From: an uncultured Candidatus Saccharibacteria bacterium | GTDB lineage: Bacteria > Patescibacteriota > Minisyncoccia > Phycocordibacterales > DATDWN01 | Length of the DNA stretch: 64,000 bases | Assembly: GCA_964453075.1 (NCBI GenBank) | Contig: CAYVNM010000002.1 | Location: 4,279 to 68,278 of the forward strand | Reading direction: 5' to 3' | Shown: positions 1-64,000 of the stretch, piece after piece | How the letters are laid out: every line of letters starts with the position of its first letter | Position numbering within the stretch: position 1 is the first letter of the stretch | Notes under the pieces: generated by a model | Seen by the model: only the letters and a program-made list of their open reading frames with translations | Told to the model about the DNA's origin: nothing | Database searches by the model: none | Program-made: the position numbers and the translations under genes

Positions 1-1598
<1,598 letters not shown>

Positions 1599-1628
1599 TC
1601 ATTAAACCAAAATTAAAATAGAGCAACA

Positions 1629-2123
1629 CTAATATGACATTATAACCCCTCTTTCGTAGCGTCTTTGGGCTGTCACATCACAAGTATTGTAACCCCTAGA
1701 GTCAATAGTAGTTACAGTAGCTGGTCCAACACCTGATTTAGTGACTCTAACGATTGCGCACCCCTTAGGAAAATCAATCTTGAATATACTATTTGCACTA
1801 CCACCAACAACACTTGGTTGCGAAGGAATTGTAGGTACAGTCTGACTACCTGTAGTTATAGTCTGTCCGTTACAAATTATCGTTCCGGGTGTTACAGTGT
1901 CAAACTCACTAGAAGTACTATCTACAAGATCCCAATACACAGCACACTCGGTACCAGCATCAGCAGCATAGAAAGCATACTGAGATTCTTTGCCAGCATT
2001 AGCTAGGATCAATTGCTTTAAGGCCACATTAACAACAACAAAACTAACGATAAGAAGCATGGTTGTAATTATTATGGCTATAAGCAAAGTGAACCCTGAT
2101 TCTTGTATGCTTTTTTTTCTCAT
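1629..2123 (-). CDS. Pseudopilin / minor pilin with an atypical prepilin N-terminus (GFTLLIAI, no Glu at +5).
   Basis: N-terminal SGFTLLIAIIITTMLLIV hydrophobic class-III-like signal. It is the last of four pseudopilin genes downstream of pilD. Confidence 0.55.
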   Translation of the reverse strand: MRKKSIQESGFTLLIAIIITTMLLIVSFVVVNVALKQLILANAGKESQYAFYAADAGTECAVYWDLVDSTSSEFDTVTPGTIICNGQTITTGSQTVPTIPSQPSVVGGSANSIFKIDFPKGCAIVRVTKSGVGPATVTTIDSRGYNTCDVTAQRRYERGVIMSY

Positions 2124-2125
2124 AT

Positions 2126-2731
2126 CTATTGTCTGTTAAAAATGTTTTCTGTTATCTCAAATGATTTTGTACCCCATCTGCTGGTCCAACTCATCCTCAC
2201 TTTTATTTCTACTTCCCTTCCATCAACTACATTTCTAAGCTGTATTTCCCTCCTAAAAATAGTGGGTGTACCGGATTGATGACCAAACAAATCGTTGGGG
2301 CCTTTTAATAAAAATGGACAAGTACCAAAATCACCAGAACAAGCTTGTATGGTATCAGCCGGTAAAGCTGCCGTTACATCTACAATACAAGTTTTTCTAC
2401 CAATAGCACCCACACCGACACCAAACCAACAATCATCATTAGGAACATCTGAAATACCGGTCAACCATCTTGTCACCGTAGGTGACTCATTCAAGGATAT
2501 TAACGCATTTTCGTCTCGTTTGTTTTTTATAAATTCAACAGCTTCTTGAGCAAGATAGAAAGCTGTCGTTTGGTCCTTAGCTATTGAAGAATTCTGTAAA
2601 CTATTCTGTACAGCAGTAAATGTTGCCGCAATAGACATTGATAATATGCTAATAGCTACTAGCGATTCAACTAAGGTAAAACCGTACTTTTTAATATTTA
2701 ACCTATTTTCTTTTTTAAATATTCTATTCAT
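2126..2731 (-). CDS. Pseudopilin (prepilin-type N-terminal cleavage/methylation domain).
   Basis: KYGFTLVESLVAISIL prepilin motif, in a T4P operon. Confidence 0.7.
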   Translation of the reverse strand: MNRIFKKENRLNIKKYGFTLVESLVAISILSMSIAATFTAVQNSLQNSSIAKDQTTAFYLAQEAVEFIKNKRDENALISLNESPTVTRWLTGISDVPNDDCWFGVGVGAIGRKTCIVDVTAALPADTIQACSGDFGTCPFLLKGPNDLFGHQSGTPTIFRREIQLRNVVDGREVEIKVRMSWTSRWGTKSFEITENIFNRQ

Positions 2732-2740
2732 TGTGTTATC

Positions 2741-3337
2741 TTAATTTTGAGAATCAAAAACTCTTTGAGACACAGTCGTTTGTAGTAAGAAAGATGATCT
2801 ACTAGTTGGCTTAGAACCGGAATAACCACCAATGGTAATTATAACTTGTGGCTGAAGCACATTTGCCCCACCACTATATCCATACGAACCTATAACTCTA
2901 AAAGTTGTGGTAGCAATAAACACATCAGAAGACGTTAAGGCATAATCAGAACTATCAGTTCCAATCAAACTATCAACATCGCGTTTTATCTGACCATTAT
3001 CCAATTTGTAAGTGACAATATCTCCGTTTGAAGCTCTAACTACTATAGAGGATGCTCCAGAAGCACAATCATTTGGTGATGTTATTGGTGGTGTAGTATC
3101 CGCAACATCACAATGATAATTAGTGCCAAAACGAATAGTTCTAGTCATAGCTTCTATTGTAAAATTTAGATTATCCATGACCGTTCTCAGTGTTTGTGAT
3201 TTTCTGTTTGCATCCACTATGGTGACTATAGTACCCATACTTATGGTCATTACTATCATAAAAATAGAAACTGAAACCATTATTTCTATAAGAGTAAAAC
3301 CTTTTTGATTTTTTTTAGTATTTTTTAAAAAATCCAT
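2741..3337 (-). CDS. Pseudopilin (prepilin-type N-terminal domain).
   Basis: QKGFTLIEIMVSVSIFMIV motif. Confidence 0.7.
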   Translation of the reverse strand: MDFLKNTKKNQKGFTLIEIMVSVSIFMIVMTISMGTIVTIVDANRKSQTLRTVMDNLNFTIEAMTRTIRFGTNYHCDVADTTPPITSPNDCASGASSIVVRASNGDIVTYKLDNGQIKRDVDSLIGTDSSDYALTSSDVFIATTTFRVIGSYGYSGGANVLQPQVIITIGGYSGSKPTSRSSFLLQTTVSQRVFDSQN

Positions 3338-3350
3338 TTCATTGTAAATT

Positions 3351-3974
3351 TTATATTATTGGGCCCACCAAAATCTGACCGGTCCCTTCTATTGTTATTG
3401 TTAATTTCTTTCCTTTTGGTGAGGTCAACTCTACTTTACCAGTTAAAGACGGACCAGAGAGTGTTGTACCAGCATTATTAGTAAAAATAATATTTGCATC
3501 TGGATTTGGTCTGGTAAAACTTACATTCATAACCACACTACCGCCGGGAGAACAGGTCGAGGCATTACAAACATTGGATATAATGACACCGTTTCTTAAT
3601 GTTAATTTTTCAACACATTCAGTAGTAACACTCCCACAAGTTCCAGATCCGACATCATATTTTTTATTTGCCGGATCAACCAATAACGAATCCACAAAGA
3701 GATAATAGTTGGAAGGATCATTTTTATTAAAATAAACCCCATATGCCTTATCAAACAAGCCAGTATTTGATTTGACTTCCCTAACTGTCAGACCATATGT
3801 TTGAGCCTGCCTTATTGAAACTGCTAGTTCTTGTGCAGCAGAACTTAAAGCCAATCTGTCATTAAAAGAAGAATAATTAAAAAGAACCGTAAGCATAATA
3901 ACGGCAACAATAGAAAGAGAAACTAACATTTCAACTAAAGTAAAGCCATTTCTGTTTTTTTTGTTAAGAAACAT
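3351..3974 (-). CDS. Pseudopilin (prepilin-type N-terminal domain).
   Basis: RNGFTLVEMLVSLSIVAVI motif. Confidence 0.7.
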   Translation of the reverse strand: MFLNKKNRNGFTLVEMLVSLSIVAVIMLTVLFNYSSFNDRLALSSAAQELAVSIRQAQTYGLTVREVKSNTGLFDKAYGVYFNKNDPSNYYLFVDSLLVDPANKKYDVGSGTCGSVTTECVEKLTLRNGVIISNVCNASTCSPGGSVVMNVSFTRPNPDANIIFTNNAGTTLSGPSLTGKVELTSPKGKKLTITIEGTGQILVGPII

Positions 3975-3980
3975 AAAAAA

Positions 3981-4829
3981 TTAATTGAATAAACTCAAAA
4001 ACTCACCCAATCCCATAACATCTATACGCAACATAAAAACGATCATTATTGCAATGATTAAAAATGGAGCAAATGGAATTTCAGTTTTCATTCCTATCTT
4101 TGTATCATTACTTATTTTGCTATGAATTAAGAGGATAATACTCCACAAAGCCCCGAGCCAAAAAGCCAGTACTACGGAGCCCACACCAAAAACAAACCCA
4201 GACATTGCACCTATTCCAAAAACCAATTTTGCATCACCAAATCCGATCCATCTTCCACCAGACACCAGCCATAATAAAGCAAAAGGTATAAACAAAATAA
4301 ATGGTGCAGATAAATCAAACAAATCTACAGGTCCAAGTGAAAAATCCTTACAGTAAACAAAAATAAATAATTTCAAAAAGCTCAAAAAAATAAAAGTATA
4401 TACTAAGGTGTTTGGTATTATTTTATGTCGTATATCATAAAGCATCACCACTATCAACAAACTGAAAACAAAAGCGTAATAAATAAAGAATAAAACTGAA
4501 TAAATCAGTCCGTGTTCAAAGGCACCATATATTGGCCACAAGGCAACTTGTCTCATTGCTATCGCCAAAAAAACGAGACCAGTCAATAATTCAACTATTG
4601 GATATTGTATGGAAATACCGTTTTTACAAGAACGACATCTGCCTTTTAGAAAAAAATAACTTAAAATGGGTACTAATTCATACCACTCTAGTTCTTTGTC
4701 ACAAGAAAAACACCTAGATCTGCCTTTTGTAATAGACATACCTGTATTAAAACGGAAAGCTATTACATTTAGAAAACTACCTATTAAAGTACCAAAAACA
4801 AATATGTAAAAAAAATTTAGAGGATTCAT
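3981..4829 (-). CDS. pilD: Prepilin peptidase (A24 family) PilD.
   Basis: N-terminal CxxC...CxxC zinc knuckle (CFSCDKEL...CRSCKNG), polytopic membrane protein, and the GFGDAKL catalytic Asp motif. Sits immediately downstream of the pilins. Confidence 0.85.
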
Positions 4830-4905
4830 ATGTACTTATTATTATACATTGAAATTACATAAATAAAAACAAAAAAGTATAAAAACCAATTTTTGTGCTT
4901 TGATG

Positions 4906-5352
4906 TTATGGACAGACAGGTGCCACAACTGCGGAAGCAGAAACCTTAATTGATCCAGCACTATCTATACACCAGTGTTGACCAGTTTTAAGCGGAGAAC
5001 TAATAGCCCAAGCGCTGGAAGACTGAGAACATCTATCTCCTGTTGTATTGCCTGCACCGGCCTGTGAAGCCGCATTCAGCATACTTACGATTTTTGTATC
5101 ACTACAAACACCAGTACCCTGATCTCCTCCGGTAGTAAAATCAGTAGCATCAGTAAAGGTCAAAGCAATTTGTGATCTAGCATTATGAAGATTCTCCTTA
5201 ACAGCCGAATCACTACCTTTTCTTCTGGCGTCATTTAAGGAAGCCATCACTATAGACGACAATACCCCTATAATCGCTATAACCACGAGAAGTTCGATGA
5301 GTGTAAAACCTTTATTATATAATTTTACCATTTCGTTTTTAGTAAAAACCAA
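4906..5352 (-). CDS. Type IV pilin, paralogue 4.
   Basis: KGFTLIELLVVIAIIGVLSSIVMASLN prepilin leader plus hydrophobic helix. C-terminal Cys pair. Own extended -10 (TGTATAAT on the minus strand near 5383). Confidence 0.8.
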   Translation of the reverse strand: MVFTKNEMVKLYNKGFTLIELLVVIAIIGVLSSIVMASLNDARRKGSDSAVKENLHNARSQIALTFTDATDFTTGGDQGTGVCSDTKIVSMLNAASQAGAGNTTGDRCSQSSSAWAISSPLKTGQHWCIDSAGSIKVSASAVVAPVCP

Positions 5353-5443
5353 ACAAAAACTGTATTTTAATTATACATTGAAAATCATATAAGCAAAAAC
5401 CCAAAATCGAATATTTTTAACTTTTGGGTTTTTCAAACTGACA

Positions 5444-5974
5444 TTATTGGCAAACTGTACCTGTGGTACTAAGAGCTGTCATGTTTGCGGCTGTCTGACC
5501 TTCAGAGGAACCAGTTGAATCCACACACCATCCAGTAAAAGTACCTTCTGCTAATTTTAAAGTTGTATAGGCTGCCCATCCTGTGGCAGAAACATTACAG
5601 TAAGCAGTGGCACCAGCGGCAAAAGCTGCTGCAGCTACACCTGGACCAAGAACACCAGCACCAGTAGCTGCACAAACACCAGTTCCACCGGTCCAAGCAC
5701 CTGCAGAAGTAACTGAACCAGTACCTGCTGTTCCGTAAGTACCATTGCCTGTACCATCATAGTAAAGTGCTGCCTGAGCTCGAAGATTACCTAGATTAGA
5801 TTTTATGGCAGAGTTGGCCCCCTTACTTCTAGCCGTATTCAAGCTAGCTAATACCACAGACGAAAGAACACCTATAATCGCTATAACCACGAGAAGTTCG
5901 ATGAGTGTAAAACCTTTATTTAAACGAGTGACAAAAATATTACTCTTAAAAAAAATGTTTGTATATCTGCTCAT
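5444..5974 (-). CDS. Type IV pilin, paralogue 3, with an unusually long leader.
   Basis: ...TRLNKGFTLIELLVVIAIIGVLSSVVLASLNTARSKGANSAIKSNL. The only ATG gives a 21-aa leader (MSRYTNIFFKSNIFVTRLNKG). C-terminal WCVDSTG...CQ motif shared with paralogues 1 and 2. Terminator hairpin at 5396-5434. Confidence 0.75.
   Translation of the reverse strand: MSRYTNIFFKSNIFVTRLNKGFTLIELLVVIAIIGVLSSVVLASLNTARSKGANSAIKSNLGNLRAQAALYYDGTGNGTYGTAGTGSVTSAGAWTGGTGVCAATGAGVLGPGVAAAAFAAGATAYCNVSATGWAAYTTLKLAEGTFTGWCVDSTGSSEGQTAANMTALSTTGTVCQ
5830..5925. repeat. Near-identical roughly 90-bp block shared by the 5' ends of pilin paralogues 2 and 3 (also about 50 bp with paralogue 4).
   Basis: gccgtattcaagctagctaataccacagacgaaagaacacctataatcgctataaccacgagaagttcgatgagtgtaaaacctttatt occurs at 5835-5923 and 6347-6435. 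The 3' roughly 50 bp recurs at 5266-5320. Confidence 0.7.
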
Positions 5975-5995
5975 AAAAATAAAGAAAATAATAAT

Positions 5996-6439
5996 TTACT
6001 GACAGGCTGTACCTGTGGTACCTAAAGTTGTAACATTAGCTGCTGTTTGACCCTTTGATGCTCCAGTACTGTCTACACACCATGTTGTAAATGTTCCTTC
6101 TGTAGCTTTCAAAACAGAATAAGCTGCCCATGCTCCAGCTGCATCATTACAATCATTGGTAGCAGTACCAATAGTTCCACCACCAGCAGTAGCTGCAGCC
6201 GCCATAGCTGCTACAACTTGAGTATTAGTACAGACGTTATCATAACTTCCGCTGTCGTTATCATAAACCAGCTCAGCCTGTGCACGAATGTTAGCCAAGT
6301 TTGATTTAACAGCCGAATTTGAACCTTTAGCTCTCGCCGTATTCAAGCTAGCTAATACCACAGACGAAAGAACACCTATAATCGCTATAACCACGAGAAG
6401 TTCGATGAGTGTAAAACCTTTATTTAATCTTGTTTTCAT
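5996..6439 (-). CDS. Type IV pilin, paralogue 2.
   Basis: MKTRLNKGFTLIELLVVIAIIGVLSSVVLASLNTARAKG...WCVDSTG...TACQ. Confidence 0.85.
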   Translation of the reverse strand: MKTRLNKGFTLIELLVVIAIIGVLSSVVLASLNTARAKGSNSAVKSNLANIRAQAELVYDNDSGSYDNVCTNTQVVAAMAAAATAGGGTIGTATNDCNDAAGAWAAYSVLKATEGTFTTWCVDSTGASKGQTAANVTTLGTTGTACQ

Positions 6440-6598
6440 AAAAAAATGATTTATTAAAATATTAAAATCAATAATATCAATTATACTAGATATACTGGTT
6501 ATTTATCAAAACACCTGTTGATAACTGTTTGCGACTTATAAACTCAAAGAACCGGCAAAAACCGGTTCTTTGAGTAACAAATTTAAAGAAAATAATTC

Positions 6599-7048
6599 CT
6601 ACTGACAAGCGTAAGAGTTAGAAGCCAAATAACCTCCCGTGATTTGTTTTGATGCTCCAGTACTATCAACACACCAACTGTTAGCAGGCGTTTGCTTCAA
6701 AGGTGAGTTAGCTGCCCATGCTCCAGCCGAGTCATGACAAACTGCAGTAGAAATAGATCCTGCAGTAGCTGCAGTAGTTGATGTTCCTACACCAGCTGCA
6801 GTAGCAGCCGCATTCAACTGTGCCAAAACGTTAGCGTTTGTACAAATACCAGTATAGTTGCCGTTAGAATCGTAAAGAATCTCAGCTTGTGCACGAATGT
6901 TGGCTAAGTTTGATTTAATTGCTGCATCTGAACCCTTACCTCGGGCTGTGTTTAGTGACGCAAGAACAACTGATGAAAGAATTCCTATAATGGCGATAAC
7001 AACTAGCAACTCAATAAGTGTAAAACCTCTATTTAATCTTGTTTTCAT
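6599..7048 (-). CDS. Type IV pilin, paralogue 1 (first in the operon, followed by its own terminator). Likely the major pilin.
   Basis: MKTRLNRGFTLIELLVVIAIIGILSSVVLASLNTARGKG...WCVDSTG...YACQ. Strong hairpin terminator ctcaaagaaccggcaaaaaccggttctttgag at 6544-6575. Confidence 0.85.
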   Translation of the reverse strand: MKTRLNRGFTLIELLVVIAIIGILSSVVLASLNTARGKGSDAAIKSNLANIRAQAEILYDSNGNYTGICTNANVLAQLNAAATAAGVGTSTTAATAGSISTAVCHDSAGAWAANSPLKQTPANSWCVDSTGASKQITGGYLASNSYACQ

Positions 7049-7213
7049 ATTAAATGATAAATTTTAATTATTAATAAATTTTATAATATATAATTACTTA
7101 ATTCGACCATCTCTCTCTTTACAGAGAATTCCGTTTATTCAAAGGATAGCTATATTATACGGCTATATTTGAGCAGTGAAAAGAGGTGCTGTGGATAAGC
7201 GAGATTTTTGAGG

Positions 7214-8416
7214 TTAGAATGAGGCGATATTATAAATAGGCATAAGTACAGCAGCAAGTAGTATACCTACCCCAAGACCTAGCGCTACAATCATTACTGG
7301 CTCAATAAGACCAACCAAAGTATCAACCGCTGTTATAACTTCACGCTGATAGAATTTGGCCAAAGATTTCAAAATATTACCCAATTCTCCTGTCTCCTCC
7401 CCAACTTTTATCATTTGAGTCATAAGATTTGATATCTCCTTATGTTGACTAAATGCGTTAGAAAGAGAAACTCCTTCCTTAACTTTTACCAAAGCATCAT
7501 CCAGTACGGCTTTATATATACGATTATCCACAACGGAAGCCGTGATTTCCAAAGCTTTCAGTATTGGAATACCACTCATAATCATTGTATTCATGTTGTC
7601 AGCAATACGTGAAAGATAGAGTTTGTTATACAAATTACCTATGTACGGCACCCTGAGGCGTAGTTCATCAAAAAATATAGCCCCCTCCTCTGTTCTGTAA
7701 TACCTCCAAGCCAAGAATCCTGCAACAACCACACCTGCACCAAGGAATATACTATAATTTACAAACACATTACTTATTCCAAGAACTATCTTTGTGTAAA
7801 AAGGAACTTCTTGACCAGAATCAGTTATCATCAGAGCTATTTTAGGAATAATGAAGGTAAGCATCAAAACCATAACTCCTACGAAAGTGGCAATAACGAA
7901 GGCAGGATAAACCAAGGCATTACGAGCTTTTGAAGTGACTTCATACGTTCTATCCAAATAATCAGCCAGATAATTAAATATTTCATCCAATTTTCCTGAT
8001 TCCTCCCCAGAACGAACCATATTTACATAGAAAGTAGAGAAAGCATCTGGGTATTTATTCAAAGCCTGAGAAATAGATGTTCCGCCCTGCAAATCCTCCG
8101 CTATACTTGTTAAGTATTTCTGCAAAATAGTATTATCCGCCTGGGCACTAAGCAATCTAAAAACTCTAAGGGCTGAGACCTGTGCCTGGAATAAAGTAGC
8201 TATCTGTCTTGATAATATAACTATGTCTTTATTGGATACATGAGTGAAAAAAGAAAAAAGATTTGTTTGTAATATATCTTTTTCCTCACCATGAATTTCA
8301 GAAATAATGAGACCTCTTTTTTGTAATTGACTTATAGCCACATCAACATTGATGGCCTCAATGACTCCGGCTGTTTGTTCCCCTTTTTCGTTAAAAGCTT
8401 TGTAGTTAAATACCAT
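7214..8416 (-). CDS. pilC: Type IV pilus assembly platform protein PilC (GspF family).
   Basis: 400 aa with two T2SS-F repeats and three TM segments. Position between pilT and the pilins. Confidence 0.8.
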   Translation of the reverse strand: MVFNYKAFNEKGEQTAGVIEAINVDVAISQLQKRGLIISEIHGEEKDILQTNLFSFFTHVSNKDIVILSRQIATLFQAQVSALRVFRLLSAQADNTILQKYLTSIAEDLQGGTSISQALNKYPDAFSTFYVNMVRSGEESGKLDEIFNYLADYLDRTYEVTSKARNALVYPAFVIATFVGVMVLMLTFIIPKIALMITDSGQEVPFYTKIVLGISNVFVNYSIFLGAGVVVAGFLAWRYYRTEEGAIFFDELRLRVPYIGNLYNKLYLSRIADNMNTMIMSGIPILKALEITASVVDNRIYKAVLDDALVKVKEGVSLSNAFSQHKEISNLMTQMIKVGEETGELGNILKSLAKFYQREVITAVDTLVGLIEPVMIVALGLGVGILLAAVLMPIYNIASF

Positions 8417-8420
8417 ATTT

Positions 8421-9488
8421 TTATAACATTTTATCTAGACCTTTTTGATTTTGAGAATACAAATAAGCATTTTCTATTGTTATTTCTCCTGCCCTTACTA
8501 AATCGCTTAAGTATCTGTTCAAATCTATCATTCCTTGATCAGAACCTGTCTCTATAACCAAACCAATCTCATGAACTCTGTTGTCACGAATTAGATTTGC
8601 TACTGCACTATTATTTATCAATAACTCCACTGCTGGAATAAGCCCTCCAGACACTCTTGGGATAAGTCTTTGTGAAAATATTCCAATAAGACTCGAGGCT
8701 AGCTGTGTACGAATTTGGGTTTGTTGTCTAGTATCAAAGGAATCTATTATACGTTCTATGGTCTGTGCGGCATTATTCGTATGCATGGTAGAAAATACCA
8801 AGTGACCAGTCTCCGCAGCAGTCACTGCTGTAGATATATCATCCGGAGTCCTCATTTCTCCCACCATGAGAACATCTATATCTTGACGAAAAGCGCCATG
8901 AAGAGCTGTACGAAAATCTGGAGTGTCCTGTAAAACTTCTCGTTGATCTATAATTGATTTTTTTGATTCAAAAATGAATTCAACTGGATCCTCAATAGTA
9001 ATAATGTGCTCAAGTCTCTGCAAATTAATCTGTTCAATCATAGATGCCATGGTAGTACTCTTGCCATGACCCGTAGGTCCCACTATAAGAAAAAAACCTT
9101 GCTGTTTATTGGTAAAAGTTTCCAAAATGTCAGGCAATCTTAACTCATCAAATGTCTTTATTTTTTTAGGAACCAAACGTAAAGCAACACTTATTTTGTC
9201 CATCTGAAAAAAGGCATTTCCTCTGAACCTAGCGTTATTGTTGTCATAATAAGCAAAATCAACCTCTCTTTTTTCTAAAAATATTTCCTTCTTCTGAACA
9301 TCTAGCACTTCGTCTAGTATGTTTTTCATATCTTGCTTGGTTAATTCTGGATGAGTTGATAGTGGTATAAGAAATCCATTACTACGAATAATAGGCTTAC
9401 GTCCCTCTGCCAAATGCAAATCCGAAGCTTCTTCTTTCAAAACTATGGAAATCAAACTATCAAATTCTTTTTTATAATCAGAAGACAT
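8421..9488 (-). CDS. pilT: Twitching-motility / retraction ATPase PilT.
   Basis: 355 aa with Walker A GPTGHGKSTT and PilT-like Asp/His boxes. Confidence 0.8.
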   Translation of the reverse strand: MSSDYKKEFDSLISIVLKEEASDLHLAEGRKPIIRSNGFLIPLSTHPELTKQDMKNILDEVLDVQKKEIFLEKREVDFAYYDNNNARFRGNAFFQMDKISVALRLVPKKIKTFDELRLPDILETFTNKQQGFFLIVGPTGHGKSTTMASMIEQINLQRLEHIITIEDPVEFIFESKKSIIDQREVLQDTPDFRTALHGAFRQDIDVLMVGEMRTPDDISTAVTAAETGHLVFSTMHTNNAAQTIERIIDSFDTRQQTQIRTQLASSLIGIFSQRLIPRVSGGLIPAVELLINNSAVANLIRDNRVHEIGLVIETGSDQGMIDLNRYLSDLVRAGEITIENAYLYSQNQKGLDKML

Positions 9489-9877
9489 TATTTTTTATTT
9501 TTATTTTTATAAATATCCAATACTTGCCCAACTACTTCGGAAGGTATGGTGGTTGCCTTGATAATATAACCATCTATCACTAAAGCCTTAGCTTTATCAA
9601 CATCTTCTGACTGGTTGGTTAGCATAATGACAATTGCATTTGGACATAACTTCTCACTTCTTATAGTTTTTAACAACTCTAAACCATCCATTGTCGGCAT
9701 TATTATGTCCAAAATTATAATATCGTAGATATTTCCCCCTCTTAATTTATCCAAAGCACCCAAACTACTAGCTACGGGATCTATGTCTACATTAGCTTTT
9801 TTGAATTTCAAAGAGTACATGTCCAGAAGAAACCGATCATCATCCACAAGAAGAACTTTTAAATTATTATTTTCCAT
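9488..9877 (-). CDS. Single-domain response regulator (CheY-like receiver).
   Basis: KVLLVDDD...ILDIIMPTMDG...IVIMLTN receiver motifs. 129 aa. Embedded between pilB and pilT. Confidence 0.8.
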   Translation of the reverse strand: MENNNLKVLLVDDDRFLLDMYSLKFKKANVDIDPVASSLGALDKLRGGNIYDIIILDIIMPTMDGLELLKTIRSEKLCPNAIVIMLTNQSEDVDKAKALVIDGYIIKATTIPSEVVGQVLDIYKNKNKK

Positions 9878-9896
9878 GACGTTTTATTATACAGAA

Positions 9897-11621
9897 TTAT
9901 AACACATTAACCTCTTCAAAAGGAATTACTCTATGCATAGTTTTTAGTATTGCATCCTCTTTCATTGTGAGCATACCTTGTCCTCTGACTACTTTTGTAA
10001 TTTCAAGTTCTGTAGGATTTTTTAAAATCACTTCCTCCAACTCATCAGTCATCTTGAACACCTCAACTACTGCTATACGACCTCTTGTACCGTTTGGACA
10101 ATCAGCTGTTTCACTTGCTTTATAAACTTTATCAGTGAAATCAAGTCCTTTTTTAAATTCTAACGGCAAATCTTTGAATTGATCGTCTATCATTGCTTTG
10201 ATACTACCCTCTACAGGTATAGCCTCACCCGCATCTGGACAAAGACCAAGTGCCAACCTTTGAGCCATAGCAAGAATAAGAGTAGGTGCTATAAGATAAG
10301 GATCGATACCCATATCAATAAGTCTAGGAATAACACCCACTGCACTGTTGGTGTGGATAGTTGATAACACCAAGTGACCAGTTAGAGCAGCTTGAATAGC
10401 TAGTTGTGCCGTCTCCTTGTCTCGAATCTCACCCACCATGATAACATCTGGGTCCTGACGCAAAGTCGTTCGGAGTCCTGTAGCAAAGGTATATCCGATT
10501 TCTGATTGAACCTGTGACTGAGATATTCCCTCTATGTTGTATTCAATAGGGTCTTCCAAAGATAATACGTTCTGATGTTCCCTATCCAACTCATTCAACA
10601 TAGAATAAAGAGTTGTGGTCTTTCCAGAGCCAGTAGGTCCTGATATAAGTATCAATCCGTAAGATCTTTTGATTGCCTCTCTAACCAAATCTATGTTTCT
10701 TTGACTCATTCCTATATCTTCCATCTTCTTAACCCCCTTTTCCTGATCCAAAAGTCTCATCACGACTTTTTCTCCAAAATATGTTGGAAATGTAGACACA
10801 CGAAAATCAATTTTCCTTCCCTCTACTCTCGCAGTAAACCTTCCGTCTTGTGGTTTACGCTTTTCATCCAATCTCATACCATTGGTAAGAATTTTTATAC
10901 GAGCGACAAGAGCCGAGTGTATTTTTGTAGGCAAAACTAGACTGGTATTCATAATACCATCAACACGGAAACGAACTTTTACACTTTCTCTCCATGGTTC
11001 TATGTGTATATCTGAGGCATTTCCATCCGTAGCATATCTCAATATTGTTGCTACAATTTTTGTAATTGGAGCATCCTCAGTTATAGCTTGTATATCTTCT
11101 TCTGTATAATTTTCTTTTTTCTCTTTCTCTAATCTATTTTCTGTTTCCGTTTTTAATTCTATTTCTAGTTCAGACAAGGATTTGGACACTTCGTTGGAAA
11201 AACCTTTATACAGAGCAAATGCTTTTGAAAAGTCTGTCTCTGTAATGAGAAATATCTTGAAAGGCATGCCTATCTTCGAAGATATGAAATTCAAAGCATC
11301 CCTAGCCTCAATGTCATCAGGATTGACCATTCCTATTTCCAGTACCCCATTGGCAACTTTTATAGGTATTATTCTGTAATGATTAGCAGAATCTTCTGGT
11401 ATATAACTCAATGTATCCTGAGAAACATCATGCTCCTCAAGACTTTTAACAGGAATATCAAAATACTCGCCTTTTGCAGACAATATATCTTTTACAGAAA
11501 CACCTTTTTTTACAAGAACCTCCTCAATGGTCAGACCGGACGAAGTAGATTCTTTTGTAATTTTCTCAATGTCTTCCTGTAAAATAACTTTTTTCTTAGC
11601 AAGTATTTGAAGTATATCCAT
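9897..11621 (-). CDS. pilB: Type IV pilus assembly ATPase PilB (GspE family).
   Basis: 574 aa with a GSPII_E N-domain, Walker A GPTGSGKTTT, and Asp/His boxes. Confidence 0.85.
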   Translation of the reverse strand: MDILQILAKKKVILQEDIEKITKESTSSGLTIEEVLVKKGVSVKDILSAKGEYFDIPVKSLEEHDVSQDTLSYIPEDSANHYRIIPIKVANGVLEIGMVNPDDIEARDALNFISSKIGMPFKIFLITETDFSKAFALYKGFSNEVSKSLSELEIELKTETENRLEKEKKENYTEEDIQAITEDAPITKIVATILRYATDGNASDIHIEPWRESVKVRFRVDGIMNTSLVLPTKIHSALVARIKILTNGMRLDEKRKPQDGRFTARVEGRKIDFRVSTFPTYFGEKVVMRLLDQEKGVKKMEDIGMSQRNIDLVREAIKRSYGLILISGPTGSGKTTTLYSMLNELDREHQNVLSLEDPIEYNIEGISQSQVQSEIGYTFATGLRTTLRQDPDVIMVGEIRDKETAQLAIQAALTGHLVLSTIHTNSAVGVIPRLIDMGIDPYLIAPTLILAMAQRLALGLCPDAGEAIPVEGSIKAMIDDQFKDLPLEFKKGLDFTDKVYKASETADCPNGTRGRIAVVEVFKMTDELEEVILKNPTELEITKVVRGQGMLTMKEDAILKTMHRVIPFEEVNVL

Positions 11622-11654
11622 AAATTACCTGTAAACTTAAGCTGTATGTAAAAA

Positions 11655-12020
11655 CTACCTTGTTCTACTCGAGCTTGCTGTTTGTGTTTGGGTCTGTGAT
11701 ACAAAAGCAGAATTATCAAAACCTATAGCTGCGAAAGGATTGGGTCTACCTGTAGCTTCTGGAAATATATTTACTGTAAAATCCATTAGACTAGTAAATG
11801 ATCGATCTTCGAATATCTCTTGTGTTATTGAAATTCTTTGTAATCTATCTACTAAAGATAATATTTCTTGCCCAGCCAAATCTGTTGGGTTCAGAGCTTC
11901 TTCTACCCCATCTACAACAACCGCAACTTGCGACTCTCCAGAAAAAGCCCTATAGCCCCAGAAAATCACCAAAAAAGCTACACATCCTCCTATTATCATT
12001 TTTTGTGTTTTTACGGACAT
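11655..12020 (-). CDS. Small membrane-anchored T4P-associated protein (PilP-like position).
   Basis: Single N-terminal TM helix. Location between pilO and pilB. Confidence 0.4.
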   Translation of the reverse strand: MSVKTQKMIIGGCVAFLVIFWGYRAFSGESQVAVVVDGVEEALNPTDLAGQEILSLVDRLQRISITQEIFEDRSFTSLMDFTVNIFPEATGRPNPFAAIGFDNSAFVSQTQTQTASSSRTR

Positions 12021-12024
12021 AGTA

Positions 12025-12582
12025 TTATCTTAGAGAATAAGTCTTAACTTCTAATGTAAACTCCAAATCATTATCTGTAGACTTAGTGCCGCCAATATTT
12101 CTTATCACCAATTTTTCAACATCTATTAGACGCAAACTCGCCTCTATCTCTTCTAGAAACTTTATGAAACTATCGTATTCTCCCACCACTTTGAAAGAAA
12201 CTGTGTTTGTTATGTAAGTCTTTCCTTGAACTTCACCTGTTATGAGACTTCTGTCCTCTGTTTTTTGAGTTTCTGTTTTAAAATCTTTAACAGTTAGATC
12301 ATTATTCAGGATCATAGAATTAATATCGTTTGCAAACAAAACAGCATTAAACTCTACTGGGACCAGCTTATTTAATTTTTCTGCATTTGTCTCTGATATG
12401 TTGCCATAATCCTTAAGAATTTTATCTCTCAGAGCTCCGAGTTCTACAGATTTTTTTAAAACCTCTTCATAATTTGATTTTTTTTCTCTAAGAGCCTGAA
12501 CTTCAGGAATAGCAGAATCTATATAGAAAAAATACATGCCTATTGAAACTCCTATGACTATAAATGGTGCAAAAAATTTCAT
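12025..12582 (-). CDS. pilO: PilO-like pilus assembly protein.
   Basis: N-terminal TM helix followed by a coiled coil (ALREKKSNYEEVLKK). 185 aa. Position after pilN. Confidence 0.6.
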   Translation of the reverse strand: MKFFAPFIVIGVSIGMYFFYIDSAIPEVQALREKKSNYEEVLKKSVELGALRDKILKDYGNISETNAEKLNKLVPVEFNAVLFANDINSMILNNDLTVKDFKTETQKTEDRSLITGEVQGKTYITNTVSFKVVGEYDSFIKFLEEIEASLRLIDVEKLVIRNIGGTKSTDNDLEFTLEVKTYSLR

Positions 12583-12586
12583 ATAG

Positions 12587-13189
12587 TTAATTTGAAGGTG
12601 TTGAATCCATTATCTTTTTATAAGAAATCAAACCGGGATCTATATCTGCAGAAAATTTTACAGAAATATAACCATTATCTCCCAAATTAAAATCCGTGAA
12701 TTTAGAATTTCTAATAAACTCATTTTTTGAGAAAACCTCTTGTTGTTCGGCCAGAGCGTTATAGGTTTGTATATCTCCCGATATCATAACTGTAGGGTTA
12801 CTGCCTTTTTTTAAATACTCAAAACTAGTAAATCGCATCTTTTTTAATGTCAGATCTTCAAGTAAAGTGAGCACCTTGGAAACAGCCACATGACTTCTTA
12901 AAAGATTTTTGGCTGAAGTCATTTTATTATCTATATCAATGAGTTCCTTAATTTTCTCTGGCTCATAAACTTCCCTAGCCTCTATTATGGCCTTATCTGC
13001 CTTATTTATTTGACCTTTCAGAATTTTTCCATAAACAAACAGTCCGCCTGAAACCAAAAGTGCCCCAACAAAAATAATTCCAGATATCACAGAAAAAAGA
13101 CTGGTTGAACGAACTGTCGCCACAGCAGATTCTTGTGGCAAACCCATTGGTTTTTTGGGAATGAATGAGTTTTGAAATTTTGGTTCCAT
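12587..13189 (-). CDS. pilN: PilN-like pilus assembly protein.
   Basis: TM helix (SVISGIIFVGALLVSGGLFVYG) followed by a coiled coil. 200 aa. Position after pilM. Confidence 0.6.
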   Translation of the reverse strand: MEPKFQNSFIPKKPMGLPQESAVATVRSTSLFSVISGIIFVGALLVSGGLFVYGKILKGQINKADKAIIEAREVYEPEKIKELIDIDNKMTSAKNLLRSHVAVSKVLTLLEDLTLKKMRFTSFEYLKKGSNPTVMISGDIQTYNALAEQQEVFSKNEFIRNSKFTDFNLGDNGYISVKFSADIDPGLISYKKIMDSTPSN

Positions 13190-13263
13190 ATTATGTTCTA
13201 ATTATAGTATACACAGAAATAAAAAACCATTTAAACTGTGTATAAAAAATATAAAATTAGAAA

Positions 13264-14397
13264 CTAATCTAATTCTTGTAATCTGCGAAGGGCAACCCCC
13301 ACAGCAACAGCAAACTCTGGACCAGTCTCATGAAGAACTTTTTCCAAAAAAGCAGGAGCAACCACCTTTGAAAATGGATCTCCAGCAACAACTTCTGTTT
13401 GAAAACTCTCTTTTGCAACATCTACAACACCTTTTAAGGCGCTTCCTCCACCAACCAATACAACCTTACTAACATTTTTGTTATATTTCTTTTGATAAGC
13501 GAGAACAACCCTGTTTGACTCTGAAAAAATATAGTTTAAGGTTAAACCAACGACATCTTTTATCTTTGTACCGTTGATTTCACCAACGAGACCTTTTTCT
13601 CTTTTTAAATATTCAGCATCTACTACTGATATTCCCAAAGATTTTGATAATTCATCTGTAATACTCTGAGAACCACGATTTACAGAGTGAGAGGACCTGA
13701 GTATCCCCCTTTCTATTATGTATAGTTTTGTACTAGTAGCACCCATATCTACAATAAGAACAGGAGCAACCTCTTGATCCATAATAGATCTCATGGTACT
13801 AAATATTTCTATTTCAAAAAAACTAGCATCCAAAGCCGTCTTGGTGACAATATCCTTGTAGCGAAGAAGTGTATCATTATGCAGAGCAACAATAAGAACC
13901 TCTAGTGTTTGGATATTAGATTTTTTATTATCTTGAACCACATTTTGCTCGGTGTCAGGATTTTTATCTTTTGGAATTATGTACCAATCAAGAGCAACCT
14001 CTGATATTGGCACTGGTATATATTTTCTAGCCTCTACAGGAATCATTATTTCTAATTGTCTCTGCGGTTGAACTGGCATTTCCATCACAGCCATAAGACT
14101 AGAAGCAAAAGGTATGGCCACTCCACATACCCGTGTACTTATATTAACCTCTTTTTCTTTCAGCATGTCTAAAATAGCTTCTACTATCTTTTCTGGTGAC
14201 AAATTAGTTGCTTCCCCCACACTCTTCCCTGCATATGGACCTAGCGCCAGTTCTCCATAAGTTTCCAAAATAGCATGCCCGTTTTTACGACTTATTTGGA
14301 CCATTTTTATGGACGAAGATCCTATGTCTATACCCAAAACACTCTGGCTTTTCCTACCAAAGACAGAACCAACAATGTTTGAAACAAAATTCGCCAT
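13264..14397 (-). CDS. pilM: PilM (actin-like ATPase of the T4P inner-membrane complex). Start probably at the second Met, MANFVSN.
   Basis: VLGIDIGSSSIKMVQI actin-fold phosphate-1 motif. About 375 aa. Confidence 0.8.
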   Translation of the reverse strand: MANFVSNIVGSVFGRKSQSVLGIDIGSSSIKMVQISRKNGHAILETYGELALGPYAGKSVGEATNLSPEKIVEAILDMLKEKEVNISTRVCGVAIPFASSLMAVMEMPVQPQRQLEIMIPVEARKYIPVPISEVALDWYIIPKDKNPDTEQNVVQDNKKSNIQTLEVLIVALHNDTLLRYKDIVTKTALDASFFEIEIFSTMRSIMDQEVAPVLIVDMGATSTKLYIIERGILRSSHSVNRGSQSITDELSKSLGISVVDAEYLKREKGLVGEINGTKIKDVVGLTLNYIFSESNRVVLAYQKKYNKNVSKVVLVGGGSALKGVVDVAKESFQTEVVAGDPFSKVVAPAFLEKVLHETGPEFAVAVGVALRRLQELD

Positions 14398-14439
14398 AAA
14401 AATAATAGGTATATAATAGTATAACATAAACAAACTGTT

Positions 14440-15096
14440 ATGTTACAAAATATAAAGAAATTATTTCTGGTAATTATTGACTTAATTCTACCACCAAGAA
14501 CGGATTTTGCTATTGTTAACAAACTAGATGAAGAAAAAATAAATAATCTAACAAAATCTCCTCCTGTAGATGGGGCTGATTGGATTTCCTCATTGTTTCA
14601 TTATAAAAACAATAATGTCAGAGCCATAATTTGGGAATTAAAGTACAGAGAAAACACAAAACCATTACCACAAATAGGAAAATTACTTTATGATGAGATT
14701 ATTTCAACTGTATCTGACATTATAACCTTTGATAATGACGCAAAATTCCTATTAATACCAATACCCATTACTAAAGAAAGACGAATAGAAAGAGGTTTCA
14801 ACCAGAGCGAACTAATAGCCAAATCTATTTTAGAAAATGATCTCTCCAGGACCCTACTTTATGCACCACAATGGTTTCAAAAGGTTAAAGACACACCAAA
14901 ACAAAGTCGTAGTGAATCTAAACAAGAAAGAATAATAAATCTTCTGGGATGTTTTGAGGCTGACCCAAGAGTGGAAGGAAAATATATAATATTGGTTGAT
15001 GATGTTGTCACAACTGGTAGTACCTTATCAGAAGCCAGAAAAACCCTACTTTCTACAGAAGCTCGAGATGTTTTGGCATTTACCATAGCTCATTAA
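14440..15096 (+). CDS. comFC: ComF-family phosphoribosyltransferase (ComFC), a DNA-uptake competence protein.
   Basis: ERGFNQSELIAKSI and the PRPP-binding YIILVDDVVTTGSTLSEA motif. Divergent from pilM. Confidence 0.75.
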   Translation: MLQNIKKLFLVIIDLILPPRTDFAIVNKLDEEKINNLTKSPPVDGADWISSLFHYKNNNVRAIIWELKYRENTKPLPQIGKLLYDEIISTVSDIITFDNDAKFLLIPIPITKERRIERGFNQSELIAKSILENDLSRTLLYAPQWFQKVKDTPKQSRSESKQERIINLLGCFEADPRVEGKYIILVDDVVTTGSTLSEARKTLLSTEARDVLAFTIAH

Positions 15097-15118
15097 AGTA
15101 TGCTAAAGTGTCTTAATT

Positions 15119-15207
15119 GGAGACGTGTCAGAGTGGTCTAATGTACCTCTTTGCTAAAGAGGCGTGCCCTTTAAACGGCACCGACGGTTCGAATCCGTCC
15201 GTCTCCG
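15119..15207 (+). tRNA. tRNA-Ser(GCU), type II with a long variable arm.
   Basis: Acceptor GGAGACG/CGTCTCC. Anticodon arm CCTCT-TTGCTAA-AGAGG. Long variable arm GTGCCCTTTAAACGGCAC. T-arm GACGG-TTCGAAT-CCGTC. Discriminator G. Confidence 0.8.
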
Positions 15208-15229
15208 CAGAAATTCAGAAAATTATCCA

Positions 15230-15646
15230 ATGAAAAAATTTTTCAAAAAACTCGATAAGTTTGAAACACACCACAGGGTTGTCGTTTTTTGCCTAGTTTT
15301 AATTGGTACTGTTATGGTTACTCGATTTCTTGTTTTATTTTACAATCCAAACCCAGTGCTTTTTGGAGTTGAACTGCACCACTTTGATTATGGCCTCTTT
15401 TTACTTTTGATAAGTTCTGGTTTAATGCTGTTTGAACCAAGAAAATATATAAACGTAAACCTGTTTTTTACTGCCATAGCATCAGGACTCATTCTTGATG
15501 AATATTGGCTTGTCAGAAAAAGCGTTGTAGAAGATACGACAAACAGCATAGAATTATACTACTCTTCCCTTCCGACAGCTGTAATTATAGGCACAGTAAC
15601 AATATTAGTTATTCTGTTTTTTAACTCAATCCTAAAGAGAAGTTAG
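15230..15646 (+). CDS. Small polytopic membrane protein of unknown function.
   Basis: MKKFFKKL... with 3-4 predicted TM helices. The upstream part of the tool ORF (15164..) overlaps the tRNA and is rejected. Confidence 0.5.
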   Translation: MKKFFKKLDKFETHHRVVVFCLVLIGTVMVTRFLVLFYNPNPVLFGVELHHFDYGLFLLLISSGLMLFEPRKYINVNLFFTAIASGLILDEYWLVRKSVVEDTTNSIELYYSSLPTAVIIGTVTILVILFFNSILKRS

Positions 15647-15684
15647 ACTTTTTGTTAATAAATTGATAATTTAGATAAACATCT

Positions 15685-15771
15685 GGACAGATGAGTGAGT
15701 GGTTGAAACTAGCGGTTTACTAAACCGCCGTACCCTAACAGGTACCGTGGGTTCGAATCCCACTCTGTCCG
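15685..15771 (+). tRNA. Type II (long variable arm, Ser-like D-loop) tRNA whose 7-nt anticodon loop reads TTACTAA, i.e. apparent anticodon ACU.
   Basis: Acceptor GGACAGA/TCTGTCC. D-loop GAGTGGTTGAA. Anticodon stem GCGGT/ACCGC with loop TTACTAA. Variable arm GTACC-CTAACA-GGTAC. T-arm GTGGG-TTCGAAT-CCCAC. Confidence 0.6.
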
Positions 15772-15823
15772 CTAAAATTTGGAATCAGGTGTATAATAAA
15801 AACATACAAGCTAACAAAAAATT

Positions 15824-16225
15824 ATGTTGAAAGAATTCAAACAATTTTTACTAAGAGGAAACGTCGTGGATTTGGCTGTTGGTGTTGTTGTAGGTGCAGC
15901 ATTTGGCAGCATAGTCACAGCCCTTGTAACAGACTTGCTAACACCGCTTATTGCCGCAATAGCAAAAGTACCAGACTTTGGAGGCTTATCCTTTACATTA
16001 AATGGCAGTAAATTCATGTACGGACATTTCATAAACGCCTTGATTTCCTTTATTCTAGTAGCAGGAGCTGTGTTCTTCTTTGTAGTAAAACCAATGAATG
16101 TATTGATTTCTCGTTCTCGTAAAGAACCCCCTACCGATCCAACAACCAAAAAGTGTGCTGAGTGTCTAAGCGAAATACCTATACAAGCCAAAAGATGTGC
16201 TCACTGCTCACAAACAGTAGCATAA
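15824..16225 (+). CDS. mscL: Large-conductance mechanosensitive channel MscL.
   Basis: MLKEFKQFLLRGNVVDLAVGVVVGAAFGSIVTALV... is the canonical MscL N-terminus. 133 aa. Confidence 0.85.
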   Translation: MLKEFKQFLLRGNVVDLAVGVVVGAAFGSIVTALVTDLLTPLIAAIAKVPDFGGLSFTLNGSKFMYGHFINALISFILVAGAVFFFVVKPMNVLISRSRKEPPTDPTTKKCAECLSEIPIQAKRCAHCSQTVA

Positions 16226-16256
16226 AGAACAAAAACCAGAGACAATCCTCTGGTTT

Positions 16257-18449
16257 TTGTTTGCGTGTTACAATGGTTTTATGAGATTAGATTCTCCATT
16301 ATCTGAAGTTACTAGAATATTACCAGTACACAAAAACGCCCTAGAAAAACTTGGTCTAAAAACCATAGAAGACTTACTCTACTACTTCCCGGTTAGATAC
16401 GGTGATACTAGCCAAATGAAGAATATAAAAAATCTACAAAAAGGTGACGTCTCTACGGTTTTTGGAAAAATATCAGGATTAAAAACCAGCAAAGCTTTTA
16501 TAAAAAAGATTCCAATGTCAGAAGCTTTTGTAACAGACGACACAGGAAAAATAAAAATTGTTTGGTTCAATCAGCCATACATAGCCAAAATGATTCATGA
16601 TGGCCAACTGGTCAGAGTAGAGGGAAAAATCTCAGAAAGAAAGAACGAGTATTACATGAGTAATCCAAAAGTAGAAGTGGTTGAAACATTACCAACTGCT
16701 TTTGGTGATTCTCTATTTGTTAATGACACAACATCTTTAAATGACACTCACGTAATGTACCCGGTATACCCAGAGAGTAAAGGCGTAACATCACATTGGA
16801 TATACCACATTATTCAAAAAATATTTAACTCGGGAATCCTGGATAATATTACTGACCCAATACCACCTGATATCTTAAAGAAATATAATTTACCTGTGAT
16901 AAGAACAGCTTTTATTTGGATTCACACACCCAAAAAAGAAAGCGATGGACTTTCTGCTCGTAAAAGATTTGCCTTTCAAGAAATATTTTTTATACAACTA
17001 CAAAAACAAAAAGAAAGAAAATTGTGGAAAAATCAAAACGCTTTCAAAATAGAAACAAAAACCAAAGACATTGATGAATTCGTAAAAAGATTCCCCTTTG
17101 AACCTACAGACTCTCAGCTAAGTGCAATCAAATCAATAGTAAACGATTTTAAGCGAGGTTTTCCTATGTCTCGCCTACTTGAGGGTGACGTTGGTTCTGG
17201 AAAAACCGCAGTAGCTGCTACTGTAATATACGCCATCACACAAACGAGACCTATAGGAAAGGATTATGGTAACTTACAAACAGCATACATGGTTCCCACA
17301 GAAATATTAGCAAAACAGCATTACGAGAATTTTATTTCTTACTTTAAACACTTACCAATAAAAATTGGTCTTGTAACCGGAAGTGGTTGTCAAATCTTCC
17401 CTTCAAAGAGTGACGGTACAAAACCAACAAAAATATCGAGGAGTCAGCTTTTGAAATGGGTTGAAAATGGTGAAGTGCCGATACTCATAGGAACACATAC
17501 GCTTATACAAAAATCTGTTAAATTTAAACATTTGGCGCTGGTTGTAATAGACGAACAACATCGTTTCGGCACCGCCCAAAGACAAAAACTTACAGACAAA
17601 GATAAAATAATCCCCCATTTACTGAGTATGACCGCAACCCCTATACCAAGAACTCTCGCTTTGACGATATATGGTGACTTAGACTTAACCCTACTTGATC
17701 AAATGCCACACGGTCGCAAACCCATAATCACAAAAATAATTTTACCCACAGAGAGAGAAAAAGCATATGAACAAATACGCATGGAATTAAAAGCTGGAAG
17801 ACAACTGTATGTTATATGCCCTCGAATCGACGAACCAGACCCAACAAAAGAAATGGCAGTAATAGCCAAATCAGTAACCTTAGAAGCAGAAAGGTTAAAC
17901 AGAGAAGTGTTTCCAGAATACATGATAGATATATTACACAGCAAGATGTCACCTGGAGAAAAAGAAAGTGTAATGGCAGATTTTTCTTCTGGTAAAACAA
18001 AAATATTGGTTGCAACTTCTGTGGTAGAAGTTGGAGTAAATGTTCCAAATGCAACAATGATTGTAATAGAAGGTGCAGAAAGATTTGGTCTAGCACAACT
18101 ACACCAATTAAGAGGTCGGGTCATCCGTAGCAACCATCAAGCATATTGCTTTGTTTTTGCTGAAAGTAACGGTCAAAAAACAAAAGATAGGATGAAGGCG
18201 CTGATCACAGCTAAAAATGGCTTTGAATTAGCAGAGTTTGATTTAACACAGAGAGGCTCCGGAGAATTATACGGCAAAAAACAATGGGGTATCTCAGATC
18301 TGGCCATGGAAGCAATAAAAAATATAAAAATGGTAGAAGCTAGCAGAGAAGAAGCGTCGCGTATTGTGGAGGAAGATGAAAACTTTGATTTACACCCATT
18401 GATTAAAGAGTATTTCCAAAACCAAAAAGACAAAATTCATTTTGAATAA
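16257..18449 (+). CDS. recG: ATP-dependent DNA helicase RecG (possible true start at MRLDSP, 16281).
   Basis: Wedge domain, Walker A GDVGSGKTAVA, DEQH box VVIDEQHRFG, and a helicase C domain. Confidence 0.85.
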   Translation: MFACYNGFMRLDSPLSEVTRILPVHKNALEKLGLKTIEDLLYYFPVRYGDTSQMKNIKNLQKGDVSTVFGKISGLKTSKAFIKKIPMSEAFVTDDTGKIKIVWFNQPYIAKMIHDGQLVRVEGKISERKNEYYMSNPKVEVVETLPTAFGDSLFVNDTTSLNDTHVMYPVYPESKGVTSHWIYHIIQKIFNSGILDNITDPIPPDILKKYNLPVIRTAFIWIHTPKKESDGLSARKRFAFQEIFFIQLQKQKERKLWKNQNAFKIETKTKDIDEFVKRFPFEPTDSQLSAIKSIVNDFKRGFPMSRLLEGDVGSGKTAVAATVIYAITQTRPIGKDYGNLQTAYMVPTEILAKQHYENFISYFKHLPIKIGLVTGSGCQIFPSKSDGTKPTKISRSQLLKWVENGEVPILIGTHTLIQKSVKFKHLALVVIDEQHRFGTAQRQKLTDKDKIIPHLLSMTATPIPRTLALTIYGDLDLTLLDQMPHGRKPIITKIILPTEREKAYEQIRMELKAGRQLYVICPRIDEPDPTKEMAVIAKSVTLEAERLNREVFPEYMIDILHSKMSPGEKESVMADFSSGKTKILVATSVVEVGVNVPNATMIVIEGAERFGLAQLHQLRGRVIRSNHQAYCFVFAESNGQKTKDRMKALITAKNGFELAEFDLTQRGSGELYGKKQWGISDLAMEAIKNIKMVEASREEASRIVEEDENFDLHPLIKEYFQNQKDKIHFE

Positions 18450-18486
18450 ATTTTACATAGAAAACAAAAGTGATATCATTTATGTA

Positions 18487-18768
18487 ATGAAAAACTTTTT
18501 AACACAAAATAAAAAACATATACTATTATTGTTGGTAGGTTTGGTTTTACAAGTATCAATGAAGTACCCAAAAATTTTCAGTCTCATGCCACAAGAAATA
18601 GAGAATCAAGCCTCTATTTTAGTATTTCTTGTTTTACCATTTTTATTTCCATACCTTGGGTACCGCACCTACAGAGACAACAAAATTATTAGTATAATGT
18701 ATTTTCTATTATCAATTTATCCGATTATATTGCTTGTAATAGGAACAATTATGTTATTATCCTGGTAA
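18487..18768 (+). CDS. Small membrane protein, hypothetical.
   Basis: Hydrophobic segments. Followed by the bidirectional terminator at 18782-18819. Confidence 0.35.
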   Translation: MKNFLTQNKKHILLLLVGLVLQVSMKYPKIFSLMPQEIENQASILVFLVLPFLFPYLGYRTYRDNKIISIMYFLLSIYPIILLVIGTIMLLSW

Positions 18769-18781
18769 AATAAAGCATTAA

Positions 18782-18819
18782 CCCCAGTACCGCTTAGTTA
18801 GCGCGGTACTGGGGTTTTT
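18782..18819. terminator. Bidirectional intrinsic terminator.
   Basis: ccccagtaccgc-ttagttag-cgcggtactgggg followed by ttttt. An A-run on the other side serves minus-strand gene K. Confidence 0.7.
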
Positions 18820-18827
18820 GGACCAGA

Positions 18828-19019
18828 TTACACCTTCCTCTGTCGAACCTTCCTGGTTCCATTGTGCCCGTGAGAACCCTTCTTCGGATCCTGTGGCACA
18901 ACCTTCTCTTCTCGTCCCTTGGGTGGATTGACCAGAACTTCCGCCTGCGCGGACCCCTCGGTTGCGACTGCAAACGGAGAGTAGAACGCTTTCGTTGCTG
19001 GAAACAATCTATGGGCCAT
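18828..19019 (-). CDS. Small basic protein of atypical GC-rich composition (gene K), unknown function.
   Basis: 63 aa: MAHRLFPATKAFYSPFAVATEG...KKGSHGHNGTRKVRQRKV. Strong SD (taGGAGGttgtccaATG). Local GC far above background. Upstream palindrome CAGAGTCTcccAGACTCTG (19239-19257). Confidence 0.45.
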   Translation of the reverse strand: MAHRLFPATKAFYSPFAVATEGSAQAEVLVNPPKGREEKVVPQDPKKGSHGHNGTRKVRQRKV

Positions 19020-19301
19020 TGGACAACCTCCTATACCAGGATACTAAAAACTTAGATTAATACAAGTATTATAGTTAAACCAGAGCCTACGAGACTCTGC
19101 TGAGAGTGAACCATATCGTCACGAGTTTTAAAAAGCCGACACTTAAGAATCTCGAAACTTACAGTTTCTGTACACCTGTTCTGTTTTTTACTTCGTAAAC
19201 TCGTAAAAAACTATCACAGGTTTTCGAGTCCTGACACAGAGTCTCCCAGACTCTGCTGAGGGTAAACACGTAAAAAAGCACCTTACGTGCTTTTTTTCGT
19301 G

Positions 19302-19375
19302 TCCGCCCTCCAGGACTCGAACCTGGGACCCCAGAGGTATAAGCTCTGTGCTCTAACCAACTGAGCTAAGGGCGG
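19302..19375 (-). tRNA. tRNA-Ile(UAU) (AUA decoder).
   Basis: Minus-strand sequence CCGCCCT-TA-GCTC-AGTTGGTTA-GAGC-A-CAGAG-CTTATAC-CTCTG-GGGTC-CCAGG-TTCGAGT-CCTGG-AGGGCGG-A. The anticodon loop CTTATAC gives UAU. Terminator hairpin lies immediately downstream (19273-19300). Confidence 0.7.
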
Positions 19376-19429
19376 ATTTTGGTTAGCTAGTGACTATAAC
19401 AAAATAACACATTTTACAGAAAAACAAAA

Positions 19430-19639
19430 TCAATGATAATCAGTTTTTCTATTCACTATCTTATGAGCTTCTGCTATAGCCTCTTCCGGTGTAATTTCAC
19501 CTTGATTTAGAGCTATAAGTAGATTATCAAGAGCAGGTATCTCAAAATCATTGGCACCCATCACAGCGGCCTGTTGTTTCATTTCCCCTATTATCATAAC
19601 CGCTTGTTCTTTTTGATTTTTGTTTGGCTCTCCTTCCAT
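19430..19639 (-). CDS. Small acidic hypothetical protein downstream of ftsH.
   Basis: 69-aa ORF. Confidence 0.3.
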   Translation of the reverse strand: MEGEPNKNQKEQAVMIIGEMKQQAAVMGANDFEIPALDNLLIALNQGEITPEEAIAEAHKIVNRKTDYH

Positions 19640-19652
19640 AAAATAATTATAT

Positions 19653-21608
19653 CTATTCTTGGTGTTCGATGTCTAATTTTTTCTTTGGAACAATACCGTT
19701 GGCAACCAAAAGTGTTTCAAACTCCGCTCGTTCTATTGTTTCTGTTTCTATAAGTCTTTTTGCTATTGCATCCAAAAGTTTTTTGTTTTCTGAAATAACT
19801 TTCTCTGCTTTTTCACGTGCTTCTTTCATTATACGACTAACTTCTGCATCTATATCTGCAGCAACTTTCTCTGAAAATTCTTTTTCCTCAACACCTCTTC
19901 CAAATAAAACTTTCCCACCCTGTCCTTCAAGAGCAACCGGACCTAGTGTTTCTGACATTCCATATTTTGTGACCATGTCTCGTGCCAGAGCTGTTGAAAC
20001 CTGCAGATCATTTGATGGGCCGGTGGTCAAATCATCAAATAGCATTTTTTCTGTTACATATCCTCCAAGAGAAACCGCGATATCATCCAGGAATTCTTTT
20101 TTAGATTGTAACTTTGTATCCTCTAAAGGAAGATGCAGAACATAGCCAGCCGCACGACCGCGAGATATTATCGATATCTTGTGAACAGGATCAGCATAAG
20201 GCAGAATTGATGCAAGCACAGCATGTCCTGCTTCATGGTAGGCTGTTATTTCCTTTTCCTTTGTTGAAAGAATGTGACTTTTTCTTTCTGGTCCTAGCAT
20301 TACCTTTTCTATTGAACGTATAAGATCGTATTGAGAAACTTTTGTACGATTTTCACGTGCAGCCAAAATTGCACCTTCATTCATAAGAGAATAAAGATCG
20401 GCTCCAGAAAATCCCGGGGTCCTCTCCGCTATTACTTTCAAGTTTACATCTTCTGCAAAGGGTTTCTTTGTACTGTGTACTATCAAAATATCCTCTCTGT
20501 CTTTGCGATCTGGTAGATCCAAGGTCACACGTCTATCAAACCTTCCTGGGCGAAGGAGAGCAGGATCTAAAACATCCGGTCTGTTTGTGGCAGCCATAAC
20601 AATTACCTTCTCATTTGGCTCAAAACCATCCATCTCAACCAAAATTTGATTGAGGGTTTGTTCTCTCTCATCATTTCCACCACCAGCCCCAACACCCCTC
20701 ACTCTTCCAACTGCATCTATTTCATCAACAAAAATAATAGCCGGCGAGTTTCTCTTGGCCATCATAAATAGATCACGAACTCTTGATGCACCAACTCCAA
20801 CAAACATCTCCACAAACTCTGACCCCGAAATTGAGAAAAATGCCACACTAGCTTCTCCAGCCACAGCACGAGCAAGTAATGTTTTACCTGTACCAGGAGC
20901 ACCCATCAATAAAATACCTTTTGGTATACGTGCTCCTATATCAAGAAACTTTTTTGGATTTTTCAAAAAATCCACAATCTCCGCCAGTTCTTCTTTTGCT
21001 TCTTTGCAACCAGCCACATCCTTGAATGTCACTCTCTGATTTTTATCATTTGGATCTATCATTCTTGCTTTAGACTGTCCAAAAGTCATAGCTTGCATTC
21101 CAGCACCACGCATTTGTCTGGAAATAAACCAAATAAATACTAAAATAAATAGTATTGGAAAAATTATAGGCATCAAATTTAGAAACCAAAAACCCAAACC
21201 ATTTTCTCTCTTTATATCTATTGTGATTTTAGAAATCTCTTCTTTTGTAACACCATAATTAACTAGTGTTTGTAATAATGCCTCTCCTTCTTCCTTTTTA
21301 CCAGTTTTTTTGTCTCCACTCTTATATTCAACATCCAAAGTATCCCCTTTCACAATAATAGACTTCACTAAATCTGACTTTATATCGGAAGATATCTGAG
21401 AAATAGGAATTTCAACAGCCTTCTCGGAAGTCCTGTCTGTAATCAAAGAATAAATGGTAGATAAAATTATAAATATAATCAGAATAGAGGCTATATAACT
21501 TATTATAGACCCTCCTTCTGGAGTTTTTCCCCCATTATCCCTTCTTTTTATTATTGGTTTTTGTTTTTCTGGTGATTTTGAGGTCTCCATAGTAGCCCCA
21601 GTATACAT
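19653..21608 (-). CDS. ftsH: ATP-dependent zinc metalloprotease FtsH.
   Basis: AAA+ Walker [22 protein letters not shown], and a zinc-binding HEAGHAV motif. N-terminal TM helices. Confidence 0.9.
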
Positions 21609-21752
21609 CCCAAAAGAGTTTTAGCAAACAAATATTCCCCCCTCTAGAAAATGTTGTGGTGTTACCTATTATAACGCCCCATCCCTACAATGAAAAACTC
21701 TAACGGGACAGGTAAAATAAGTAAAATAAAAGTGTGTTATAATCAGAAAATA

Positions 21753-22196
21753 ATGTCCCTTATATCAAACAAAAAAGCATACTTTAATTATGAAATTGGA
21801 GAAACATACAGTGCTGGTATGGATCTTTTTGGTTATGAAGTAAAATCACTCCGTAAGGGACAAGGGTCTCTCGAAGGGGCATATGTCACAATTCGAGGAA
21901 ACGAAGCCTTCCTTATAAACTCTTTCGTACCACCATATCAAGAGAAAAACGCACCCACCGACTACAATCCACGCAGAAACCGAAGGCTTTTGCTAACAAA
22001 AAAAGAGATAAAGGAACTGGGTGATATTGAGAAAACCAAAGGCTTGACAATTGTACCTATTTCGGTGTATAATAAAGGAAGAGTTTTGAAGATTGATCTC
22101 GGAATAGGTAAAGGTAAAAAGAAATTTGATAAACGCGAGACACTGAAAAAAAATGATATGGACAGAGAAATCCGTAGAGAGTTTAAAGATAGATAA
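21753..22196 (+). CDS. smpB: SsrA-binding protein SmpB.
   Basis: MSLISNKKAYFNYEI...GYEVKSLRKG...YNPRRNRRLLLTKKEI SmpB signature. The tmRNA gene follows immediately. Confidence 0.85.
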   Translation: MSLISNKKAYFNYEIGETYSAGMDLFGYEVKSLRKGQGSLEGAYVTIRGNEAFLINSFVPPYQEKNAPTDYNPRRNRRLLLTKKEIKELGDIEKTKGLTIVPISVYNKGRVLKIDLGIGKGKKKFDKRETLKKNDMDREIRREFKDR

Positions 22197-22241
22197 ATCA
22201 ATAATTCCCGAAAAGTATTAGTTTGTAAACTAATTTTTCTC

Positions 22242-22637
22242 GGGGATGCCAGGTTTAGACAAGTAAATTCTTTGACAATGTGCATGGTAGAGCTCTAGAA
22301 TCTCTTTAAACCTCTAGAAAATGTAAATGCAAAAAATACATTTACAAAAGCAGTTCCTTCACCATTTATGGCGAATGGATTTGCTCTCGCTTTCGCTTAA
22401 TCTTTTAGATTAAACCAAAACGGCGGCTATTCTCTGAAGTCTGTTACGGGAAATAGTTGATATATCTTCGGACTAGGAATCGTTTTAGTTTCGAGACGCT
22501 TCTGAACTAAAGAAAACTGGACTTTTATTTATTTTGTAAGCTTAAAGAATAAAAGTTGAGAAAAATAAAACTTACTACACCATGTAGAAACATTATCAAA
22601 ACTTATTTGCACGGGGGTTCAATTCCCCCCTTCTCCA
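22242..22637 (+). ncRNA. ssrA: tmRNA (ssrA).
   Basis: 5' GGGGATGCCAGGTTTAGAC. Tag reading frame GCG AAT GGA TTT GCT CTC GCT TTC GCT TAA (22371-22400) gives ANGFALAFA-stop. 3' tRNA-like T-arm GGGGG-TTCAATT-CCCCC plus acceptor CTTCTCC-A. G3:U wobble as in tRNA-Ala. Followed by a long hairpin terminator (22629-22684). Adjacent to smpB. Confidence 0.85.
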
Positions 22638-22920
22638 CAATAACGAGCCACCCGCAAGGGTGGTTTTCGTTATTGTGGAGAAGGAGCAAACCAGACGGTT
22701 CTGGTTTGCGTGGGGATTTGAAAACCTTTGATAGTTTTTTGTGAGTTTGCGAAACAAAAAACAGAAAAGTTATACTGAAACTGTAAGTTTCGATTCCCCC
22801 TATAATAGATATTTTGTGAGCGGCAACGAACAAAATATTCCTGACCTAATCCACCCTTCTCCACAACTATTGACATTAATTAATTGGTGTGATATCTTGT
22901 GTAAAGGAGGGAGATTTGCG

Positions 22921-23109
22921 ATGACCGAACTGGAAATGAGCCTCGGGAACATCAAGACTGCTGTCGACGCTCAGGCAAAGCTCTTGGAAGCTGCGTTGGC
23001 ACTTGCCGAGGGAAGTGTGGATAAACACAATTCTCTCCTGCTTGAAGCGAAGAACATTTTCGATGCACGCATCGCCGAGCTCAAGAAGGAACTCGAGCAG
23101 ATGGAGTAG
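22921..23109 (+). CDS. Small coiled-coil protein of atypical GC-rich composition (gene E).
   Basis: MTELEMSLGNIKTAVDAQAKLLEAALALAEG...ELKKELEQME. Promoter TTGACA-17-TATCTT (22868-22896), SD AAGGAGG, and terminator agaccgc...gcggtct after the stop. Confidence 0.5.
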   Translation: MTELEMSLGNIKTAVDAQAKLLEAALALAEGSVDKHNSLLLEAKNIFDARIAELKKELEQME

Positions 23110-23275
23110 CCACACCCACCAACAGACCGCATGGTTCGCCCAGCGGTCTTCGTCTTTATATAAATTTAAATAATTTAAAAAAATAAAATATATTCCCCTG
23201 TATACCACCCCCCTCCATTGACTAACCTCCCAAAGAGAATATAAATATATACAGACAACAACCCAGGAGGGCTTT

Positions 23276-23443
23276 GTGGAACAGCAACAAGCGTTCACCG
23301 AGAAGCCTCTCCAGCGTTTTTTAATGGATGTGGCTTTTGGACTTTGTATCTGTTTGTTTGTTTTCCTTTTTCATCTTGTAGAAGTCAAGAAACTTGAGAT
23401 GAAAAAGGTAAACGATGCTTCGATGACCACGCCCACCCCCTAA
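23276..23443 (+). CDS. Small hydrophobic peptide (gene L, about 55 aa, GTG start), atypical composition.
   Basis: cAGGAGGgctttGTG start context. Promoter TTGACT-16-TATAAA (23218-23245). Product ...MDVAFGLCICLFVFLFHLVEVKKLEMKK.... Terminator cccgccacgtcccccacggacctggcggg-ttt. Confidence 0.35.
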   Translation: MEQQQAFTEKPLQRFLMDVAFGLCICLFVFLFHLVEVKKLEMKKVNDASMTTPTP

Positions 23444-23745
23444 CCCGCCACGTCCCCCACGGACCTGGCGGGTTTACCATTGTTATTCTATTTTAAAACA
23501 AAAGCGCCTGTAGGGGCACTTTTGTTTTGAACCTAAAACCAAGTATATTTTTTAAAACAAGGAGAAATTTTTTACAATAAATGCCATTGTAATAATGTTG
23601 GTGATCAATGTCGCCCATAGAATTAAGTAAGCTGACATTGGTAATTTTATTTTTTGTGGATTCATTGTTTTTAGTATTATTTTTAGTAAAGCCCTACGCA
23701 AAACCTTATTATAGAATTAATTTGTTTATTAAACAACACCAGATG

Positions 23746-24321
23746 TTAATTAAATTTAACATAAGTTGGTTTAGCCAACATACTTCCGACTTTTGACCAA
23801 GCGTGACAATCATAACTAACACTGTTTGAATTAGTACCCAAAACTCTACCGCTTGTTATATCCTCTGGAATAACTTCTGGTAATTCTGAGATAGATTTTG
23901 GCTCTGTCCTTATACCCGTAGACATTCCTTCTGTCCAAACATACAAATACCTACCATCATAAACCATCATGGTTAATGTAGATTTACCAGTAGAATATCT
24001 CGTCCTGAACTCTGCCCTCAATTTGTTATCAGCTAGATATATAGAGTTTGTACTAGTTTGAGTTTGACTTACTTGCTCATACTTACATTCGTAACTTCCT
24101 TTTATGGATAAAATACTTTTTAGTGTAACTGGCTTTGTTGTAGTATTTTTTGTGGTAACAGAAGAAGTGCTATTTTTTACTTCTTCAGTACTGGTTCCTA
24201 CCACAACCCGATCATCATTTAGACCAGATTCATTTATTGTGCTTTTTGGAGAACGCACAAACCAAACGACCAACAAAATCAAAACCACACCCAAAATTGA
24301 TAATATCTTTTTGTATTGCAT
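23746..24321 (-). CDS. Membrane-anchored hypothetical protein.
   Basis: N-terminal signal anchor ILSILGVVLILLVVWFV and a Ser/Thr-rich linker. Confidence 0.4.
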   Translation of the reverse strand: MQYKKILSILGVVLILLVVWFVRSPKSTINESGLNDDRVVVGTSTEEVKNSTSSVTTKNTTTKPVTLKSILSIKGSYECKYEQVSQTQTSTNSIYLADNKLRAEFRTRYSTGKSTLTMMVYDGRYLYVWTEGMSTGIRTEPKSISELPEVIPEDITSGRVLGTNSNSVSYDCHAWSKVGSMLAKPTYVKFN

Positions 24322-24420
24322 ATAATTTATTAAATAATAATTCCTCTATAATTTTACCATGAAAATGGCCCCTCGTAACACAACATAGAGCAGTTCTAAT
24401 GCTTGTGTTATAATCACGGT

Positions 24421-25053
24421 ATGAAAAAATTTGTTTTATTCATAATAATCGTAGCATTACTGACTGGATATTTTTTTGTCTTCAAAGATAAGAATTCAAC
24501 AAAAAAAGATACTAATATTGAATCGTATAGAAACTACGGACTAGGCATATCGTTTGATTATCCAAAAGTATTAGACGTCAGTACTTCTGATGGAATCATA
24601 GTATTACATCACGATATTCCATTCGAAAATACAGGTGCCTGTGACATGATGGGAGAAGAAAAAACATACCCGAGATTAACAGACTTTAGAGTTACTATTC
24701 AAAAAACAAACAAAGGGCTCGTAGAGACCATGAAAGCAATGAGCCCATACATACCTCAAGAAAATTTTGTAGATAACCAAGTTGTAGAATCACCAGGATT
24801 TATTGATAAATTCTCAGTCGGCACCCTAAAAGGTTACGCTATATATGAAGGTGCTGAGGGCTGTGGGCAAACCACATACTACTTCCCAATAAAAGACGAT
24901 CAGACTCTCATAATCGGTAAGGCTTCTATACAAATACTTTCTGGTATATTTTCAGACAACAGAGAAAAGGAGGTTCTAGCCGTTCCAGGTGTTATTTCAA
25001 GAGAAGAATCAAACCAAATATTCCTATCAATACTACAAACACTAAAAATATAA
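24421..25053 (+). CDS. Secreted or membrane-anchored hypothetical protein.
   Basis: MKKFVLFIIIVALLTGYFFVF signal-like N-terminus. Confidence 0.4.
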   Translation: MKKFVLFIIIVALLTGYFFVFKDKNSTKKDTNIESYRNYGLGISFDYPKVLDVSTSDGIIVLHHDIPFENTGACDMMGEEKTYPRLTDFRVTIQKTNKGLVETMKAMSPYIPQENFVDNQVVESPGFIDKFSVGTLKGYAIYEGAEGCGQTTYYFPIKDDQTLIIGKASIQILSGIFSDNREKEVLAVPGVISREESNQIFLSILQTLKI

Positions 25054-25265
25054 ATATTGTGTAATCGTTCAAAACGTGCTATATTTATGTTGTATTTATT
25101 GAATTTTATTACCAAATTAATAACAAAATTTCAGATTTGAACCAAGGTCAAGGCGAAAGCTTTGAGAAAATCCGAGGTGTACTAAATGTACAGCGAGGAG
25201 TTTCGAGAAGTTTTCAACGCAGAGATTGGTCAAATATGGAATTTCCGAACAAATTGTCACTATAT

Positions 25266-25763
25266 ATTAGGATAAATAATCAGATCAGTGCACCAGAACT
25301 TCGTGTAATTATGGAAGACGGTTCAAACCTGGGAGTTATATCCACAAAAGAGGCTTTGGACAAAGCACGAGAAGCCGGACTTGATCTAATTGAAATATCA
25401 CCAAAAGCCAATCCGCCAGTTGCAAAAATCATGGATTATGGTAAATTTCAGTATGCTGAAAACAAGAAGCTAAAGGTGGCAAAAACCAAGGCCCATACCG
25501 TAGAAATCAAGAATATACAGGTAAAAGTAGGCACGGGAGACCATGATTTGGAGCTTAAAGCAAAAAAAGCCTCTGGATGGTTAAAGGAAGGAAATCGCAT
25601 AAAAATAGACCTTTTTCTACCAGGAAGAACAAAATACATGGACATTAAGTTCCTCAAGGAGCGCATGGACAGAGTTTTGAAACTAATCACCGAGGAATAC
25701 AAAGTTGCCGATGAGGCCAAAAAGTCTCCAAAGGGGTTAAGTATAATAATAGAAAAAGCATAA
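25266..25763 (+). CDS. infC: Translation initiation factor IF-3, probably with a non-AUG (AUU) start.
   Basis: ...INNQISAPELRVIMEDGSNLGVISTKEALDKAREAGLDLIEISPKANPPVAKIMDYGKFQYAENKK is the IF-3 signature. The in-frame ATT at 25266 matches the known AUU autoregulatory start. The upstream ATG at 25137 would add a non-homologous extension. Confidence 0.75.
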   Translation: MRINNQISAPELRVIMEDGSNLGVISTKEALDKAREAGLDLIEISPKANPPVAKIMDYGKFQYAENKKLKVAKTKAHTVEIKNIQVKVGTGDHDLELKAKKASGWLKEGNRIKIDLFLPGRTKYMDIKFLKERMDRVLKLITEEYKVADEAKKSPKGLSIIIEKA

Positions 25764-25777
25764 ACACAAAATTTATC

Positions 25778-25963
25778 ATGAGCACAAAAACAAACAAGTC
25801 ATTCTCAAAAAGATTGAAAGTAAGCAAAAACGGTAAAATTACCGCACGAAAAAGTGGTCAAAACCATTTCAATGTAAAAGAAAGCCGTAGATCACAGTTA
25901 GCCAAAAAGAAAGGTGTTTCCTTTACTATCAGCAATAAGGACCGTGCCCATTATATAAAATAA
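25778..25963 (+). CDS. rpmI: Ribosomal protein bL35.
   Basis: 61-aa basic protein in the infC-rpmI-rplT context. Confidence 0.8.
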   Translation: MSTKTNKSFSKRLKVSKNGKITARKSGQNHFNVKESRRSQLAKKKGVSFTISNKDRAHYIK

Positions 25964-25996
25964 AAAAATTAGTAAGATAATTATAAAACAACCAAC

Positions 25997-26374
25997 ATGA
26001 CAAGAGTAAAAGGTGGTGTTAACGCACTAAAATCAAGAAAGAATATCCTCCGAAAAGTAAAAGGATACAGACACGGCAGAGGAACAAAAGAAAGACAAGC
26101 TACAGAAGCCATCTTTCACGCTGGTACATATGCTTTTGCACACAGAAGAGACAAGAAAACAGATGCTAGACAACTATGGAATGTTAAGATTTCTTACGCC
26201 TCAAAAGAACTTGGTACCTCATATAGCAAATTAATGGGTAGCCTAAAAAAGAAAGGCGTACTATTAGACAGAAAAATACTAGCTACTTTGGCAAAAGAGA
26301 GTCCAGAGACATTCAAAAAAGTGGCTGAGTTTGCCAAATCATCCCCTGCTCCCAAAGCAACAATAACTAAATAA
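25997..26374 (+). CDS. rplT: Ribosomal protein bL20.
   Basis: MTRVKGGVNALKSRKNILRKVKGYRHGRG...LWNVKISYASKELGTSYSKLMGSLKK. Confidence 0.85.
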   Translation: MTRVKGGVNALKSRKNILRKVKGYRHGRGTKERQATEAIFHAGTYAFAHRRDKKTDARQLWNVKISYASKELGTSYSKLMGSLKKKGVLLDRKILATLAKESPETFKKVAEFAKSSPAPKATITK

Positions 26375-26376
26375 AC

Positions 26377-26403
26377 AAAAAACCGGCCAAAAGCCGGTTT
26401 TTT
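26377..26403. terminator. Bidirectional intrinsic terminator between convergent rplT and the MBL nuclease.
   Basis: aaaaaaccggcc-aaaa-gccggtttttt. Confidence 0.7.
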
Positions 26404-26416
26404 GTTCTTTTTTAAC

Positions 26417-27787
26417 TCATAAGTTATACCTCTTACCTCTCTCTGGATACACAGCGTCTACCTCCAACTCTTCTCGCAACCTCTGGACTAGATAGGTGGA
26501 TGCTTTCGGCTCACCCATTACCACAAAAACTTTTTTCACTGTCTTAGCAGTATTAGAAACCATATCTACTATTCCATCAGAATCTTTGTGAGAAGAGTAC
26601 CCAGATATCATTTCAACTCGTGCTTTTATTGGTACTTGTCTGCCGTTTATTTCTACATATTTTGGTCTTTCTTGTATCTGCCGGCCCAAAGTTCCTATAG
26701 CCTGATAACCCATAAGAAGAATTGTGCTTTTTGGGTCTGGCAAGAAATTCATCTCATGCCACATTACCCTACCACCAGTAGACATACCCGACCCAGCTAT
26801 AATAATCTTTGGATTTGCTGTGTTTACTATGGATTGTGAGTCGCGAGAACCATGAGTGATATTAAGTTTTGGAAATTCAAAAATATTATCCCCACTTTTT
26901 ATTTCTTTTTGCACCTCTGCATTAAAATCTTTTTTGGAACGAGCATACACTTCTGTAACTTTTTGACCCAAGGGGGAATCCAGAAAAACAGGCACAGAAG
27001 GAATGAATCCTCCTTCTACTAGATTATTTAATTCATACAAAACCACCTGGGTTCTTTCTATAGAAAAAGCCGGGATCACAACCGCCCCATTGTTTTTTAT
27101 TGTCTCGGTAATCACCTTGCGAAATCTAGCATCTCTCTCATCTTTTGGTTCATGATTGCGGTCACCATAAACACTGTCTACGATCAAGTAATCTGCATCA
27201 GTAATTTCTTCCGTGTCTTTGAGAAGAGGTGCGGGTGAATTACCAGAATCACCCGTAAAAACTATTTTTTTACCATCAAAACTAAATTCATAGATAGCAG
27301 AACCTAGTATATGCCCCGCATCCTTAAGATACACAGAAAAATCTTTGTTAATCTCTATATTCTTGTGATAAGCAACAGTTTCCCACAACGAAAAAGCTTT
27401 ATTAAAATCATCTATATCATACAAAGGAATCTCTCGAACCCCTTCAATATCTACCTTCTCTTTCATATCCATAACCTTCAGAGCATCCATGAGCATCAAG
27501 TGAGCCAATTCTTTGGTTTCTTTCGTAGAATAAATCACTCCTTCAAATCCGTCCTTGACCAGCTTACACACCCTACCTATATGATCCATGTGTGCATGAG
27601 TAACAAACAAATAATTTACTGATTTAACATCATAATCAAACGGTTTGTTATTTTCTTCATAAGAACCTTGCACACCTTGGATCAATCCACAATCTATTAA
27701 TATTTTTGTTTGGTTTCCTTCTAATAGGAAATTGGCGCCTGTGACCGTCCCTACTCCTCCATAAAATGTGACTTGTAATTTATTCAT
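26417..27787 (-). CDS. MBL-fold beta-CASP ribonuclease (RNase J-like).
   Basis: FVTHAHMDHIG (HxHxDH) motif. 456 aa with a beta-CASP-like C-terminal half. Confidence 0.65.
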   Translation of the reverse strand: MNKLQVTFYGGVGTVTGANFLLEGNQTKILIDCGLIQGVQGSYEENNKPFDYDVKSVNYLFVTHAHMDHIGRVCKLVKDGFEGVIYSTKETKELAHLMLMDALKVMDMKEKVDIEGVREIPLYDIDDFNKAFSLWETVAYHKNIEINKDFSVYLKDAGHILGSAIYEFSFDGKKIVFTGDSGNSPAPLLKDTEEITDADYLIVDSVYGDRNHEPKDERDARFRKVITETIKNNGAVVIPAFSIERTQVVLYELNNLVEGGFIPSVPVFLDSPLGQKVTEVYARSKKDFNAEVQKEIKSGDNIFEFPKLNITHGSRDSQSIVNTANPKIIIAGSGMSTGGRVMWHEMNFLPDPKSTILLMGYQAIGTLGRQIQERPKYVEINGRQVPIKARVEMISGYSSHKDSDGIVDMVSNTAKTVKKVFVVMGEPKASTYLVQRLREELEVDAVYPERGKRYNL

Positions 27788-27922
27788 TGTAATTTTTATA
27801 TGCCCACTCCTTACAGGAGCAGTACACCTTTTGGATTTTTTAATTCACTTCGTTCTTAAAAAATCTCAAGAAGGTCTTGCAGTTGGGTCCCGTCCCAACC
27901 TCACCGCTCAAAAATGTGATGC

Positions 27923-28324
27923 TTAATCTTTTTTCCATATTTTTATTCCGTACAAAGAACCAACTAATCCACCAATCAAATCCAAGATTAAGTCAGACGA
28001 GGTGTCGGTAACATAGGCCATGCCATCAGAAAAAGAAGTGGTCCCGACACTTAGTTCAAGAAATTCCCACAACAATCCTACAACTAAAGTACTAAACAAA
28101 ACCCGAATAACAACTTTCTTATTCGTCCACGTAGAAAAATCTATTGTTTTTTTTATAATAACCAAAGAAAACATCCCAACAATAACCCCTCCCAGAAAAT
28201 GAAGAAGCATATCATACCACCAATAAAACCAGTCTAAATAAAATTTAACACTAGCAAAAAACAAAACAGCAAGAATAAATAACAATATTGAGGCTGTTTT
28301 AAATAAAGTTGTTTTTGTCATCAC
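27923..28324 (-). CDS. Polytopic membrane protein, hypothetical.
   Basis: 4 predicted TM helices. Confidence 0.4.
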   Translation of the reverse strand: MMTKTTLFKTASILLFILAVLFFASVKFYLDWFYWWYDMLLHFLGGVIVGMFSLVIIKKTIDFSTWTNKKVVIRVLFSTLVVGLLWEFLELSVGTTSFSDGMAYVTDTSSDLILDLIGGLVGSLYGIKIWKKD

Positions 28325-28595
28325 TTTCTAATTGTATCAAAAATAAAATTAAAATACCCACGAAAATCGTGAGTGTTTTAATAGGGTTACAGTGATACTC
28401 CCCTACAAAAAAAGTAGGTGGGTGCTCTCACTCATACTCGTCAGAACAAAAAATAAATTTCATGCTCATCGTGGTATAAAAATATTGAACTCCCTTAAAA
28501 ATTCTTAGGTAGAAAGTATCAAAGCAACCCTGTGTTAATTATACTCTCCCGAAAAACCATGCCAACTTGTAACCGAGCAACAAATAGTGTGTAAA

Positions 28596-29198
28596 TTACT
28601 CTAAAATACCGTCCAGATTCACATCATACATTATTTGTTCTTGAACCAATCTATAATCTGACAATTCGTCTTTTTTGAACCAGTGATTTATTTCCATTTC
28701 AGCTTCTTTTGGTGAACCTGATGCATGAATAAGATTTCTTACAGCTCTACCATCAGTATCCGCCATAATGTAAGAATCCAAAACATAATCACCTCTTATT
28801 GTTCCAACATCGGACGATCTTGGCTCTGTTCCACCAGTAATCTTTCTAACAATCTCAACAACATGTGCACCTTCCCAAACCATAGCCACAACAGGACCAG
28901 AAGTCATATATTTCTTTAATTTCTCTAGTATTACTGCAGTTATTTCAAAAGGATCTTCTGTTGGTAAAACCTCCCCCTTCTCCTTGGCTGCTTTCACTCT
29001 TTTCTCCCCTGTAATTCTGCGCCAATCTGGATCTAGAGTGTAGTGTTTTTCTATATGTTCCTCTGTAGGCACACACATCTTTACACCAACAAGCTTCAGC
29101 CCAGTTCTCTCAAACCTTCCTATAATTTCACCTACAAGAGTTCTCTGTACTCCGTCTGGCTTGACAACAACAAGAGTTCTTTCTTTTTTTGGATGCAT
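28596..29198 (-). CDS. ndk: Nucleoside diphosphate kinase (with insertions).
   Basis: ERTLVVVKPDGVQRTLVGEIIGRFERTGLKLVGVKM is the NDK N-terminal signature. Start at MHPKKERTL. Confidence 0.75.
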   Translation of the reverse strand: MHPKKERTLVVVKPDGVQRTLVGEIIGRFERTGLKLVGVKMCVPTEEHIEKHYTLDPDWRRITGEKRVKAAKEKGEVLPTEDPFEITAVILEKLKKYMTSGPVVAMVWEGAHVVEIVRKITGGTEPRSSDVGTIRGDYVLDSYIMADTDGRAVRNLIHASGSPKEAEMEINHWFKKDELSDYRLVQEQIMYDVNLDGILE

Positions 29199-29243
29199 AA
29201 AAATAAATTTTATAAAATAATGCCTTAAGGATATCAAAAAATA

Positions 29244-30011
29244 CTACTTAGTCAAAATAATTGGGTCACCATCTGTTATTGCTATGGTGTGTTCAAAATG
29301 AGCAGCATTTGAACCGTCTGAAGTTTTATAAGTATAACCATCACTACTTAAAACTATCCTATCAGAACCAAGTGTGAGCATGGGTTCTATGGCAATAACC
29401 ATGCCGGGCACGAGTTTTTCTCCGGCACCCTTTCTACCTTCGTTTGGTACAAAAGGGTCTTCATGGACCTTGTAGCCTACCCCATGGCCTGCCAGCCCCT
29501 GACAAATACCATATCCCAAAGGTCTTGCGAAAGATTCTATGGCAAAACCTATATCACCCACGTGGTTACCTCCCTTTGCCACTTTTATTCCTAGAAACAA
29601 GGCCTCCTTACAATGTTCTATTAGTTTCTTGTCTTCTGGCTTGAGTTTTCCAACACCAATCGTAATTGCACTATCGGTGATAAGTTTATCGTGAATTATT
29701 CCAAGATCCAGTGAGACAACATCTCCCTCCTGCAAAATGTGTGGTTTCTCATTTGGAATACCGTGAACTATTTCATTATTTACAGAAACACAAAGAGCTG
29801 CAGGATATGCTCTTTTGGCACCCCTCGGTGTGTAATTTAAAAAAGCCGCCCTATCTCCACCTTCTTCTATAAGTTTTCTTGCCAAATCTTCTAAATCCTG
29901 TGTTGAAACACCCGCTACAACTATCTTTGCCAATTCAGCCAATATAAAAGCATGACGTATCCCGCCCTCTCGTAGTGTTTCTATTTCTTTTTGAGTCTTT
30001 ATATTTACCAT
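29244..30011 (-). CDS. map: Methionine aminopeptidase type I.
   Basis: Pita-bread fold metal ligands (D..D..H..E..E context). 255 aa. Confidence 0.85.
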   Translation of the reverse strand: MVNIKTQKEIETLREGGIRHAFILAELAKIVVAGVSTQDLEDLARKLIEEGGDRAAFLNYTPRGAKRAYPAALCVSVNNEIVHGIPNEKPHILQEGDVVSLDLGIIHDKLITDSAITIGVGKLKPEDKKLIEHCKEALFLGIKVAKGGNHVGDIGFAIESFARPLGYGICQGLAGHGVGYKVHEDPFVPNEGRKGAGEKLVPGMVIAIEPMLTLGSDRIVLSSDGYTYKTSDGSNAAHFEHTIAITDGDPIILTK

Positions 30012-30020
30012 CCAGCTAAA

Positions 30021-30626
30021 TTACATCCCTATCTTAGTCATTAATTCTTTATTAACTTCCACGATAGATTGTTCACCATTTACTGTAATAAAATTATAAA
30101 ATTCATTATCTTTAAAATACTCCATAGCGGGAATAACATTTTTTTCAAACCAATCCAATCTTTTTTCTATTTGATCGATCTTATCATCCCCCCTATCTCG
30201 CTCGAGCAATCTCTCTCTAGCCCAATCTCTAGAAACCTGTATGTATATAACAAATGGTTTCTCTCTTTTATAAAACTTCATTGCAGAGTTTAGTATTGGA
30301 GCCTCGTGTGCACGCCGAGACAAGCCGTCCAAAATCATGTGTTCATCTCCAGAAACATGTTTGACAAAGTATTCAGACCAAATCCAAATAGGCAGAAACT
30401 CTGGAAGCAACCCGCCCTTTTCTATAATTTCATTTGTTTGAGTTGCGGTAAAAGAAGCTTCCGTAATAAATTCTCTGAATCTTTGACCTGTTTCAATATA
30501 CAAAGTCTTTTTCTCAGGATCTACTTTCTTTAGATAATCAATTAAAATTTTTGCTTGGGTCCCCTTTCCTGCGCCAGATGGACCAAAGAATATAAATGTT
30601 TTTGGAGTCATGACTCTATTATACAA
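30021..30626 (-). CDS. adk: Adenylate kinase (short, no zinc lid).
   Basis: P-loop FFGPSGAGKGTQA. Confidence 0.8.
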   Translation of the reverse strand: MYNRVMTPKTFIFFGPSGAGKGTQAKILIDYLKKVDPEKKTLYIETGQRFREFITEASFTATQTNEIIEKGGLLPEFLPIWIWSEYFVKHVSGDEHMILDGLSRRAHEAPILNSAMKFYKREKPFVIYIQVSRDWARERLLERDRGDDKIDQIEKRLDWFEKNVIPAMEYFKDNEFYNFITVNGEQSIVEVNKELMTKIGM

Positions 30627-30683
30627 TAAAATTCAGACTACTTAAATCTTGCTGGAACGATGAGTTCGCCAGATTTAGAAATT

Positions 30684-31955
30684 CTAGTACTCGCGAATAG
30701 ATACCTGAGCATCTATCTTCTTAATCAGATCGATAACCACAGAGACCACGATAAGTAGAGATGTTCCTCCGATAGAAACAGCTGTTATGCCCGTTGCACC
30801 CTTCATTATAAGAGGAAGAACTGCTATAACCCCCAGAAACAAAGCTCCAACCAGTGTTAGGCGAGTTAATATTCTGGATATGTGATCAGATGTAGATTTT
30901 CCTGGTCTCACACCTGGTATAAAAGCTCCATTTTTTTGAAGATTTTCTGATATTTGATCCGGATCAAAAGTAACTGCTGTATAGAAGTATGTAAACACAA
31001 AAACCAAAAAGAAATAAGCAATAGCGTAAAACCAACTATTAGCAAGAATGTTTAGTATAAAACCAGACACTGATTGGACTGTTAAATTACTTGCACCTTG
31101 CAAAAATCTCAAGATCATTTGAGGGAACAAAAGAATAGACAAGGCAAATATTATAGGAATAACTCCAGCTTGGTTGATTCTTAATGGTAAATAGGTAGAT
31201 GTTCCACCATATACCTTATTTCCCCTAACCTGCTTTGCATAAGTAACAGGTATTGGTCTTTCTGCTTCTGTAATAATAACAACGCCAACTATAACAACAG
31301 CCGCAATAGCTATGAAAGCTAGATAAATAGGCAATTGAGATATCTCAAAGGTAAACACCAATTGACCCAATGTTACTGGTAGATTAGCTACTATACCTGC
31401 GAATATTATTAGCGATACTCCATTTCCTATACCGTACTCTGATATAAGCTCACCTATCCACATGAGAAGCACAGAACCTGCTGTAATAACTATTAAGTTA
31501 GTAACCATTTCAAGTGATGTAAGTTTTTCCAAAACTTGCTGGTTTTCCAAAAGCTTTATAAAGCTAAAGGCCTGAATTATAGAAAGTGGAATAGAAAGCA
31601 TTCTACTGTATTGAGCAAATTTTCTTTTTCCAGCCTGACCTTCCTCTTGGTACATCTCTTTCAATCTTGAGGACATAATGGTCATAAGCTGCATAATAAT
31701 AGAAGCAGTAATATAAGGACCAACTCCGAGCATCACAATGGAGAGTTGAGACAAACCTCCACCTGAAAATAGATTGAGCAATCCAAAAAATTCATTACCA
31801 GAAAAGAAAGCAGCTAATTTAGCAGTATCAACTCCTCCTATTGGGACAGAAGCGAGTACACGAAACAGCACCAAAGCAAAAAGAGTAAAGAATATTCTTT
31901 TTCTTAAAACACTGTCCTGAAAAATTAAAACGAATTTATTAAGAAAATTTTTCAT
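30684..31955 (-). CDS. secY: Preprotein translocase SecY.
   Basis: 423 aa with 10 TM helices. Position after rplO. Confidence 0.9.
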   Translation of the reverse strand: MKNFLNKFVLIFQDSVLRKRIFFTLFALVLFRVLASVPIGGVDTAKLAAFFSGNEFFGLLNLFSGGGLSQLSIVMLGVGPYITASIIMQLMTIMSSRLKEMYQEEGQAGKRKFAQYSRMLSIPLSIIQAFSFIKLLENQQVLEKLTSLEMVTNLIVITAGSVLLMWIGELISEYGIGNGVSLIIFAGIVANLPVTLGQLVFTFEISQLPIYLAFIAIAAVVIVGVVIITEAERPIPVTYAKQVRGNKVYGGTSTYLPLRINQAGVIPIIFALSILLFPQMILRFLQGASNLTVQSVSGFILNILANSWFYAIAYFFLVFVFTYFYTAVTFDPDQISENLQKNGAFIPGVRPGKSTSDHISRILTRLTLVGALFLGVIAVLPLIMKGATGITAVSIGGTSLLIVVSVVIDLIKKIDAQVSIREY

Positions 31956-31972
31956 GTATTTATTCTACCACC

Positions 31973-32416
31973 TTAAACCAAACACTTTCCACCAGCCTTT
32001 TCTATAGCTGCTTTAGCAGAAACAGATACCAAACAATTCTTGATTGTTAGACTTTTATCTAATGTGCCTGTGCCCAAAAGCTTAACTCTCGGTGCATCAC
32101 CTGACATTTTTTTGACCAAGCCTGCTTTAACCAAAGCACTAGGAGAAACTACATCACCGTTTTTGAAAACTTTATTCAAGTCACCAAGATTGACCACTGA
32201 GGCCTTTAATTCAATACTTGTGTTTATGTTTTTACCACGACCGCGTAATTTTGGAACTCTTTTTATAAAATCTCTAATCTCTGGTCGTTTCTTGTGACCC
32301 GCTCTGGCATTTTGTCCTTTTGTACCTCGCCCTGCTGTTTTACCACGAGTACCACCACGTCCTATTTGGCGTGTTTTTTTGTTTGGGTGTGTTCTTTTTA
32401 GTTCGTGTGTTTGCAT
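31973..32416 (-). CDS. rplO: Ribosomal protein uL15.
   Basis: GRGGTRGKTAGRGTKGQ motif. Confidence 0.85.
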   Translation of the reverse strand: MQTHELKRTHPNKKTRQIGRGGTRGKTAGRGTKGQNARAGHKKRPEIRDFIKRVPKLRGRGKNINTSIELKASVVNLGDLNKVFKNGDVVSPSALVKAGLVKKMSGDAPRVKLLGTGTLDKSLTIKNCLVSVSAKAAIEKAGGKCLV

Positions 32417-32417
32417 G

Positions 32418-33002
32418 TTATTTTCTTACGACTAGTTGATTTAATGCTTTAACAGCTGCTTTGGCATTGTTTATTTTGTTTTTACTTCTTGAAAAGATTT
32501 TTGCACTTACTTCTTTTATTCCTGCAAACTCTAATACTGTTCGGACAGATGAGCCAGCCAAAATACCTTTTCCAGGAGCTCTCATTATAACAACTCTTGA
32601 ACTTGAGTACTTAGCACTTACTTCGTGTGGAATAGAGCCACTCTTAGTCATTACTACCTTTATCATGTTCTTCTTTGCATCTCTAACAGCCTTGTCTATA
32701 GCCACTGGAGTATCCCCTGCTTTACCAAGACCAACACCAACTCTTCCTCTCCTATCACCTATCACCACACCGACAGAAAAGCTGAATCTTCGTCCTCCCG
32801 TAACAACTCTTGTTACTCTTCTGATGCTTATTATTTTTTGATCAAACTCAGGTTTAACACGAGCCTCTCTTCTAGGAGGAGCCTTGCGAGAATTTTTTTT
32901 GAATTCTCTCGGAGCTTGATGAGCAAAAGATGCATCTTTAGTAGCAACATCTGTTGTATCTTCTACCACCACATCTTCAATTTTTATTTCTTCTGGTTCC
33001 AT
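32418..33002 (-). CDS. rpsE: Ribosomal protein uS5 (N-terminal extension).
   Basis: ISIRRVTRVVTGGRRFSFSVGVVIGDRRGRVGVGLGKA. Confidence 0.85.
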   Translation of the reverse strand: MEPEEIKIEDVVVEDTTDVATKDASFAHQAPREFKKNSRKAPPRREARVKPEFDQKIISIRRVTRVVTGGRRFSFSVGVVIGDRRGRVGVGLGKAGDTPVAIDKAVRDAKKNMIKVVMTKSGSIPHEVSAKYSSSRVVIMRAPGKGILAGSSVRTVLEFAGIKEVSAKIFSRSKNKINNAKAAVKALNQLVVRK

Positions 33003-33010
33003 AATATTTT

Positions 33011-33361
33011 TTAAAACTTAAGACCTCCTTTACGAGCACCATCTGCGACCGCTTTAACATTACCTGTATAAATAAATCCTCCTCTATCAAAAACTACATT
33101 TGATATTTTCTTTGCTAAGGCTTTTTCTGCAATACTCTCGCCCACAAGCGCAGCTTTTTCCATCATGGTTTTACCCTTAACTTCTCTAGAATGAGCAGAA
33201 GCAATTGTTACTGCTTTTACATCATCTATGAGTTGTACTGAAATGTGCTTATTTGATTTGTAAACAGATAAACGAGGTTTTTCAGATGTACCAGAAATAT
33301 TAGAACGAATCTTGCTGTGTCGTCTTGTTCTTTTTTCTAGTTTTGCGTTTAATTTTTTCAT
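33011..33361 (-). CDS. rplR: Ribosomal protein uL18.
   Basis: PRLSVYKSNKHISVQLIDD. Confidence 0.85.
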   Translation of the reverse strand: MKKLNAKLEKRTRRHSKIRSNISGTSEKPRLSVYKSNKHISVQLIDDVKAVTIASAHSREVKGKTMMEKAALVGESIAEKALAKKISNVVFDRGGFIYTGNVKAVADGARKGGLKF

Positions 33362-33383
33362 AGTATTTTATATTACCCCTCTA

Positions 33384-33917
33384 TTAGGCTGTTTTCTTGC
33401 CTTGTTTTCTCTTAACAACCTCACCCTCATATCTGATTCCCTTTCCTTTGTAAGGTTCTGGTTTCTTTAGTGATCTTACGTTTGCAACAAATTCTCCGAC
33501 CACTTCTTTATCAATACCTGTAACAGTAATTACGTTTTTCTCTGCTGTTACCTTTAGAGTTTTTGGTATTGGAACATTAACTGGATGTGAAAAACCAAGT
33601 GCCAAAACCAAATTTTCTCCTTTAACCTCTGATTTGTAACCAATACCCTCAATCACAAGTTTCTTAACATAAGGAGTGGTAACACCAGAAATCATGTTCA
33701 TAATGTGTGATGCGTATGTTCCCCAAAGTGCTCTGTTTTCTAGAGTATCTTTCTTTGGCACCAAAGTTATACTATCTGAACCTATAGTTATCTCAATATC
33801 TTGTTTGAATTTTTTTGTTAGTGTACCTAGAGATCCTTTAACAGAGAAAACTCCCAGAGAATTTGAAACTTCTGTTCCTTTTGGTATCGCTATTACTTTT
33901 TTTCCGATTCTTGACAT
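33384..33917 (-). CDS. rplF: Ribosomal protein uL6.
   Basis: MSRIGKKVIAIPKG. About 177 aa. Confidence 0.85.
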   Translation of the reverse strand: MSRIGKKVIAIPKGTEVSNSLGVFSVKGSLGTLTKKFKQDIEITIGSDSITLVPKKDTLENRALWGTYASHIMNMISGVTTPYVKKLVIEGIGYKSEVKGENLVLALGFSHPVNVPIPKTLKVTAEKNVITVTGIDKEVVGEFVANVRSLKKPEPYKGKGIRYEGEVVKRKQGKKTA

Positions 33918-33931
33918 GATGTTGTTATAAA

Positions 33932-34318
33932 TTACCAAACCTTAAGTAGAGCTTCTCCACCTGTGTTTGCCTCTTTTGCAGACTTATCTGTCATAACACC
34001 TTTTGGTGTTGATAGTATCAAAGCTCCCATTCCACCTTTTACTTTATTAATACCTTTTGCTTTTTGATAAATTCTTTTTGAAGTTTTTGAAACTCTCTCG
34101 ATTCCGTGTATTTTAGAAACTCCATCTTCATAAACCAAAACAACTTCAATGAATTTTGCGATTTTCTTTCCTTTTTTTCCGAATGACTTTATAAATCCAT
34201 CTTTGAATAGAACATCAGCGATAGCAAGTTTTAGTTTTGAATAAGGAAAAACAACAGATTCTTTTTTTGATTCTGTGGCATTCTTTATTCTAACTATCAT
34301 ATCTGCGATTGGATCCAT
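33932..34318 (-). CDS. rpsH: Ribosomal protein uS8.
   Basis: MDPIADMIVRIKNA. Confidence 0.85.
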   Translation of the reverse strand: MDPIADMIVRIKNATESKKESVVFPYSKLKLAIADVLFKDGFIKSFGKKGKKIAKFIEVVLVYEDGVSKIHGIERVSKTSKRIYQKAKGINKVKGGMGALILSTPKGVMTDKSAKEANTGGEALLKVW

Positions 34319-34368
34319 TTGTTTTTGTATTATATCCGGGCAGTATCTCCCCTATAGTTAGGGTTGAC

Positions 34369-34554
34369 TTACCAAGACGACTTTTTAATTCCGGGAATTT
34401 TCCCTTCATTGGCTAGTTCTCGGAAGCAGATTCGGCAGAGACCAAAGTCTCTCATAAATCCACGTCCTCGTCCACATTTAAAACATCGATTAGTAGCCCG
34501 AGTACTGAATTTCGGTTTTTTTGCTGCTCGTGCTTTTACTGATGTTTTTGCCAT
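34369..34554 (-). CDS. rpsZ: Ribosomal protein uS14, type Z (zinc ribbon).
   Basis: [61 protein letters not shown] with a C4 zinc motif. Confidence 0.85.
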
Positions 34555-34731
34555 ATTTAAATAAAAAAGCTCTTTAAAGCTCGGGTTCATACTAGCAATT
34601 AAGCCTTTTAAAGTCAACATGCTGTTTTCATGTACGAAAAACTGGCACACCCCCAAGGGAATGTGCCAGGCGAGAGATTGGTTTCTCTCGAGAACTTGCC
34701 GGGGTTACGCCCGACGCGTGTACTTGTTGGG

Positions 34732-35274
34732 CTAGCCGATTAGCTTATTCAGGACCGCCGCCCAGTCCTTAGACTCAGCCTTCCGACCAGCATCCTGGAA
34801 AAATCGCAGGACGGCACCGTTCGCGAAGCGGAATGAATCACGTATTCTGGATGATTCCTCCAGAATAGACCCTTCCGCATTCTGGTGATGGTGGTTGGAG
34901 AAAACCACCGCCACAAACCTGGTCCCAGCTGCTATTGCCGACAGGGCAAGCTGGTAACCCACCAACTTCTCAGTGCCCCAGTCCGAATTGTGATAAAATC
35001 CATCAAATGGCATCATGCCGTCCGACAACACGACATCCCACGGAACACCAGCACTGAAATCCTCGTAATGCTTGTTGCTCCAGGACGAATAGCTGCCAAT
35101 CGAACGACCTGCCGTGAGATTGGCAACCTTGCGGTTCTCCACCGAATCTCCCCGACTAATGAGCATGTTGCCCATGTCGTAACTTGCAGTGGTGAACACG
35201 TCGTGTGACCCCCCCAATTGGGCGATGGCCCCATCGAGGTTTTCCTGCCGATCGTCAATAACCAAGATCTTCAT
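34732..35274 (-). CDS. GC-rich inserted gene A: divergent CheY-like receiver-domain protein. Unknown function. Lies inside the spc operon between rplE and rpsZ.
   Basis: MKILVIDD...DVVLSDGMMPFDG...RFVAVVFSNHHH receiver-like motifs with long insertions. Extended -10 TGTATAAT, SD AAGGAG-ctacc-ATG. Composition clearly above background. Confidence 0.55.
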   Translation of the reverse strand: MKILVIDDRQENLDGAIAQLGGSHDVFTTASYDMGNMLISRGDSVENRKVANLTAGRSIGSYSSWSNKHYEDFSAGVPWDVVLSDGMMPFDGFYHNSDWGTEKLVGYQLALSAIAAGTRFVAVVFSNHHHQNAEGSILEESSRIRDSFRFANGAVLRFFQDAGRKAESKDWAAVLNKLIG

Positions 35275-35461
35275 GGTAGCTCCTTGGCCCCTAGGGCCGG
35301 AAAAAGTGGTTGTCAAACTGTCCACCTAAAATTATACACCTATTTAATCTCTTTGTCAATTGTTTTTGCCGATACCCACCCTCTAAACAGCAAAATAGCC
35401 CTATATTTAGGGCTATTTTTGCAAAATCCAAGGGGAGTCCTTGGATTTTAGTAATTTTCTG

Positions 35462-36067
35462 TTATTTCTTTATATTCCAGCCTTTCTTTTTTGCCTTTGG
35501 AGCTTCTGTCTTTGCAACTGTTGTCTCTGTACCTGGTTTTTTGAATGGGAAACCTAGATGAGCCAGGAAACTTCTAGTTTGTGCCGCATCATGAACGTTT
35601 GTAACGATAGTTATTGCAATACCAAATATGTCTTTCAAATCCTCGTCTGATGACTCTGGGAAAATGGTATTCTCTCGAACACCTAGAGTGTAGTTACCCA
35701 TTTCATCAACACCTGTTGTTGGTATACCTCTGAAGTCTTTTGTTCTAGGAAGAGCAATGTTTATAAGTCTGTCTAGGAAATCATACATCCTGTCTCCTCT
35801 CAAAGTTACTTGCATGCCAACAGTATCCCCCTCTCGCACCTTGAATGCTGCAACTGATTGCTTTGCTCCCTTTCTAGCTGGTTTTTGTCCTGTGATTTTT
35901 GAAAGTCTATCTGCAATAAGTTCAATTTTCTTTTTGTCTTTTACTGAACCAACACCAGAAGAAACAACCACCTTTAGGATCTTTGGTGCTTGCATAGCAT
36001 TCTTATAACCAAACTCTGATTTCATGGCAGTAAAGGCTTCTTTTGTTTTTTCTTTGATGTTTTTCAT
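35462..36067 (-). CDS. rplE: Ribosomal protein uL5 (Lys-rich C-terminal extension).
   Basis: FGYKNAMQAPKILKVVVSSGVG. Confidence 0.85.
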   Translation of the reverse strand: MKNIKEKTKEAFTAMKSEFGYKNAMQAPKILKVVVSSGVGSVKDKKKIELIADRLSKITGQKPARKGAKQSVAAFKVREGDTVGMQVTLRGDRMYDFLDRLINIALPRTKDFRGIPTTGVDEMGNYTLGVRENTIFPESSDEDLKDIFGIAITIVTNVHDAAQTRSFLAHLGFPFKKPGTETTVAKTEAPKAKKKGWNIKK

Positions 36068-36086
36068 AAATTTATTTCAGTATTCT

Positions 36087-36305
36087 TTATTTTGCTTTCT
36101 TCACATTTGAAACATGAATAGGCATAGTCTTATCAATGATTTGTCCTTTCTCACCGCTCTTTCGTGCTTTTTGGTGCACCTTAAGTACATTAACACCGGA
36201 AACAATGACTTTGTTTTCTTGTGGAATTGATTTGGTCACTGTTCCTGTCTTACCCTTATCTTTTCCTGTAAGCACTATTACTTTGTCGTCTTTTTTGATA
36301 TGCAT
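36087..36305 (-). CDS. rplX: Ribosomal protein uL24.
   Basis: MHIKKDDKVIVLTGKDKGKTG, KOW motif. Confidence 0.85.
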   Translation of the reverse strand: MHIKKDDKVIVLTGKDKGKTGTVTKSIPQENKVIVSGVNVLKVHQKARKSGEKGQIIDKTMPIHVSNVKKAK

Positions 36306-36459
36306 GTTTTTATTTTATATTTTGCTACGTTATCACAAACTTTCAAATTTGGCCAAGGTCGCGTATAAAATTTGAAAAAGAATGGGAGCCTACCTCTGTG
36401 CGTAGGTGACCATTATTCTTCAGATTTTAGACGATGAGATTGGTCATAATTTGGAAGTT

Positions 36460-36831
36460 TTAAACAACCTCTGGGGCGAGAGAGATAATCTTTTGGTAAC
36501 CTACCTCTCCTAGCTCTCGTGGTATCGGTCCGAATATACGCCCAGCAACTGGTTCTAGTTTTTCTTTCATAACAATAACCACTGCGTTCTCATCAAATCT
36601 TATATAAGAACCGTCTTTTCTTCGGAAAGGAGCTCGTTGTCTCACAACTACTGCATATAAAACATCTTTCTTTTTTGTAGTTTTTCTTGGTTCTGCTTTT
36701 TGTACTGAAATAACAACTAGTTCACCGATACTAGCATATCTCTTTTTTGAACTTCCTAACACCTTGAAAACTCGTCCGATCTTTCCTCCGGAGTTGTCAG
36801 CTATTTTTACAATTGATTGTGGTTGGATCAT
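36460..36831 (-). CDS. rplN: Ribosomal protein uL14.
   Basis: MIQPQSIVKIADNSGGK. Confidence 0.9.
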   Translation of the reverse strand: MIQPQSIVKIADNSGGKIGRVFKVLGSSKKRYASIGELVVISVQKAEPRKTTKKKDVLYAVVVRQRAPFRRKDGSYIRFDENAVVIVMKEKLEPVAGRIFGPIPRELGEVGYQKIISLAPEVV

Positions 36832-36849
36832 GGCGGTTTATATATTTGA

Positions 36850-37116
36850 TTAAACTAATTTGAAATTTTTGTCTTTGGAAATCGGCGCACATTCAACAAT
36901 AGTAACTCTGTCACCTACTTTCTTTGTGTTACCTTTGTCGTCTGCTTTGAACTTCTTGTCCCGAGATATGTATTTATCATATTTAGGGTGTTTAACAAAA
37001 CGACTGACTTTAACAACGATAGTGTCTTTCATTTTGTCAGAAGTTACAACACCAACCATGGTCTTGCGACCAGATTTTGTTGTGTTATTTGTTTTTTTAT
37101 CTTTCATGTTTTCCAT
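36850..37116 (-). CDS. rpsQ: Ribosomal protein uS17.
   Basis: GVVTSDKMKDTIVVKV. Confidence 0.85.
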   Translation of the reverse strand: MENMKDKKTNNTTKSGRKTMVGVVTSDKMKDTIVVKVSRFVKHPKYDKYISRDKKFKADDKGNTKKVGDRVTIVECAPISKDKNFKLV

Positions 37117-37127
37117 ATTTGTTTAAA

Positions 37128-37313
37128 TTATTTCTTTTTGTTTAGAAGAGTAAATATTCTTGCAATATCTTTTCTTAGGATATTACCATCCTTAACATTT
37201 CGAACATTACTACCTGCCACAGAAAAACGAAAGTTGCGCAAAGCAAGCTTCTTTTCAGATATAAGCGCTTTTAGTTCAGCTGTATTCTTCTTTAATAAAT
37301 CTTTCATGTTCAT
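37128..37313 (-). CDS. rpmC: Ribosomal protein uL29.
   Basis: 61 aa. Confidence 0.8.
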   Translation of the reverse strand: MNMKDLLKKNTAELKALISEKKLALRNFRFSVAGSNVRNVKDGNILRKDIARIFTLLNKKK

Positions 37314-37315
37314 GT

Positions 37316-37732
37316 TTATTTTGCGATTATTTTGGTCTTAAGAGGAAGTTTCGTTCCGGCCTTTCGCAAAGCCTCTCTTGCTACTGCATCTGTAACACCG
37401 TCCACCTCAAAAATAATTCTGCCTGGTTTAACTGGAGCGCAGTATCCAAAAAGATCACCCTTACCCTTTCCAAGCTTTACTTCAGCTGGTTTTTTTGTAA
37501 GAGGCATATCTGGAAAAATTCTGATCCAAATTTTACCTGTCTTACCCACTGCACGAGACAAAGCTTTTCTGGCAGCTTCAATCTGGTTTGACATTATACG
37601 AGCTCCCTCCTGAGCCTTAATTGCATGAGAACCAAAAGATATAGTTGCTCCGCGAGAAGCCACCCCAACCTTATTGGCGTTCTTTCGCATTGTATGCCAT
37701 TTTCTGTACTTAACTTTTTTAGGTAACAACAT
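37316..37732 (-). CDS. rplP: Ribosomal protein uL16.
   Basis: MLLPKKVKYRKWH. Confidence 0.9.
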   Translation of the reverse strand: MLLPKKVKYRKWHTMRKNANKVGVASRGATISFGSHAIKAQEGARIMSNQIEAARKALSRAVGKTGKIWIRIFPDMPLTKKPAEVKLGKGKGDLFGYCAPVKPGRIIFEVDGVTDAVAREALRKAGTKLPLKTKIIAK

Positions 37733-37741
37733 GGTAGTATT

Positions 37742-38398
37742 TTATTTTTTGAAAATCTCTCCTTTGTATATCCAGACCTTTATACCGATTCCTCCGTACG
37801 GAAGTCTTGCTTCGTATTTTGAAAAATCTACGTCAGCCCTAAATGTCTGAAGTGGAATTCGTCCTCTCTTGATTTTCTCTTGTCGTGCCATTGAAGCACC
37901 ACCAAGTCTTCCTGAAAGTTCAATTTTCACCCCCAAAACATCTCGATTGGCCATAACCTTCTCAACCATTTGTTTTGTAACTCTCCTAAAAGGAAGTCTT
38001 TTTTCCAAACCATCGGCAATCATTTGTGCAACAATAGTTGCGTTTGATTCTGGTGATTTTACTTCTTTAATATCAATCTTTACTTCCCCACCAGAAGAAA
38101 GTTTGTTTTTCTCAATAAATTTCAAAATATCATTTTTTAGTTTAACAGCTCCATCACCTGATCTTCCGATAATCATACCAGGTCTTGATGTTTCTATTAT
38201 GATACGTAGGATTTTTTCCCCTCTTTCCATTTCCACATTGCTTACATACATACCTCTAAGTTTTTTCTCAAGAAAAACTCTTAGCAAAACATCGCTTTTT
38301 AGAAATTCTTTGTATTTATTCTTCACTCCAAACCAGCGAGATTTCCAGTCTCTTACTATACCTAGTCTATGTGAATATGGGTGAACAGTATGTGTCAT
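37742..38398 (-). CDS. rpsC: Ribosomal protein uS3.
   Basis: KH domain and the MTHTVHPYSHRLGIVRDW N-terminus. Confidence 0.9.
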   Translation of the reverse strand: MTHTVHPYSHRLGIVRDWKSRWFGVKNKYKEFLKSDVLLRVFLEKKLRGMYVSNVEMERGEKILRIIIETSRPGMIIGRSGDGAVKLKNDILKFIEKNKLSSGGEVKIDIKEVKSPESNATIVAQMIADGLEKRLPFRRVTKQMVEKVMANRDVLGVKIELSGRLGGASMARQEKIKRGRIPLQTFRADVDFSKYEARLPYGGIGIKVWIYKGEIFKK

Positions 38399-38399
38399 G

Positions 38400-38834
38400 T
38401 TATTTTTTTGATTTTACTGCTTTTTTTGTTGTCTTTGGTTTTTTTGCTGATTCCACTACAACCTCTTCTTTCTCAATTTTTACTTTTTTGTTTTTCTTTT
38501 CTTTTGCTTCTCCAAGTTCTACAAATATTGCGCTTGTTCTCTTTCGTATTGGGTGTGCAGAACCACGAGCAGCAGGAAGTCTTCTGTACATTATTTTCCC
38601 ACTATCTACTTTTATGGTCTTAATAACAAGGTTTTCTGTTGGAATATCTAATGTCTTGGCATTTGCTAATGCTGATTCTATAAGTTTTCTTATTGGAAGA
38701 CTTGCTTTCTTAGCTGTAAATTCAAGATTCACCAAAGCTTCAGCAACTTTTTTACCTCTTACTGCGTTAGCAACCATTCGCATTTTGCGAGGAGCTTGTC
38801 TAAAATTAGATAATGTTGCGTGTGCTGTGGCCAT
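38400..38834 (-). CDS. rplV: Ribosomal protein uL22 (Lys-rich C-terminal extension).
   Basis: SNFRQAPRKMRMVANAVRGKKV. Confidence 0.85.
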   Translation of the reverse strand: MATAHATLSNFRQAPRKMRMVANAVRGKKVAEALVNLEFTAKKASLPIRKLIESALANAKTLDIPTENLVIKTIKVDSGKIMYRRLPAARGSAHPIRKRTSAIFVELGEAKEKKNKKVKIEKEEVVVESAKKPKTTKKAVKSKK

Positions 38835-38840
38835 GATATT

Positions 38841-39182
38841 TTATTTTTTAGCTGCAGGAGCTGCTTTGGCTGCTTGAGCACTAGCAATCTCGCTTTCTTT
38901 TTTCTTTTGCTCCAACTCCTTCTGCATCTTACCTCCGTGTTTAATGAATTTCTTTGTAGGAGAAAACTCACCAAGTCTGTGACCTACCATGTCCTCGTTT
39001 ACTGAAACCTCTATGTGAGTCTTGCCGTTGTGGACACCAAAAATAAAACCTACCATCTCAGGAGAGATCACGCAGGCTCTTGACCATGTTTTAATAACCC
39101 CAGTTTCACTAGATTTTTTACCCTCAATTTTCTTTAGTAATCTTGGGTCAACGTATAGGCCCTTTTTTGATGATCGTGTCAT
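38841..39182 (-). CDS. rpsS: Ribosomal protein uS19 (Ala/Lys-rich C-terminal extension).
   Basis: [32 protein letters not shown]. Confidence 0.85.
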
Positions 39183-39374
39183 ATTTTAATTTGTCCAAAA
39201 CAAAAACCACATTGTTAGTGGTACTTGACGCTTCTAATACCGCAAACAAGAATGTATAAAGCTCATAGCCTTATGTGGCGTTTATACTATACAAAACACC
39301 CAATAATGTCAACAGATACGATGAAGGGCGACCACATTGGTCGCCCCCGTTAGATCCAACTATCACTAATTGGA

Positions 39375-39824
39375 CTACCCACCATCTCCACCAGAGTTCG
39401 CAAGCTCTTCCTGCTTCTTCTGGTAGTACTCCCAAGCCTGCTCCACGGAGGCCATGATTGACAAGATGTCTGGTGAGGTACTCACCACCACTGACATCAT
39501 AGAGACATCGATGAGATTCCTTAGAAGTTTATTCTCATCGACTGAATCATTCGCTGAAATACCCAGACCTTCTTCATGTGCATATTTGACCGCTAACCCC
39601 CAGTAGCGATTGTAAACCACCGGCCCCTCTCGTTGAATCCGTGTCACCACACGCCAGAACTTTGTGATAAACTCCGACTTTTTCACTGAACCACTCCTTG
39701 AGAGCTGGCAGAATTGCCGTCTGGCCCCAACTCTACGCTTTTTAGACAAAACGTCAATGTTAACAAAAACACCACTCGAGTGAGTGGTGTTTACAGTTTG
39801 GCGAATTGTATCTTCGAGAAACAT
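39375..39824 (-). CDS. GC-rich inserted gene C (149 aa, unknown function), inside the S10 operon between rplB and rpsS.
   Basis: Long minus ORF in a roughly 690-bp block of atypical composition. No SD. The start codon abuts a 20-bp inverted repeat. Confidence 0.4.
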   Translation of the reverse strand: MFLEDTIRQTVNTTHSSGVFVNIDVLSKKRRVGARRQFCQLSRSGSVKKSEFITKFWRVVTRIQREGPVVYNRYWGLAVKYAHEEGLGISANDSVDENKLLRNLIDVSMMSVVVSTSPDILSIMASVEQAWEYYQKKQEELANSGGDGG

Positions 39825-39957
39825 CCGCAGGCGCTGAGCTTGGTGTTGTCAACGACCCTGAGTGAAACGAGGGGTTCTTGACGACGAAGCGCCGAGGACA
39901 GAACAAGGCTCCCGCTGGAGGAGCCTTGTGTTTTTGAGAAGATACAATTCGCCAAAC
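39796..39957. repeat. 20-bp perfect inverted repeat pair (GTTTGGCGAATTGTATCTTC / GAAGATACAATTCGCCAAAC) flanking a 122-bp segment upstream of gene C.
   Basis: Copy 1 at 39796-39815 overlaps codons 3-9 of gene C. Copy 2 at 39938-39957 ends 5 nt from the rplB stop. The spacer carries gttgacaac (minus strand) and a hairpin plus T-run terminator (plus strand). Confidence 0.7.
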
Positions 39958-39961
39958 AGGA

Positions 39962-40804
39962 TTACTTTCGCTTTCCTACCTTTCGGCGAGAAACAATGAA
40001 TTTATTTGAGTATTTCTTAGGAGTTCTTGATTTCTGTCCTTTTCCTGTTGGTTTACCATAAACAGATATAGCTCTCTTGCGTCCTCGTCCTTGTACACCC
40101 TCACCTCCTCCGTATGGGTGATCAACTGGGTTTTGTGCTGTACCTCTAACTGTAGGACGAATACCAAGCCATCGTGAACGACCAGCTTTACCGAAGTTTA
40201 CTAGTCTTGTTTCGTTGTTTGATACTTCACCTATACTTGCATATGCTGTTTCTTTTATTTTTCTGACCTCAGTTGAAGGCATTTTTACATCTACATAACC
40301 AGCATCCTTTGCAATAACTTCTATATAGTTACCAGCTGAACGAGCGAGCTTTGCTCCTCCAAGAGGCTTTACTTCAACATTGTATACAAATGTTCCTATA
40401 ACTATGTTTTTCAAAGGAAGTCTGTTTCCTGGCTTCTGCTCTACATTCTCTCCGGTAACACAAACATCTCCCACTTTTACAGAACGAGGAAGAAGTACAT
40501 ACCTCTTCTCGCCATCTCTATATTGAGCTAGACCAATAAAACCCGCTCTGTTTGGATCATATTCTACTGTTTTTATAGTATAAGGGATATCTATTTTGTC
40601 ATATTTAAAATCAATCTCTCTCCAAAGTCTCTTGTGTCCACCTCCTTTGTGACGAGTTGTTATTTTACCATGATGATTTCTTCCTACTGGTCTTTTGAAA
40701 CCACGAGTAAGTGATTTTACTGGATCATTTGAAGTAACGACACCACTATAAGAGATGTTTGACATGTGTCGGCGACTTGGAGATGTTGGTTTATACTTTT
40801 TCAT
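39962..40804 (-). CDS. rplB: Ribosomal protein uL2.
   Basis: GRNHHGKITTRHKGGGHKR. Confidence 0.9.
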   Translation of the reverse strand: MKKYKPTSPSRRHMSNISYSGVVTSNDPVKSLTRGFKRPVGRNHHGKITTRHKGGGHKRLWREIDFKYDKIDIPYTIKTVEYDPNRAGFIGLAQYRDGEKRYVLLPRSVKVGDVCVTGENVEQKPGNRLPLKNIVIGTFVYNVEVKPLGGAKLARSAGNYIEVIAKDAGYVDVKMPSTEVRKIKETAYASIGEVSNNETRLVNFGKAGRSRWLGIRPTVRGTAQNPVDHPYGGGEGVQGRGRKRAISVYGKPTGKGQKSRTPKKYSNKFIVSRRKVGKRK

Positions 40805-40806
40805 AA

Positions 40807-41088
40807 TTATATATTTTCTATCTTAGTTCCTTTCTTTAGATAAACATAGGCCTTCTTGTATCCTGATTTTATCCCTCTTTTACCTCTAACAAATACATTT
40901 TTTGCAGGAATTGTGGTTGTAGTTACTTTTAAGGGATCTATCTTGTATTTTTCTACAAAAGCCTTTGTTATTCCTGTTTTTGTTGATTTTGGATCAACTT
41001 CAAAAACATAAACAGACATCTCAGCTGACATTGTAGCCTTTTCTGTTATATGAGGTCGTATTAAAACGTGATTAAGGTCTTTTTTCAT
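40807..41088 (-). CDS. rplW: Ribosomal protein uL23.
   Basis: 93 aa. Position. Confidence 0.8.
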   Translation of the reverse strand: MKKDLNHVLIRPHITEKATMSAEMSVYVFEVDPKSTKTGITKAFVEKYKIDPLKVTTTTIPAKNVFVRGKRGIKSGYKKAYVYLKKGTKIENI

Positions 41089-41089
41089 A

Positions 41090-41818
41090 TTATTTTCCTA
41101 GTTTATCTGTTATTTGTGGTAGACCTTTTTCTGGGTTTGAAATAAGAACATATTTATATTTCATCAAATCAAGAGGGCTAACATTTCTTATCTCATCAAC
41201 CTCTAGATTTCCAAAATTTCTGAAACTCTTTTCTGTTGTTGTATCCTTTGAAGAAAGAGCTATATATACTGAGTTTCTTTTCTTACTTAGCAAGTCATTG
41301 AAACCTCCAACTTTTGAAAGTGAAGACAAAACATTTTTTGCCTCTGCTGTTTTTATAGCCTTCATTGACATATCGTCAACAAACAAAACATGTCCTTTTT
41401 TGAATTTCTCAGAAAGAATCGTGTAAAGAGCTTTTGCCTTCATTTTTTTGTTTACTTTTCTATCAAAATTCTTTTCATTTCTTGGACCATGAGTAACACC
41501 TCCACCAACCCAAATAGGAGAACGTGTAGAACCATGTCTTGCTCTTCCTGTACCCTTTTGTTGCCATGGTTTTTTTCCTCCTCCAGATACATCTCCCCTG
41601 TTTTTTGTGTGAGCTACATTGTTTCGAGCCGAAGATTCCATTGATACAACCACCTGGTGCACCAAATCTGCATTCCATTTCAAACCAAAAACTGATTCTG
41701 GCAGTGAAATTTTTCCTGATTCTTTGCCTTTTTGGTTGTATACTACAGACTCTAAAGCTACAGGAGACTGTGTCTTTTCTTTTGTTTTAATATTCTTTTT
41801 TACTTTTGTCTCTTCCAT
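41090..41818 (-). CDS. rplD: Ribosomal protein uL4.
   Basis: 242 aa. GGGKKPWQQKGTGRAR motif. Confidence 0.85.
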   Translation of the reverse strand: MEETKVKKNIKTKEKTQSPVALESVVYNQKGKESGKISLPESVFGLKWNADLVHQVVVSMESSARNNVAHTKNRGDVSGGGKKPWQQKGTGRARHGSTRSPIWVGGGVTHGPRNEKNFDRKVNKKMKAKALYTILSEKFKKGHVLFVDDMSMKAIKTAEAKNVLSSLSKVGGFNDLLSKKRNSVYIALSSKDTTTEKSFRNFGNLEVDEIRNVSPLDLMKYKYVLISNPEKGLPQITDKLGK

Positions 41819-41835
41819 GTTTTAAAAATTAGAAA

Positions 41836-42447
41836 TTATCCAATCACTTCTACTAGAGTTCCCTTTCTTCCAGCTATTGCACCTCTAACAAAAATTTCCC
41901 CTGTTTCAGGTTTTACACTGACAACAGTTAGTCCTTTTGTAGTTATTCTGTCTCCTCCCATTCTTCCTGCCATTCTCTTGCCTTTTGCCACACGTCCACC
42001 ATCACGTCCTGCACCTCCAATAGAACCGGGCTCACGCTCTGAGTGTTTTTGTCCGTGTGAACGAGGACCACCTTTGAATCCGTGTCTCTTTACTACACCC
42101 TGGAAACCTTTGCCTTTTGAGGTGCTAGAAACAACAACTGTGTCTCCTTCTGCAAAATCTGTAAGATTTATAACATCACCTACTTTCAATGTTGGCTCCT
42201 CGTCTGTTCTGAATTCTCTTAAAAATCGAAAACTGCCAGTTTTCATGTGACCTTTCTCTGGTTTGTTTATGTTCTTATCTGCTTTTTCACCAAAACCAAT
42301 TTGAACAGCATTATAACCATCAGTGGCAACTGTTTTCACTTGAGTAACAACCATAGGTCCTGATTGAAGGACTGTAACTGGGTGCACCAAACCTTTTTCA
42401 TCAAAGATTTGGGTCATATTAACTTTTGTTCCTAGAATGAATTTCAT
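41836..42447 (-). CDS. rplC: Ribosomal protein uL3 (start at MKFILGTKVNMTQIF).
   Basis: L3 N-terminal signature. Confidence 0.85.
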   Translation of the reverse strand: MKFILGTKVNMTQIFDEKGLVHPVTVLQSGPMVVTQVKTVATDGYNAVQIGFGEKADKNINKPEKGHMKTGSFRFLREFRTDEEPTLKVGDVINLTDFAEGDTVVVSSTSKGKGFQGVVKRHGFKGGPRSHGQKHSEREPGSIGGAGRDGGRVAKGKRMAGRMGGDRITTKGLTVVSVKPETGEIFVRGAIAGRKGTLVEVIG

Positions 42448-42645
42448 ATAAATTTGGAGACGATTTTCGGACAGTAATGAGAAAGTATCTTCCCAACATT
42501 GCCCTTCGCTAGTCCCCACAAAAAAGTCGCTTTAAGCGATTTGGCTATACTAGCAGATATCCATTTTTTATTCAAGTGTTTTAAAGATTAACAAAAAGAC
42601 CCCACAACAGACGAGAGCGCGAGGCCTTTCTGTTGGCAGGGTCTA

Positions 42646-42870
42646 CTACTTCACCTCAACTGACGAGGTCGGGGTCTCGGACTGGATCCTCTCCGCCTGA
42701 AGCTGGGTCTTGATGAGCTCCAGGATTCCCACAAGCTCCACTTCCGGGATGTTGGTGGTTCTCGAGAACTCACTCACATTCCCGATGATCCAACCCATTA
42801 TCCCCGGGTTCTTCCTGATCAGAGCCTTGAGAATCCTATAGGAACTCAAGGCTTTGTGCATTTCGTCCAT
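42646..42870 (-). CDS. GC-rich inserted gene D (74 aa, unknown), between rpsJ and rplC.
   Basis: Own promoter TTGACT-16-TATTTT, SD gaaAGGAGGagacaccATG, and own terminator after the stop. Composition atypical. Confidence 0.5.
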   Translation of the reverse strand: MDEMHKALSSYRILKALIRKNPGIMGWIIGNVSEFSRTTNIPEVELVGILELIKTQLQAERIQSETPTSSVEVK

Positions 42871-42975
42871 GGTGTCTCCTCCTTTCAATAAAATATCACC
42901 TAACTTCAGAAAGTCAACAATATCAAAAAACCACCCAATGGGTGGTTTTTGTTATAATTATTTATTATTTTTGAC

Positions 42976-43368
42976 CTACATAATCTTCACATCAATGTTC
43001 ACACCTGATGGGAGACTAAGGTTTGTCAGAGCTTCCATTATTTTAGGTGTAGGATTTAGAATATCAATAACTCTCTTATGTACTCTCATTTCAAATTGCT
43101 CTCTAGCATTTTTGTAAACGAAAGATGATCGGTTTACTGTATATTTCTTAATCTCTGTTGGAAGTGGAACTGGTCCCTCTATTTTTGCATCATAACGAAG
43201 AGCAGTATCTATGATTTGTTTTACTGACAAATCAAGGATTTTGTACTCGTAAGCTCTAACTCTGATTCGTAGTTTTGAAATAGCATCTGATTTAGGTGCT
43301 ACCTTTCCCGCAGCTTTTGGAGCTTTCTTTGCAACTGTCTTTTTTACTGTGGCTTCTTTTGTTGTCAT
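42976..43368 (-). CDS. rpsJ: Ribosomal protein uS10 (N-terminal Lys/Ala-rich extension).
   Basis: LRIRVRAYEYKILDLSVKQIIDTA. Followed by the terminator ccacccattgggtgg. Confidence 0.85.
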   Translation of the reverse strand: MTTKEATVKKTVAKKAPKAAGKVAPKSDAISKLRIRVRAYEYKILDLSVKQIIDTALRYDAKIEGPVPLPTEIKKYTVNRSSFVYKNAREQFEMRVHKRVIDILNPTPKIMEALTNLSLPSGVNIDVKIM

Positions 43369-43464
43369 GTTGTATGAAGATACTAGCAGATAATGGTTTT
43401 TTGTTCAAGTTTTAGATATATACAAGAAGACCGCCACGAAGAACTAGTGTGGTCTTCTTGACGG

Positions 43465-43692
43465 TCAATTCGCAAGCTTCGTTCTCTTAACCTGAATCGC
43501 CTGTACAGATCTTCCGAGCCTGCTTGCGAGCTCACGATCTGTACAACTTCGATCTTGGATTGCCAGAATTTCATTCTGTGACCAAAATCTCCCCGAGTTA
43601 ACTGCCCCCTTCCTGGTTTTTGCATAATTCCTGGCGCGGTCTCTTTTTCTTGTACCCGGATTTTTTTCATACCACACTTTGTTGTTTGGCAA
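43465..43692 (-). CDS. Small basic HTH-like protein (gene J, TTG start), atypical composition.
   Basis: Promoter TTGACA-17-TTAAAT, SD AAGGAGGgatttcTTG. C-terminal ILAIQDRSCTDRELASRLGRSVQAIQVKR is helix-turn-helix-like. Confidence 0.45.
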   Translation of the reverse strand: MPNNKVWYEKNPGTRKRDRARNYAKTRKGAVNSGRFWSQNEILAIQDRSCTDRELASRLGRSVQAIQVKRTKLAN

Positions 43693-43837
43693 GAAATCCC
43701 TCCTTTATTAATTTAAAGCACTTATACCAGATTTGTCAAATATAAGAACCACCTTTTATTCCTCCTTTAATAACTACCTAGTCTATAAAGTTAAGAACTG
43801 GTTTTGAATTTGATACGAGAATAGTATTATACAAAAA

Positions 43838-43945
43838 TTCCAATTTTAAATGCAGTACCAGGTGGACAAGAAAAAACCGCGAGCCTTACAAAGATAAGGT
43901 GAGCGGCTTTTTTCGTAGTCCAAACGCAATGCATTAAAATTGGAA
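43838..43945. repeat. Intergenic repeat element R1 (terminal IR attccaattttaaatgc/gcattaaaattggaat plus an internal bidirectional terminator).
   Basis: 16-bp terminal IR. Core ggacaagaaaaaaccgcgagccttacaaagataaggtgagcggcttttttcgtagtcc shared with R2. Confidence 0.6.
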
Positions 43946-43955
43946 TTTTTGTAGT

Positions 43956-45152
43956 TTAAGCGACGATTGAAGTCACAACTCCTGCACCAACTGTTTTACC
44001 TCCCTCTCGAATAGCAAATCTCTGGTTTTGTTCTAGAGCAACTGGGGCTACTAGTTTAACTTTGAATGTAACTGTATCTCCTGGCATAACCATCTCTACT
44101 CCCTCGTTTAGAGTCACATCTCCTGTAACGTCTGTAGTTCGGATGTAGAATTGTGGTTTGTAACCAGAGAAGAATGGAGTGTGTCTTCCTCCTTCCTCTT
44201 TCTTTAGGATGTAAACCTCAGCTGTAAACTCTGTGTGTGGAGTCACTGACTTTGGCTTTGCAAGAACTTGTCCTCTGTGGATGTCCTCTTTCTTAGCACC
44301 TCTTAGAAGGATACCTGCGTTGTCTCCAGCCTCTCCTTGTTGTAGAGACTTGTTGAACATTTCAATACCAGTAACTGTGTATTTTTGTGTATCTTTTAGA
44401 CCAACACACTCAATTTCCTCTCCTACTTTCACAACACCTCTTTCAATTCTTCCTGTAACCACTGTTCCTCTTCCTTCAATTGAGAAGATGTCTTCAACTG
44501 GCATTAGGAATGGCTTATCTAGGTCTCTTTGTGGAACTGGGAAGTATGTGTCCAATGCTGTTGCAAGGTCCAAAACCTTCTTTGCCCATTCGTCATCATT
44601 GTTAGCTGATTCAAGTGCCTTTAGACCTGATCCTCTAATAATAGGTGCTCCTGCTCCGTCGAAACCTTGTTTTGTAAGGAGTTCTCGAACTTCCTCCTCA
44701 ACTAGGTCAATAAGCTCAGCATCTGGAACCATGTCGCATTTGTTTAGGAATACGATGATTTTTGGTACTCCAACTTGCTTTGCTAGAAGAACGTGCTCTC
44801 TTGTTTGAGGCATCACACCGTCTGTAGCTGCTACCACTAGTACTGCACCGTCCATTTGAGCGGCACCAGTAATCATGTTTTTGATGTAGTCAGCGTGTCC
44901 AGGGGCATCTACGTGAGCATAGTGTCTTGTAGGTGTCTCATACTCGTTGTGAGAAAGAGCAATAGTAATTCCTCTTGCTTTTTCCTCTGGAGCTGAGTCA
45001 ATTTGATCAACTCCTTTTAGTTTTGCTGAATATCCATTACCTGCTCTGTTAAGAACAGTTAGAATAGCTGCTGTTAATGTTGTCTTTCCATGGTCAACGT
45101 GACCAATTGTTCCCACGTTTACGTGAGGTTTGCTTCTATCAAAATCTGTCAT
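43956..45152 (-). CDS. tuf: Elongation factor Tu.
   Basis: [26 protein letters not shown]. Confidence 0.95.
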
Positions 45153-45322
45153 AATAATTTTTAATTAAATTAATAATTTTTAAACAAGAACCTCTAAAAA
45201 TTTAATGTTCGAGAAATCTAAACTTTTAGAACTTCTGCGTTTACTAATAAATAAAAGCATCGCAAAGCGACACTCAATCATAGTAGACAAAAAGAAAAAA
45301 ATAGTCAAGCTTGGGCTTTTTG

Positions 45323-45619
45323 TTAAGCCGTAACTAGGAGATCTCGCTTTAGATTATTCCTTTCCTCTATCACTATTTGGTCAAATGTGGGTATCTTTGA
45401 CTTAAGAAATGATAATACATCCTGAGGAGTTGAATTGTCGTTATCTAAAATAGAGTCAAATTCTTCTTGTTCCTTTTCAGACAAGATATCTAGAGCTCTA
45501 ACTAAAATTGCCTGATATATCATCTTGCCCATCCTATCAACCACATCAGCCTGTTTATCTGGAGGAAGTGAACCAAGACCCCAGTCTTCTATGATATCTT
45601 TTGATAAAATATTATTCAT
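45323..45619 (-). CDS. Small acidic hypothetical protein.
   Basis: 98-aa ORF directly downstream of the large protein. Confidence 0.35.
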   Translation of the reverse strand: MNNILSKDIIEDWGLGSLPPDKQADVVDRMGKMIYQAILVRALDILSEKEQEEFDSILDNDNSTPQDVLSFLKSKIPTFDQIVIEERNNLKRDLLVTA

Positions 45620-45623
45620 AATT

Positions 45624-48572
45624 TTATTTTATTTGTAAAAATTTCTTCACATTTTTAAAAGCTCGCTCATATGCGTTATCATCAAGAAACCAACCCCCTT
45701 TTAAACCACTATCAAACTTTAGCTTTGGGCTCAAGACTGACCCTTTTACCTCCATTGAACCACTAGCTATCTCTTTTCCATTGAGCAAAACTTTCATTCC
45801 CATTGGATCATCTTTCAATCCTTGAACTATGTAGATCTTCCCGCCCTCAAACTCAACCGCAGTAGGACTTGATCCAATCTGATCAACTCTAGCGCTTTTT
45901 TCAAAAGCTTTTGCAAAGGCACTTCTCAAATCTTTATATTTTGCACCATCTTGAAATTTATCATCCAAGACCAATAATTTTCCGTTACCAAATGTCTGTT
46001 CGTGGGCTATGGTTTGGTCACCAAACTTGACTATTTTACTCTCCCCTTCGGCCAAAACCTCAACCACAGAATCATTGTGAGGAATTTGATAAACAACATT
46101 TGTTGGTCCTGAAGTATCTACTGTTGGTATTATTTTTGGTTCTTCTGGAATTGTTGCCTGTTCTACGGGTGCCATTCTAGAATCCCATTCAGGCACTTTT
46201 GCCTCTATTACTGCCGGATGATCGACATCAACAGGAACATCAGCCAATTTCTCTGCAATCAAAGTAGTATCTTGAGTTGGTACTACTGCTTCTTGGGGAG
46301 CTTGTTTTAAAGTATCTCTACCAATATGACTCAATGTTTCCTTTGTACCATCCACATGTTCAATTATCAACTGTCCATTATCATTCATTGAGAGCTTCTC
46401 TCCAACAAAACCCACGGCACTATCATTAACCTCTCCTGGTTTATATAATCCATAATCTTTTGCTATCTCAACTGTCGGCCTGTCTATTATGTTCTTTTTG
46501 ATTTCTGGAGGAATATTATCACCGTACTGTTTTATAATATTTGCCTTGAGATTATGAATGTCTTGCAAGAATCCCTTTGAACTCAGCTCAACTTTTATGG
46601 AAGACTTTTCAAAAACAGCAGATGGTTTGGCAGTATCAATCGTATTTGCTACCGCTTCTTTATTTGGCAAAGCTGTTTCCAAACTCCCCGCTTGCATTGT
46701 TTTTGGTTTTATTACCCCATCAAATGGAGCTGAAACTTTTGTTTGTGTAATTTTTGGTTTGTTTGGTATTGATTCTGTATTACTTCCTCCAATTCCTACA
46801 CCAGAAGACAGCGCTGACTCTGCAAGTCCTGTCAAAATACCAGCACCTGCACCAGCACCAACCATCACCATGGCTTTTTTTATTCTTTGATTGTTTTTTC
46901 TTTTCAATTCTTCTTCTCTGGCTTGCATGTAACCTGTCTCTCTTTGCTCAAAGGTCTTACCTGAAGACTCATCTGTATAATCTGAAATACTTTTTTCTTT
47001 GGCCTCTGTATTAATTTTATCTGTCCTCTTTCCATATATATTACCAGCAACCCTAGAACCAAAAGCTCCTCCTATACCCCTACCCAAACGAGTTCCTGCA
47101 TATAGAGCGCCAGCGCCAAGACCAGCAGTTAAGCCGACTCCCGTACCTATGAGTATTGGAGCAACAGCCATACGTAAAGGAGCTGGAACTTTTGACCAGA
47201 CCTTAAGTCCTTTGGCAGCCAATTCTTTTACCTTTTGTATCTTCTCATTATCCCCAGAAGACAATGAATCAATTTGCTCTTGTAATAAATTCCACTCTTG
47301 TTCTGCCTGTTCTAATAACTTTATTTTAATTTGACCCAACATCTCCGCTTCCTCTTCTGGAGTCAGGGGTGTACCACCCTGTTCTTTTTCTATAGCTTGA
47401 GTCTCAAAAACATCGATTATTTCGTCTTTTTTTATTTTTTTCTGACTAATGTATGCGGCCAAGGCTTCATCTAGATTATTTTGAGCTTCTTCCAAATCTA
47501 TCTCTGTTGGAGATTTTTCTTTTGAACGTCCAGATAAAATTCCACCAGAAAGCAACCCTTCTAAAGAACCTTTTATTTTATTGTACTTACTATTTTTTTT
47601 GTTAAATTCTATTTTTGCTCGAGCATAATTTTCACGAGCCAAATCCAAATCAGTCTTAGCCTTTTCAACCGTCTCTGGGGCCAAATCAACCAACTTGTGT
47701 TCTGATTCTGTAACCACATCAGGTTCTGGAGTGGCCACTGGTTCAACTGAATCTAGTTTATCAACAGTCGCACCAGACATCTCTGCCGATAAATCATTTG
47801 TTTTTTCTATATTAGTCTCTGTTGGAACTGGATTGATTGCATCTTCTTTTTTTTGTATTGATTGCAACCATACAATCCTCTTTTCCTCATCTTCGATGTT
47901 ACTTACCACCTCACGAGCAGAGCCAAAATTCTTACGTGCAATAAAAATACGAACCAAATCCTCCAGAGACTGATTTTGTTTGTTTTTATCTTTGATTTGT
48001 CTTGCATAACCGATAGCCTTAGTTAGATCCGATGACCATGTATTACCAAACAACGTTAGAAGTTCTTGATCAGAATCTGCAACCACATTATTCATACCTG
48101 TATCTATTACAGATATCTCTGGGTCTGATTCTGATTCATTTTTTGGTTCATCAATAAAACCAAGAGCCGTATTGTATTCTGATTCCGTTAAATAATGCAA
48201 TGAATAGTACTTACCAAGTGCCTTTACCATTGACTTTCTAGGCATATTTTCCATGCTGTGTAATAAAGATCTTTTTGGCACCTTTTCAGATAAACCATTA
48301 ATATAATCCACCAAACCCTTGGGCATAGGAAAAATCTCTTCCCTTTTTTCACCCTCTGGACTGGGTTGATTATTAATTACAGGCGCTGAAGGAGGAATTG
48401 CAGATAAGTCCAAATTGTCTGTTGGTTTTTGGGGAACTTCAGAAAAATCACGTATCCCAGAAGAAGGTTCTGGTTGAAGTTTTAATTCTTGTCCGGCCAA
48501 AAAATCTAGTGGATTTTTTGATGTATTTAGATGCAAATCTAGATCATCTATTCTTTCTGCAGGAGTTGCCAT
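45624..48572 (-). CDS. Large (982 aa) hypothetical membrane/surface protein with glycine-zipper TM segments.
   Basis: Acidic coiled-coil N-terminal half. Two Gly-rich hydrophobic segments (VAPILIGTGVGLTAGLGAGALYAG, VMVGAGAGAGILTGLAES). C-terminal roughly 400 aa globular part. Confidence 0.5.
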   Translation of the reverse strand: MATPAERIDDLDLHLNTSKNPLDFLAGQELKLQPEPSSGIRDFSEVPQKPTDNLDLSAIPPSAPVINNQPSPEGEKREEIFPMPKGLVDYINGLSEKVPKRSLLHSMENMPRKSMVKALGKYYSLHYLTESEYNTALGFIDEPKNESESDPEISVIDTGMNNVVADSDQELLTLFGNTWSSDLTKAIGYARQIKDKNKQNQSLEDLVRIFIARKNFGSAREVVSNIEDEEKRIVWLQSIQKKEDAINPVPTETNIEKTNDLSAEMSGATVDKLDSVEPVATPEPDVVTESEHKLVDLAPETVEKAKTDLDLARENYARAKIEFNKKNSKYNKIKGSLEGLLSGGILSGRSKEKSPTEIDLEEAQNNLDEALAAYISQKKIKKDEIIDVFETQAIEKEQGGTPLTPEEEAEMLGQIKIKLLEQAEQEWNLLQEQIDSLSSGDNEKIQKVKELAAKGLKVWSKVPAPLRMAVAPILIGTGVGLTAGLGAGALYAGTRLGRGIGGAFGSRVAGNIYGKRTDKINTEAKEKSISDYTDESSGKTFEQRETGYMQAREEELKRKNNQRIKKAMVMVGAGAGAGILTGLAESALSSGVGIGGSNTESIPNKPKITQTKVSAPFDGVIKPKTMQAGSLETALPNKEAVANTIDTAKPSAVFEKSSIKVELSSKGFLQDIHNLKANIIKQYGDNIPPEIKKNIIDRPTVEIAKDYGLYKPGEVNDSAVGFVGEKLSMNDNGQLIIEHVDGTKETLSHIGRDTLKQAPQEAVVPTQDTTLIAEKLADVPVDVDHPAVIEAKVPEWDSRMAPVEQATIPEEPKIIPTVDTSGPTNVVYQIPHNDSVVEVLAEGESKIVKFGDQTIAHEQTFGNGKLLVLDDKFQDGAKYKDLRSAFAKAFEKSARVDQIGSSPTAVEFEGGKIYIVQGLKDDPMGMKVLLNGKEIASGSMEVKGSVLSPKLKFDSGLKGGWFLDDNAYERAFKNVKKFLQIK

Positions 48573-48643
48573 GCGTATATTATATCTTCTTTAAAATACT
48601 GACGCAATAAAAAATCTCGCATTTCTGCGAGATTTTTTATTTT

Positions 48644-50785
48644 TTATTTTCTACTTTCTACAATAGTCTTCTCAACGTTTGGTGGTACAACCTCGTAATG
48701 ATCAAACTCCATCATCACACTTCCTCTACCCTGTGTCATAGAACGAATATCAGTAGTGTAACCAAACATTTCTGACAATGGAACTTTGGCATGAATAACT
48801 CTGAGCATTCCCCTCTCTTCCATTCCTTCAATTTGACCTCTCTTTCCTGAAAGTGATCCTGTAACATCACCCATGAACTGTTCTGGCATGATAGCATCAA
48901 CTTTCATAATTGGTTCTAGAATAACTGGACGAGCTCTTTTGGCTGCGTCCTGGAACGCCTGTGAAGCTGCGATCTTGTAAGCGATTTCTGAAGAGTCCAC
49001 ATCGTGATATGAACCGAACGTAAGCTCACAAGAAACATTTACCATTTTGTACCCAGCAACAATTCCTCGGTCCATAGCCTCGTGAACACCCTTCTCAACT
49101 GCTGGAATAAACTCTTGAGGAATGACACCTCCTTTGATTGAATCAATAAACTCAAAATCTTCGTATCTCTTAACGTTCTTTGGAATTTTTGCCCCTTCTT
49201 CTATTTTTTCAAGAGGTTTGATTGTAAGTTTAACGTGACCATACTGACCCTTACCTCCAGTTTGCTTGATATATTTATGTTCTGCTTCTGCTGTACCCAA
49301 AATAGTCTCTCTGTATGCCACCTGTGGTTTACCAACATTAACCTCCACACTGAACTCTCTCTTCATACGATCAACCATAATCTCAAGGTGAAGCTCTCCC
49401 ATTCCTGAAACTATAGTTTCTCCTGTTTCTGTGTTTGAAGAAACAACAAATGTTGGGTCTTCATCAGAAAGTTTTTTCAAAGCCATACCCATTTTCTCTT
49501 GATCTGCTTTTGTCTTTGGCTCAATACGTAAAGCAACCACGGGAGCCACAAATTTAATTGGGTCTAGAACTATTGGTTTGTTTTCATCACATAGAGTGTG
49601 TGATGTTTTTGCGGATTTCAATCCCACAGCCGCAGCAATCTCTCCAGCAAAAACTTTTTTTACCTCCTCTCTTTTGTCTGCCTGAAGCCTCACAATACGT
49701 CCAAGTCTTTCTTTCTCTCCTGTTGTTGAGTTATATATGTATGTTCCTGCTTCTATTGTTCCAGAATAAACACGGAAGAATGTAAGCTGACCAACGAAAG
49801 GATCGTTTTGCAATTTGAAAGCGAGTGCAGCAAAAGGTTCTTCATCAGAAGCATGTCTCACTGTTTCCTCACCTGTCTTTGGATCCAAACCTCTTACTGG
49901 AGGAATATCTAGAGGAGATGGTAAGTATTCTACAACCGCATCCAAAACAAGCTGGATTCCTTTGTTTTTCAATGCTGAACCGGCCATAACAGGAACAAGC
50001 TTTACTTCCAAACACGCTTTTCTAAGAGTTTTCTTCAACTCTTCTATAGTAGGCTCATTTCCATTTAGAAACATTTCCATTTGAGCATCATCTTGCTCTA
50101 CAATCTTTTCAATAAGTTCTGCTCGGAATTTCTTTGCCTCGTCTAGATACTCTGCAGGAATTTCTGCCTCACGAATATTCATACCCATATTTCCCTCAAA
50201 GTAGTAGGCCTTCATTTTCAAAAGATCTATCACACCCTCAAATTTATCTTCCAAACCAATAGGAATTTGAAGTCTAACTGCATTTTTTGTAAGTCTGTCT
50301 AAAATAGATTCGTATGATCTCTCAAAAGACGCACCTGTTCGATCAAGTTTGTTTATTAGACAGATTCTAGGAACATTACCATCATCCGCGTATCTCCAGT
50401 TTGTTTCAGACTGAGGTTCCACACCAGCCACACCGTCAAACACAACAACCGCGCCGTCCAAAACTCGGAGACTTCTTTTCACTTCAGCTGTGAAGTCAAT
50501 GTGCCCAGGAGTATCAATGATATTGAAACGATACTGTGGTTTACCGTCTTTTGGCATGTAAGTAGGATTCCAAAAACAAGTAATAGCAGCGGCGGTAATA
50601 GTAATACCTCGCTCTCTTTCCTGTTCCATCCAGTCAGTCACTGTCTCGCCTTCGTGTACCTCACCTATTTTGTGTGTCATTCCAGTATAGAAAAGCACAC
50701 GTTCTGATGTAGTTGTCTTACCAGCATCAATGTGAGCAATAATACCGAAGTTTCTAACTCTCTCCAATGGATAATCGCGGTTCAT
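48644..50785 (-). CDS. fusA: Elongation factor G (start at [25 protein letters not shown]).
   Basis: [17 protein letters not shown]. Confidence 0.9.
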
Positions 50786-50906
50786 AATAAAATAATAATT
50801 TAATAAATAAAAAAGCCCTAGGGCAATCACACAAAACTATATACTAAAAGAACTTCTGTTGCAATACAGATTAGACTGTGTTAGAAATGCCTTCAGGAGG
50901 TACCCA

Positions 50907-51152
50907 ATGAAAGTGCTGAAAATGTTCGAGGTTGCTGAAGCATTGTTCCGAGTTGGTGGAGGTGAACACAGATTCCAACTCGGAATCCCCGTCACCGTCA
51001 AAAACACCAGTACGGGAGAAGAAATCAGAATCGTCGGAATTGAAGTCAACGAGACCTACAAGGATGTCGTGCATCTGTACGCCGAAAACAGCATCCAAGC
51101 TCTCAGCCCCGACAACTTCGAGATCGTCGGACCAGCGCCAGACGCCCAGTAG
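50907..51152 (+). CDS. GC-rich gene F (81 aa, unknown).
   Basis: Promoter TTGCAA-17-TAGAAAT, SD AGGAGGtacccaATG, terminator aaggccccgagtaattaggggcct-tt (51157-51183). Confidence 0.5.
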   Translation: MKVLKMFEVAEALFRVGGGEHRFQLGIPVTVKNTSTGEEIRIVGIEVNETYKDVVHLYAENSIQALSPDNFEIVGPAPDAQ

Positions 51153-51202
51153 AACCAAGGCCCCGAGTAATTAGGGGCCTTTCGACTACATCAAAAAATA
51201 TT

Positions 51203-51394
51203 TTACTTTTGTTTCAAGGCATTAACTTCTCTCTCTAGATCCTCTAGTCTTTCGTGATCAGATTTATGATGGATGAGAGCTTTTTGTATGAATGGCCAAA
51301 TAAGAAGACCTATAATAACATCAAATATAATAATGAGCATAAGCTCAAAATACCAGTGAGCCGGATCTTTAACTAGATGTAGAAATTCCTCCAT
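51203..51394 (-). CDS. Small membrane protein, hypothetical.
   Basis: One TM helix (LMLIIIFDVIIGLLIWPFI). AT-rich. Confidence 0.3.
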   Translation of the reverse strand: MEEFLHLVKDPAHWYFELMLIIIFDVIIGLLIWPFIQKALIHHKSDHERLEDLEREVNALKQK

Positions 51395-51527
51395 GCAAAC
51401 ATAATAATACTTTTGAGAGTTTTATACAAAAATCCAATGGTTGCCTTTTGGTTTTGTATATACTTACCCGTCAACCCACTGATGGACAGAAAAAAGTTTA
51501 GAATAAACAAGAAGAACTACGTGATAT

Positions 51528-51878
51528 TTACGTAGTTCTCTTTGAGAAATGTACCAGGTGTTCAAGAAGCAGTGAAAGTCTTACGGGCACACCCGCAGCG
51601 TCAGCGATACCTGCAAGGTATCTGAGCTCGTCACCTGTAAGCGTTTGATCCGGCGCCAGAACTCGCTTCCCCAACTTTGAAAGAAAAGCCAGGCGATCGA
51701 CTGGAACGCCAAGAACCTCAGCAACGTGCTCTAGGCGTTTCTTCGGTATGGGGCGCGTACCGTTCAGTACCTGCTCGTACATGAACGCAGAGAAACCAAG
51801 TAGTTTACCAAACTCTCCCTTAGTCTCACCGCGCTCAACTCTTTTTGCCTCAAGTAACTTCTCAATCTCACTCTTCAT
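51528..51878 (-). CDS. GC-rich gene G: XRE-family helix-turn-helix transcriptional regulator.
   Basis: GETKGEFGKLLGFSAFMYEQVLNGTRPIPKKRLEHVAEVLGVPVDRLA is an HTH_XRE motif. Promoter TTGACA-17-TAGTTT, SD AGGAGGgttctaacaATG. Confidence 0.6.
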   Translation of the reverse strand: MKSEIEKLLEAKRVERGETKGEFGKLLGFSAFMYEQVLNGTRPIPKKRLEHVAEVLGVPVDRLAFLSKLGKRVLAPDQTLTGDELRYLAGIADAAGVPVRLSLLLEHLVHFSKRTT

Positions 51879-51973
51879 TGTTAGAACCCTCCTGCTCAAA
51901 AACTACCACAGCGACAAAAGCTGTCAAATTTTATGAGAACTTTTGAATAACCTCAAAATAAGCTAAAAAAGTT

Positions 51974-52088
51974 TTCACAATTTGAATGAAACCCGAGGCG
52001 GACAAGAAAAATGACCCGAGCCGTACTGTCGTACGGTGAAGGGTCATTTTTTCGTAGTCCAACAAAGGAGTTCGTCAAATTTGGAAAC
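51974..52088. repeat. Intergenic repeat element R2 (immediately 3' of the rpsG stop).
   Basis: ttcacaatttgaa...ggacaagaaaaatgacccgagccgtactgtcgtacggtgaagggtcattttttcgtagtcc...gttcgtcaaatttggaaac. Hairpin with A- and T-runs gives a bidirectional terminator. Confidence 0.6.
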
Positions 52089-52091
52089 TTT

Positions 52092-52562
52092 TTACCAAGC
52101 AAAATGGGCAAAAGCTTTATTAGCCTCCGCCATCTTATGCGTATCCTCTCTCTTCTTAACTGCCTTACCTTCGTTTTTTGAAGCTAGTATTATTTCGTCA
52201 GCAAGTCTCTCTGCCATAGGAGCACCCTTTCCCTCTCTGGCTGCATCAATAATCCATTTCATTGATAGAAAAGATCGTCTTTCTGGTCTTACTTCCCTTG
52301 GGATTTGGTAGTTAGCACCACCAACGCGTCTACTTCTTACTTCTGTTAGAGGTCCTGTGTTTTTCAAAGCTGTATCAAACACCTCCATAACATCCTCTAC
52401 TTTGGCCTTTTCTTTGACTGCCTCTAGTGCCTCATAAACAATTTTCTGAGCTGTAGCTTTTTGACCACGCAACATAACGTAGTTGATAAATTTACCAATT
52501 TTTTCTGAACCATATTCATGGTCTTTGCCTACTATATTTCTGTTTGTAACTTTTCTTCGCAT
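52092..52562 (-). CDS. rpsG: Ribosomal protein uS7.
   Basis: VRSRRVGGANYQIPREV. Confidence 0.9.
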   Translation of the reverse strand: MRRKVTNRNIVGKDHEYGSEKIGKFINYVMLRGQKATAQKIVYEALEAVKEKAKVEDVMEVFDTALKNTGPLTEVRSRRVGGANYQIPREVRPERRSFLSMKWIIDAAREGKGAPMAERLADEIILASKNEGKAVKKREDTHKMAEANKAFAHFAW

Positions 52563-52575
52563 GATTTATTTAAAA

Positions 52576-52989
52576 TTATTTACCCTTTGGTTTCTTTACT
52601 CCGTATCTTGAGCGACCCTTTGCTCTCTTCTCTACTCCTGTTGCATCAAGCATGCCTCGTACTATTGTATATCTAACACCTACGTCCTTTACCTTTCCAC
52701 CTCTGAGCAATACCACTGAGTGCTCCTGTAAGTTATGGCCCATTCCTGGAATATATGCTGTTACTTCAAGACCGTTTGTTAGACGAACTCTGGCGATTTT
52801 ACGAATAGCTGAGTTTGGTTTCTTTGGAGTCTTGGTTGTAACTTTTGTACAAACACCTCTTTTGAAAGAAGATGGGTAATAAACCGGTCTGTTTGTAAGA
52901 GTATTGAATCCACGAGTTAAAGCAACGGCCTTTGGTTTTGGTCGAGGTTTGAATCTCTTTCTCTTAATTAATTGATTGATTGTTGACAT
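52576..52989 (-). CDS. rpsL: Ribosomal protein uS12 (start at MSTINQL).
   Basis: [10 protein letters not shown]...[14 protein letters not shown]. Confidence 0.9.
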
Positions 52990-53032
52990 TGCAGGGTTTA
53001 CTCTAATATATCTAGTTAAAAAACGCAAGTAG

Positions 53033-53647
53033 TTAAGCCGTAATCCCTGTGATGAGAGAAAATTCCCAGAATACTAGAGGCAGAAGAAACTTCCACAGGA
53101 AAAATATAAAGAATATCAATATAAATGTGCCGTTTTCCTCTAGAAAATCACGGACATTCTGCATGTGGTATGGCAAAAATGAGAATAATATTTTTGAGCC
53201 ATCCAAGGGTGGAATGGGAATAAGATTAAATGTTGCTAAAACCAGGTTTATTAGAACTATTATGAAAGAAATGTGCGTAAAAGCCTCTCCAAACTGGGCT
53301 GATATGCCAAAACGCATAATCAAACCAAAAAACAATGCTATACATATATTAGATAGTGGTCCTGCGACCGCAACTATAGCCTCGCCCCATTTTTGGTTTC
53401 TAAGGTTATATGGGTTAAAAGGAACTGGCTTTGCCCAGCCAATTATAAACCCCCCAAGAAAATAGGACATGGCTGGAAGTAAAAAGGATCCAAACCATTC
53501 TAAGTGTTTCAGAGGATTAAGAGTTAAACGCCCTTGAAATCTAGCCGTATTATCACCCTGTAGGTAGGCAGCATACCCGTGCGAAACTTCATGGATAACC
53601 ACAGAAAATATCAATATTATTATGGAAAATATGAAATCTATTTGCAT
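53033..53647 (-). CDS. M50-family (site-2 protease-like) zinc metalloprotease.
   Basis: HEVSHG (HExxH) and [11 protein letters not shown] motifs. Polytopic membrane protein. Confidence 0.75.
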
Positions 53648-53679
53648 TTTGTATTTTATATGATAGCATAATCCAACGT

Positions 53680-53922
53680 ATGGCTAAAGCATGTCCAATA
53701 ACTAATAAGAGTTCTCAACTATCTGGTGGTTATTCAAACCGTACCCGTGCAACACAATTTAACCCAACAGGTATAAAGAGAAAATATGCAAACCTTCAAA
53801 AAAAGAGGGTTTACATTCCTGAACTCAAAAAAACAGTTAGCTTGACCCTTTCTGCTCGAGCAATCAAGACTATTCAAAAAAATGGCGCATTTGCCACTCT
53901 CAAGAAAGCCGGATTAATTTAA
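53680..53922 (+). CDS. rpmB: Ribosomal protein bL28.
   Basis: MAKACPITNKSSQLSGGYSNRTRATQF. Confidence 0.75.
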   Translation: MAKACPITNKSSQLSGGYSNRTRATQFNPTGIKRKYANLQKKRVYIPELKKTVSLTLSARAIKTIQKNGAFATLKKAGLI

Positions 53923-54010
53923 TCCTGAAATTACTTTAAATAACAACGAGCGGCCGGTCTCTACACGATAGATCCCGGCCGTTATGATATGCGCCATATG
54001 ATACTCTCCC

Positions 54011-54193
54011 TCACGATGCAGCTCGGTTTTTGTCTGGCGTTTCCTGTTCCCGCCAAACAACACGCCCACACTCTGGACAAGCCCATTTCTCCATGACCGG
54101 CCCAATACCAGTCAAGAAAGGTACGGGTTTGCCGTTGCGATCGAGCACACGCTCGAACTCCACATCACACTTTATGCAAGTTTTCTTGTCCAT
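54011..54193 (-). CDS. GC-rich gene H: 60-aa zinc-ribbon protein.
   Basis: CIKCD...CPECG (C4). Extended -10 tgTATAAT, SD GGAGAGGAGGtgtgccATG. Confidence 0.45.
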   Translation of the reverse strand: MDKKTCIKCDVEFERVLDRNGKPVPFLTGIGPVMEKWACPECGRVVWREQETPDKNRAAS

Positions 54194-54241
54194 GGCACAC
54201 CTCCTCTCCTAAAATAATTATACATTAAATAACAAACAGCT

Positions 54242-54490
54242 TCACCTTTTGGGCGAAGCTGTTCTAAGAAAAGAAAGATCGACGGACGAGACCTGCTCCT
54301 CCACAACGACTTCCACGAGATTGAAGTTTGAACACTCTTCTGGATTCGGGAGACTATCGATGTGGCGCCGAACTACCGCCTCCATCAATCTTTCTGAGTT
54401 AGCCTTGAACTCAAACTTCCCCACGACAAACTTCAGTGGAGAAAGAGAGTGAGCAGTCCTAACCCAAGTAAGTCTGTACTTATGAACCAT
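54242..54490 (-). CDS. GC-rich gene I (82 aa, unknown), immediately upstream of gene H on the same strand.
   Basis: SD GGAGGtgttatATG. Atypical composition. Confidence 0.4.
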   Translation of the reverse strand: MVHKYRLTWVRTAHSLSPLKFVVGKFEFKANSERLMEAVVRRHIDSLPNPEECSNFNLVEVVVEEQVSSVDLSFLRTASPKR

Positions 54491-54542
54491 ATAACACCTC
54501 CAGATGGAACTCTACCAAAAACTTATTCTTATAACAACAATA

Positions 54543-55466
54543 TTATTTACACCCACTCGTTGGCTCTCTCACTTTTTTATTTTTCAATATAAATTCTTTT
54601 CCATCTGATTCAAAATTTATTTGACCTATATTACATGTAACGAGAGTTTTTAATTTTTGTTTATCCAATATTTCTAGAACCTCTTTGTTTGGGTGACCAT
54701 ACATATTATTTGTCCCGGCTGATATGACCACCCACTCTGGAGAAACGGCTTTTACATATTCGTCACTTGAAGATGTTTTGGAACCATGATGTCCCGCCTT
54801 TAGAATAGAACTTGTTAGTTTCTCCGCGCCCAAACCTAAAAGATAGTGCTCTATATTAGACGTGGAATCCCCTTGGAGCAAAACACTCGTCTCGCCATAA
54901 ACAAGTTTCATTACTATGGAACCATCATTTGGAGAAAGCCCCGAGACATCACGGTCCGGAAAAAATATTTCCAAATACACTCCCCCACCCAAGTCTATTA
55001 TCTGACCGCGTCTCGCTATTATTTTTGGAATCTTTTTATCCTTAATTTCGTTTTCCAAAACTCCATATACACTATTTTTATTCGTTGTTCCCGGTTCAAG
55101 CACCACATCAGTTTTAAATCTTTTTAAAAGACCGATGAATCCTTCATAGTGATCTTTGTCTGGGTTTGTAACCACAAGCATATCTATATGCTTGTCGTAC
55201 CAAGGTAAAACTTTAGAAATTTCTTTCATCAAATTGTTGTTTGGACCTCCGTCTACCAAAACCTGCATACCAGTTGGCGACTCTATAAAAATAGAGTCTC
55301 CCTGACCTATATCAAGAAAACTCACGGTCAAAATACCGTCACGATCTTCACGAATTACTACAAACCACAATGTTAAACTAACTAAAAGGAGGATTCCGAG
55401 CACATACCACCTCAAATGGGCACGAATATGAGATAGAATCCTTAACATATGATATATTATACACAC
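54543..55466 (-). CDS. ComEC-type metallo-beta-lactamase domain protein (stand-alone C-terminal part of the DNA-uptake channel).
   Basis: N-terminal TM anchor plus MBL fold (HxHxDH-like NPDKDHYEG, ...AGHHGS). Confidence 0.6.
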   Translation of the reverse strand: MCIIYHMLRILSHIRAHLRWYVLGILLLVSLTLWFVVIREDRDGILTVSFLDIGQGDSIFIESPTGMQVLVDGGPNNNLMKEISKVLPWYDKHIDMLVVTNPDKDHYEGFIGLLKRFKTDVVLEPGTTNKNSVYGVLENEIKDKKIPKIIARRGQIIDLGGGVYLEIFFPDRDVSGLSPNDGSIVMKLVYGETSVLLQGDSTSNIEHYLLGLGAEKLTSSILKAGHHGSKTSSSDEYVKAVSPEWVVISAGTNNMYGHPNKEVLEILDKQKLKTLVTCNIGQINFESDGKEFILKNKKVREPTSGCK

Positions 55467-55491
55467 AAATTAAGAGCCAAAATATAAAAAC

Positions 55492-56085
55492 ATGAAACCA
55501 TTTGAAGAGAAAAAATTTAATATTGGTGAACTAAAAGGAATATCGGCCAAAACAATTGAGGAGCATTTGAAGCTTTATTCTGGATATGTAAAAAACTTAA
55601 ACAACATCTTTACACAAATCGGCGAACTAATGTCTGACCCAACTAAAAACGCATTTCTTATAGGAGAACTACATCGACGCACTGGCTTTGAATTCAATGG
55701 TATGAGAAATCATGAAGTTTACTTTGATTTACTTGAGGGAGGTTCTCACCCACTTCCAGAAAATTCTAAATTTAAAAAACAAATGGAAACCCAGGCGCCG
55801 TCTGTTGAAGCGGCGATGGGAGGATTTAAAACTCTTGCAATGACTCGTGGTATCGGCTGGGCAATACTTTACTGGGACAAAGAGTCAGGACAACTCATTG
55901 CAACATGGGTTGATGAACAACACCTAGGACAACTTCAAGGATGCACACCAATCATCGCTCTAGACATGTGGGAACACTCATACGTTGCCGACTACCAACC
56001 AAGTGGAAAGAAACAATACGTAGAAGACTTCTTCAGCAATTTAAACTGGTCAAAAGTGGAGAAAAACTTTTTAAGTGCTATTTAA
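55492..56085 (+). CDS. Fe/Mn superoxide dismutase-family protein (divergent).
   Basis: NHEVYFDLL, ALDMWEHSYVADYQ, and a NWSKVEKNF C-terminus match the SOD C-terminal metal-binding region. The N-terminal His pair is degenerate. Confidence 0.55.
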   Translation: MKPFEEKKFNIGELKGISAKTIEEHLKLYSGYVKNLNNIFTQIGELMSDPTKNAFLIGELHRRTGFEFNGMRNHEVYFDLLEGGSHPLPENSKFKKQMETQAPSVEAAMGGFKTLAMTRGIGWAILYWDKESGQLIATWVDEQHLGQLQGCTPIIALDMWEHSYVADYQPSGKKQYVEDFFSNLNWSKVEKNFLSAI

Positions 56086-56087
56086 TA

Positions 56088-56303
56088 CTAGTTAGATTTT
56101 CTCCTAAAAAATAAATACAAAATCAAAACAACAATCAATATTATGGGTAAAATAATACCCGAAAGCTCCTTATCAAAAAGATAATTTAACAGGCCAGCTC
56201 CATTCCCTCCAAAACTCCCTCCCAAAAACCTCAAAATCCAATCTATTAGTAAAACAAGTACAATAAATATTACGAATAAAATTATTTTAGTTTTTTTGGT
56301 CAT
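56088..56303 (-). CDS. Small membrane protein, hypothetical.
   Basis: 2 TM helices. Confidence 0.3.
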   Translation of the reverse strand: MTKKTKIILFVIFIVLVLLIDWILRFLGGSFGGNGAGLLNYLFDKELSGIILPIILIVVLILYLFFRRKSN

Positions 56304-57759
56304 GTAAATATTTTAACATGAAAATAATAGCTAAATAAACCATAATTAAAACCCCAAAAGAAAATGCTGGTAGATTTAGTGCACCAAACGGAATACTTGC
56401 TCCGATGTGAACTATTGTGAGCTGATACCACAAAAGAATGTAGGTAAAAAATGCCGGAATAAAAGAAAGATAAATAGAGAATAGTCCCAAAACACCCGTT
56501 ATAAATCCCAAAGACATTGTGAGTGGTATGGTACCCAAAATCAAAACGTTTACAGGTAGAGAAACCAGAGAAAGTACGCCCATATTGTAAATAAGGTATG
56601 GCAAAACTGTAATCTGGGTAGCTATGGTAGAAGAAACTATTTCTTGTAAGCCAAACCTTTCTGTTATCCAAGATAAATACGGGGTTATTTGGGGAGTAAC
56701 AAAAATCAATCCAATAGTGGCCAAGACAGAAAGTTGGAAAGAAGGATCAAAAGCAAGCAAAAGCGGATTCGGAGCGAGCATCAAGACAATAGTAAAACCA
56801 AAGACTCTGCTGGCTTTGTAATCCCTATTAAATTTTTTGGCAAACAAGGCAACCAAAACCATGATGGCTGCCCTCCAGGCACTAGCCCCTCCCCCAGAAA
56901 GAATAGTAAACAAAATTATACTAACAGCTCCAAAACCAAAGGACATATTCTTTGGTAAAAATTTAAAAATCGCCATTATACTACTAGCCACAATAGCAAT
57001 GTTGTAACCAGACAAAACAACAATATGAGAGACTCCTGTTTTTTGAAATTCTGTAAGTAGTTCTTTACCCAAACTTTGTTTCGTACCAAGGAGAAGCCCC
57101 GCAAGCAGACTAGACTCCGGCTCTGATAGTGCGTCATGGATAGAATCGGTGAATTTTCTTTTTGTTTTGAAAAGAAGTGTTTTAACAAAACTTCCGTGAC
57201 CACTTGATACAAACTCCACATTTGTAAAGCGACTTGTATACCACACACCTCGCACACGAAGATACCCCTTATAGTCAAAAACTCTTCCATTGGTTTCAAA
57301 TTCCCCTGGCTCCTCTAGCACAACTTTCGCCCTGACCTTATCTCCGTAAGAAAACTCTGGATATATTGGAACTGTTACTAATATTTTTTCTCGAACAGAA
57401 ACAGTTGTCGTACCGTTCACTACACTTCTTACCCCGATAGTTAATTTGGTATTAGTTTCTCTAACATCTGGTTCACCGACAATTATTCCTTCTATATTTA
57501 TTTGCTTTCCAACGTATTTATCTAACTGAGAATCGGTATACAAATCAGAAACCATAATTCTTCCAACACCACACAAAACTCCAAGCACAATAAATAAAAT
57601 TATATTTAAAACCTTGCGACTATTTTCATCTACAAAATACCTGTATATAAAAAACAGTAGAACCAAACAAATCAAAGCAACAAAAAATCCGACGTTAATC
57701 GGAAAAATTGAACCCAGTGTTATGCCCCCTATGAATCCTAAGACCAGGGAGATCACCAT
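56287..57759 (-). CDS. comEC: ComEC/Rec2 competence membrane channel (DUF4131 plus competence domain), lacking the MBL domain.
   Basis: 490 aa, polytopic. GVSHIVVLSGYNIAIV competence-domain motif. Confidence 0.7.
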   Translation of the reverse strand: MVISLVLGFIGGITLGSIFPINVGFFVALICLVLLFFIYRYFVDENSRKVLNIILFIVLGVLCGVGRIMVSDLYTDSQLDKYVGKQINIEGIIVGEPDVRETNTKLTIGVRSVVNGTTTVSVREKILVTVPIYPEFSYGDKVRAKVVLEEPGEFETNGRVFDYKGYLRVRGVWYTSRFTNVEFVSSGHGSFVKTLLFKTKRKFTDSIHDALSEPESSLLAGLLLGTKQSLGKELLTEFQKTGVSHIVVLSGYNIAIVASSIMAIFKFLPKNMSFGFGAVSIILFTILSGGGASAWRAAIMVLVALFAKKFNRDYKASRVFGFTIVLMLAPNPLLLAFDPSFQLSVLATIGLIFVTPQITPYLSWITERFGLQEIVSSTIATQITVLPYLIYNMGVLSLVSLPVNVLILGTIPLTMSLGFITGVLGLFSIYLSFIPAFFTYILLWYQLTIVHIGASIPFGALNLPAFSFGVLIMVYLAIIFMLKYLHDQKN

Positions 57760-57760
57760 A

Positions 57761-58435
57761 TTATTCCGTAAATTCTTTTATTATTTCTTCCTCATCAGCA
57801 GGAGAAGTAGATTTTTTATAACGGGCCCCAGAAACCCCATTTACCCGTGCTTTGCAGTCATCCCAAGTTTTATGAACTTTTATCTCCCCATCTACCATAC
57901 TTATATAAGAATAGGCTTTGCTTTTACTTTTTGTCTTACTCTTTGAATCTTTTGATTGTTTAATAGAAACATCAATTCCGTATCTTTCTTTAGATCCGTT
58001 ATACAAAACAACAGGTGCCCTGTCAGCAAAAGAAGTAGCGATTACGTCACACCTTTCGTTCCCTGCCGTGCCAGAATGCCCTTTTATTAATTTCCAATCA
58101 ATTATTTTGTGAGAAGTTAATTCAATTAATCTCTCCCACAAATCCTTATTTAAAACATCCTCCTTTTGTGATGTTTTCCATTTGTTTTTCTTCCAACCTT
58201 TGACCCAACGGGTTGCACCATTCAGAACATAAGCTGAATCAGTATATATGGTCATCTCCCTCTCAGACAAAACCGACTCCAAGGCAGATATAACAGCTGT
58301 GAGTTCCATGCGGTTGTTTGTCGTATGATCTTCTCTACCACCAAGTTCCATGGCTGAATCGTCAGTAATAACAATAGCACCCCATCCGCCAGGACCAGGA
58401 TTGCCTCTCGCGCTACCATCTGTAAAAATAATCAT
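57761..58435 (-). CDS. rnhA: Ribonuclease HI with a roughly 70-aa Lys/Ser-rich C-terminal extension.
   Basis: MIIFTDGSARGNPGPGGWGAIV...TDSAYV...HSGTAGNERCD are catalytic DEDD-type motifs. Confidence 0.8.
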   Translation of the reverse strand: MIIFTDGSARGNPGPGGWGAIVITDDSAMELGGREDHTTNNRMELTAVISALESVLSEREMTIYTDSAYVLNGATRWVKGWKKNKWKTSQKEDVLNKDLWERLIELTSHKIIDWKLIKGHSGTAGNERCDVIATSFADRAPVVLYNGSKERYGIDVSIKQSKDSKSKTKSKSKAYSYISMVDGEIKVHKTWDDCKARVNGVSGARYKKSTSPADEEEIIKEFTE

Positions 58436-58454
58436 TCATTGATTATACCAAATA

Positions 58455-58757
58455 ACTTTTTATATACGAAAAACGGCGCCCTCTTTCGAGAACGCCGTGG
58501 AAGTATGGGGGTTGGTTTACGGCTGTATCCCCCGGGGTCGCCAGCCCTTAGCCTACGTGTGCGCCGGGTCTTCCAGCCCAACGACTGAATCTACCACGGT
58601 GGCATTATATTTTAACTCTTAGAAAGATCTTTGAATCCGGACATTTCGCTTATAAGCTGGCTGTTCCGGCAGGCCAAGGAGACTTGAGCCCTGATTCTCC
58701 CAACAGGTCATATTTCTGGCCTTATTTCTGCGACACCCCTTTCGGTTTGTCTTTCGG
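58455..58757 (-). ncRNA. Candidate structured ncRNA (about 300 nt), identity unresolved (RNase P RNA, SRP RNA or novel).
   Basis: Near-consensus promoter TTGACA-17-TATACT on the minus strand (58764-58792). Intrinsic terminator cggcgccctctttcgagaacgccg plus a T-run at the 3' end (58455-58486). GC-rich. No ORF longer than 33 aa and no SD. Confidence 0.5.
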
Positions 58758-58807
58758 TTTATTTATCTTGTATAAGTATATCACAGTACTATATTTCTGT
58801 CAAGCGA

Positions 58808-60559
58808 TTAAAATATGTCCACTATTCGGAGGCGGAGTTCTGGGAAATTACGAAATTGTGACTTTTCGAGAGTAGCAACTAAATTTATACTGTCCCCCAC
58901 ACCGAGAGGCACCATAAATTTGTCTGGTGTTGAAAAAAAAGCGATAGCTGTGACATCAGATCCTTTTGAGTTTCGGAATTTTAATTCCAAATGATTTTGT
59001 TCTTTGCCAAAAAGTTTTACGTTACTTATTTTTATATTTTCAAAAAGAAAAAGTGGTTTTGGATTATCTAAACCAAAAGGAGCAAATTTCTCTATTAGTC
59101 TATATGTATCCCAACTGACTTCATCCAAGGATAACTTTTTATCTACCAGGATATCTTCTATTAATTTATTCTCCTTCACCATTTCTAAAAAAGCTTCGTT
59201 CAACCTGTCCTCAAGTGTATGAATGTTTTCCTGCATAACAGAAAATCCACCTGCACCTTTGTGTCCACCATAGTCCACAAAAACATCTTTGACCTTTTCC
59301 ATGAGACAAACAACATCTGTGTCTCCACCGGCGCGACACGAACCTTTTATGATTGTACTTCCATTACTCCCTTCCCTTCCCCAGAAAAAAACTGGACGAT
59401 TGTGCTCATCAGAGAAACTGTTTGCAACGAGTCCTAAGAGACTAGGCTTCCATTCTGGATTTCCAAAAACTAAAACATTTTTCATTGTATCTCCTCTTTC
59501 TTCAATTCTTTTTTTTATCTCTTTGACCATACTTCCCACCAAACCTTTTCTCTCATCATTTTTATTATTCAAATGCTCAGCCAAAACTCCGGCTGACACT
59601 TCATCCGTAGTAGACATCAGAGAAAACGCGTCATGAGGAATACCCATTCTAGATGCTGCATTGATACGAGGGGTGATCATGAAAGCAATGTCATCCTCTG
59701 TTGCTGTTTGTTGGTTTATTTTAAGTAATGAAAAAAGTTTCTGCAGTCCAACTCGTGGACTTTTCTGCAAAACTTTTAATCCGTAAAAAGACAGGACTCT
59801 GTTCTCCCCAACGAGCGGTACCATATCAGAAAGAGTAGCGAGCCCCACCATATCGAGTAACCATTTTTCCTGACCTTCCTTCCAATTAAATTTTTCTGCA
59901 AAGTTTTTGGATTTTATTATTGCTTGTACAACTTTAAAAATAACCCCAGCACCACATAACATTTTTTCTGGATAATCACATCCTTTTTGTTTTGGATTTA
60001 TTATGGCAAATGCTTTTGGTAATTTTTTTCCGGGAATATGATGATCGGTGATTATAACATCAATACCAAAACTATTGGCCAGATCAACTTGTGTAACATC
60101 AGTAATTCCACAATCAATAGTAATGATTAGTTTCACATTTTGAGAATTTAAATTCTCTATCGCTTCGTCATTCAAACCAAAACCCTCTTCGTTACGTAGC
60201 GGAATATAATTTACAAAATTATTGAAATTTATTTTTTTAAAGAAGTCGTGCAAAACAACAGCACCTGGAATTCCATCTGCATCATAATCACTATATATTC
60301 CAATTTTTTCATTTTCATTTATTGCCTTCAAGATTCTATTCACAACTTTTTTCATGTCCTTCAAAAGATAAGGGTCGTGAAGATGTAACAAATAATCAGG
60401 GTTGAGAAACTGTTCAGAACTCTCTATATCACTTATTCCCCGAGCACATAACATAGACCTTACAAGCGGATGATAAGGTTTCAAAGCCTCATCAACGTTC
60501 TGTGTAACAGGATTTCGTAAGGCATATTTTTTCATCCCGTTAGAGATAGGTCTCGCCAT
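58808..60559 (-). CDS. recJ: Single-stranded-DNA-specific exonuclease RecJ.
   Basis: DHH family motifs (DYDADG, ITDHH, GGHKGAGG). The start may be the second ATG (MKKYALRN). Confidence 0.85.
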   Translation of the reverse strand: MARPISNGMKKYALRNPVTQNVDEALKPYHPLVRSMLCARGISDIESSEQFLNPDYLLHLHDPYLLKDMKKVVNRILKAINENEKIGIYSDYDADGIPGAVVLHDFFKKINFNNFVNYIPLRNEEGFGLNDEAIENLNSQNVKLIITIDCGITDVTQVDLANSFGIDVIITDHHIPGKKLPKAFAIINPKQKGCDYPEKMLCGAGVIFKVVQAIIKSKNFAEKFNWKEGQEKWLLDMVGLATLSDMVPLVGENRVLSFYGLKVLQKSPRVGLQKLFSLLKINQQTATEDDIAFMITPRINAASRMGIPHDAFSLMSTTDEVSAGVLAEHLNNKNDERKGLVGSMVKEIKKRIEERGDTMKNVLVFGNPEWKPSLLGLVANSFSDEHNRPVFFWGREGSNGSTIIKGSCRAGGDTDVVCLMEKVKDVFVDYGGHKGAGGFSVMQENIHTLEDRLNEAFLEMVKENKLIEDILVDKKLSLDEVSWDTYRLIEKFAPFGLDNPKPLFLFENIKISNVKLFGKEQNHLELKFRNSKGSDVTAIAFFSTPDKFMVPLGVGDSINLVATLEKSQFRNFPELRLRIVDIF

Positions 60560-60779
60560 AGTTCGTACAATGATTACTACCGAAATTAATTTATAATATT
60601 ATAATTACCACTTTGTTATTTCCCGTGAATCTCTAACGGGATTCATTTCATTAGTGTAACACACTAATATAGACATAAATAACAACAAATATGATAAAAT
60701 ATTGTCTATGGATCCCGTTAGAAGTCTCAGTGACTCTGATCACGGATTGCAACTTTTATAAACATTTTAATTCAATATT

Positions 60780-61196
60780 ATGTTAACAAACACTGATACT
60801 TCTAACGGGACAAGCAATTGTATATTTTGCAAAATAGTGAAAGGAGATCTTCCTTCACATCGGGTTTATGAGGATGATAATTTTTTGGCATTTCTAGATA
60901 TCAACCCTGAGTCTCCTGGACACACTTTAGTTATACCGAAAGAACACTACCGCTGGGTATGGGATGTTCCAAATGCCGGAGAGTATTTTGAAGTTACCAA
61001 GAAAATTGCACTGGCACAGAAAAAAGCTTTCAACACTGATTTGGTTATTTCTAGGGTTGTAGGAGAGGAAGTTCACCATGCACACATCTGGGTATTCCCT
61101 GCTTCTTTCAACAAAGGAGAATTTGAAAAGACGGCAGGTGACAAAAAAGACTTCGCTGGAAATGCAGAAAAAATAAAAAAGGAATTGCAAAACTAA
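60780..61196 (+). CDS. HIT-family (histidine triad) hydrolase.
   Basis: CIFCKIV...PESPGHTLVIPKEHY...HHAHIWVFP. Confidence 0.8.
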   Translation: MLTNTDTSNGTSNCIFCKIVKGDLPSHRVYEDDNFLAFLDINPESPGHTLVIPKEHYRWVWDVPNAGEYFEVTKKIALAQKKAFNTDLVISRVVGEEVHHAHIWVFPASFNKGEFEKTAGDKKDFAGNAEKIKKELQN

Positions 61197-61951
61197 ATTG
61201 ACTCAACTAGTTTTATTATTTCAATAAAATCTTTTGCTCTTAAACTTTCTCGTCCAACTAAGAGGCCCGAAACATTTCCATCACGAACAAGCGAGTCTGC
61301 GTTGACCCTATCAACATCTCCTCCATAAAGAATTTTCATGCTATCTGAAAAAGTTCCACACAAATCTTTCAAAACTTTTTTAATAAAAATAGAAGTCTCA
61401 AGTAGGTCCCTTGGGCTCATGGACTCCCTCGCTCCGATAGCCCACAAAGGTTCGTAAGCAATAATAACTTTGTCTAACATTTTTTTTGGAACATCTTTGA
61501 GTCCAGACACAATTTGCTGTTTTATGAAATTATAAAAATCTCCATTTTGATCTCTCATCTCCTCCCCTACACAAAGTATGGCCGTCATACCACCACCAAC
61601 TACTGCTCTAACTTTTTTATTTATCAACTCATCACTCTCTCCCATTTTTCTTCTCTCTGAATGTCCGACAATCACATAGTCAACTTTGAAATCTGATAGC
61701 TCCGTGTAGCTCACTTCACCAGTGAAAGGTCCTTGTGACTCATAGTTTGCATTTTGAGCACCCAGAAAAAAATTAGAATCTGAAAGAGAAGTGAGGGGTG
61801 GTAGAAAAACAAAAGGAGGACAAACAACCACATCTGTTTTTTTCAGTTCTCGTGTTGCTCTCTTTACACTCTGCGCTAGTTTTTTTGCTTCATCCAAACT
61901 TTGTGGGTTCATCTTCCAATTTCCCACAACAAGCTTTTTAGATTTCTTCAT
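61193..61951 (-). CDS. tpiA: Triosephosphate isomerase.
   Basis: GNWKMN, IVGHSERR, and AYEPLWAIG catalytic motifs. Confidence 0.85.
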   Translation of the reverse strand: MKKSKKLVVGNWKMNPQSLDEAKKLAQSVKRATRELKKTDVVVCPPFVFLPPLTSLSDSNFFLGAQNANYESQGPFTGEVSYTELSDFKVDYVIVGHSERRKMGESDELINKKVRAVVGGGMTAILCVGEEMRDQNGDFYNFIKQQIVSGLKDVPKKMLDKVIIAYEPLWAIGARESMSPRDLLETSIFIKKVLKDLCGTFSDSMKILYGGDVDRVNADSLVRDGNVSGLLVGRESLRAKDFIEIIKLVESI

Positions 61952-62201
61952 CCCGTTAGAAATAGGAAAGCTTTTTGAAAAACCTTTCCATAGTTACTTA
62001 ATAATAAATGTAAATGATTATGTTTCCCGTTATAACCAGCATCTCTCACAAAATAACAAAATGATTTCTAACGGGACAAGTCCTTACAATTATATCACAA
62101 CAGTTTTTATACGAAAAAACCCGATACAGAGAATCTGTATCGAGTGTGTAGGTAGGGTGCCGAGGCACCCTACCTTGGATGTACTACCCACTGCCCAGGA
62201 A

Positions 62202-62630
62202 CTAGCAAGCGGGCTTGCGAACCCCGAGAAAACGATCGTCCTTGTACCAGCTACCTCTCCACACACCAAGCCCTCGCAAAGAGGAGCAGAACTTGCTGAG
62301 ATATGCCACACAAAGGTCAGTGTGGTCCCAGCAAAATGAGCCCAAAGCGACAATCACGAATTCTCGCTGGATGTGGGGATACTTCGACCCAAAATCCAGA
62401 AGTTCGTGGATGGTTGCCGGTCGGAATCCCAACCTGTCTATCTCCGAGATAGCCTCACTGCGCGAGATGAACCTGTTGAGGTGTATGAGCTCGGCGCTCA
62501 CTTGCACTTCGCCAGTTCCCGTCTTGGGGAAATTCGCCTCGGTGATGCGAAAGTCAACCTTATCGTAATTTCCAGCCGCAACCATGTCGGCCACGGTAAG
62601 ATTGTGGTTAACAACGAGTTCGTACACCAT
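62202..62630 (-). CDS. GC-rich gene B (142 aa, unknown).
   Basis: Extended -10 TGTATAAT, SD AAGGAGatataccATG, and a double-hairpin terminator at 62100-62200. The 5' region is homologous to that of gene A. Confidence 0.5.
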   Translation of the reverse strand: MVYELVVNHNLTVADMVAAGNYDKVDFRITEANFPKTGTGEVQVSAELIHLNRFISRSEAISEIDRLGFRPATIHELLDFGSKYPHIQREFVIVALGSFCWDHTDLCVAYLSKFCSSLRGLGVWRGSWYKDDRFLGVRKPAC

Positions 62631-62768
62631 GGTATATCTCCTTGGCTCTGATAGCCGAAGTTGTTGTCAAACTGTTCTGAGTACTATTATACACCTAAAT
62701 AGATAGAATGTCAAGGATTTTATGGTAAAAATGGCAAAAAAGACCTAAAATAGGCCATTTTGCTAAAA

Positions 62769-62881
62769 CTTCCAAATTTGGATGAAATCCGACGTGAGAA
62801 ATTAAAAAGGCGAAGAGCCTTACTGTCGTAAGGTGATGAGCATTTTTAATTTGGGAACGAGGAGTTCGCCAAATTTGGAAG
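62769..62881. repeat. Intergenic repeat element R3 (immediately 3' of the stop of the large secreted-protein gene).
   Basis: cttccaaatttgg...gccttactgtcgtaaggtgatgagcattttt...gagttcgccaaatttggaag. Terminal IR CCAAATTTGG and an internal CCTTAC-TGTC-GTAAGG hairpin as in R2. Confidence 0.6.
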
Positions 62882-62883
62882 TT

Positions 62884-64000
62884 TTACCTGATCTCGTCCC
62901 AGGAGACTATTTGGTATTGATCGGAAGTCAGTGGAAAACTCGGAGGCGGACCATACAACAAATTTGCATCATAAGTTATATTTCTAGTGTTATACCCAGT
63001 GCCATCTGTATAAGCAAAACCATAACGTATATTTGTACCTATCATTCCAAATAAAGTTATAGAATTTCTATCATAACCACTACCACAATTAGAAGAATAG
63101 TAATAACGACCAACACGACCATTTTGAGCGATAAGAGCAGCATCTATTCTCAAATCATTCAGACTTCCAAGTCCAGCATTGATGTTACCCTGAGCAATGA
63201 GAGAGATGACATCTTGACCGTCATAGTTTGTGTACAAAAGATTGTTGTTCACAGTAATACTTGGTCTGGTACTTGCATTGTCTGGAAATCTACCTGCAGC
63301 TAGAGTTACACGAGCAGTATTGATTTGTCCTTCTGCCCACACGTTATCCTCCACAAAAATTAATCCATTTGCAGGAATTGGATAATTACCAATAAGAGTT
63401 TGGTTACCACTTCCAGTAGTTCTTATCGTCCACGTCCCCCACCCTGATTGGTTTGCAGAGTTACTACAACCACTAGGAGCAGACATTAAGTTGTTAACTC
63501 TATAAACATCAAATGTGTCATTCGTCTTAAAAAGTATTCTATAACCCAAGGCACCAGAACCGGACAGATATCTCCCACTGGCTTGAGCATCACTTTTTAT
63601 TTGAGCCAAATCTGTAGTCAACCCGACAAAATCTATTGCTGGAACCGGAAAAGATCTACCTATCATAAAAACATCTACACGACTAGCCACTCCGCTTGGA
63701 GGAGCTTCGGCAGCTCTGAACGTATCATTTACTCCACTTCCAGGTGGTGGATTTACATGTGTGTGTACTCCAAACTCCATATTTCCCGAATGGTCTGGAT
63801 CGTCATAAACATCTTTTGCACTAGTAATAATATTATGAGCTATTCCATCAAAACGTATACCTCCATTTGAGTGTATCGGACCAAAAACTTCTGTTCCCTG
63901 ACCAAAGCGCATGCTGTCATTTGCAGCGATAGCATATCTGGCAAAAGAAGGGATAGCCAACTGAACAACTATGGAACGAGAAATGGTTGGGTCCACCAAT
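62884..64000 (-). CDS. Large secreted/surface hypothetical protein (C-terminal part. The N-terminus is beyond the window).
   Basis: At least 371 aa, Gly/Asn/Thr-rich, beta-rich. ORF open to the window edge. Confidence 0.4.
   Translation of the reverse strand, partial: LVDPTISRSIVVQLAIPSFARYAIAANDSMRFGQGTEVFGPIHSNGGIRFDGIAHNIITSAKDVYDDPDHSGNMEFGVHTHVNPPPGSGVNDTFRAAEAPPSGVASRVDVFMIGRSFPVPAIDFVGLTTDLAQIKSDAQASGRYLSGSGALGYRILFKTNDTFDVYRVNNLMSAPSGCSNSANQSGWGTWTIRTTGSGNQTLIGNYPIPANGLIFVEDNVWAEGQINTARVTLAAGRFPDNASTRPSITVNNNLLYTNYDGQDVISLIAQGNINAGLGSLNDLRIDAALIAQNGRVGRYYYSSNCGSGYDRNSITLFGMIGTNIRYGFAYTDGTGYNTRNITYDANLLYGPPPSFPLTSDQYQIVSWDEIR

Follow-up and report, generated by a model that had tools for sequence, protein, structure and literature searches.

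Small GC-rich, Shine–Dalgarno-led gene cassettes at transcription-unit boundaries of an AT-rich Patescibacteria genome

The DNA analyzed here (the window) is a 64 000-nucleotide stretch with a GC content of 0.376, in which twelve small open reading frames (ORFs), labelled A to L, lie in GC-richer islands, several of them between ribosomal-protein genes. What are these islands, and how did they come to occupy such positions? A first-pass annotation had described them as a dispersed family of autonomous cassettes and had suggested acquisition from a higher-GC host, a mobile or addiction module, or a multi-locus defence or regulatory system. Its observation is confirmed and its interpretation is partly supported by the present analysis. 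The explanation favoured here, with a probability of roughly 0.6, is that the islands are moron-like, self-expressing cassettes that would have originated in a GC-richer pool using Shine–Dalgarno (SD) sites and would have been accumulated and swapped at operon boundaries.

Composition and translation-initiation signals

All twelve ORFs are present and open in the window sequence. Their islands are richer in GC than the background, as had been claimed, but the actual values are 0.43–0.55 rather than 50–55%, with L, J, C and I at the lower end and the lowest compositional contrast in L (0.43). The atypical composition extends to the codons: GC3 is about 0.43–0.75 in the islands (about 0.75–0.77 in the D ORF) versus 0.19–0.37 in native genes, and codon usage differs sharply, with third-position A at 0.18 versus 0.38. 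An SD core (GGAGG, AGGAG or AAGGAG) is located 5–10 nt before the start codon in all twelve islands, rather than in the ten originally counted, and a 5-mer SD was found in none of the 67 native ORFs of at least 90 aa. Since native genes lack SD sites, the cassettes must use a translation-initiation signal other than that of the core genome.

SD sites go with high GC3 across the clade. Among the genes called at six other Patescibacteria loci, SD sites precede nine of 11 high-GC3 genes versus six of the 76 remaining genes, and the corresponding frequencies in 80 relatives are 46% and 15%. The cassettes may have been acquired from a donor or host of higher GC; SD use was not seen in the GC-rich Paceibacteria among these 80 relatives either, which makes them poor donor candidates.

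Cassette anatomy and native boundaries

Each island is bracketed by a predicted σ70-like promoter and a hairpin terminator, as listed below.

18782–19081, minus strand: cassette K, 3′ of tRNA-Ile(TAT); ORF 18828–19019, 63 aa; −10 TATAAT in 19066–19081, SD and ATG 19017–19033, terminator hairpin 18782–18814
22870–23157, plus strand: cassette E, 3′ of tmRNA; ORF 22921–23109, 62 aa, coiled-coil-like; promoter TTGACA-17-TATCTT 22870–22898, SD AGGAGGG, terminator 23123–23157
23218–23475, plus strand: cassette L; ORF 23276–23443, 55 aa, single hydrophobic helix; promoter 23218–23245, SD AGGAGG, terminator 23444–23475
34631–35359, minus strand: cassette A, rplE/rpsN gap; ORF 34732–35274, 180 aa, predicted receiver fold; promoter 35331–35359; leader with ACAGTTTGACAAC at 35309–35321, then hairpin and AAGGAG at 35272–35298; 3′ end 34631–34669 with final letters TTTTTCGTACA, two terminators in the cassette
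39326–39955, minus strand: island C, rplB/rpsS gap; ORF 39375–39686, 103 aa; promoter TTGACG-16-TAGAGT 39730–39757, AAGGAG and GTG 39684–39700, hairpin 39326–39348; upstream GC-rich module ending at terminator 39762–39789
42590–42917, minus strand: cassette D, rpsJ/rplC gap; ORF 42646–42870, 74 aa; promoter with TG extension 42889–42917, AGGAGG, terminator 42590–42643
43423–43739, minus strand: cassette J, tuf/rpsJ gap; ORF 43465–43692, 75 aa, helix–turn–helix (HTH)-like, TTG start; promoter 43710–43739, AGGAGGG, terminator 43423–43460
50859–51182, plus strand: cassette F, rpsG/fusA gap, antiparallel to the operon; ORF 50907–51152, 81 aa; weak promoter 50859–50887, AGGAGG, terminator 51157–51182
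51502–51927, minus strand: cassette G, rpsG/fusA gap; ORF 51528–51878, 116 aa, XRE-type HTH; promoter 51900–51927, AGGAGGG, terminator 51502–51540
53938–54226, minus strand: cassette H; ORF 54011–54193, 60 aa, CxxC...CxxC zinc ribbon; extended −10 TGTATAAT 54214–54226, AGGAGAGGAGG before the start, terminator 53938–53982
54227–54540, minus strand: cassette I; ORF 54242–54490, 82 aa; weak promoter 54509–54540, GGAGG, terminator 54227–54264
58463–58803, minus strand: thirteenth island in the same style, without a convincing ORF; promoter 58775–58803, then about 300 nt of GC-rich sequence; terminator 58463–58498 with final letters TTTTTCGTATA
62108–62714, minus strand: cassette B, pgk/tpiA gap; ORF 62202–62630, 142 aa, predicted C-type-lectin fold, family of diversity-generating retroelement (DGR) variable proteins; promoter 62686–62714; A-like leader with ACAGTTTGACAAC at 62663–62675, hairpin and AAGGAG at 62628–62656; 3′ hairpins 62151–62174 and 62108–62142, final letters TTTTTCGTATA

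Promoters and terminators, attributed earlier to most of the islands, flank each of them, with promoter quality ranging from a 12/12 match to consensus in A to weak −35 boxes in F, I and K, and the description as autonomous cassettes of foreign-looking composition, each with its own promoter, SD and terminator, is upheld. The plan common to them is a σ70 promoter, a strong SD in a short leader, one small ORF with GC-rich codons and an intrinsic terminator. No sequence similarity was detectable when the twelve products were compared with each other, and the loci therefore constitute a class and not, as first termed, a gene family. The C ORF had been drawn as 39375–39824; this frame is open, but the most likely start is the GTG at 39686, which is preceded at 7 nt by AAGGAG and yields the 103 aa found in the members of its 90% cluster. 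A homologue of C lies behind rplB in a Paceibacterota MAG, as judged from consecutive accessions, and an exact copy of the K protein is called in an IMG contig, with an ENA member in its 90% cluster. Neither E nor L is annotated by NCBI, and the annotation of an antisense 140-aa ORF at E makes the coding assignment of E less certain.

Gene order established by Pfam (tuf–J–rpsJ–D–rplC, rplB–C–rpsS and rplE–A–rpsN) places J, D, C and A inside S10/spc, as had been noted, but the number of islands within the whole str–S10–spc cluster is six of the twelve, since G and F lie between rpsG and fusA. Native signals were located around these islands and elsewhere in the window.

30654–30685: partial copy of the AT-rich terminator element, after secY
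34589–34617, minus strand: native rpsN promoter, TTGACT-17-TAGTAT with TG
39284–39312, minus strand: native rpsS promoter, TTGACA-17-TAGTAT
42547–42580, minus strand: native rplC promoter, TGCTAGTAT type, a repeat of the rpsJ promoter at 43380–43413 (repeat family D19)
43838–43950, minus strand: AT-rich palindromic terminator element 3′ of tuf, arms with the related A/T palindrome AAAATTGGAATTTT
51974–52091 (after rpsG) and 62758–62886 (after pgk): sister terminator elements, arms CCAAATTTGG

Every full copy of the AT-rich terminator element directly precedes an island. The affected junctions are terminator–promoter boundaries even without a cassette: in a relative with about 80% nucleotide identity (L022), in which the A and C sites are empty, the rpsN promoter directly follows rplE, and the rpsS promoter is retained together with the terminator that precedes it after rplB. 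The ribosomal-protein junctions had been called essentially never interrupted; this does not apply to the present clade, where most of 80 Paceibacteria relatives show expansion at the same junctions. In this survey the median gaps were 110 bp at tuf/rpsJ, 145 bp at rpsJ/rplC and 1171 bp at rplB/rpsS, with maxima of 1.7–9.7 kb, and 96 bp at rplE/rpsN, with a maximum of 2946 bp, compared with medians of 17–51 bp and maxima of at most 225 bp at unaffected junctions. Same-strand ORFs occur in the expanded gaps, often with a GC3 that clearly exceeds the background of the locus. At a greater distance within the Paceibacteria, rplB and rpsS are separated by rplJ and rplL.

In the favoured explanation, the cassettes are confined to the neutral interval that separates the terminator of a native transcription unit from the promoter of its successor. 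The str/S10/spc cluster of this Zambryskibacteria-like Paceibacteria clade is split into several such units (rpsL–rpsG, fusA, tuf, rpsJ, rplC–rplB, rpsS–rplE and rpsN onward), and because of this splitting its internal gaps are recurrent hot spots for cassette gain, loss and replacement.

Turnover in relatives and nature of the products

Comparison showed that the cassettes vary between relatives. In addition to the empty sites of L022, a genome with 95% identical L2 (L083) carries four unrelated GC-rich genes, two of them without an SD, at the four S10/spc junctions; a receiver-like gene stands at rplE/rpsN as in the window. A further relative, L120, retains G, an I-like gene and a B-like gene but has none of F, J, D, H or the noncoding thirteenth island; its H site is occupied by an unrelated 67-aa ORF, its I site by a strongly diverged I-like ORF (translations compared by eye) and its pgk-downstream site by a B-family gene with only 39% amino-acid identity to B. 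Its positional orthologue of G (72% protein identity) keeps the SD with a GC3 of 0.37 versus 0.48 in the window, which probably reflects amelioration toward host composition. In L084 a B homologue (57% amino-acid identity) occupies rplE/rpsN, where the window has A, and its leader, an orthologue of the A leader of the window, is 83.5% identical to the latter, the same divergence as the flanks. More generally, small cassette families of relatives occur at different junctions in different genomes.

These distributions bear on the idea of one dispersed defence, addiction or regulatory system with co-occurring, cooperating parts. The promoter, SD and terminator style common to the islands would suit such a system, the common leader of A and B could mean co-regulation, and the XRE protein G might, speculatively, be its regulator. 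However, L022, L120 and L083 hold different subsets or different genes, a B-type gene stands at the A site in L084, and the leader motif was found only upstream of A and B. There was no evidence of an addiction module, and PHROGs and PADLOC returned generic HTH matches only. A single system was therefore rejected as very improbable.

Whether the islands encode proteins at all must also be considered. RNA genes are often the GC-rich islands of AT-rich genomes, and the blocks could be structured noncoding RNAs, chance ORFs, or assembly or contamination chimeras; the thirteenth island, of which 321 nt (58455–58775) fold better than shuffled sequence (z = −2.9), and the absence of E and L from the NCBI annotation would agree with this. 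However, no Rfam matches were found in the islands, in all twelve the SD is in register with the start codon, and purifying selection is seen wherever orthologues exist. The dN/dS values for B, H and I range from 0.05 to 0.37 (H, 0.05 and I, 0.37, window versus L118), and A has pN 0.31 and pS 0.78. Contexts are identical across independent assemblies from other samples for A (L117), H/I (L118) and B, which rules out an assembly artefact. The RNA reading was rejected on these grounds and on the confident folds described below; the noncoding, chance or artefact explanation as a whole is scarcely credible, and for A, B, C, G, H and I it is largely refuted. The products are genuine proteins under selection and differ in kind.

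They had been regarded as unannotatable by eye. AlphaFold models of A and B (pLDDT 81, pTM 0.81) match a receiver fold and a C-type-lectin/FGE fold, respectively, the latter including a match to TvpA. A is thus predicted to be a stand-alone receiver-fold protein, G and J (the latter matching a PHROG HTH regulator with E = 2.9e-5) are putative HTH regulators and H is a putative zinc ribbon; the others are orphans. For B, a profile search matched 6210 cluster representatives, one of which is a proven DGR target that adjoins bAvd and a reverse transcriptase (RT) and the VR and TR of which differ at six positions, all of them TR adenines. B accordingly belongs to a DGR-hypermutated family and is modelled with a C-type-lectin fold, comparable with variable proteins such as TvpA and Mtd, and DGRs are known in CPR (PMC8144416, PMC11661182). 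A GC-rich hairpin follows its stop codon, as in DGR variable proteins, and is kept in L084. Unlike in those systems, no TR, Avd or RT is present in the window, and B shows no sign of ongoing diversification, being identical in three assemblies; the likeness is limited to this one of the twelve islands.

Origin of the cassettes and known counterparts

Two routes of replacement appear most likely: homologous recombination through the conserved flanking genes, and recombination within shared modules. The latter may comprise the promoter/leader of A and B, whose leaders in the window share 78% identity and show a compensatory change in the hairpin before the SD, and the 3′ end TTTTTCGTAYA, which occurs only at the ends of A, B and the noncoding island (three observed versus 0.12 expected). 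In the favoured explanation the twelve loci and the noncoding thirteenth are a class of independent accessory-gene cassettes rather than one family or system, and their distinct initiation signal would fit an origin in a GC-richer, SD-using pool circulating among Patescibacteria. The analysis turned up neither a donor lineage nor a vehicle; A and B are absent from 2.9 million viral contigs. A GC-rich reservoir does exist, as indicated by a B-family domain in a 54%-GC genome, with a GC3 of 0.51 close to the 0.52–0.67 of neighbouring genes.

A different origin would be a resident class of fast-evolving adaptive or interaction genes (DGR targets, small regulators or receiver-like proteins), a long-standing second compartment of Patescibacteria genomes, in which selection or a dedicated mechanism, such as a separate initiation channel or mRNA stability, actively preserves the high GC and the SD, with very fast divergence or allelic replacement at fixed sites. 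B-family genes have a GC3 of 0.59–0.68 in five different AT-rich genomes despite synonymous sites near saturation (pS 0.58–0.71), A-family genes have 0.60–0.63 in three genomes, and in L126 a DGR target is GC-rich and SD-led whereas the Avd and RT functionally linked to it have native composition and no SD. Maintained composition fits these observations better than repeated recent import, and the clade-wide SD/GC3 association, together with the B-family, receiver-like and I-like genes that persist at their sites in L120 or L083, points the same way. However, empty sites in close relatives, the same family at different loci, the drift of the G orthologue, the SD-less cassettes of L083 and the near-native composition of the B-family domain in the 54%-GC genome argue against residency, which we consider rather unlikely.

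It is improbable, furthermore, that the islands are decayed remnants of site-specifically integrated prophages or integrative elements. K lies just 3′ of tRNA-Ile and E/L just 3′ of tmRNA, a shared element of about 75 nt precedes both K and E, and a second copy of the tmRNA 3′ end CCCTTCTCCACAA lies 226 bp downstream; that repeat, however, brackets just the 75-nt element and neither E nor L. G and J resemble phage HTH regulators, and in L081 about 1 kb with one ORF separates an A homologue from an integrase gene, but the window is devoid of genes for integrase, structural proteins or replication, nine islands consist of a single gene without border repeats, and A and B have no viral-contig relatives. 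The cassette borders carry neither an integrase or transposase gene nor a target-site duplication or attC-like repeat.

Integron cassettes are promoterless, carry attC and are arrayed beside an integrase with a common promoter. The window units likewise hold a single ORF each and undergo accumulation and exchange at defined sites, but differ in having their own promoters and terminators and dispersed sites, with no attC-like repeat or integrase. The favoured cassettes are closer to phage morons, which are separately transcribed units that have been inserted between conserved genes of phages (PMC3594210): both consist of a single small gene that brings along a promoter and a terminator and has a GC content unlike that of the neighbours, are inserted between genes that adjoin in related genomes, are absent or different in close relatives, and have diverse, mostly unknown functions. 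In contrast to morons, the cassettes here stand in the chromosome of a cell, even in its ribosomal-protein cluster, rather than in a phage or prophage, with no phage genes nearby and no viral relatives, and the cassettes differ from the recipient in translation-initiation signal as well. In Patescibacteria, horizontally transferred translation and transcription genes are predominantly those for ribosomal proteins and tuf (PMC12455944). Chromosomal hot spots and islets, including the islands described in that study, likewise concentrate variable genes of novel, phylogenetically ambiguous content in a few fixed core-gene intervals clade-wide, but the window sites lie inside the str/S10/spc cluster, the units are single genes of 300–850 bp rather than multi-gene islands, and their GC-high, SD-positive signature is undescribed there.

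Translation in Bacteroidia is SD-blind, and the few genes that do bear an SD include rpsU (PMC7797042, PMC9976891, PMC13000453). The window is similar in that its core genes lack SD sites and a small minority carries strong ones, although the phylum is another and the SD-led genes are accessory, GC-rich and variable rather than a ribosomal autoregulatory gene. The presence of this strong-SD minority beside an SD-less core raises the possibility that the minority is translated through a distinct initiation route.

Composition and expression signals of the island genes

The window comes from a Patescibacteria genome assembled from a metagenome, in which it lies on a contig of 86,401 bp; its overall GC content is 0.376. 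Compared with MAGs assigned to 'Zambryskibacteria', 'Paceibacterota' and 'Parcubacteria', its L2 protein shows 69-86% identity, rising to 96% against relative L022 (over L022's partial copy). The str-S10-spc cluster was located on the minus strand with Pfam, tuf being followed by rpsJ, rplC, rplD, rplW, rplB, rpsS ... rplE, rpsN, rpsH ... secY.

Genes of the str region (Pfam)
52576-53028, minus strand, rpsL
52092-52562, minus strand, rpsG
48644-50830, minus strand, fusA
43956-45152, minus strand, tuf

No rRNA gene was found within the 64-kb window. Four paralogues of about 147-176 aa stand in tandem at 4906-7048 (minus strand), at a spacing of about 500-610 bp; the sole copy scanned with Pfam (5444-5974) carries an N-terminal methylation (type IV pilin-like) motif, and the interval 2126-4829 holds a prepilin peptidase and additional pilin-like genes. 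A tRNA-Ser with anticodon ACT, unusual in that A34 is unmodified on paper, was predicted by ARAGORN at 15685-15772 (plus strand) beside tRNA-Ser(GCT), as was a tRNA-Ile with anticodon TAT at 19301-19375 (minus strand); of the native Ile codons, 41% are ATA.

The twelve ORFs proposed by the first-pass annotation, here termed islands or cassettes A-L, are all open where it placed them. Their GC content, estimated there at 50-55%, is indeed above that of the window as a whole, with a measured range of 0.43-0.55. The atypical composition was confirmed by GC3 values of 0.43-0.75 against 0.19-0.37 in the remaining (native) genes and by codon usage: A occupies a pooled 0.18 of third positions in islands, compared with 0.38 in native genes, and the synonymous-codon preference is inverted in nearly every family (ACC, 0.44 in islands versus 0.09 in native genes; AAG, 0.69 versus 0.26). 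A further high-GC3 ORF, 243-587, was rejected as an island, being probably the antisense frame of a ligase gene.

The near-consensus Shine-Dalgarno (SD) sites described 5-10 nt from the start codons are present ahead of all 12 island ORFs rather than ten, with AGGAGG, GGAGG or AAGGAG cores, whereas a 5-mer SD site precedes none of 67 native ORFs (>=90 aa), including tuf, rplB and rpsJ, the starts of which are unambiguous. No other contrast in the window is as sharp as this split between island and native genes, only half of which had been caught before. Sigma-70-type promoters and hairpin terminators are predicted to bracket every island ORF, in agreement with the proposal of autonomous transcription units; the promoter of cassette A is a perfect TTGACA-17-TATAAT, and the -35 boxes of F, I and K are weak. 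The probable start of cassette C is the GTG at 39686, giving a product of 103 aa. At E and L, the public annotation places a 140-aa antisense ORF (22876-23298, minus strand) that covers both islands; promoter, SD and terminator signals favour the plus-strand ORFs as the probable genes. The operon-first genes rpsJ, rplC and rpsN start 10-30 nt from an extended -10 box of the TGCTAGTAT type, and such start-proximal boxes, together with the absence of native SD sites, suggest very short leaders or leaderless mRNAs.

The same association was found outside the window. Where genes were called in six further Patescibacteria loci, SD sites precede nine of 11 high-GC3 genes and six of 76 others, and in a liberal start search of 80 relatives they precede 46% of high-GC3 ORFs compared with 15% of other ORFs. 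The rule has exceptions, as two of the four cassettes in relative L083 have no SD site; the SD and GC signature is thus general across the clade, though not absolute.

Operon junctions, cassette turnover and non-coding units

Four islands had been reported inside the ribosomal supercluster, at junctions held to be essentially never interrupted in bacteria. The interruption is real and the number is six, since G and F sit between rpsG and fusA. For this lineage, the rarity of such interruptions did not survive comparison with 80 relatives, in which gene-to-gene gaps were measured: the four occupied junctions are expanded in relatives, and they appear to be unit boundaries even when empty.

Gene-to-gene gaps in 80 relatives
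tuf/rpsJ, median 110 bp, maximum 1926 bp
rpsJ/rplC, median 145 bp, maximum 1710 bp
rplB/rpsS, median 1171 bp, maximum 9698 bp
rplE/rpsN, median 96 bp, maximum 2946 bp
rplC/rplD, rpsS/rplV, rpsN/rpsH and rplX/rplE, medians 17-51 bp, maxima <=225 bp

The ORFs in expanded gaps are mostly on the same strand, their GC3 is often well above the locus background, and small families of them recur at differing junctions across genomes. In more distant Paceibacteria the rplB/rpsS interval holds rplJ-rplL and two further conserved genes, which identifies this junction as an old operon break, and the four-gene rearrangement of the S10 cluster is common to at least 16 genomes; in L031, L039, L040, L044 and other loci, the set reads as rplJ, rplL, a putative HTH-like protein and a putative multi-pass membrane protein. 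In L022 (about 80% nucleotide identity) the A and C sites are empty; rplB is nevertheless followed by a terminator, rpsS is preceded by a conserved promoter, and the rpsN promoter comes directly after rplE. These signals mark the junctions as transcription-unit boundaries in the clade, which accounts for the tolerance of insertions at these points as opposed to others. Between fusA and tuf (45323-48572, minus strand) lie a 982-aa ORF without a Pfam match and a DUF5663 gene, both of native composition and kept in relatives including L083 and L120, so that the str operon of the clade is split by native genes too.

Comparative genomics, proposed earlier as a check, showed that the cassettes vary among relatives, with empty sites in L022 and L120. 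L083, whose L2 protein is 95% identical to that of the window, has a GC-rich gene at each of the four S10/spc junctions, all of them different from those of the window, and the one at rplE/rpsN encodes another receiver-like protein. L120 shares 70-80% nucleotide identity and synteny over about 20 kb with the window. It retains G at rpsG/fusA (72% protein identity, GC3 0.37, SD kept), an I-like ORF that is strongly diverged on reading of the translations and, at the same site downstream of pgk, a B-family gene of 39% identity; F, J, D, H and a non-coding island are absent from it.

Exchange of parts was also observed. At rplE/rpsN of L084 (about 85% nucleotide identity), the promoter and leader are 83.5% identical to the A leader of the window, a divergence equal to that of the flanks, and a B-type ORF with B-type 3' hairpins stands behind this A-like leader. 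Within the window, A and B share approximately 85 nt of promoter and 5' UTR at 78% identity, and the hairpin ahead of the SD site carries a compensatory change. In addition, TTTTTCGTAYA occurs at the ends of A, B and the non-coding island only (three occurrences in the window versus 0.12 expected). The L084 swap, the common A/B leader and the shared terminal motif together indicate that cassettes move between boundaries and that one ORF can replace another behind end modules that are shared. Searches at the cassettes revealed neither an integrase or transposase gene nor a target duplication or attC-like site, and exchange may have proceeded by homologous recombination through the flanks and shared modules. 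An origin as retro-copied mRNA was rejected because the A/B similarity extends up to the -35 box and so begins before any transcript would. An exact-pattern scan of IMG/VR and JGI metagenomes with the A/B leader returned unrelated or chance matches only, and a fuzzy search of the fetched relative loci found it in the window (twice) and in L084; the leader is therefore not a widespread element among the loci searched.

The non-coding island is a thirteenth GC-rich unit at 58463-58803 (minus strand), between rnhA and recJ, with a GC content of about 0.48 and no convincing ORF. It has a good TTGACA-17-TATACT promoter and a terminator that ends in TTTTTCGTATA, and compared with shuffled sequence it folds more stably (z = -2.9); the unit may represent a decayed cassette or else a novel small RNA. 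In an Rfam search of the whole window, the tmRNA and three tRNAs alone reach the gathering score. Permissive searches gave two sub-threshold, chance-level matches outside island ORFs at 34.3-44.0 kb and no matches at 58.38-58.86 kb, and known RNA families were rejected as the identity of the islands, no Rfam match lying inside them. Between the rplB terminator and the C promoter, a GC-rich stretch of approximately 190 nt (39762-39955, minus strand) with its own TTGACA box ends in a strong terminator, caccactc...gagtggtg TTTTT, and could be a small transcript or a remnant of an earlier cassette.

Two kinds of AT-rich or conserved repeat were also noted. AT-rich palindromic elements of about 115-130 nt, in which CCAAATTTGG-like palindromes form arms flanking a terminator hairpin, lie immediately 3' of the tuf, rpsG, pgk and secY stop codons (43838-43950, 51974-52091 and 62758-62886; partial, 30654-30685). 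They vary by site in relatives, with a full copy after secY in L084 and a fragment beside rpmB in L120, and look like mobile REP- or MITE-like terminators. A conserved element of approximately 75 nt lies downstream of tRNA-Ile(TAT) (about 19150-19240, minus strand) and of tmRNA (about 22715-22800, plus strand), just upstream of islands K and E. Its consensus is GAAAACCTNTGATAGTTTTTT..GAGTTT.CGAA..AAAAAACAGAA...GAAACTGTAAGTTTCGA, and its internal hairpin shows compensatory changes (TTTTTTAC/GTAAAAAA versus TTTTTTGT/ACAAAAAA). The tmRNA gene closes with 13 nt (CCCTTCTCCACAA, 22628-22640, plus strand) that are repeated exactly 226 bp downstream (22854-22866, plus strand), bracketing this element; the repeat may be a scar of site-specific integration at tmRNA.

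Island products and the diversity-generating retroelement family

The islands had been described as a family. All-against-all BLASTP gave no island-island links, so that a single protein family spanning the 12 islands was rejected, and no links between the island products and more than 600 gap ORFs of 80 relatives. The receiver-like protein, XRE regulator and zinc ribbon recognized by eye were recovered: A has a receiver fold, G an XRE-type HTH and H a CxxC...CxxC zinc ribbon. J is an HTH protein resembling phage regulators in PHROGs. The AF2 model of island A (pLDDT 81, pTM 0.81) is a CheY-like (beta-alpha)5 fold, and the top 50 Foldseek matches in the PDB are almost all receiver domains, with a probability of about 1.0 and TM scores of 0.4-0.67. 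Although the modelled fold is that of a receiver domain, A matches no Pfam family at E <= 0.1, PF00072 included, and misses the curated threshold of the latter. Asp7, Asp8 and Asp85 are invariant across the six-member A family, which is consistent with an acidic pocket; no kinase gene is encoded within the window.

Island genes that have homologues are under purifying selection, as judged from A, B, H and I: dN/dS is 0.23-0.33 for B, 0.05 for H and 0.37 for I, and A gives pN 0.31 and pS 0.78. The contexts of A, H/I and B are identical in independent assemblies from other samples and are thus not chimeras. A word-prefiltered search returned six matches for A, four for B and two for G, whereas an exhaustive profile search, run for B, returned 6210 cluster representatives; the low counts are therefore an artefact of the prefilter, and those for A and G are no evidence of rarity.

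An addiction module or multi-locus defence system had been suggested. Searches for toxin, antitoxin and defence families in Pfam, PHROGs and PADLOC gave generic HTH matches for G and J only, with nothing specific from PADLOC, and the parts were not found together in relatives L022, L083 and L120; a defence system was rejected.

Island B, with an AlphaFold model of pLDDT 81 and pTM 0.81, is predicted to adopt the C-type-lectin/FGE-type fold that bears the C-terminal variable region in variable proteins of diversity-generating retroelements (DGRs). One B-family member, P0054 of locus L126, matches the B profile with E = 1.9e-50 (1.3e-74 in a further profile search) and adjoins bAvd and a reverse transcriptase gene (RT, RVT_1). 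Its variable region (VR), the last 133 nt of the gene, is identical to a downstream template repeat (TR) at 127 of 133 positions, and each of the six mismatches falls at a TR adenine, which is the signature of a DGR. The complete DGR spans 2202-4906 of L126, a 38%-GC Patescibacteria contig. The target gene has a GC content of 0.54 and an SD site, while the Avd and RT genes have GC contents of 0.33-0.35 and no SD site; the compositional split thus runs through a single functional system. By its profile matches and modelled fold, island B is placed in the DGR variable-protein family. Within the 64-kb window there is neither a repeat of the 3' end of B nor an RT gene, and a DGR inside the window was rejected, B having no template repeat there. 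Two other assemblies encode a B protein identical to that of the window; B is thus a family member without sign of current diversification.

Origin of the class and comparison with known systems

The finding is more general than the first-pass annotation held: these are clade-wide, moron-like accessory cassettes at operon boundaries, several of which happen to fall inside the ribosomal-protein cluster, and neither a dispersed family nor one system inserted into an operon that is never broken. The point of interest is why cassette genes should uniformly be GC-rich and SD-led when the native genes of the same genomes have neither property.

The cassettes may have been imported from a GC-richer, SD-using gene pool. 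Close relatives have empty sites, one family occurs at different loci, the L120 copy of G (GC3 0.37) appears partly ameliorated, and in a genome of 54% GC a B-family domain has a GC3 of 0.51 against 0.52-0.67 in its neighbours, near the genome's own composition. Gene transfer in Patescibacteria is mostly within the phylum and genomic islands there hold novel sequences (PMC12455944), which was counted for import. However, no viral or other vehicle was found, and GC-rich Paceibacteria relatives are also without SD use. Profiles of A, B and the broad B family gave no confirmed match in viral contigs, and with HTH matches alone in PHROGs a phage origin was rejected.

Alternatively, the composition may be maintained rather than fading. 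In five AT-rich genomes, B-family genes have a GC3 of 0.59-0.68 even though their synonymous divergence is near saturation, A-family genes show the same persistence, and the GC-rich, SD-led target in L126 is coupled to Avd and RT genes of native composition without SD sites. GC-biased gene conversion was rejected because the flanking core genes, which would be expected to share recombination tracts, are not GC-enriched. A bolder, less likely reading is of a two-compartment genome, in which an AT-rich, SD-less core is joined by GC-rich, SD-dependent single-gene cassettes, DGR targets among them, and in which the signature would be maintained through a separate translation-initiation channel or a portable 'expression standard' instead of being the fading mark of import. 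This reading is tentative, and we give it a probability of roughly one in five. It may apply to Zambryskibacteria-like Patescibacteria and perhaps to more of the phylum, with cassettes at operon boundaries even inside the ribosomal cluster. A separate channel could consist of ribosomes with a free anti-SD, as in the bS21-lacking ribosomes of Flavobacterium, and an expression standard would allow cassettes to work in any recipient sharing the gene pool.

In Bacteroidia, ribosomes sequester the anti-SD (bS21/bS18/bS6), and the rare SD-bearing rpsU is translated by a ribosome subpopulation (PMC7797042, PMC9976891). By analogy, SD-less core genes (0/67 in the window, with a low rate of SD sites in relatives) and an SD-bearing minority may form a comparable arrangement here. 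Full-text searches of the literature on Patescibacteria SD use or higher-GC genomic islands returned no description of the pattern.

Phage morons are defined as transcription units that stand alone, each with a promoter and a terminator, that deviate in GC content and that are extra DNA relative to related genomes (PMC3594210). The cassettes match them in their predicted promoters and terminators, in their GC3 relative to the surroundings and in being extra DNA compared with L022 and L120 at the same positions. However, they lie in a cellular chromosome, flanked by tuf, ribosomal-protein genes, fusA, pgk and tpiA, and so fail the defining feature of a phage moron; neither phage genes near the cassettes (PHROGs) nor viral relatives were found. 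Integron cassettes are promoterless ORFs with an attC site and an adjacent integron integrase, whereas each island ORF has a predicted promoter of its own; no imperfect inverted repeat is shared by the cassette ends, and the Pfam scan of ORFs gave no integrase. In functional terms the sites are comparable to integration hot spots flanked by core genes.

Given the tiny genomes of Patescibacteria and their dependence on other cells, accessory genes are the likeliest site of host-interaction and rapid-adaptation machinery. A simple sequence rule for such genes in the clade asks for high GC3, for a strong SD site and for a promoter and terminator that serve the one gene; it recovers a DGR-target-family protein along with other proteins that are under selection but unannotated. 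The S10/spc block often serves as a fixed phylogenetic and binning marker; in this clade the order of its genes forms an operon-boundary hot spot. Ribosomal-protein regions of Patescibacteria are flagged by island predictors as horizontally acquired (PMC12455944), and mosaic composition could explain this. If the SD split reflects a separate initiation route, the clade would join Bacteroidia as the second natural example of an SD-independent core with an SD-dependent minority, and the minority would here be tied to a mobile gene pool.

Follow-up and report, generated by a model that had tools for sequence, protein, structure and literature searches.

tRNA and tmRNA genes are classic landing sites of mobile DNA, where detection tools seek kilobase-sized, integrase-bearing islands. 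A definition of tRNA- and tmRNA-gene islands is given by Islander (PMC4383910), islands at ssrA have been described from Dehalococcoides (PMC3146451), and in mycobacteriophage Ms6 the crossover is located in the T-loop (PMC1762012). Att sites without a recombination module are carried by CIMEs (reviewed in PMC5704250), while elements such as CTX-phi exploit the Xer system (PMC3442271, PMC4246890). Folded single strands serve as recombination sites in integron attC and CTX-phi attP(+) (PMC4792948, PMC3442271), and small palindromic repeats of the REP/MITE type form a further class (PMC2229807).

In the window, i.e., the whole 64-kb stretch of DNA analyzed here, the 3' end of ssrA recurs downstream of the gene, and its displaced and inverted copies frame a structured, integrase-less unit of about 226 nt (22641–22866). 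The features referred to in the following are:

19143–19234, minus strand: second R1 unit in the window, model R1 at 70.1 bits
21753–22196, plus strand: smpB (Pfam SmpB, E = 6e-48), conserved neighbor upstream of ssrA
22242–22640, plus strand: ssrA (tmRNA), ARAGORN 22242–22638, Rfam RF00023 22242–22640 at 111 bits
22618–22640, plus strand: copy 1 of the ssrA end, within the gene, read from the sequence and by repeat search
22629–22684, plus strand: long palindrome, arms 100% complementary (repeat search, terminator scan)
22686–22709, plus strand: 'hairpin a', GCAAACCAGA cggt TCTGGTTTGC (repeat search)
22711–22802, plus strand: R1 core, covariance model R1 at 74.3 bits, E = 1e-16, this core having belonged to the seed alignment of the model
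22802–22852, plus strand: R2 remnant, homologous to the 3' portion of the complete R2 units found in L083 and L182
22850–22866, plus strand: second half of the displaced copy, TCCACCCTTCTCCACAA (repeat search, exact 13-mer; 16 of 17 nt as in the ssrA end)
22867–23150, plus strand: cassette E, with promoter-like site, ribosome-binding site, ORF and hairpin
23210–23474, plus strand: cassette L, with TTGACT-16-TATAAA, ribosome-binding site, ORF and hairpin
23492–23531, plus strand: A/T-flanked GC hairpin (repeat search; 89% identical to L083 3224–3261)
23746–24321, minus strand: conserved gene for a 191-aa secreted protein, adjoining the ssrA terminator in L002–L004

The tmRNA gene recognized in a preliminary description is confirmed by both ARAGORN and Rfam RF00023. 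It is full-length and intact, as is the target gene of a classical island, and the smpB-ssrA synteny is retained in relatives. The tag had been given as ANGFALAFA, which is correct as to its ending, whereas the predicted tag is longer (AKNTFTKAVPSPFMANGFALAFA) and this long form is conserved in relatives. Copy 1 is made up of the T-loop TTCAATT, the T-stem 3' half CCCCC, the acceptor 3' strand CTTCTCC, A and CAA. The last 13 nt of the gene, CCCTTCTCCACAA, are found exactly at 22628–22640 and again at 22854–22866, one position off the 22853–22865 first assigned, and a third, inverted copy with one mismatch at 22673–22685 had been overlooked. Allowing one mismatch, these three matches stand against 0.10 expected in the 64-kb window, and 0 of 100 shuffles reach three. 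No further copy of the ssrA end that could serve as a far attachment site was found downstream or elsewhere in the window. Upstream of the second exact 13-mer, GTTTCGATTCCCCCT lies at 22787–22801, its TTCGATTCCCCC part matching the T-loop and T-stem of the tmRNA at 11 of 12 positions. The two fragments of the tmRNA 3' end previously noticed are thus real but not independent, representing one copy in direct orientation (22789–22801, TTCGATTCCCCCT, inside the R1 core, and 22850–22866) that is split by the remnant of a second element. Such direct repeats beginning in the T-loop are the form left by site-specific insertion into tRNA and tmRNA genes (PMC4383910, PMC1762012), which bears out their description as displaced gene ends, and the far-end marker of a classical island is present.

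The unit starts with the long palindrome, whose 18-nt arms (CCTTCTCCACAATAACGA and TCGTTATTGTGGAGAAGG) flank a terminator hairpin at 22645–22666 and whose right arm contains the inverted ssrA-end copy TTGTGGAGAAGG (22673–22684). In the predicted fold of the unit (–66.6 kcal/mol, z = –7.2), the latter pairs with 22850–22866. 'Hairpin a', which has a counterpart in most family members, separates this inverted acceptor copy from an inverted T-stem/T-loop copy. The R1 core then begins 71 nt past ssrA on the same strand. It contains a 5' arm (GGGGATTTGAAA) and the hairpins P2/P3 and H2, the latter reading GAAAC-TGTAA-GTTTC, and it includes the first part of the displaced copy. Accordingly, the inverted copy preceding the core in this family is represented by TTGTGGAGAAGG together with GGGGATTTGAAA, and the direct copy after TTCGA is present, though split by 51 nt. 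These 51 nt, i.e., hairpin 22808–22838 and CCTGACCTAATCC, are the R2 remnant; complete R2 units lie behind tmRNA in L083 and behind tRNA-Ser in L182. The R1 core atop the R2 remnant probably represents two nested generations of elements at ssrA. Within the window, the core is 85% identical to 19231–19152 of the minus strand, part of a unit behind tRNA-Ile(UAU) (19301–19375) in which the direct copy has decayed and which is followed by a GC-rich 63-aa ORF (18828–19019).

Cassettes E and L are strain-variable, GC-rich mini-genes with promoters of their own and are separate from the repeat-bounded segment. Cargo between ssrA and the displaced fragment, as found in a classical island, is absent; both cassettes begin after 22866, and downstream sequence scores for a distal ssrA copy bounding them only at chance level. 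Being distal to the displaced copy and not followed by a further one, E and L are not cargo of the event that produced it. The promoter previously seen directly after the 13-mer corresponds to a promoter-like TTGACA-17-TATCTT with upstream TG at 22870–22898, followed by a ribosome-binding site (AAGGAGGGAG), the 62-aa ORF E (22921–23109) and a GC-rich hairpin read from the sequence at 23124–23149. ORF L (23276–23443) encodes 55 aa with one hydrophobic helix and is likewise followed by a GC-rich hairpin (23442–23474). The atypical composition attributed to both genes is evident from a third-codon-position GC of 0.65 (E) and 0.48 (L) versus 0.32 in smpB and 0.26 in ftsH. Only two homologues of E were found among 5.8 billion proteins, and L has homologues (89% and 76%), placed in different arrangements, with substitutions enriched at third codon positions (9, 8 and 20 by position). 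Pfam and PHROGs returned nothing beyond a weak HTH for E, L and other mini-genes. Comparison of the junction in relatives revealed variation: about 1.1 kb from ssrA to the gene at 23746–24321 is missing in L002–L004, E is missing in the closest relatives L205 and L206 and present in L083, and the L083 counterpart of the hairpin at 23492–23531 lies directly after ssrA. E and L probably accumulated at an ssrA hot spot beside the unit and would be exchanged among strains, plausibly via homologous recombination after DNA uptake. Since GC-rich cargo follows only 5 of 67 R1 units, it was rejected as a general companion of R1, and its link to the unit at ssrA may be coincidental.

The R1 core defines a large family of small structured elements behind tRNA and tmRNA genes of Patescibacteria, which are tiny, mostly uncultured bacteria. 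Both the family and its covariance model were defined in the present analysis, and L003b, L006, L027 and L016, none of them in the seed, are also matched by the model. The R1 20-mer ACWGAAACTGTAAGTTTCGA has at least 120 exact metagenome matches and no viral ones. A same-strand tRNA gene lies 90–150 nt upstream in 86 of 127 R1 units, covering about 30 anticodons, and an exact 19-nt direct copy of the end of the neighboring tRNA is present in 38 of 82 units (49 when up to two mismatches are allowed). Independently of the scaffold, a gene-end copy was detected downstream of 12 of 95 genes versus upstream of none of the 95. Such tail units stand behind roughly one in eight tRNA and tmRNA genes in the sampled Patescibacteria; with model R1 itself, matches following a tmRNA or tRNA gene were obtained for about 10 of the 82 relatives. 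The order of parts is gene end (T-loop to discriminator plus a few nucleotides), apex hairpin serving as terminator, inverted gene-end copy split by a small hairpin, core and direct copy. In the tRNA-sense strand, which an excess of G.U pairs indicates as the folding strand, the core forms the P2/P3 hairpin and then H2, whose loop UGUAA is constant while its stem covaries (L006, L027, L003 and L212). Inverted copies, many of them short (5–8 nt), occur above permuted controls, and the pair at T-loop position N59 covaries (UA, AU, CG and GC). Overall, 85.8% of cells are paired versus 66.9% in shuffles, with a covariation score of 0.452 against 0.158, a value reached by 0 of 500 shuffles. A CCA is encoded after 6 of 49 displaced copies but after none of the 49 gene copies. 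The sister scaffolds R2–R4 share the layout of R1, and closely related strains carry different core types, namely R1 (window), R4 (L205 and L206) and R2 (L083). Tandem units (L160, L195) as well as truncated and decayed copies exist. Rfam searches at permissive thresholds of the window and seven loci yielded only tRNA, tmRNA and noise, and a description of the family was found neither in Rfam nor in the literature searched.

As stated in the preliminary description, an integrase is absent: the scanned ORFs of the 64-kb window contain no recombinase domain, and the bounded 226 nt, where a classical island would carry its integrase, hold no gene. No protein recurs beside R1, the best family, found at 11 of about 125 loci, being a housekeeping one; large serine recombinases occur near R1 in five loci. 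An IS110-family element with termini CCACCATAGAACC...GGGGTTCTATAGA and a CG duplication is inserted in nine loci at the identical TCG|AA junction inside units. With its own termini, the CG duplication and a location inside otherwise complete units, it targets the units rather than creating them, and R1 was rejected as a right end or bridge RNA of this element. The small tail units lack its termini, and the window contains no DEDD transposase ORF of IS110/IS1111 and no terminus CCACCATAGAACC, for which two matches at two mismatches compare with 1.08 expected. An integron array was not found either, as a tyrosine recombinase is missing from the window and E and L come with promoters of their own; for the R-box motif, this judgment was made by eye only. 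Several other candidates were rejected. For a phage attP carrying the ssrA end, the sole viral match, L084, is a phage tRNA-Ala gene and irrelevant; the 25-mer upstream of E, like the R1 20-mer, has no viral matches. A pseudo-tRNA with a T-loop insert is inconsistent with the 5' arm, which reads A-N'-TCGAA with N' complementary to N59 and is thus an inverted, not a direct copy. Priming by mature tRNA, as at the primer-binding site of retro-elements, would leave CCA, whereas the copies carry genomic nucleotides after the discriminator (CAA, CATT).

Compared to the systems described, tail elements resemble tyrosine-integrase islands in the regenerated intact gene, the displaced direct copy extending from the T-loop to slightly beyond the gene, the ssrA and tRNA targets and tandem accretion. 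They differ in being bounded at 120–230 nt, with neither integrase nor cargo, and in an extra inverted copy, a conserved covarying core and one scaffold at about 30 tRNA genes. With CIMEs and CTX-phi they share att-like bounding repeats, no encoded recombinase and the need for an enzyme in trans; those elements, however, are kilobases long and have a single fixed site (fda, dif), and the trans enzyme of tail elements is only postulated. As in attC and attP(+), an imperfect inverted repeat is present, the stem of which would restore a recombination site in duplex form, and the order of gene end, loop, inverted arm, rest and split arm agrees with the outcome of single-strand integration. attC is likewise a target of IS1111-type insertion sequences, as tail units are of the IS110-family element. 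In contrast to attC and attP(+), a GTTRRRY-type box is missing, the arms are copies of a tRNA end, each cassette brings its own promoter, and any part played by IntI or Xer would be hypothetical. Like REP/REPIN repeats (REPIN/RAYT) and MITEs, tail elements are short, protein-less, hairpin-forming, intergenic, multicopy and favored targets of IS110-family elements; unlike them, their arms are not constant but match the upstream gene, and they are restricted to tRNA and tmRNA 3' ends.

On balance, we favor, by a narrow preference over doubt, the reading that the roughly 226 nt at the ssrA 3' end are a protein-less tail element of this large Patescibacteria family, non-autonomous and inserted in the T-loop, with the cassettes beside it. 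Such an element would insert by recombination at the T-loop, providing the gene with a new 3' end and terminator and displacing the native end. As it lacks its own recombinase, an enzyme in trans would be needed, possibly one acting on a folded single strand with a stem that mimics the target duplex, as in CTX-phi attP and integron attC. If mobile, its circle or excision junction would read ...CTGTAAGT joined to TTCGANT, T-stem, acceptor and apex. Mobility is deduced from distribution only, as neither a recombinase nor an excised form nor a clean pair of empty and occupied alleles was observed. Its signs are the tandem units, the CCA encoded after displaced copies, the different cores of close strains and the IS110-family insertions at one junction. 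It is countered by the consideration that an element bearing the 3' end of one gene cannot simply hop to another tRNA, leaving about 30 specificities unexplained; the shortness of many inverted copies and the location of the cargo beyond the repeats also speak against this reading. The footprint of site-specific integration originally proposed holds with respect to the displaced direct repeat, but bounds only about 226 nt with a structured core and no cargo. The accompanying view of a decayed stump of a classical integrase-mediated island, in which E and L would be cargo left behind after loss of the integrase, appears improbable. The direct repeat, the foreign composition of E and L and their absence from L002–L004 would suit it, islands are known to occur at ssrA (PMC3146451, PMC4383910), and the sister strain L206 may preserve the right-hand junction of a larger island at this gene. 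However, E and L are situated beyond the repeat-bounded segment and no distal copy exists, E is an insertion/deletion difference versus the closest strains while the left part of the unit is shared, and units with the conserved core, carrying neither cargo nor integrase, follow more than 80 unrelated tRNA genes, which argues for a family of miniature elements.

A more serious competitor, though still one we hold to be doubtful, is a unit that is primarily a functional ncRNA, made with or just after the tRNA or tmRNA and mimicking the acceptor/T-arm 'top half' of its neighbor as terminator or insulator, processing aid, or decoy for tRNA-binding enzymes or T-loop-targeting insertion sequences; the copies would be kept by selection for pairing and spread by duplication or gene conversion, not transposition. 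Strong covariation and the constant strand are equally compatible with a functional RNA, and this reading also accommodates the G.U asymmetry on the tRNA-sense strand, the position within about 100 nt of the gene, the H2 loop conserved above a covarying stem, an inverted copy able to pair with either the gene end or the direct copy, and the TCG|AA-cutting insertion sequence landing in the unit and not in the tRNA T-loop. It is at odds with patchy presence at orthologous genes of close relatives, with tandem, truncated and decayed copies, with direct copies that are often degenerate, as in the tRNA-Ile unit of the window, and with the findings that no promoter was identified, that the terminator often precedes the unit and that no Rfam family matches. 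A unit that represents, or descends from, an RNA-guided element of the IS110/IS1111 type, with the copies as guide segments of a bridge- or seek-type RNA programming tRNA-adjacent insertion, is very improbable, even though sense and antisense target copies are both present, one conserved scaffold serves about 30 specificities and nine loci show IS110-family transposases in physical association with units. The insertion sequence has its own termini and CG duplication within otherwise complete units, these termini are missing from small units and from the window, and the copies are 17–24 nt long and mutually paired, whereas guides of the known IS110/IS1111-type RNA systems are borne in loops. 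Returning to tail elements, a bolder version in which R1–R4 represent a novel class of miniature mobile elements, or RNAs derived from such elements, homing to the T-loop and 3' end of any tRNA or tmRNA gene via a folded duplex mimic while the trans enzyme grips the core, is put forward only tentatively; specificity would then be reprogrammable by swapping the arms alone.

Compared to the islands usually sought at tRNA and tmRNA genes, tail elements constitute a far smaller, protein-less layer, with a covarying core of about 100 nt between inverted and direct copies of the neighboring gene end. They are specific targets of an abundant IS110-family insertion sequence, adjoin hot spots gathering small foreign genes in this lineage and, resembling partial tRNA or tmRNA pseudogenes, confound genome annotation. 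If the units are mobile, how one scaffold gains about 30 target specificities without a recombinase of its own becomes a concrete question; if they are RNAs, they would represent mimics of the tRNA top half in minimal-genome organisms.

The unit behind ssrA in the window is composite (a unit being one tail element behind a tRNA or tmRNA gene, R1–R4 the scaffolds, or cores, of such elements, and L001–L218 the related genome and metagenome loci compared). The gene is located in the order tRNA-Ile(UAU)–ftsH–smpB–ssrA, in a window which belongs to a Paceibacteria/Zambryskibacteria-like member of the Patescibacteria, has 37.6% GC and also codes for a type IV pilus, ComEC and RecJ and whose SmpB shares 94% identity with that of one metagenome-assembled genome and 79–81% with those of three others. 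The tmRNA tag is predicted as AKNTFTKAVPSPFMANGFALAFA, a long form kept in relatives, of which the tag ANGFALAFA of the preliminary description is present but represents only the C-terminal part. From the ssrA end, CCCTTCTCCACAA is found exactly at 22628-22640 and 22854-22866 and, inverted and with one mismatch, at 22673-22685 (three matches in the window versus 0.10 expected), while TTCGATTCCCCC at 22789-22800 shows 11/12 identity to the tmRNA T-loop and T-stem. Hence, the repeats of the ssrA end noticed initially are real, albeit with coordinates one off and the inverted copy overlooked.

Features of the ssrA locus (window coordinates)
22242-22638 (ARAGORN) or 22242-22640 (Rfam, 111 bits): ssrA (tmRNA)
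22629-22684: 18-bp perfect palindrome around the terminator; left arm, ssrA end; right arm, inverted copy
22686-22709: hairpin a
22711-22802: R1 core with 3′ end TTCGATTCCCCCT (74.3 bits)
22802-22852: 51-nt insert from another scaffold, R2 (its 3′ part)
22850-22866: remainder of the displaced copy, TCCACCCTTCTCCACAA
22921-23109: small GC-rich ORF E
23276-23443: small GC-rich ORF L

Complete copies of R2 occur in L083, downstream of the tmRNA, and in L182, downstream of a tRNA-Ser. The region 22668-22870 is predicted to fold at −66.6 kcal/mol (z = −7.2) with a 12-bp closing stem (22673-22684/22855-22866). From this closure and the R2 insert, the two ssrA-end fragments previously regarded as separate are halves of a single displaced copy, split by the insert. 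At tmRNA T-loop position 59 (window 22623), the window reads TTCAATT versus TTCAAAT in L205, L206, L083, L002 and L004; the direct copy of its R1 unit has T at this position and the inverted arm mirrors the A version.

The segment 22714-22793 shares 85% identity with 19231-19152 on the other strand, directly downstream of tRNA-Ile(UAU). In relatives, the core sequence also occurs downstream of tRNA-Ser(ACT) (L002), tRNA-Ser(GCT) (L003) and tmRNA (L027), where the sequence from TTCGA on repeats the 3′ end of the respective upstream gene exactly. Exact matches to the 20-mer ACWGAAACTGTAAGTTTCGA from the core end number at least 120 among metagenome contigs, with none in IMG/VR. A same-strand tRNA gene ends 90–150 nt upstream in 86 of 127 units, and among the remainder 14 have too little upstream sequence for judgement; the upstream tRNAs represent about 30 anticodons and 15 amino acids, with tmRNA in addition. 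The arms depend on the neighbouring gene, an exact 19-nt copy of the upstream tRNA (T-loop, 3′ half of the T-stem and acceptor 3′ strand) being present in 38 of 82 non-redundant units and a copy with at most two mismatches in 49. Copy identity mostly reaches 1–5 nt beyond the discriminator, these nucleotides being genomic and not CCA. An encoded CCA follows the displaced copy in 6/49 and the gene copy in 0/49, which suggests that both copies differ in origin. Independently of any scaffold, a 13-nt end copy was detected 44–213 nt downstream of 12 of the 95 tRNA/tmRNA genes in 82 related genome loci, and upstream of none (0/95). In L002 (7415-7457, minus strand), a second partial tRNA-Ile copy starts in the anticodon loop about 20 nt after the intact gene and resembles an anticodon-loop-type att duplication, with almost no sequence separating the copies. 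Both tRNA-Ser(ACT) (15685-15772, plus strand) and tRNA-Ile(UAU) (19301-19375, minus strand) of the window are kept in relatives (L002, L003 and many metagenome loci).

Each unit comprises, in this order, the gene's own end, an apex that varies and in many cases is the gene's terminator, the acceptor 3′ strand as an inverted copy, the small hairpin a, an inverted copy of the T-loop and the T-stem 3′ half, the long bulged hairpin P2/P3, the short linker GUACU, the 5-bp hairpin H2 with the loop UGUAA and, finally, TTCGANT with the direct copy. The pairing of the closing helix and of P2/P3 amounts to 85.8% over 77 sequences, versus 66.9% in shuffles, and the covariation score of 0.452 versus 0.158 was reached by 0 of 500 shuffles, with slid controls much lower. 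The inverted acceptor and T-stem copies likewise exceed permuted controls. The pair of T-loop N59 with its partner is UA in 36, AU in 15, CG in 11 and GC in 4 sequences, identifying the 5′ arm as an inverted copy of the tRNA T-loop and ruling out a direct one. As G·U pairs are common and the reciprocal A·C rare, the folding strand is the tRNA-sense strand. In copies chosen independently of the 20-mer, the H2 stem covaries around the constant loop (GAAGC/GCTTC in L006, GACCA/TGGTC in L027, GAGTC/GACTC in L003 and GGTCG/CGACC in L212). No Rfam 15 family matches the unit, permissive thresholds included. A lone P2/P3-like hairpin (R1 model positions 11-82, 42.6 bits) without arms and H2 is located at 27806-27878 (minus strand) of the window, adjoining the stop of the gene 27923-28324, and at 15406-15475 (minus strand) of L007.

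In L002, L003 and L004, a single short terminator comes after the tmRNA, and within about 60 nt there is the stop of the minus-strand gene corresponding to window 23746-24321. Judged from this compact arrangement, about 1.1 kb (22641-23745) is extra in the window. The comparison proposed initially thus shows an insertion in the window. Several findings are signs that units have been gained, lost and exchanged. Unit presence at orthologous genes is patchy: the tRNA-Ile gene bears R1 in the window, L001, L003 and L008, and another scaffold, R3, in L002 and L004, whereas the tmRNA has a unit in about nine of the sampled relatives. Tandem units (L160, L195, L216) as well as truncated and decayed copies exist. 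L205 and L206 share 95% identity with the window across smpB, ssrA and the inverted copy, diverge at 22723, the exact core start, into a fourth core, R4 (132 nt), and return to the window sequence at 23210, therefore being without R1, the R2 remnant and cassette E. L083, with flanks 88% identical to the window, has R2 and an E ORF of 98% identity. Positions 1-200 of L206 contain only the last ~75 nt of the tmRNA, preceded by unrelated coding-like sequence; either a larger ssrA island has its right junction here, or the assembly is chimeric.

E and L are of atypical composition and give no match to known families; a consensus-like promoter and a strong ribosome-binding site accompany each of them, as does a GC-rich hairpin. 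Only two homologues of E were found among 5.8 billion proteins, both at the ssrA locus. L likewise has two (89 and 76% identity) in differing arrangements, either immediately behind the R4 unit of L205/L206 or, in L207, behind a 229-aa ORF, with substitutions enriched at third codon positions, a coding signature. At least six more GC-rich mini-genes, distant from tRNA genes, are present in the window.

Additional GC-rich mini-genes of the window, all intergenic
18828-19019, minus strand: mini-gene
42646-42876, minus strand: mini-gene
50908-51152, plus strand: mini-gene
51528-51878, minus strand: mini-gene
54011-54193, minus strand: mini-gene
54242-54490, minus strand: mini-gene

These encode 60–120 aa at 50–59% GC versus 37.6%, each with a promoter of the TTGAC type, a GC-rich hairpin and a strong ribosome-binding site; only one gives a weak HTH match and one is zinc-ribbon-like. 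The GC-rich mini-gene behind the tRNA-Ile unit differs from relative to relative, yet in the whole family no more than 5 of 67 units are followed by GC-rich DNA, indicating that the cassettes are lineage-specific and share a hot spot with the unit. Accordingly, E and L are not the unit's cargo in the classical sense. Elsewhere in the window, a GC-rich (up to 0.59) 197-aa ORF (34732-35325, minus strand) lies within a ribosomal-protein operon between rplE and rpsH, and a 981-aa ORF (45624-48572, minus strand) between the EF-G gene (48644-50830) and a 398-aa ORF (43956-45152), both without Pfam match; the GC-rich (0.57) intergenic region 58480-58720 is structured-RNA-like, with no Rfam family at gathering score.

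At nine loci, which represent five different upstream tRNA genes, an IS110-family element with DEDD and Transposase_20 domains and termini CCACCATAGAACC...GGGGTTCTATAGA, with CG on either side, always occupies one and the same position, ...TCG|AA..., where the 5′ arm meets the core of otherwise complete units (9/9), making units a specific insertion-sequence target. REP and attC are targets of other IS110-family members. The element has no copy in the window and does not explain the origin of the units. It is abundant (L208 2932-4268, L209-L218, L097; >100 near-identical database proteins), about 1.34 kb long, and encodes a 345-aa transposase, followed by a conserved non-coding region of about 300 nt.

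T-loop-type site-specific integration leaves a repeat from the T-loop to just beyond the gene end (PMC4383910, PMC1762012), and integration of a folded single strand as in CTX-phi and attC (PMC3442271, PMC4792948) would yield the order found in units, i.e., gene end, apex, inverted arm, rest of the element and split arm. Repeat and part order together favour a non-autonomous element, and an integration-type origin of the units is thus probable. The chief alternative is a functional RNA that mimics the top half of the tRNA and that fits the covariation equally well; both readings are not mutually exclusive, and neither explains how one scaffold serves about 30 genes. No recombinase gene is found beside the units. 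As a non-autonomous element, the unit would be moved by an enzyme encoded elsewhere and would regenerate the end and terminator of its target gene, and homologous recombination after DNA uptake may help exchange between strains.

While the initial observation at ssrA is confirmed, its interpretation as an island remnant with E and L as cargo is only partly supported. The additional ~1.1 kb, the atypical E and L, the displaced copy and the lack of an integrase, with no integrase, resolvase or transposase domains in the sizeable window ORFs scanned, are in line with it, but E and L lie outside the repeats, distal to the displaced copy and with no further ssrA copy beyond them, and hence do not qualify as remaining cargo. 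The feature is a composite member of a widespread, uncatalogued family of structured tRNA/tmRNA tail elements, adjoined by strain-variable mini-gene cassettes.

Follow-up and report, generated by a model that had tools for sequence, protein, structure and literature searches.

The window, by which we mean the whole 64 kb stretch of DNA analysed here, has a GC content of 37.6% and carries most of its genes on the minus strand. It encodes three tRNAs and a tmRNA and holds a tuf-S10-spc run of ribosomal protein genes, of which L5, S14 and S8 were identified by Pfam and the rest by gene order and sequence, as well as recG, recJ, an RNase H gene, comEC and tpiA. Inspection of the sequence also places smpB, mscL and type IV pilus genes there, and a ComEC domain protein was returned by a scan of the window's large genes. 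The tRNAs, the tmRNA and the ribosomal operons identify the stretch as bacterial chromosome, and with nearest L5 proteins that bear the names Parcubacteria, Paceibacterota or Zambryskibacteria the host is a member of the Parcubacteria (CPR). A megablast search of 10 kb of the window against phage records gave no match. Matching gene arrangements are found on independent contigs in three data sets (JGI, ENA and Logan assemblies), so the arrangement is not an assembly artefact.

Two GC-rich genes of the window, here called gene A and gene B, are the subject of this report. Gene A is located within the ribosomal protein run, and its unit and flanks consist of the following features, in the order of transcription:

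35423-35449: a second hairpin, specific to this site, just after rplE
35392-35419, minus strand: terminator-like hairpin AAAATAGCCCTA...TAGGGCTATTTT, a perfect 12-bp inverted repeat at the 5' end of the shared module
35331-35359, minus strand: sigma-70-type promoter, with the -35 box TTGACA at 35359-35354, AGGTG abutting the -10 box, and TATAAT reaching to 35331
35280-35330, minus strand: leader of gene A, with ACAGTTTGACAAC at 35321-35309, then a pyrimidine tract
35298-35286, minus strand: leader stem-loop GGCCCTAGGGGCC (GGCCC-TAG-GGGCC)
35285-35280, minus strand: Shine-Dalgarno sequence AAGGAG, followed by the ATG at 35274
34732-35274, minus strand: gene A, 180 aa, 54-55% GC, between rplE (35462-36067) and rpsN
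34633-34669, minus strand: terminator of the gene A unit, a 12-bp stem and then the tail TTTTTCGTA
34589-34617, minus strand: restart promoter of rpsN (S14), TTGACT-17 nt-TAGTAT with TGC preceding the -10 box; it bounds the gene A slot on the right

The unit of gene B has its own neighbours and a very similar layout:

62736-62761, minus strand: terminator-like hairpin AAAATGGCCTATTTTAGGTCTTTTTT at the 5' end of the module
62686-62714, minus strand: sigma-70-type promoter, with the -35 box TTGACA at 62714-62709, AGGTG abutting the -10 box, and TATAAT reaching to 62686
62638-62685, minus strand: leader of gene B, with ACAGTTTGACAAC at 62675-62663
62656-62644, minus strand: leader stem-loop GGCTATCAGAGCC (GGCT-ATCAG-AGCC)
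62643-62638, minus strand: Shine-Dalgarno sequence AAGGAG, followed by the ATG at 62630
62202-62630, minus strand: gene B, 142 aa, about 54% GC, between a hypothetical gene of 371 aa (62884-63999) and tpiA (61193-61951)
62174-62151 and 62145-62119, minus strand: pair of hairpins at the 3' end of the gene B unit, with the tail TTTTTCGTA following at 62118-62110

Transcription of gene A would start near 35324-35322. Downstream of the gene B unit, tpiA has a restart promoter of its own (TGATATAAT).

The protein encoded by gene A has no Pfam match at threshold. Its AlphaFold2 model (pLDDT 81) points to a CheY-like fold with a large insertion, and the top-ranked Foldseek matches in the PDB are almost all receiver domains, from E = 2.6e-4 and with TM scores of 0.4-0.5. 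In the gene A family, DD at residues 7-8 and D85 are invariant, and the protein appears to be a divergent stand-alone receiver (CheY-like) protein. Homologues are rare, with 29-52% identity, and some of the distant ones adjoin a phage-type integrase or ORF6N gene. Gene B likewise has no match in Pfam; its AlphaFold2 model (pLDDT 81.5) gave weak matches to C-type-lectin-like folds. A profile search with gene B retrieved 6210 cluster representatives at E <= 1e-3, and the protein is a member of a large uncharacterised domain family outside Pfam. The weak lectin-like matches raised the possibility of a target of a diversity-generating retroelement, which was rejected since the window contains no template or variable repeat. 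The dN/dS values, 0.14 for gene A (from one close pair of homologues) and 0.2-0.4 for gene B, demonstrate that both are real coding genes under purifying selection. PHROGs and PADLOC returned nothing for either gene, and no relatives of gene A or gene B were found in viral contigs. The first-pass annotation had regarded the two coding sequences as unrelated, which agrees with the BLASTP comparison of A with B (E = 21) and with their different predicted folds.

The regions upstream of these unrelated genes are homologous. A common promoter and 5'UTR cassette had been proposed for the two genes, and its elements were confirmed on the minus (coding) strand. The order is the same at both loci: TTGACA, a 17-nt spacer with AGGTG at its end, TATAAT, 9-10 nt, ACAGTTTGACAAC, a short run rich in pyrimidines, the GC stem-loop, AAGGAG, 5-7 nt and ATG. 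The gap after TATAAT, previously given as 12-13 nt, is in fact 9-10 nt when measured from TATAAT to ACAG. The -35 and -10 hexamers match the sigma-70-type consensus at 12/12 positions with 17-nt spacing at both loci, and nowhere else in the 64 kb does a perfect TTGACA-N17-TATAAT occur (two found, 0.03 expected). The homology was initially described as identity at roughly 45 of 70 positions; the relationship is real, but that figure is too low, global alignment giving 53 identical positions in 75 columns (71%). The extent of 70 nt was likewise an underestimate of a region that is indeed homologous: the block spans about 145-150 nt, since it also takes in the -35 box and the upstream terminator hairpin. 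Its 5' limit is at about 35419 on the gene A side and about 62761-62764 on the gene B side, and the two copies are about 70% identical over about 145 nt.

Smith-Waterman alignment of the two 170-nt upstream regions scored 36, as compared with 10.6 +/- 1.7 (maximum 19) for 1000 dinucleotide shuffles. The best BLASTN segment between the regions has 64 nt at 73.4% identity, the best non-self match of the A locus in the window is the B locus, and an nhmmer search with a profile of the module returned no copies from the window other than these two. The 3' tail TTTTTCGTA is also common to both units (34641-34633 and 62118-62110); among seven unit ends TTTCGTA is invariant and is followed by a pyrimidine and then an invariant A (TTTCGTAYA). 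The genes next to the two copies are unrelated, upstream as well as downstream; the upstream neighbours rplE and the 371-aa gene, for instance, compare with E = 0.8. The 13-mer ACAGTTTGACAAC has two exact matches in the window, and five matches with at most two mismatches as against 2.8 expected. Neither locus matches Rfam, at the gathering threshold or at E <= 1. When reference genomes were scanned with the exact pattern GGTGTATAATN{8,12}ACAGTTTGNNAAC, it was found on the contig of one relative (L006, see below) and in three unrelated genomes, where the matches look like chance. The same scan of metagenomes gave 12 matches, 11 of which belong to an unrelated repeat family without a -35 box or a usable downstream gene, while the twelfth is chance-like; the scan of viral contigs gave none.

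Comparison with related genomes reveals that both the cargo and the site of the module vary. In the relative L006 (GCA_030916785.1), the DNA is about 85% identical to the window across the operon. The two are collinear from rplE through the hairpin, the promoter and the leader to the start codon, with 83.5% identity, which equals the background. At the position of gene A, however, L006 has a homologue of gene B (57-60% amino acid identity) with B-type 3' hairpins in the same arrangement as in the gene B unit of the window, and homology with the window resumes at the rpsN promoter. The left part of the L006 module resembles the A site (30/34 and 20/28 positions), whereas from the Shine-Dalgarno sequence onwards, up to the start codon, the module is closer to B (18/21 positions, as against 10/21 shared with A), which places the junction between site-type and cargo-type sequence at the ribosome-binding site. 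Furthermore, the dS between gene B of the window and the L006 copy is 1.13, about twice the L5 value for the same genome pair (0.51), and the two copies are thus not simple orthologues and have not merely diverged in step with their hosts.

In L029-L034 (Parcubacteria GW2011_GWB1_40_5 and relatives), with L5 proteins 86% identical to that of the window, the rplE-rpsN spacer holds a different gene of 156 aa, which is receiver-like and GC-rich (55% vs 39%). It has a homologous promoter (TTGACAAAGAGCCTAATAGTGCTATACT) and a longer leader starting with AAGTTCTTTGAC, and the 3' tail and the rpsN promoter are as in the window. By BLASTP this gene matches gene A at the N-terminus only (32% over 31 residues, E = 3e-4); motif similarities elsewhere between the two were seen by eye. 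The spacer of L036 (L5 87% identical) has neither a gene nor a promoter; GC-rich hairpins occupy about 100 nt there, after which comes the identical tail TTTTCGTACATGAAAACAGCATGTTGACT. The promoter of gene A is orthologous to those in L006 and L029, and the restart promoter of rpsN to those in L006, L029 and L036.

The gene B unit is found elsewhere in other relatives. In L026 a gene-B homologue (58% by BLASTP) with a B-type module lies downstream of prfA. The L026 module is about 84% identical to the B module of the window (120/143 positions), and the upstream hairpin is nearly the same (29/32), while the coding sequences are 67% identical with a pS of 0.53. The module is hence better conserved than the synonymous sites of the gene it precedes, which indicates that this non-coding DNA is under constraint. 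A more distant gene-B homologue follows an SMC-like gene in L007-L009, where the architecture (hairpin, TTGACA-17-TATAAT, leader hairpin and AAGGAG) is kept and the sequence has diverged. The upstream hairpin of gene A aligns with that at 62736-62761 as well as with the hairpins of L006, L029, L026 and L007.

We find it probable that the regions upstream of A and B are diverged homologous copies of one reused intergenic expression module. The suggestion of a portable expression cassette, made from the window alone, is supported by these relatives, in which the module occurs with different cargo at rplE-rpsN (L006 and L029) and the gene-B unit occurs after prfA (L026); the word portable here rests on five or six loci, with two copies in the window and one exact-pattern copy in a single related reference genome. 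The module comprises a putative intrinsic-terminator hairpin upstream, a full-consensus sigma-70-type promoter and a leader some 45 nt long, in which a conserved block lies near the 5' end and a short GC stem-loop directly adjoins a consensus Shine-Dalgarno sequence. With a 3' terminator whose last bases are TTTCGTAYA, the module may form a self-contained, insulated transcription unit, able to reside inside essential operons, as between rplE and rpsN of the spc operon, and also upstream of tpiA. The upstream hairpin should block read-through into the unit, the unit's own promoter would drive the GC-rich accessory gene, its own terminator would end the transcript, and the downstream housekeeping gene would restart from a promoter of its own. 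The module is presumably resident at the rplE-rpsN spacer in this clade of Parcubacteria, with a second copy that travels with gene B, and the similarity upstream of A and B would reflect common descent of a reused promoter unit with exchangeable cargo. Cargo could be swapped by recombination within the shared 5' and 3' modules, and such a swap could follow DNA uptake, given the presence of comEC and type IV pilus genes.

The similarity could in principle have arisen by convergence, that is, from two independently evolved strong promoters and ribosome-binding sites with common consensus elements. TTGACA, TATAAT, AAGGAG and ATG do account for 21 of the identical positions, which strong expression signals would have in common in any case. 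The identity, however, also spans parts that belong to no consensus (the upstream hairpin, AGGTG, the 13-mer, the ACTT tract and the position of the stem-loop), the alignment score is about 15 standard deviations above the shuffles, and the copies in L006, L026 and L029 are intermediates that bridge the A and B modules. Convergence is extremely improbable, and we regard it as effectively refuted. The units could instead be non-autonomous mobile elements, such as MITE-like elements, IS-derived outward promoters or integron-type cassettes, moved by a recombinase encoded elsewhere. This would be in line with the different chromosomal sites of the gene-B unit in relatives, with the hairpins at both unit ends and with the phage-type integrase or ORF6N neighbours of some distant gene-A homologues. 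Against this, no transposase, integrase or other recombinase was found among the window's large genes scanned, and no conserved terminal inverted repeats or target duplications at the unit ends; around the B unit there is a single 12-bp inverted repeat (62680-62669 and 62106-62095), which is no more than chance would produce and has no counterpart in the other copies. The copy number is moreover very low, viral contigs contain no relatives, and integron cassettes are usually promoterless and carry attC, while the A and B units have promoters of their own. A mobile element of this kind is accordingly very unlikely in our judgement.

Two further readings concern the function of the leader and are compatible with common descent of the module. 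The first-pass annotation had suggested that a common operator co-regulates the dispersed GC-rich genes via the XRE regulator G, a proposal our data do not support, as just two of the window's GC-rich genes, which number at least 11, have the motif. The condition that the first-pass annotation had named for its own refutation, a motif ubiquitous upstream of housekeeping genes, does not apply, since the motif is rare. A GTTGACAAC element that had been reported to precede gene C also is a chance-level match (one found at 39853-39845 on the minus strand, 0.51 expected). It is located about 160 nt upstream of the likely start of gene C, upstream of that gene's own terminator and promoter. It is part of a Y-shaped hairpin element of 168 nt, in which it provides the 3' arm of one stem and which has a structural homologue in L026. 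A more restricted version supposes that a regulator acting in trans, the XRE-like protein at 51528-51878 or a different one, uses ACAGTTTGACAAC at about +2 to +14 as its operator, with A and B as a small regulon. The 13-mer is identical in the two window copies while its neighbours are much less alike (3/10 positions upstream and 11/21 downstream), which is the strongest argument for a trans factor. It differs in the copies of other genomes (ACAGTTTGGAAAC in L006, ACAGTTCTTTAAC in L026 and AAGTTCTTTGAC in L029), which would fit co-evolution of the site with a factor specific to each genome. All cassette copies have AGTT, and 4/5 also have GTT-N4-AAC. Repressor sites typically overlie the transcription start, and so does the 13-mer with respect to the predicted one. 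On the other hand, its dyad symmetry does not go beyond the 3-bp arms of GTT-N4-AAC, it has just two occurrences in the window, near-matches being at the level of chance, and the upstream regions of at least nine further GC-rich genes lack it; its variation in the related copies also speaks against an operator. In an alignment of 145 nt with about 70% identity, moreover, 13 consecutive matches are no great surprise (about 0.3 expected by our estimate). The supposed instance at gene C belongs to an RNA or DNA hairpin, of which it forms one arm, and gene G, whose HTH_31/HTH_3 match is below the Pfam cut-off, is tied to the A and B promoters by nothing in our data. We consider such an operator unlikely; a weaker version, in which the conserved block at about +2 to +14 (AGTT...AAC) is recognised by some factor, is conceivable.

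The leader could also act in cis as an RNA element, in which the GC stem-loop and pairing between the pyrimidine tract and the Shine-Dalgarno sequence limit or condition translation, in a thermometer-like or protein-operated manner, or stabilise the 5' end of the mRNA. The position of the stem-loop is kept in 4/4 close copies with different stems (GGCCC/GGGCC, GACC/GGTC, GGCT/AGCC and GGCTC/GAGCC), and in the minimum-energy folds of the same four a 4 nt pyrimidine tract pairs with GGAG, AAGG or GAGA of the Shine-Dalgarno region; in gene A, the predicted extension of the hairpin pairs UUCC with GGAG. The fold energies of the leaders are, however, not clearly better than those of shuffled sequence (z from -0.6 to -2.7), the count of covarying stem positions in four sequences, too few for a usable statistic, is no better than in controls, the diverged L007 copy leaves the Shine-Dalgarno sequence free in the predicted fold, and the leader matches no Rfam family. 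We regard a regulatory RNA of this type as a secondary and unlikely possibility. Pairing of the 5' end of the leader (CAGUU) with codons 4-5 of gene B was also considered; it is predicted for three gene-B messages and is missing in gene A, and was rejected as a property of the module.

The unit bears similarities with several known systems. Phage morons are autonomous accessory transcription units with their own promoter and terminator in a conserved operon, and gene A resembles them as a single accessory gene of atypical base composition, with its own promoter and terminator, amid a conserved operon to which it does not belong. Morons, however, reside in the late operon of a prophage, whereas gene A lies in an essential ribosomal operon of a bacterial chromosome, and neither phage context nor viral-contig relatives were found for A and B. 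An integron platform holds exchangeable gene cassettes at a fixed site with a resident promoter. The rplE-rpsN spacer, a fixed site equipped with a promoter and occupied by different single-gene cargoes in relatives, is comparable in this respect. It differs in that no integrase (in the scan of the window's large genes), attI or attC was found, that units elsewhere have their own promoter, and that the boundaries of exchange are at the Shine-Dalgarno sequence and the terminator tail and not at a recombination core site; the 3' hairpins, furthermore, differ between cargoes. In the fourU and ROSE RNA thermometers, leader hairpins occlude the Shine-Dalgarno sequence. The pyrimidine tract of A and B can likewise pair with it at the base of the hairpin, but the core of this hairpin is GC-rich and lies outside the Shine-Dalgarno sequence, and its predicted stability cannot be told apart from that of shuffled sequence.

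The closest parallel is with the putative mobile promoters described by Matus-Garcia, Nijveen and van Passel (Nucleic Acids Res 2012, PMC3488235), defined as at least 50 nt at 80% identity or more with non-homologous flanking coding sequences; families of two members were the commonest class in that survey. The A/B pair is such a two-member family, conserved from about -5 to about -145, and the coding sequences up- and downstream are non-homologous as in that definition. With 73% identity over 64 nt and 71% over 75 columns it does not reach the 80% cut-off, so that it would fit only their 'extended family' class (E < 1e-4) and represents an older, more diverged pair. It differs also in the presence of an upstream terminator and a shared 3' terminator tail, in the location of the A module inside a ribosomal protein operon, and in the exchange of cargo at a fixed site in relatives.

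Promoter reuse itself is already known, and the module reveals no new regulatory principle. What appears to be new is the form that such reuse takes here, a probably insulated slot for accessory genes in the spc operon of a CPR bacterium; we found nothing relevant in the literature on GC-rich insertions or a receiver gene in ribosomal operons of Parcubacteria. An accessory gene would here be kept as an insulated unit inside an otherwise very conserved operon, and the relatives provide direct comparative evidence that the cargo at rplE-rpsN has been replaced, the expression signals being retained. The CPR/Patescibacteria are uncultured, and the expression and exchange of accessory genes in them is for this reason almost unexplored; the module is a candidate native set of strong promoter, leader and terminator for Parcubacteria, useful for future genetic tools. 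It is tempting to go further and suppose that the rplE-rpsN spacer and a few other intergenic sites are promoter-equipped slots, into and out of which GC-rich genes from a shared, laterally circulating pool are swapped by recombination in the 5' module and the 3' module (TTTCGTAYA). This extension is speculative and in our view unlikely; if true, the slots would be an integrase-free functional analogue of the integron in essential operons, perhaps fed by natural transformation.

Base composition sets the cargo genes apart from their surroundings. The GC3 of gene A is 0.63, as compared with about 0.25 for the host, and at every locus examined the GC content of the cargo is above that of the flanks (0.51-0.60 vs 0.38-0.49). 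More generally, the window, from an AT-rich genome, contains at least 11 GC-rich genes, and such orphan genes are persistently GC-rich.

At least nine further small GC-rich orphan genes, encoding 60-116 aa, occur in the window, and their GC content of about 47-53% exceeds the 37.6% of the window as a whole.

Further small GC-rich orphan genes of the window
18828-19019, minus strand
22921-23109, plus strand
39375-39686, minus strand
42646-42870, minus strand
43465-43692, minus strand
50907-51152, plus strand
51528-51878, minus strand
54011-54193, minus strand
54242-54490, minus strand

By inspection, most of them have their own predicted promoter and terminator, and several are hosted by conserved ribosomal operons (L2|S19, S10|L3, tuf|S10 and S7|fusA). 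Recognisable domains were found in only two, both phage-like HTH regulators. The promoter-leader module shared by genes A and B is absent from all of these further orphan genes in the window.

The coding sequence of gene B belongs to a large family without a Pfam model, whose domain of about 140 aa is mostly C-terminal in proteins some 200 aa long or occurs as two to three tandem copies per protein. Counted as cluster representatives at 50% identity, the family has 6210 members at E <= 1e-3 and 476 at E <= 1e-30; gene B of the window (62202-62630) and proteins P0131-P0280 belong to it. In two Parcubacteria lineages, the rplE|rpsN spacer holds a receiver-like gene that is rich in GC, diverges fast and has a conserved HHH motif, namely gene A of the window (34732-35274) and its counterparts at the related loci L029-L034 (in L029 at 3904-4374). 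The L5 identity between these two lineages is 86%, and the receiver-like proteins of L029-L034 can be aligned with that of the window only over the N-terminal 31 residues, with 32% identity.

The predicted restart promoters of three ribosomal protein genes also resemble one another.

Restart promoters in the window
42547-42580, rplC
43380-43413, rpsJ
34589-34617, rpsN

All three are of the form TTGAAT, TTGAAC or TTGACT, N17 and TAGTAT, with TGC before the TAGTAT, and the first two share 82% identity over 34 nt. This likeness indicates that promoter reuse in this genome extends beyond the A/B pair.

The terminator tail of the units differs from a simple run of T: TTTCGTA, the pyrimidine after it and one more invariant A are kept in all seven aligned unit ends (window 34633-34641, 58465-58473 and 62110-62118, and L006, L026, L029 and L036). 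Even the 'empty' spacer between rplE and rpsN in L036 has this tail, and the hairpin of that spacer has the loop GTTCTCGAAAGA in common with the window terminator at 58498-58473. The latter terminator, with the tail TTTTTCGTATA identical to those of the A and B units, ends some 300 nt of GC-rich sequence between recJ and an RNase H gene (58465-58803, minus strand). The stretch has a near-consensus promoter of its own (TTGACA-17-TATACT), but it lacks ORFs of at least 50 aa and has no match in Rfam, even at E <= 1. This stretch is probably an unclassified non-coding RNA.

A GC-rich element of 168 nt between rplB and gene C (39795-39962, minus strand) has a predicted Y-shaped fold (MFE -75.5 kcal/mol, z = -8.8), in which the closing stem is some 20 bp long, and no match in Rfam. 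Its homologue in L026 (1095-1255; z = -3.5) keeps the internal hairpins and has a different closing stem. Possible identities of the element are a structured RNA and a small mobile element of palindromic type. REP-like terminator elements also recur as a family, in which conserved sequence flanks a long hairpin whose core is of the CCTTAC...GTAAGG type.

REP-like terminator elements
43838-43875, after tuf
51974-52011, after rpsG
62770-62807, before the gene-B module
L029, about 4590-4640, rpsN leader

In L006, a further GC-rich segment (4505-4640, about 130 nt) with complementary ends (CCAGTAGTAGAG...CTTCTACTACCGGG) separates the tail of the gene-B terminator from the rpsN promoter; the window lacks this segment.

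The module search pattern was also matched by an unrelated repeat family on contigs of the metagenome samples Ga0056115, Ga0056116 and Ga0209568 (L014-L019 and L021-L025). Matching variants include GGTGTATAATTCCACACACAACAGTTTGCAAAC, and the family contains a palindrome, either in the perfect form GTTTGCAAAC or as a near-variant of it; in the members inspected, neither a -35 box nor a consistent downstream ORF was apparent. The twelfth metagenome match, L020, looks like a chance occurrence.

The window also contains a tRNA-Ile with anticodon UAU (19301-19375), which is uncommon in bacteria.
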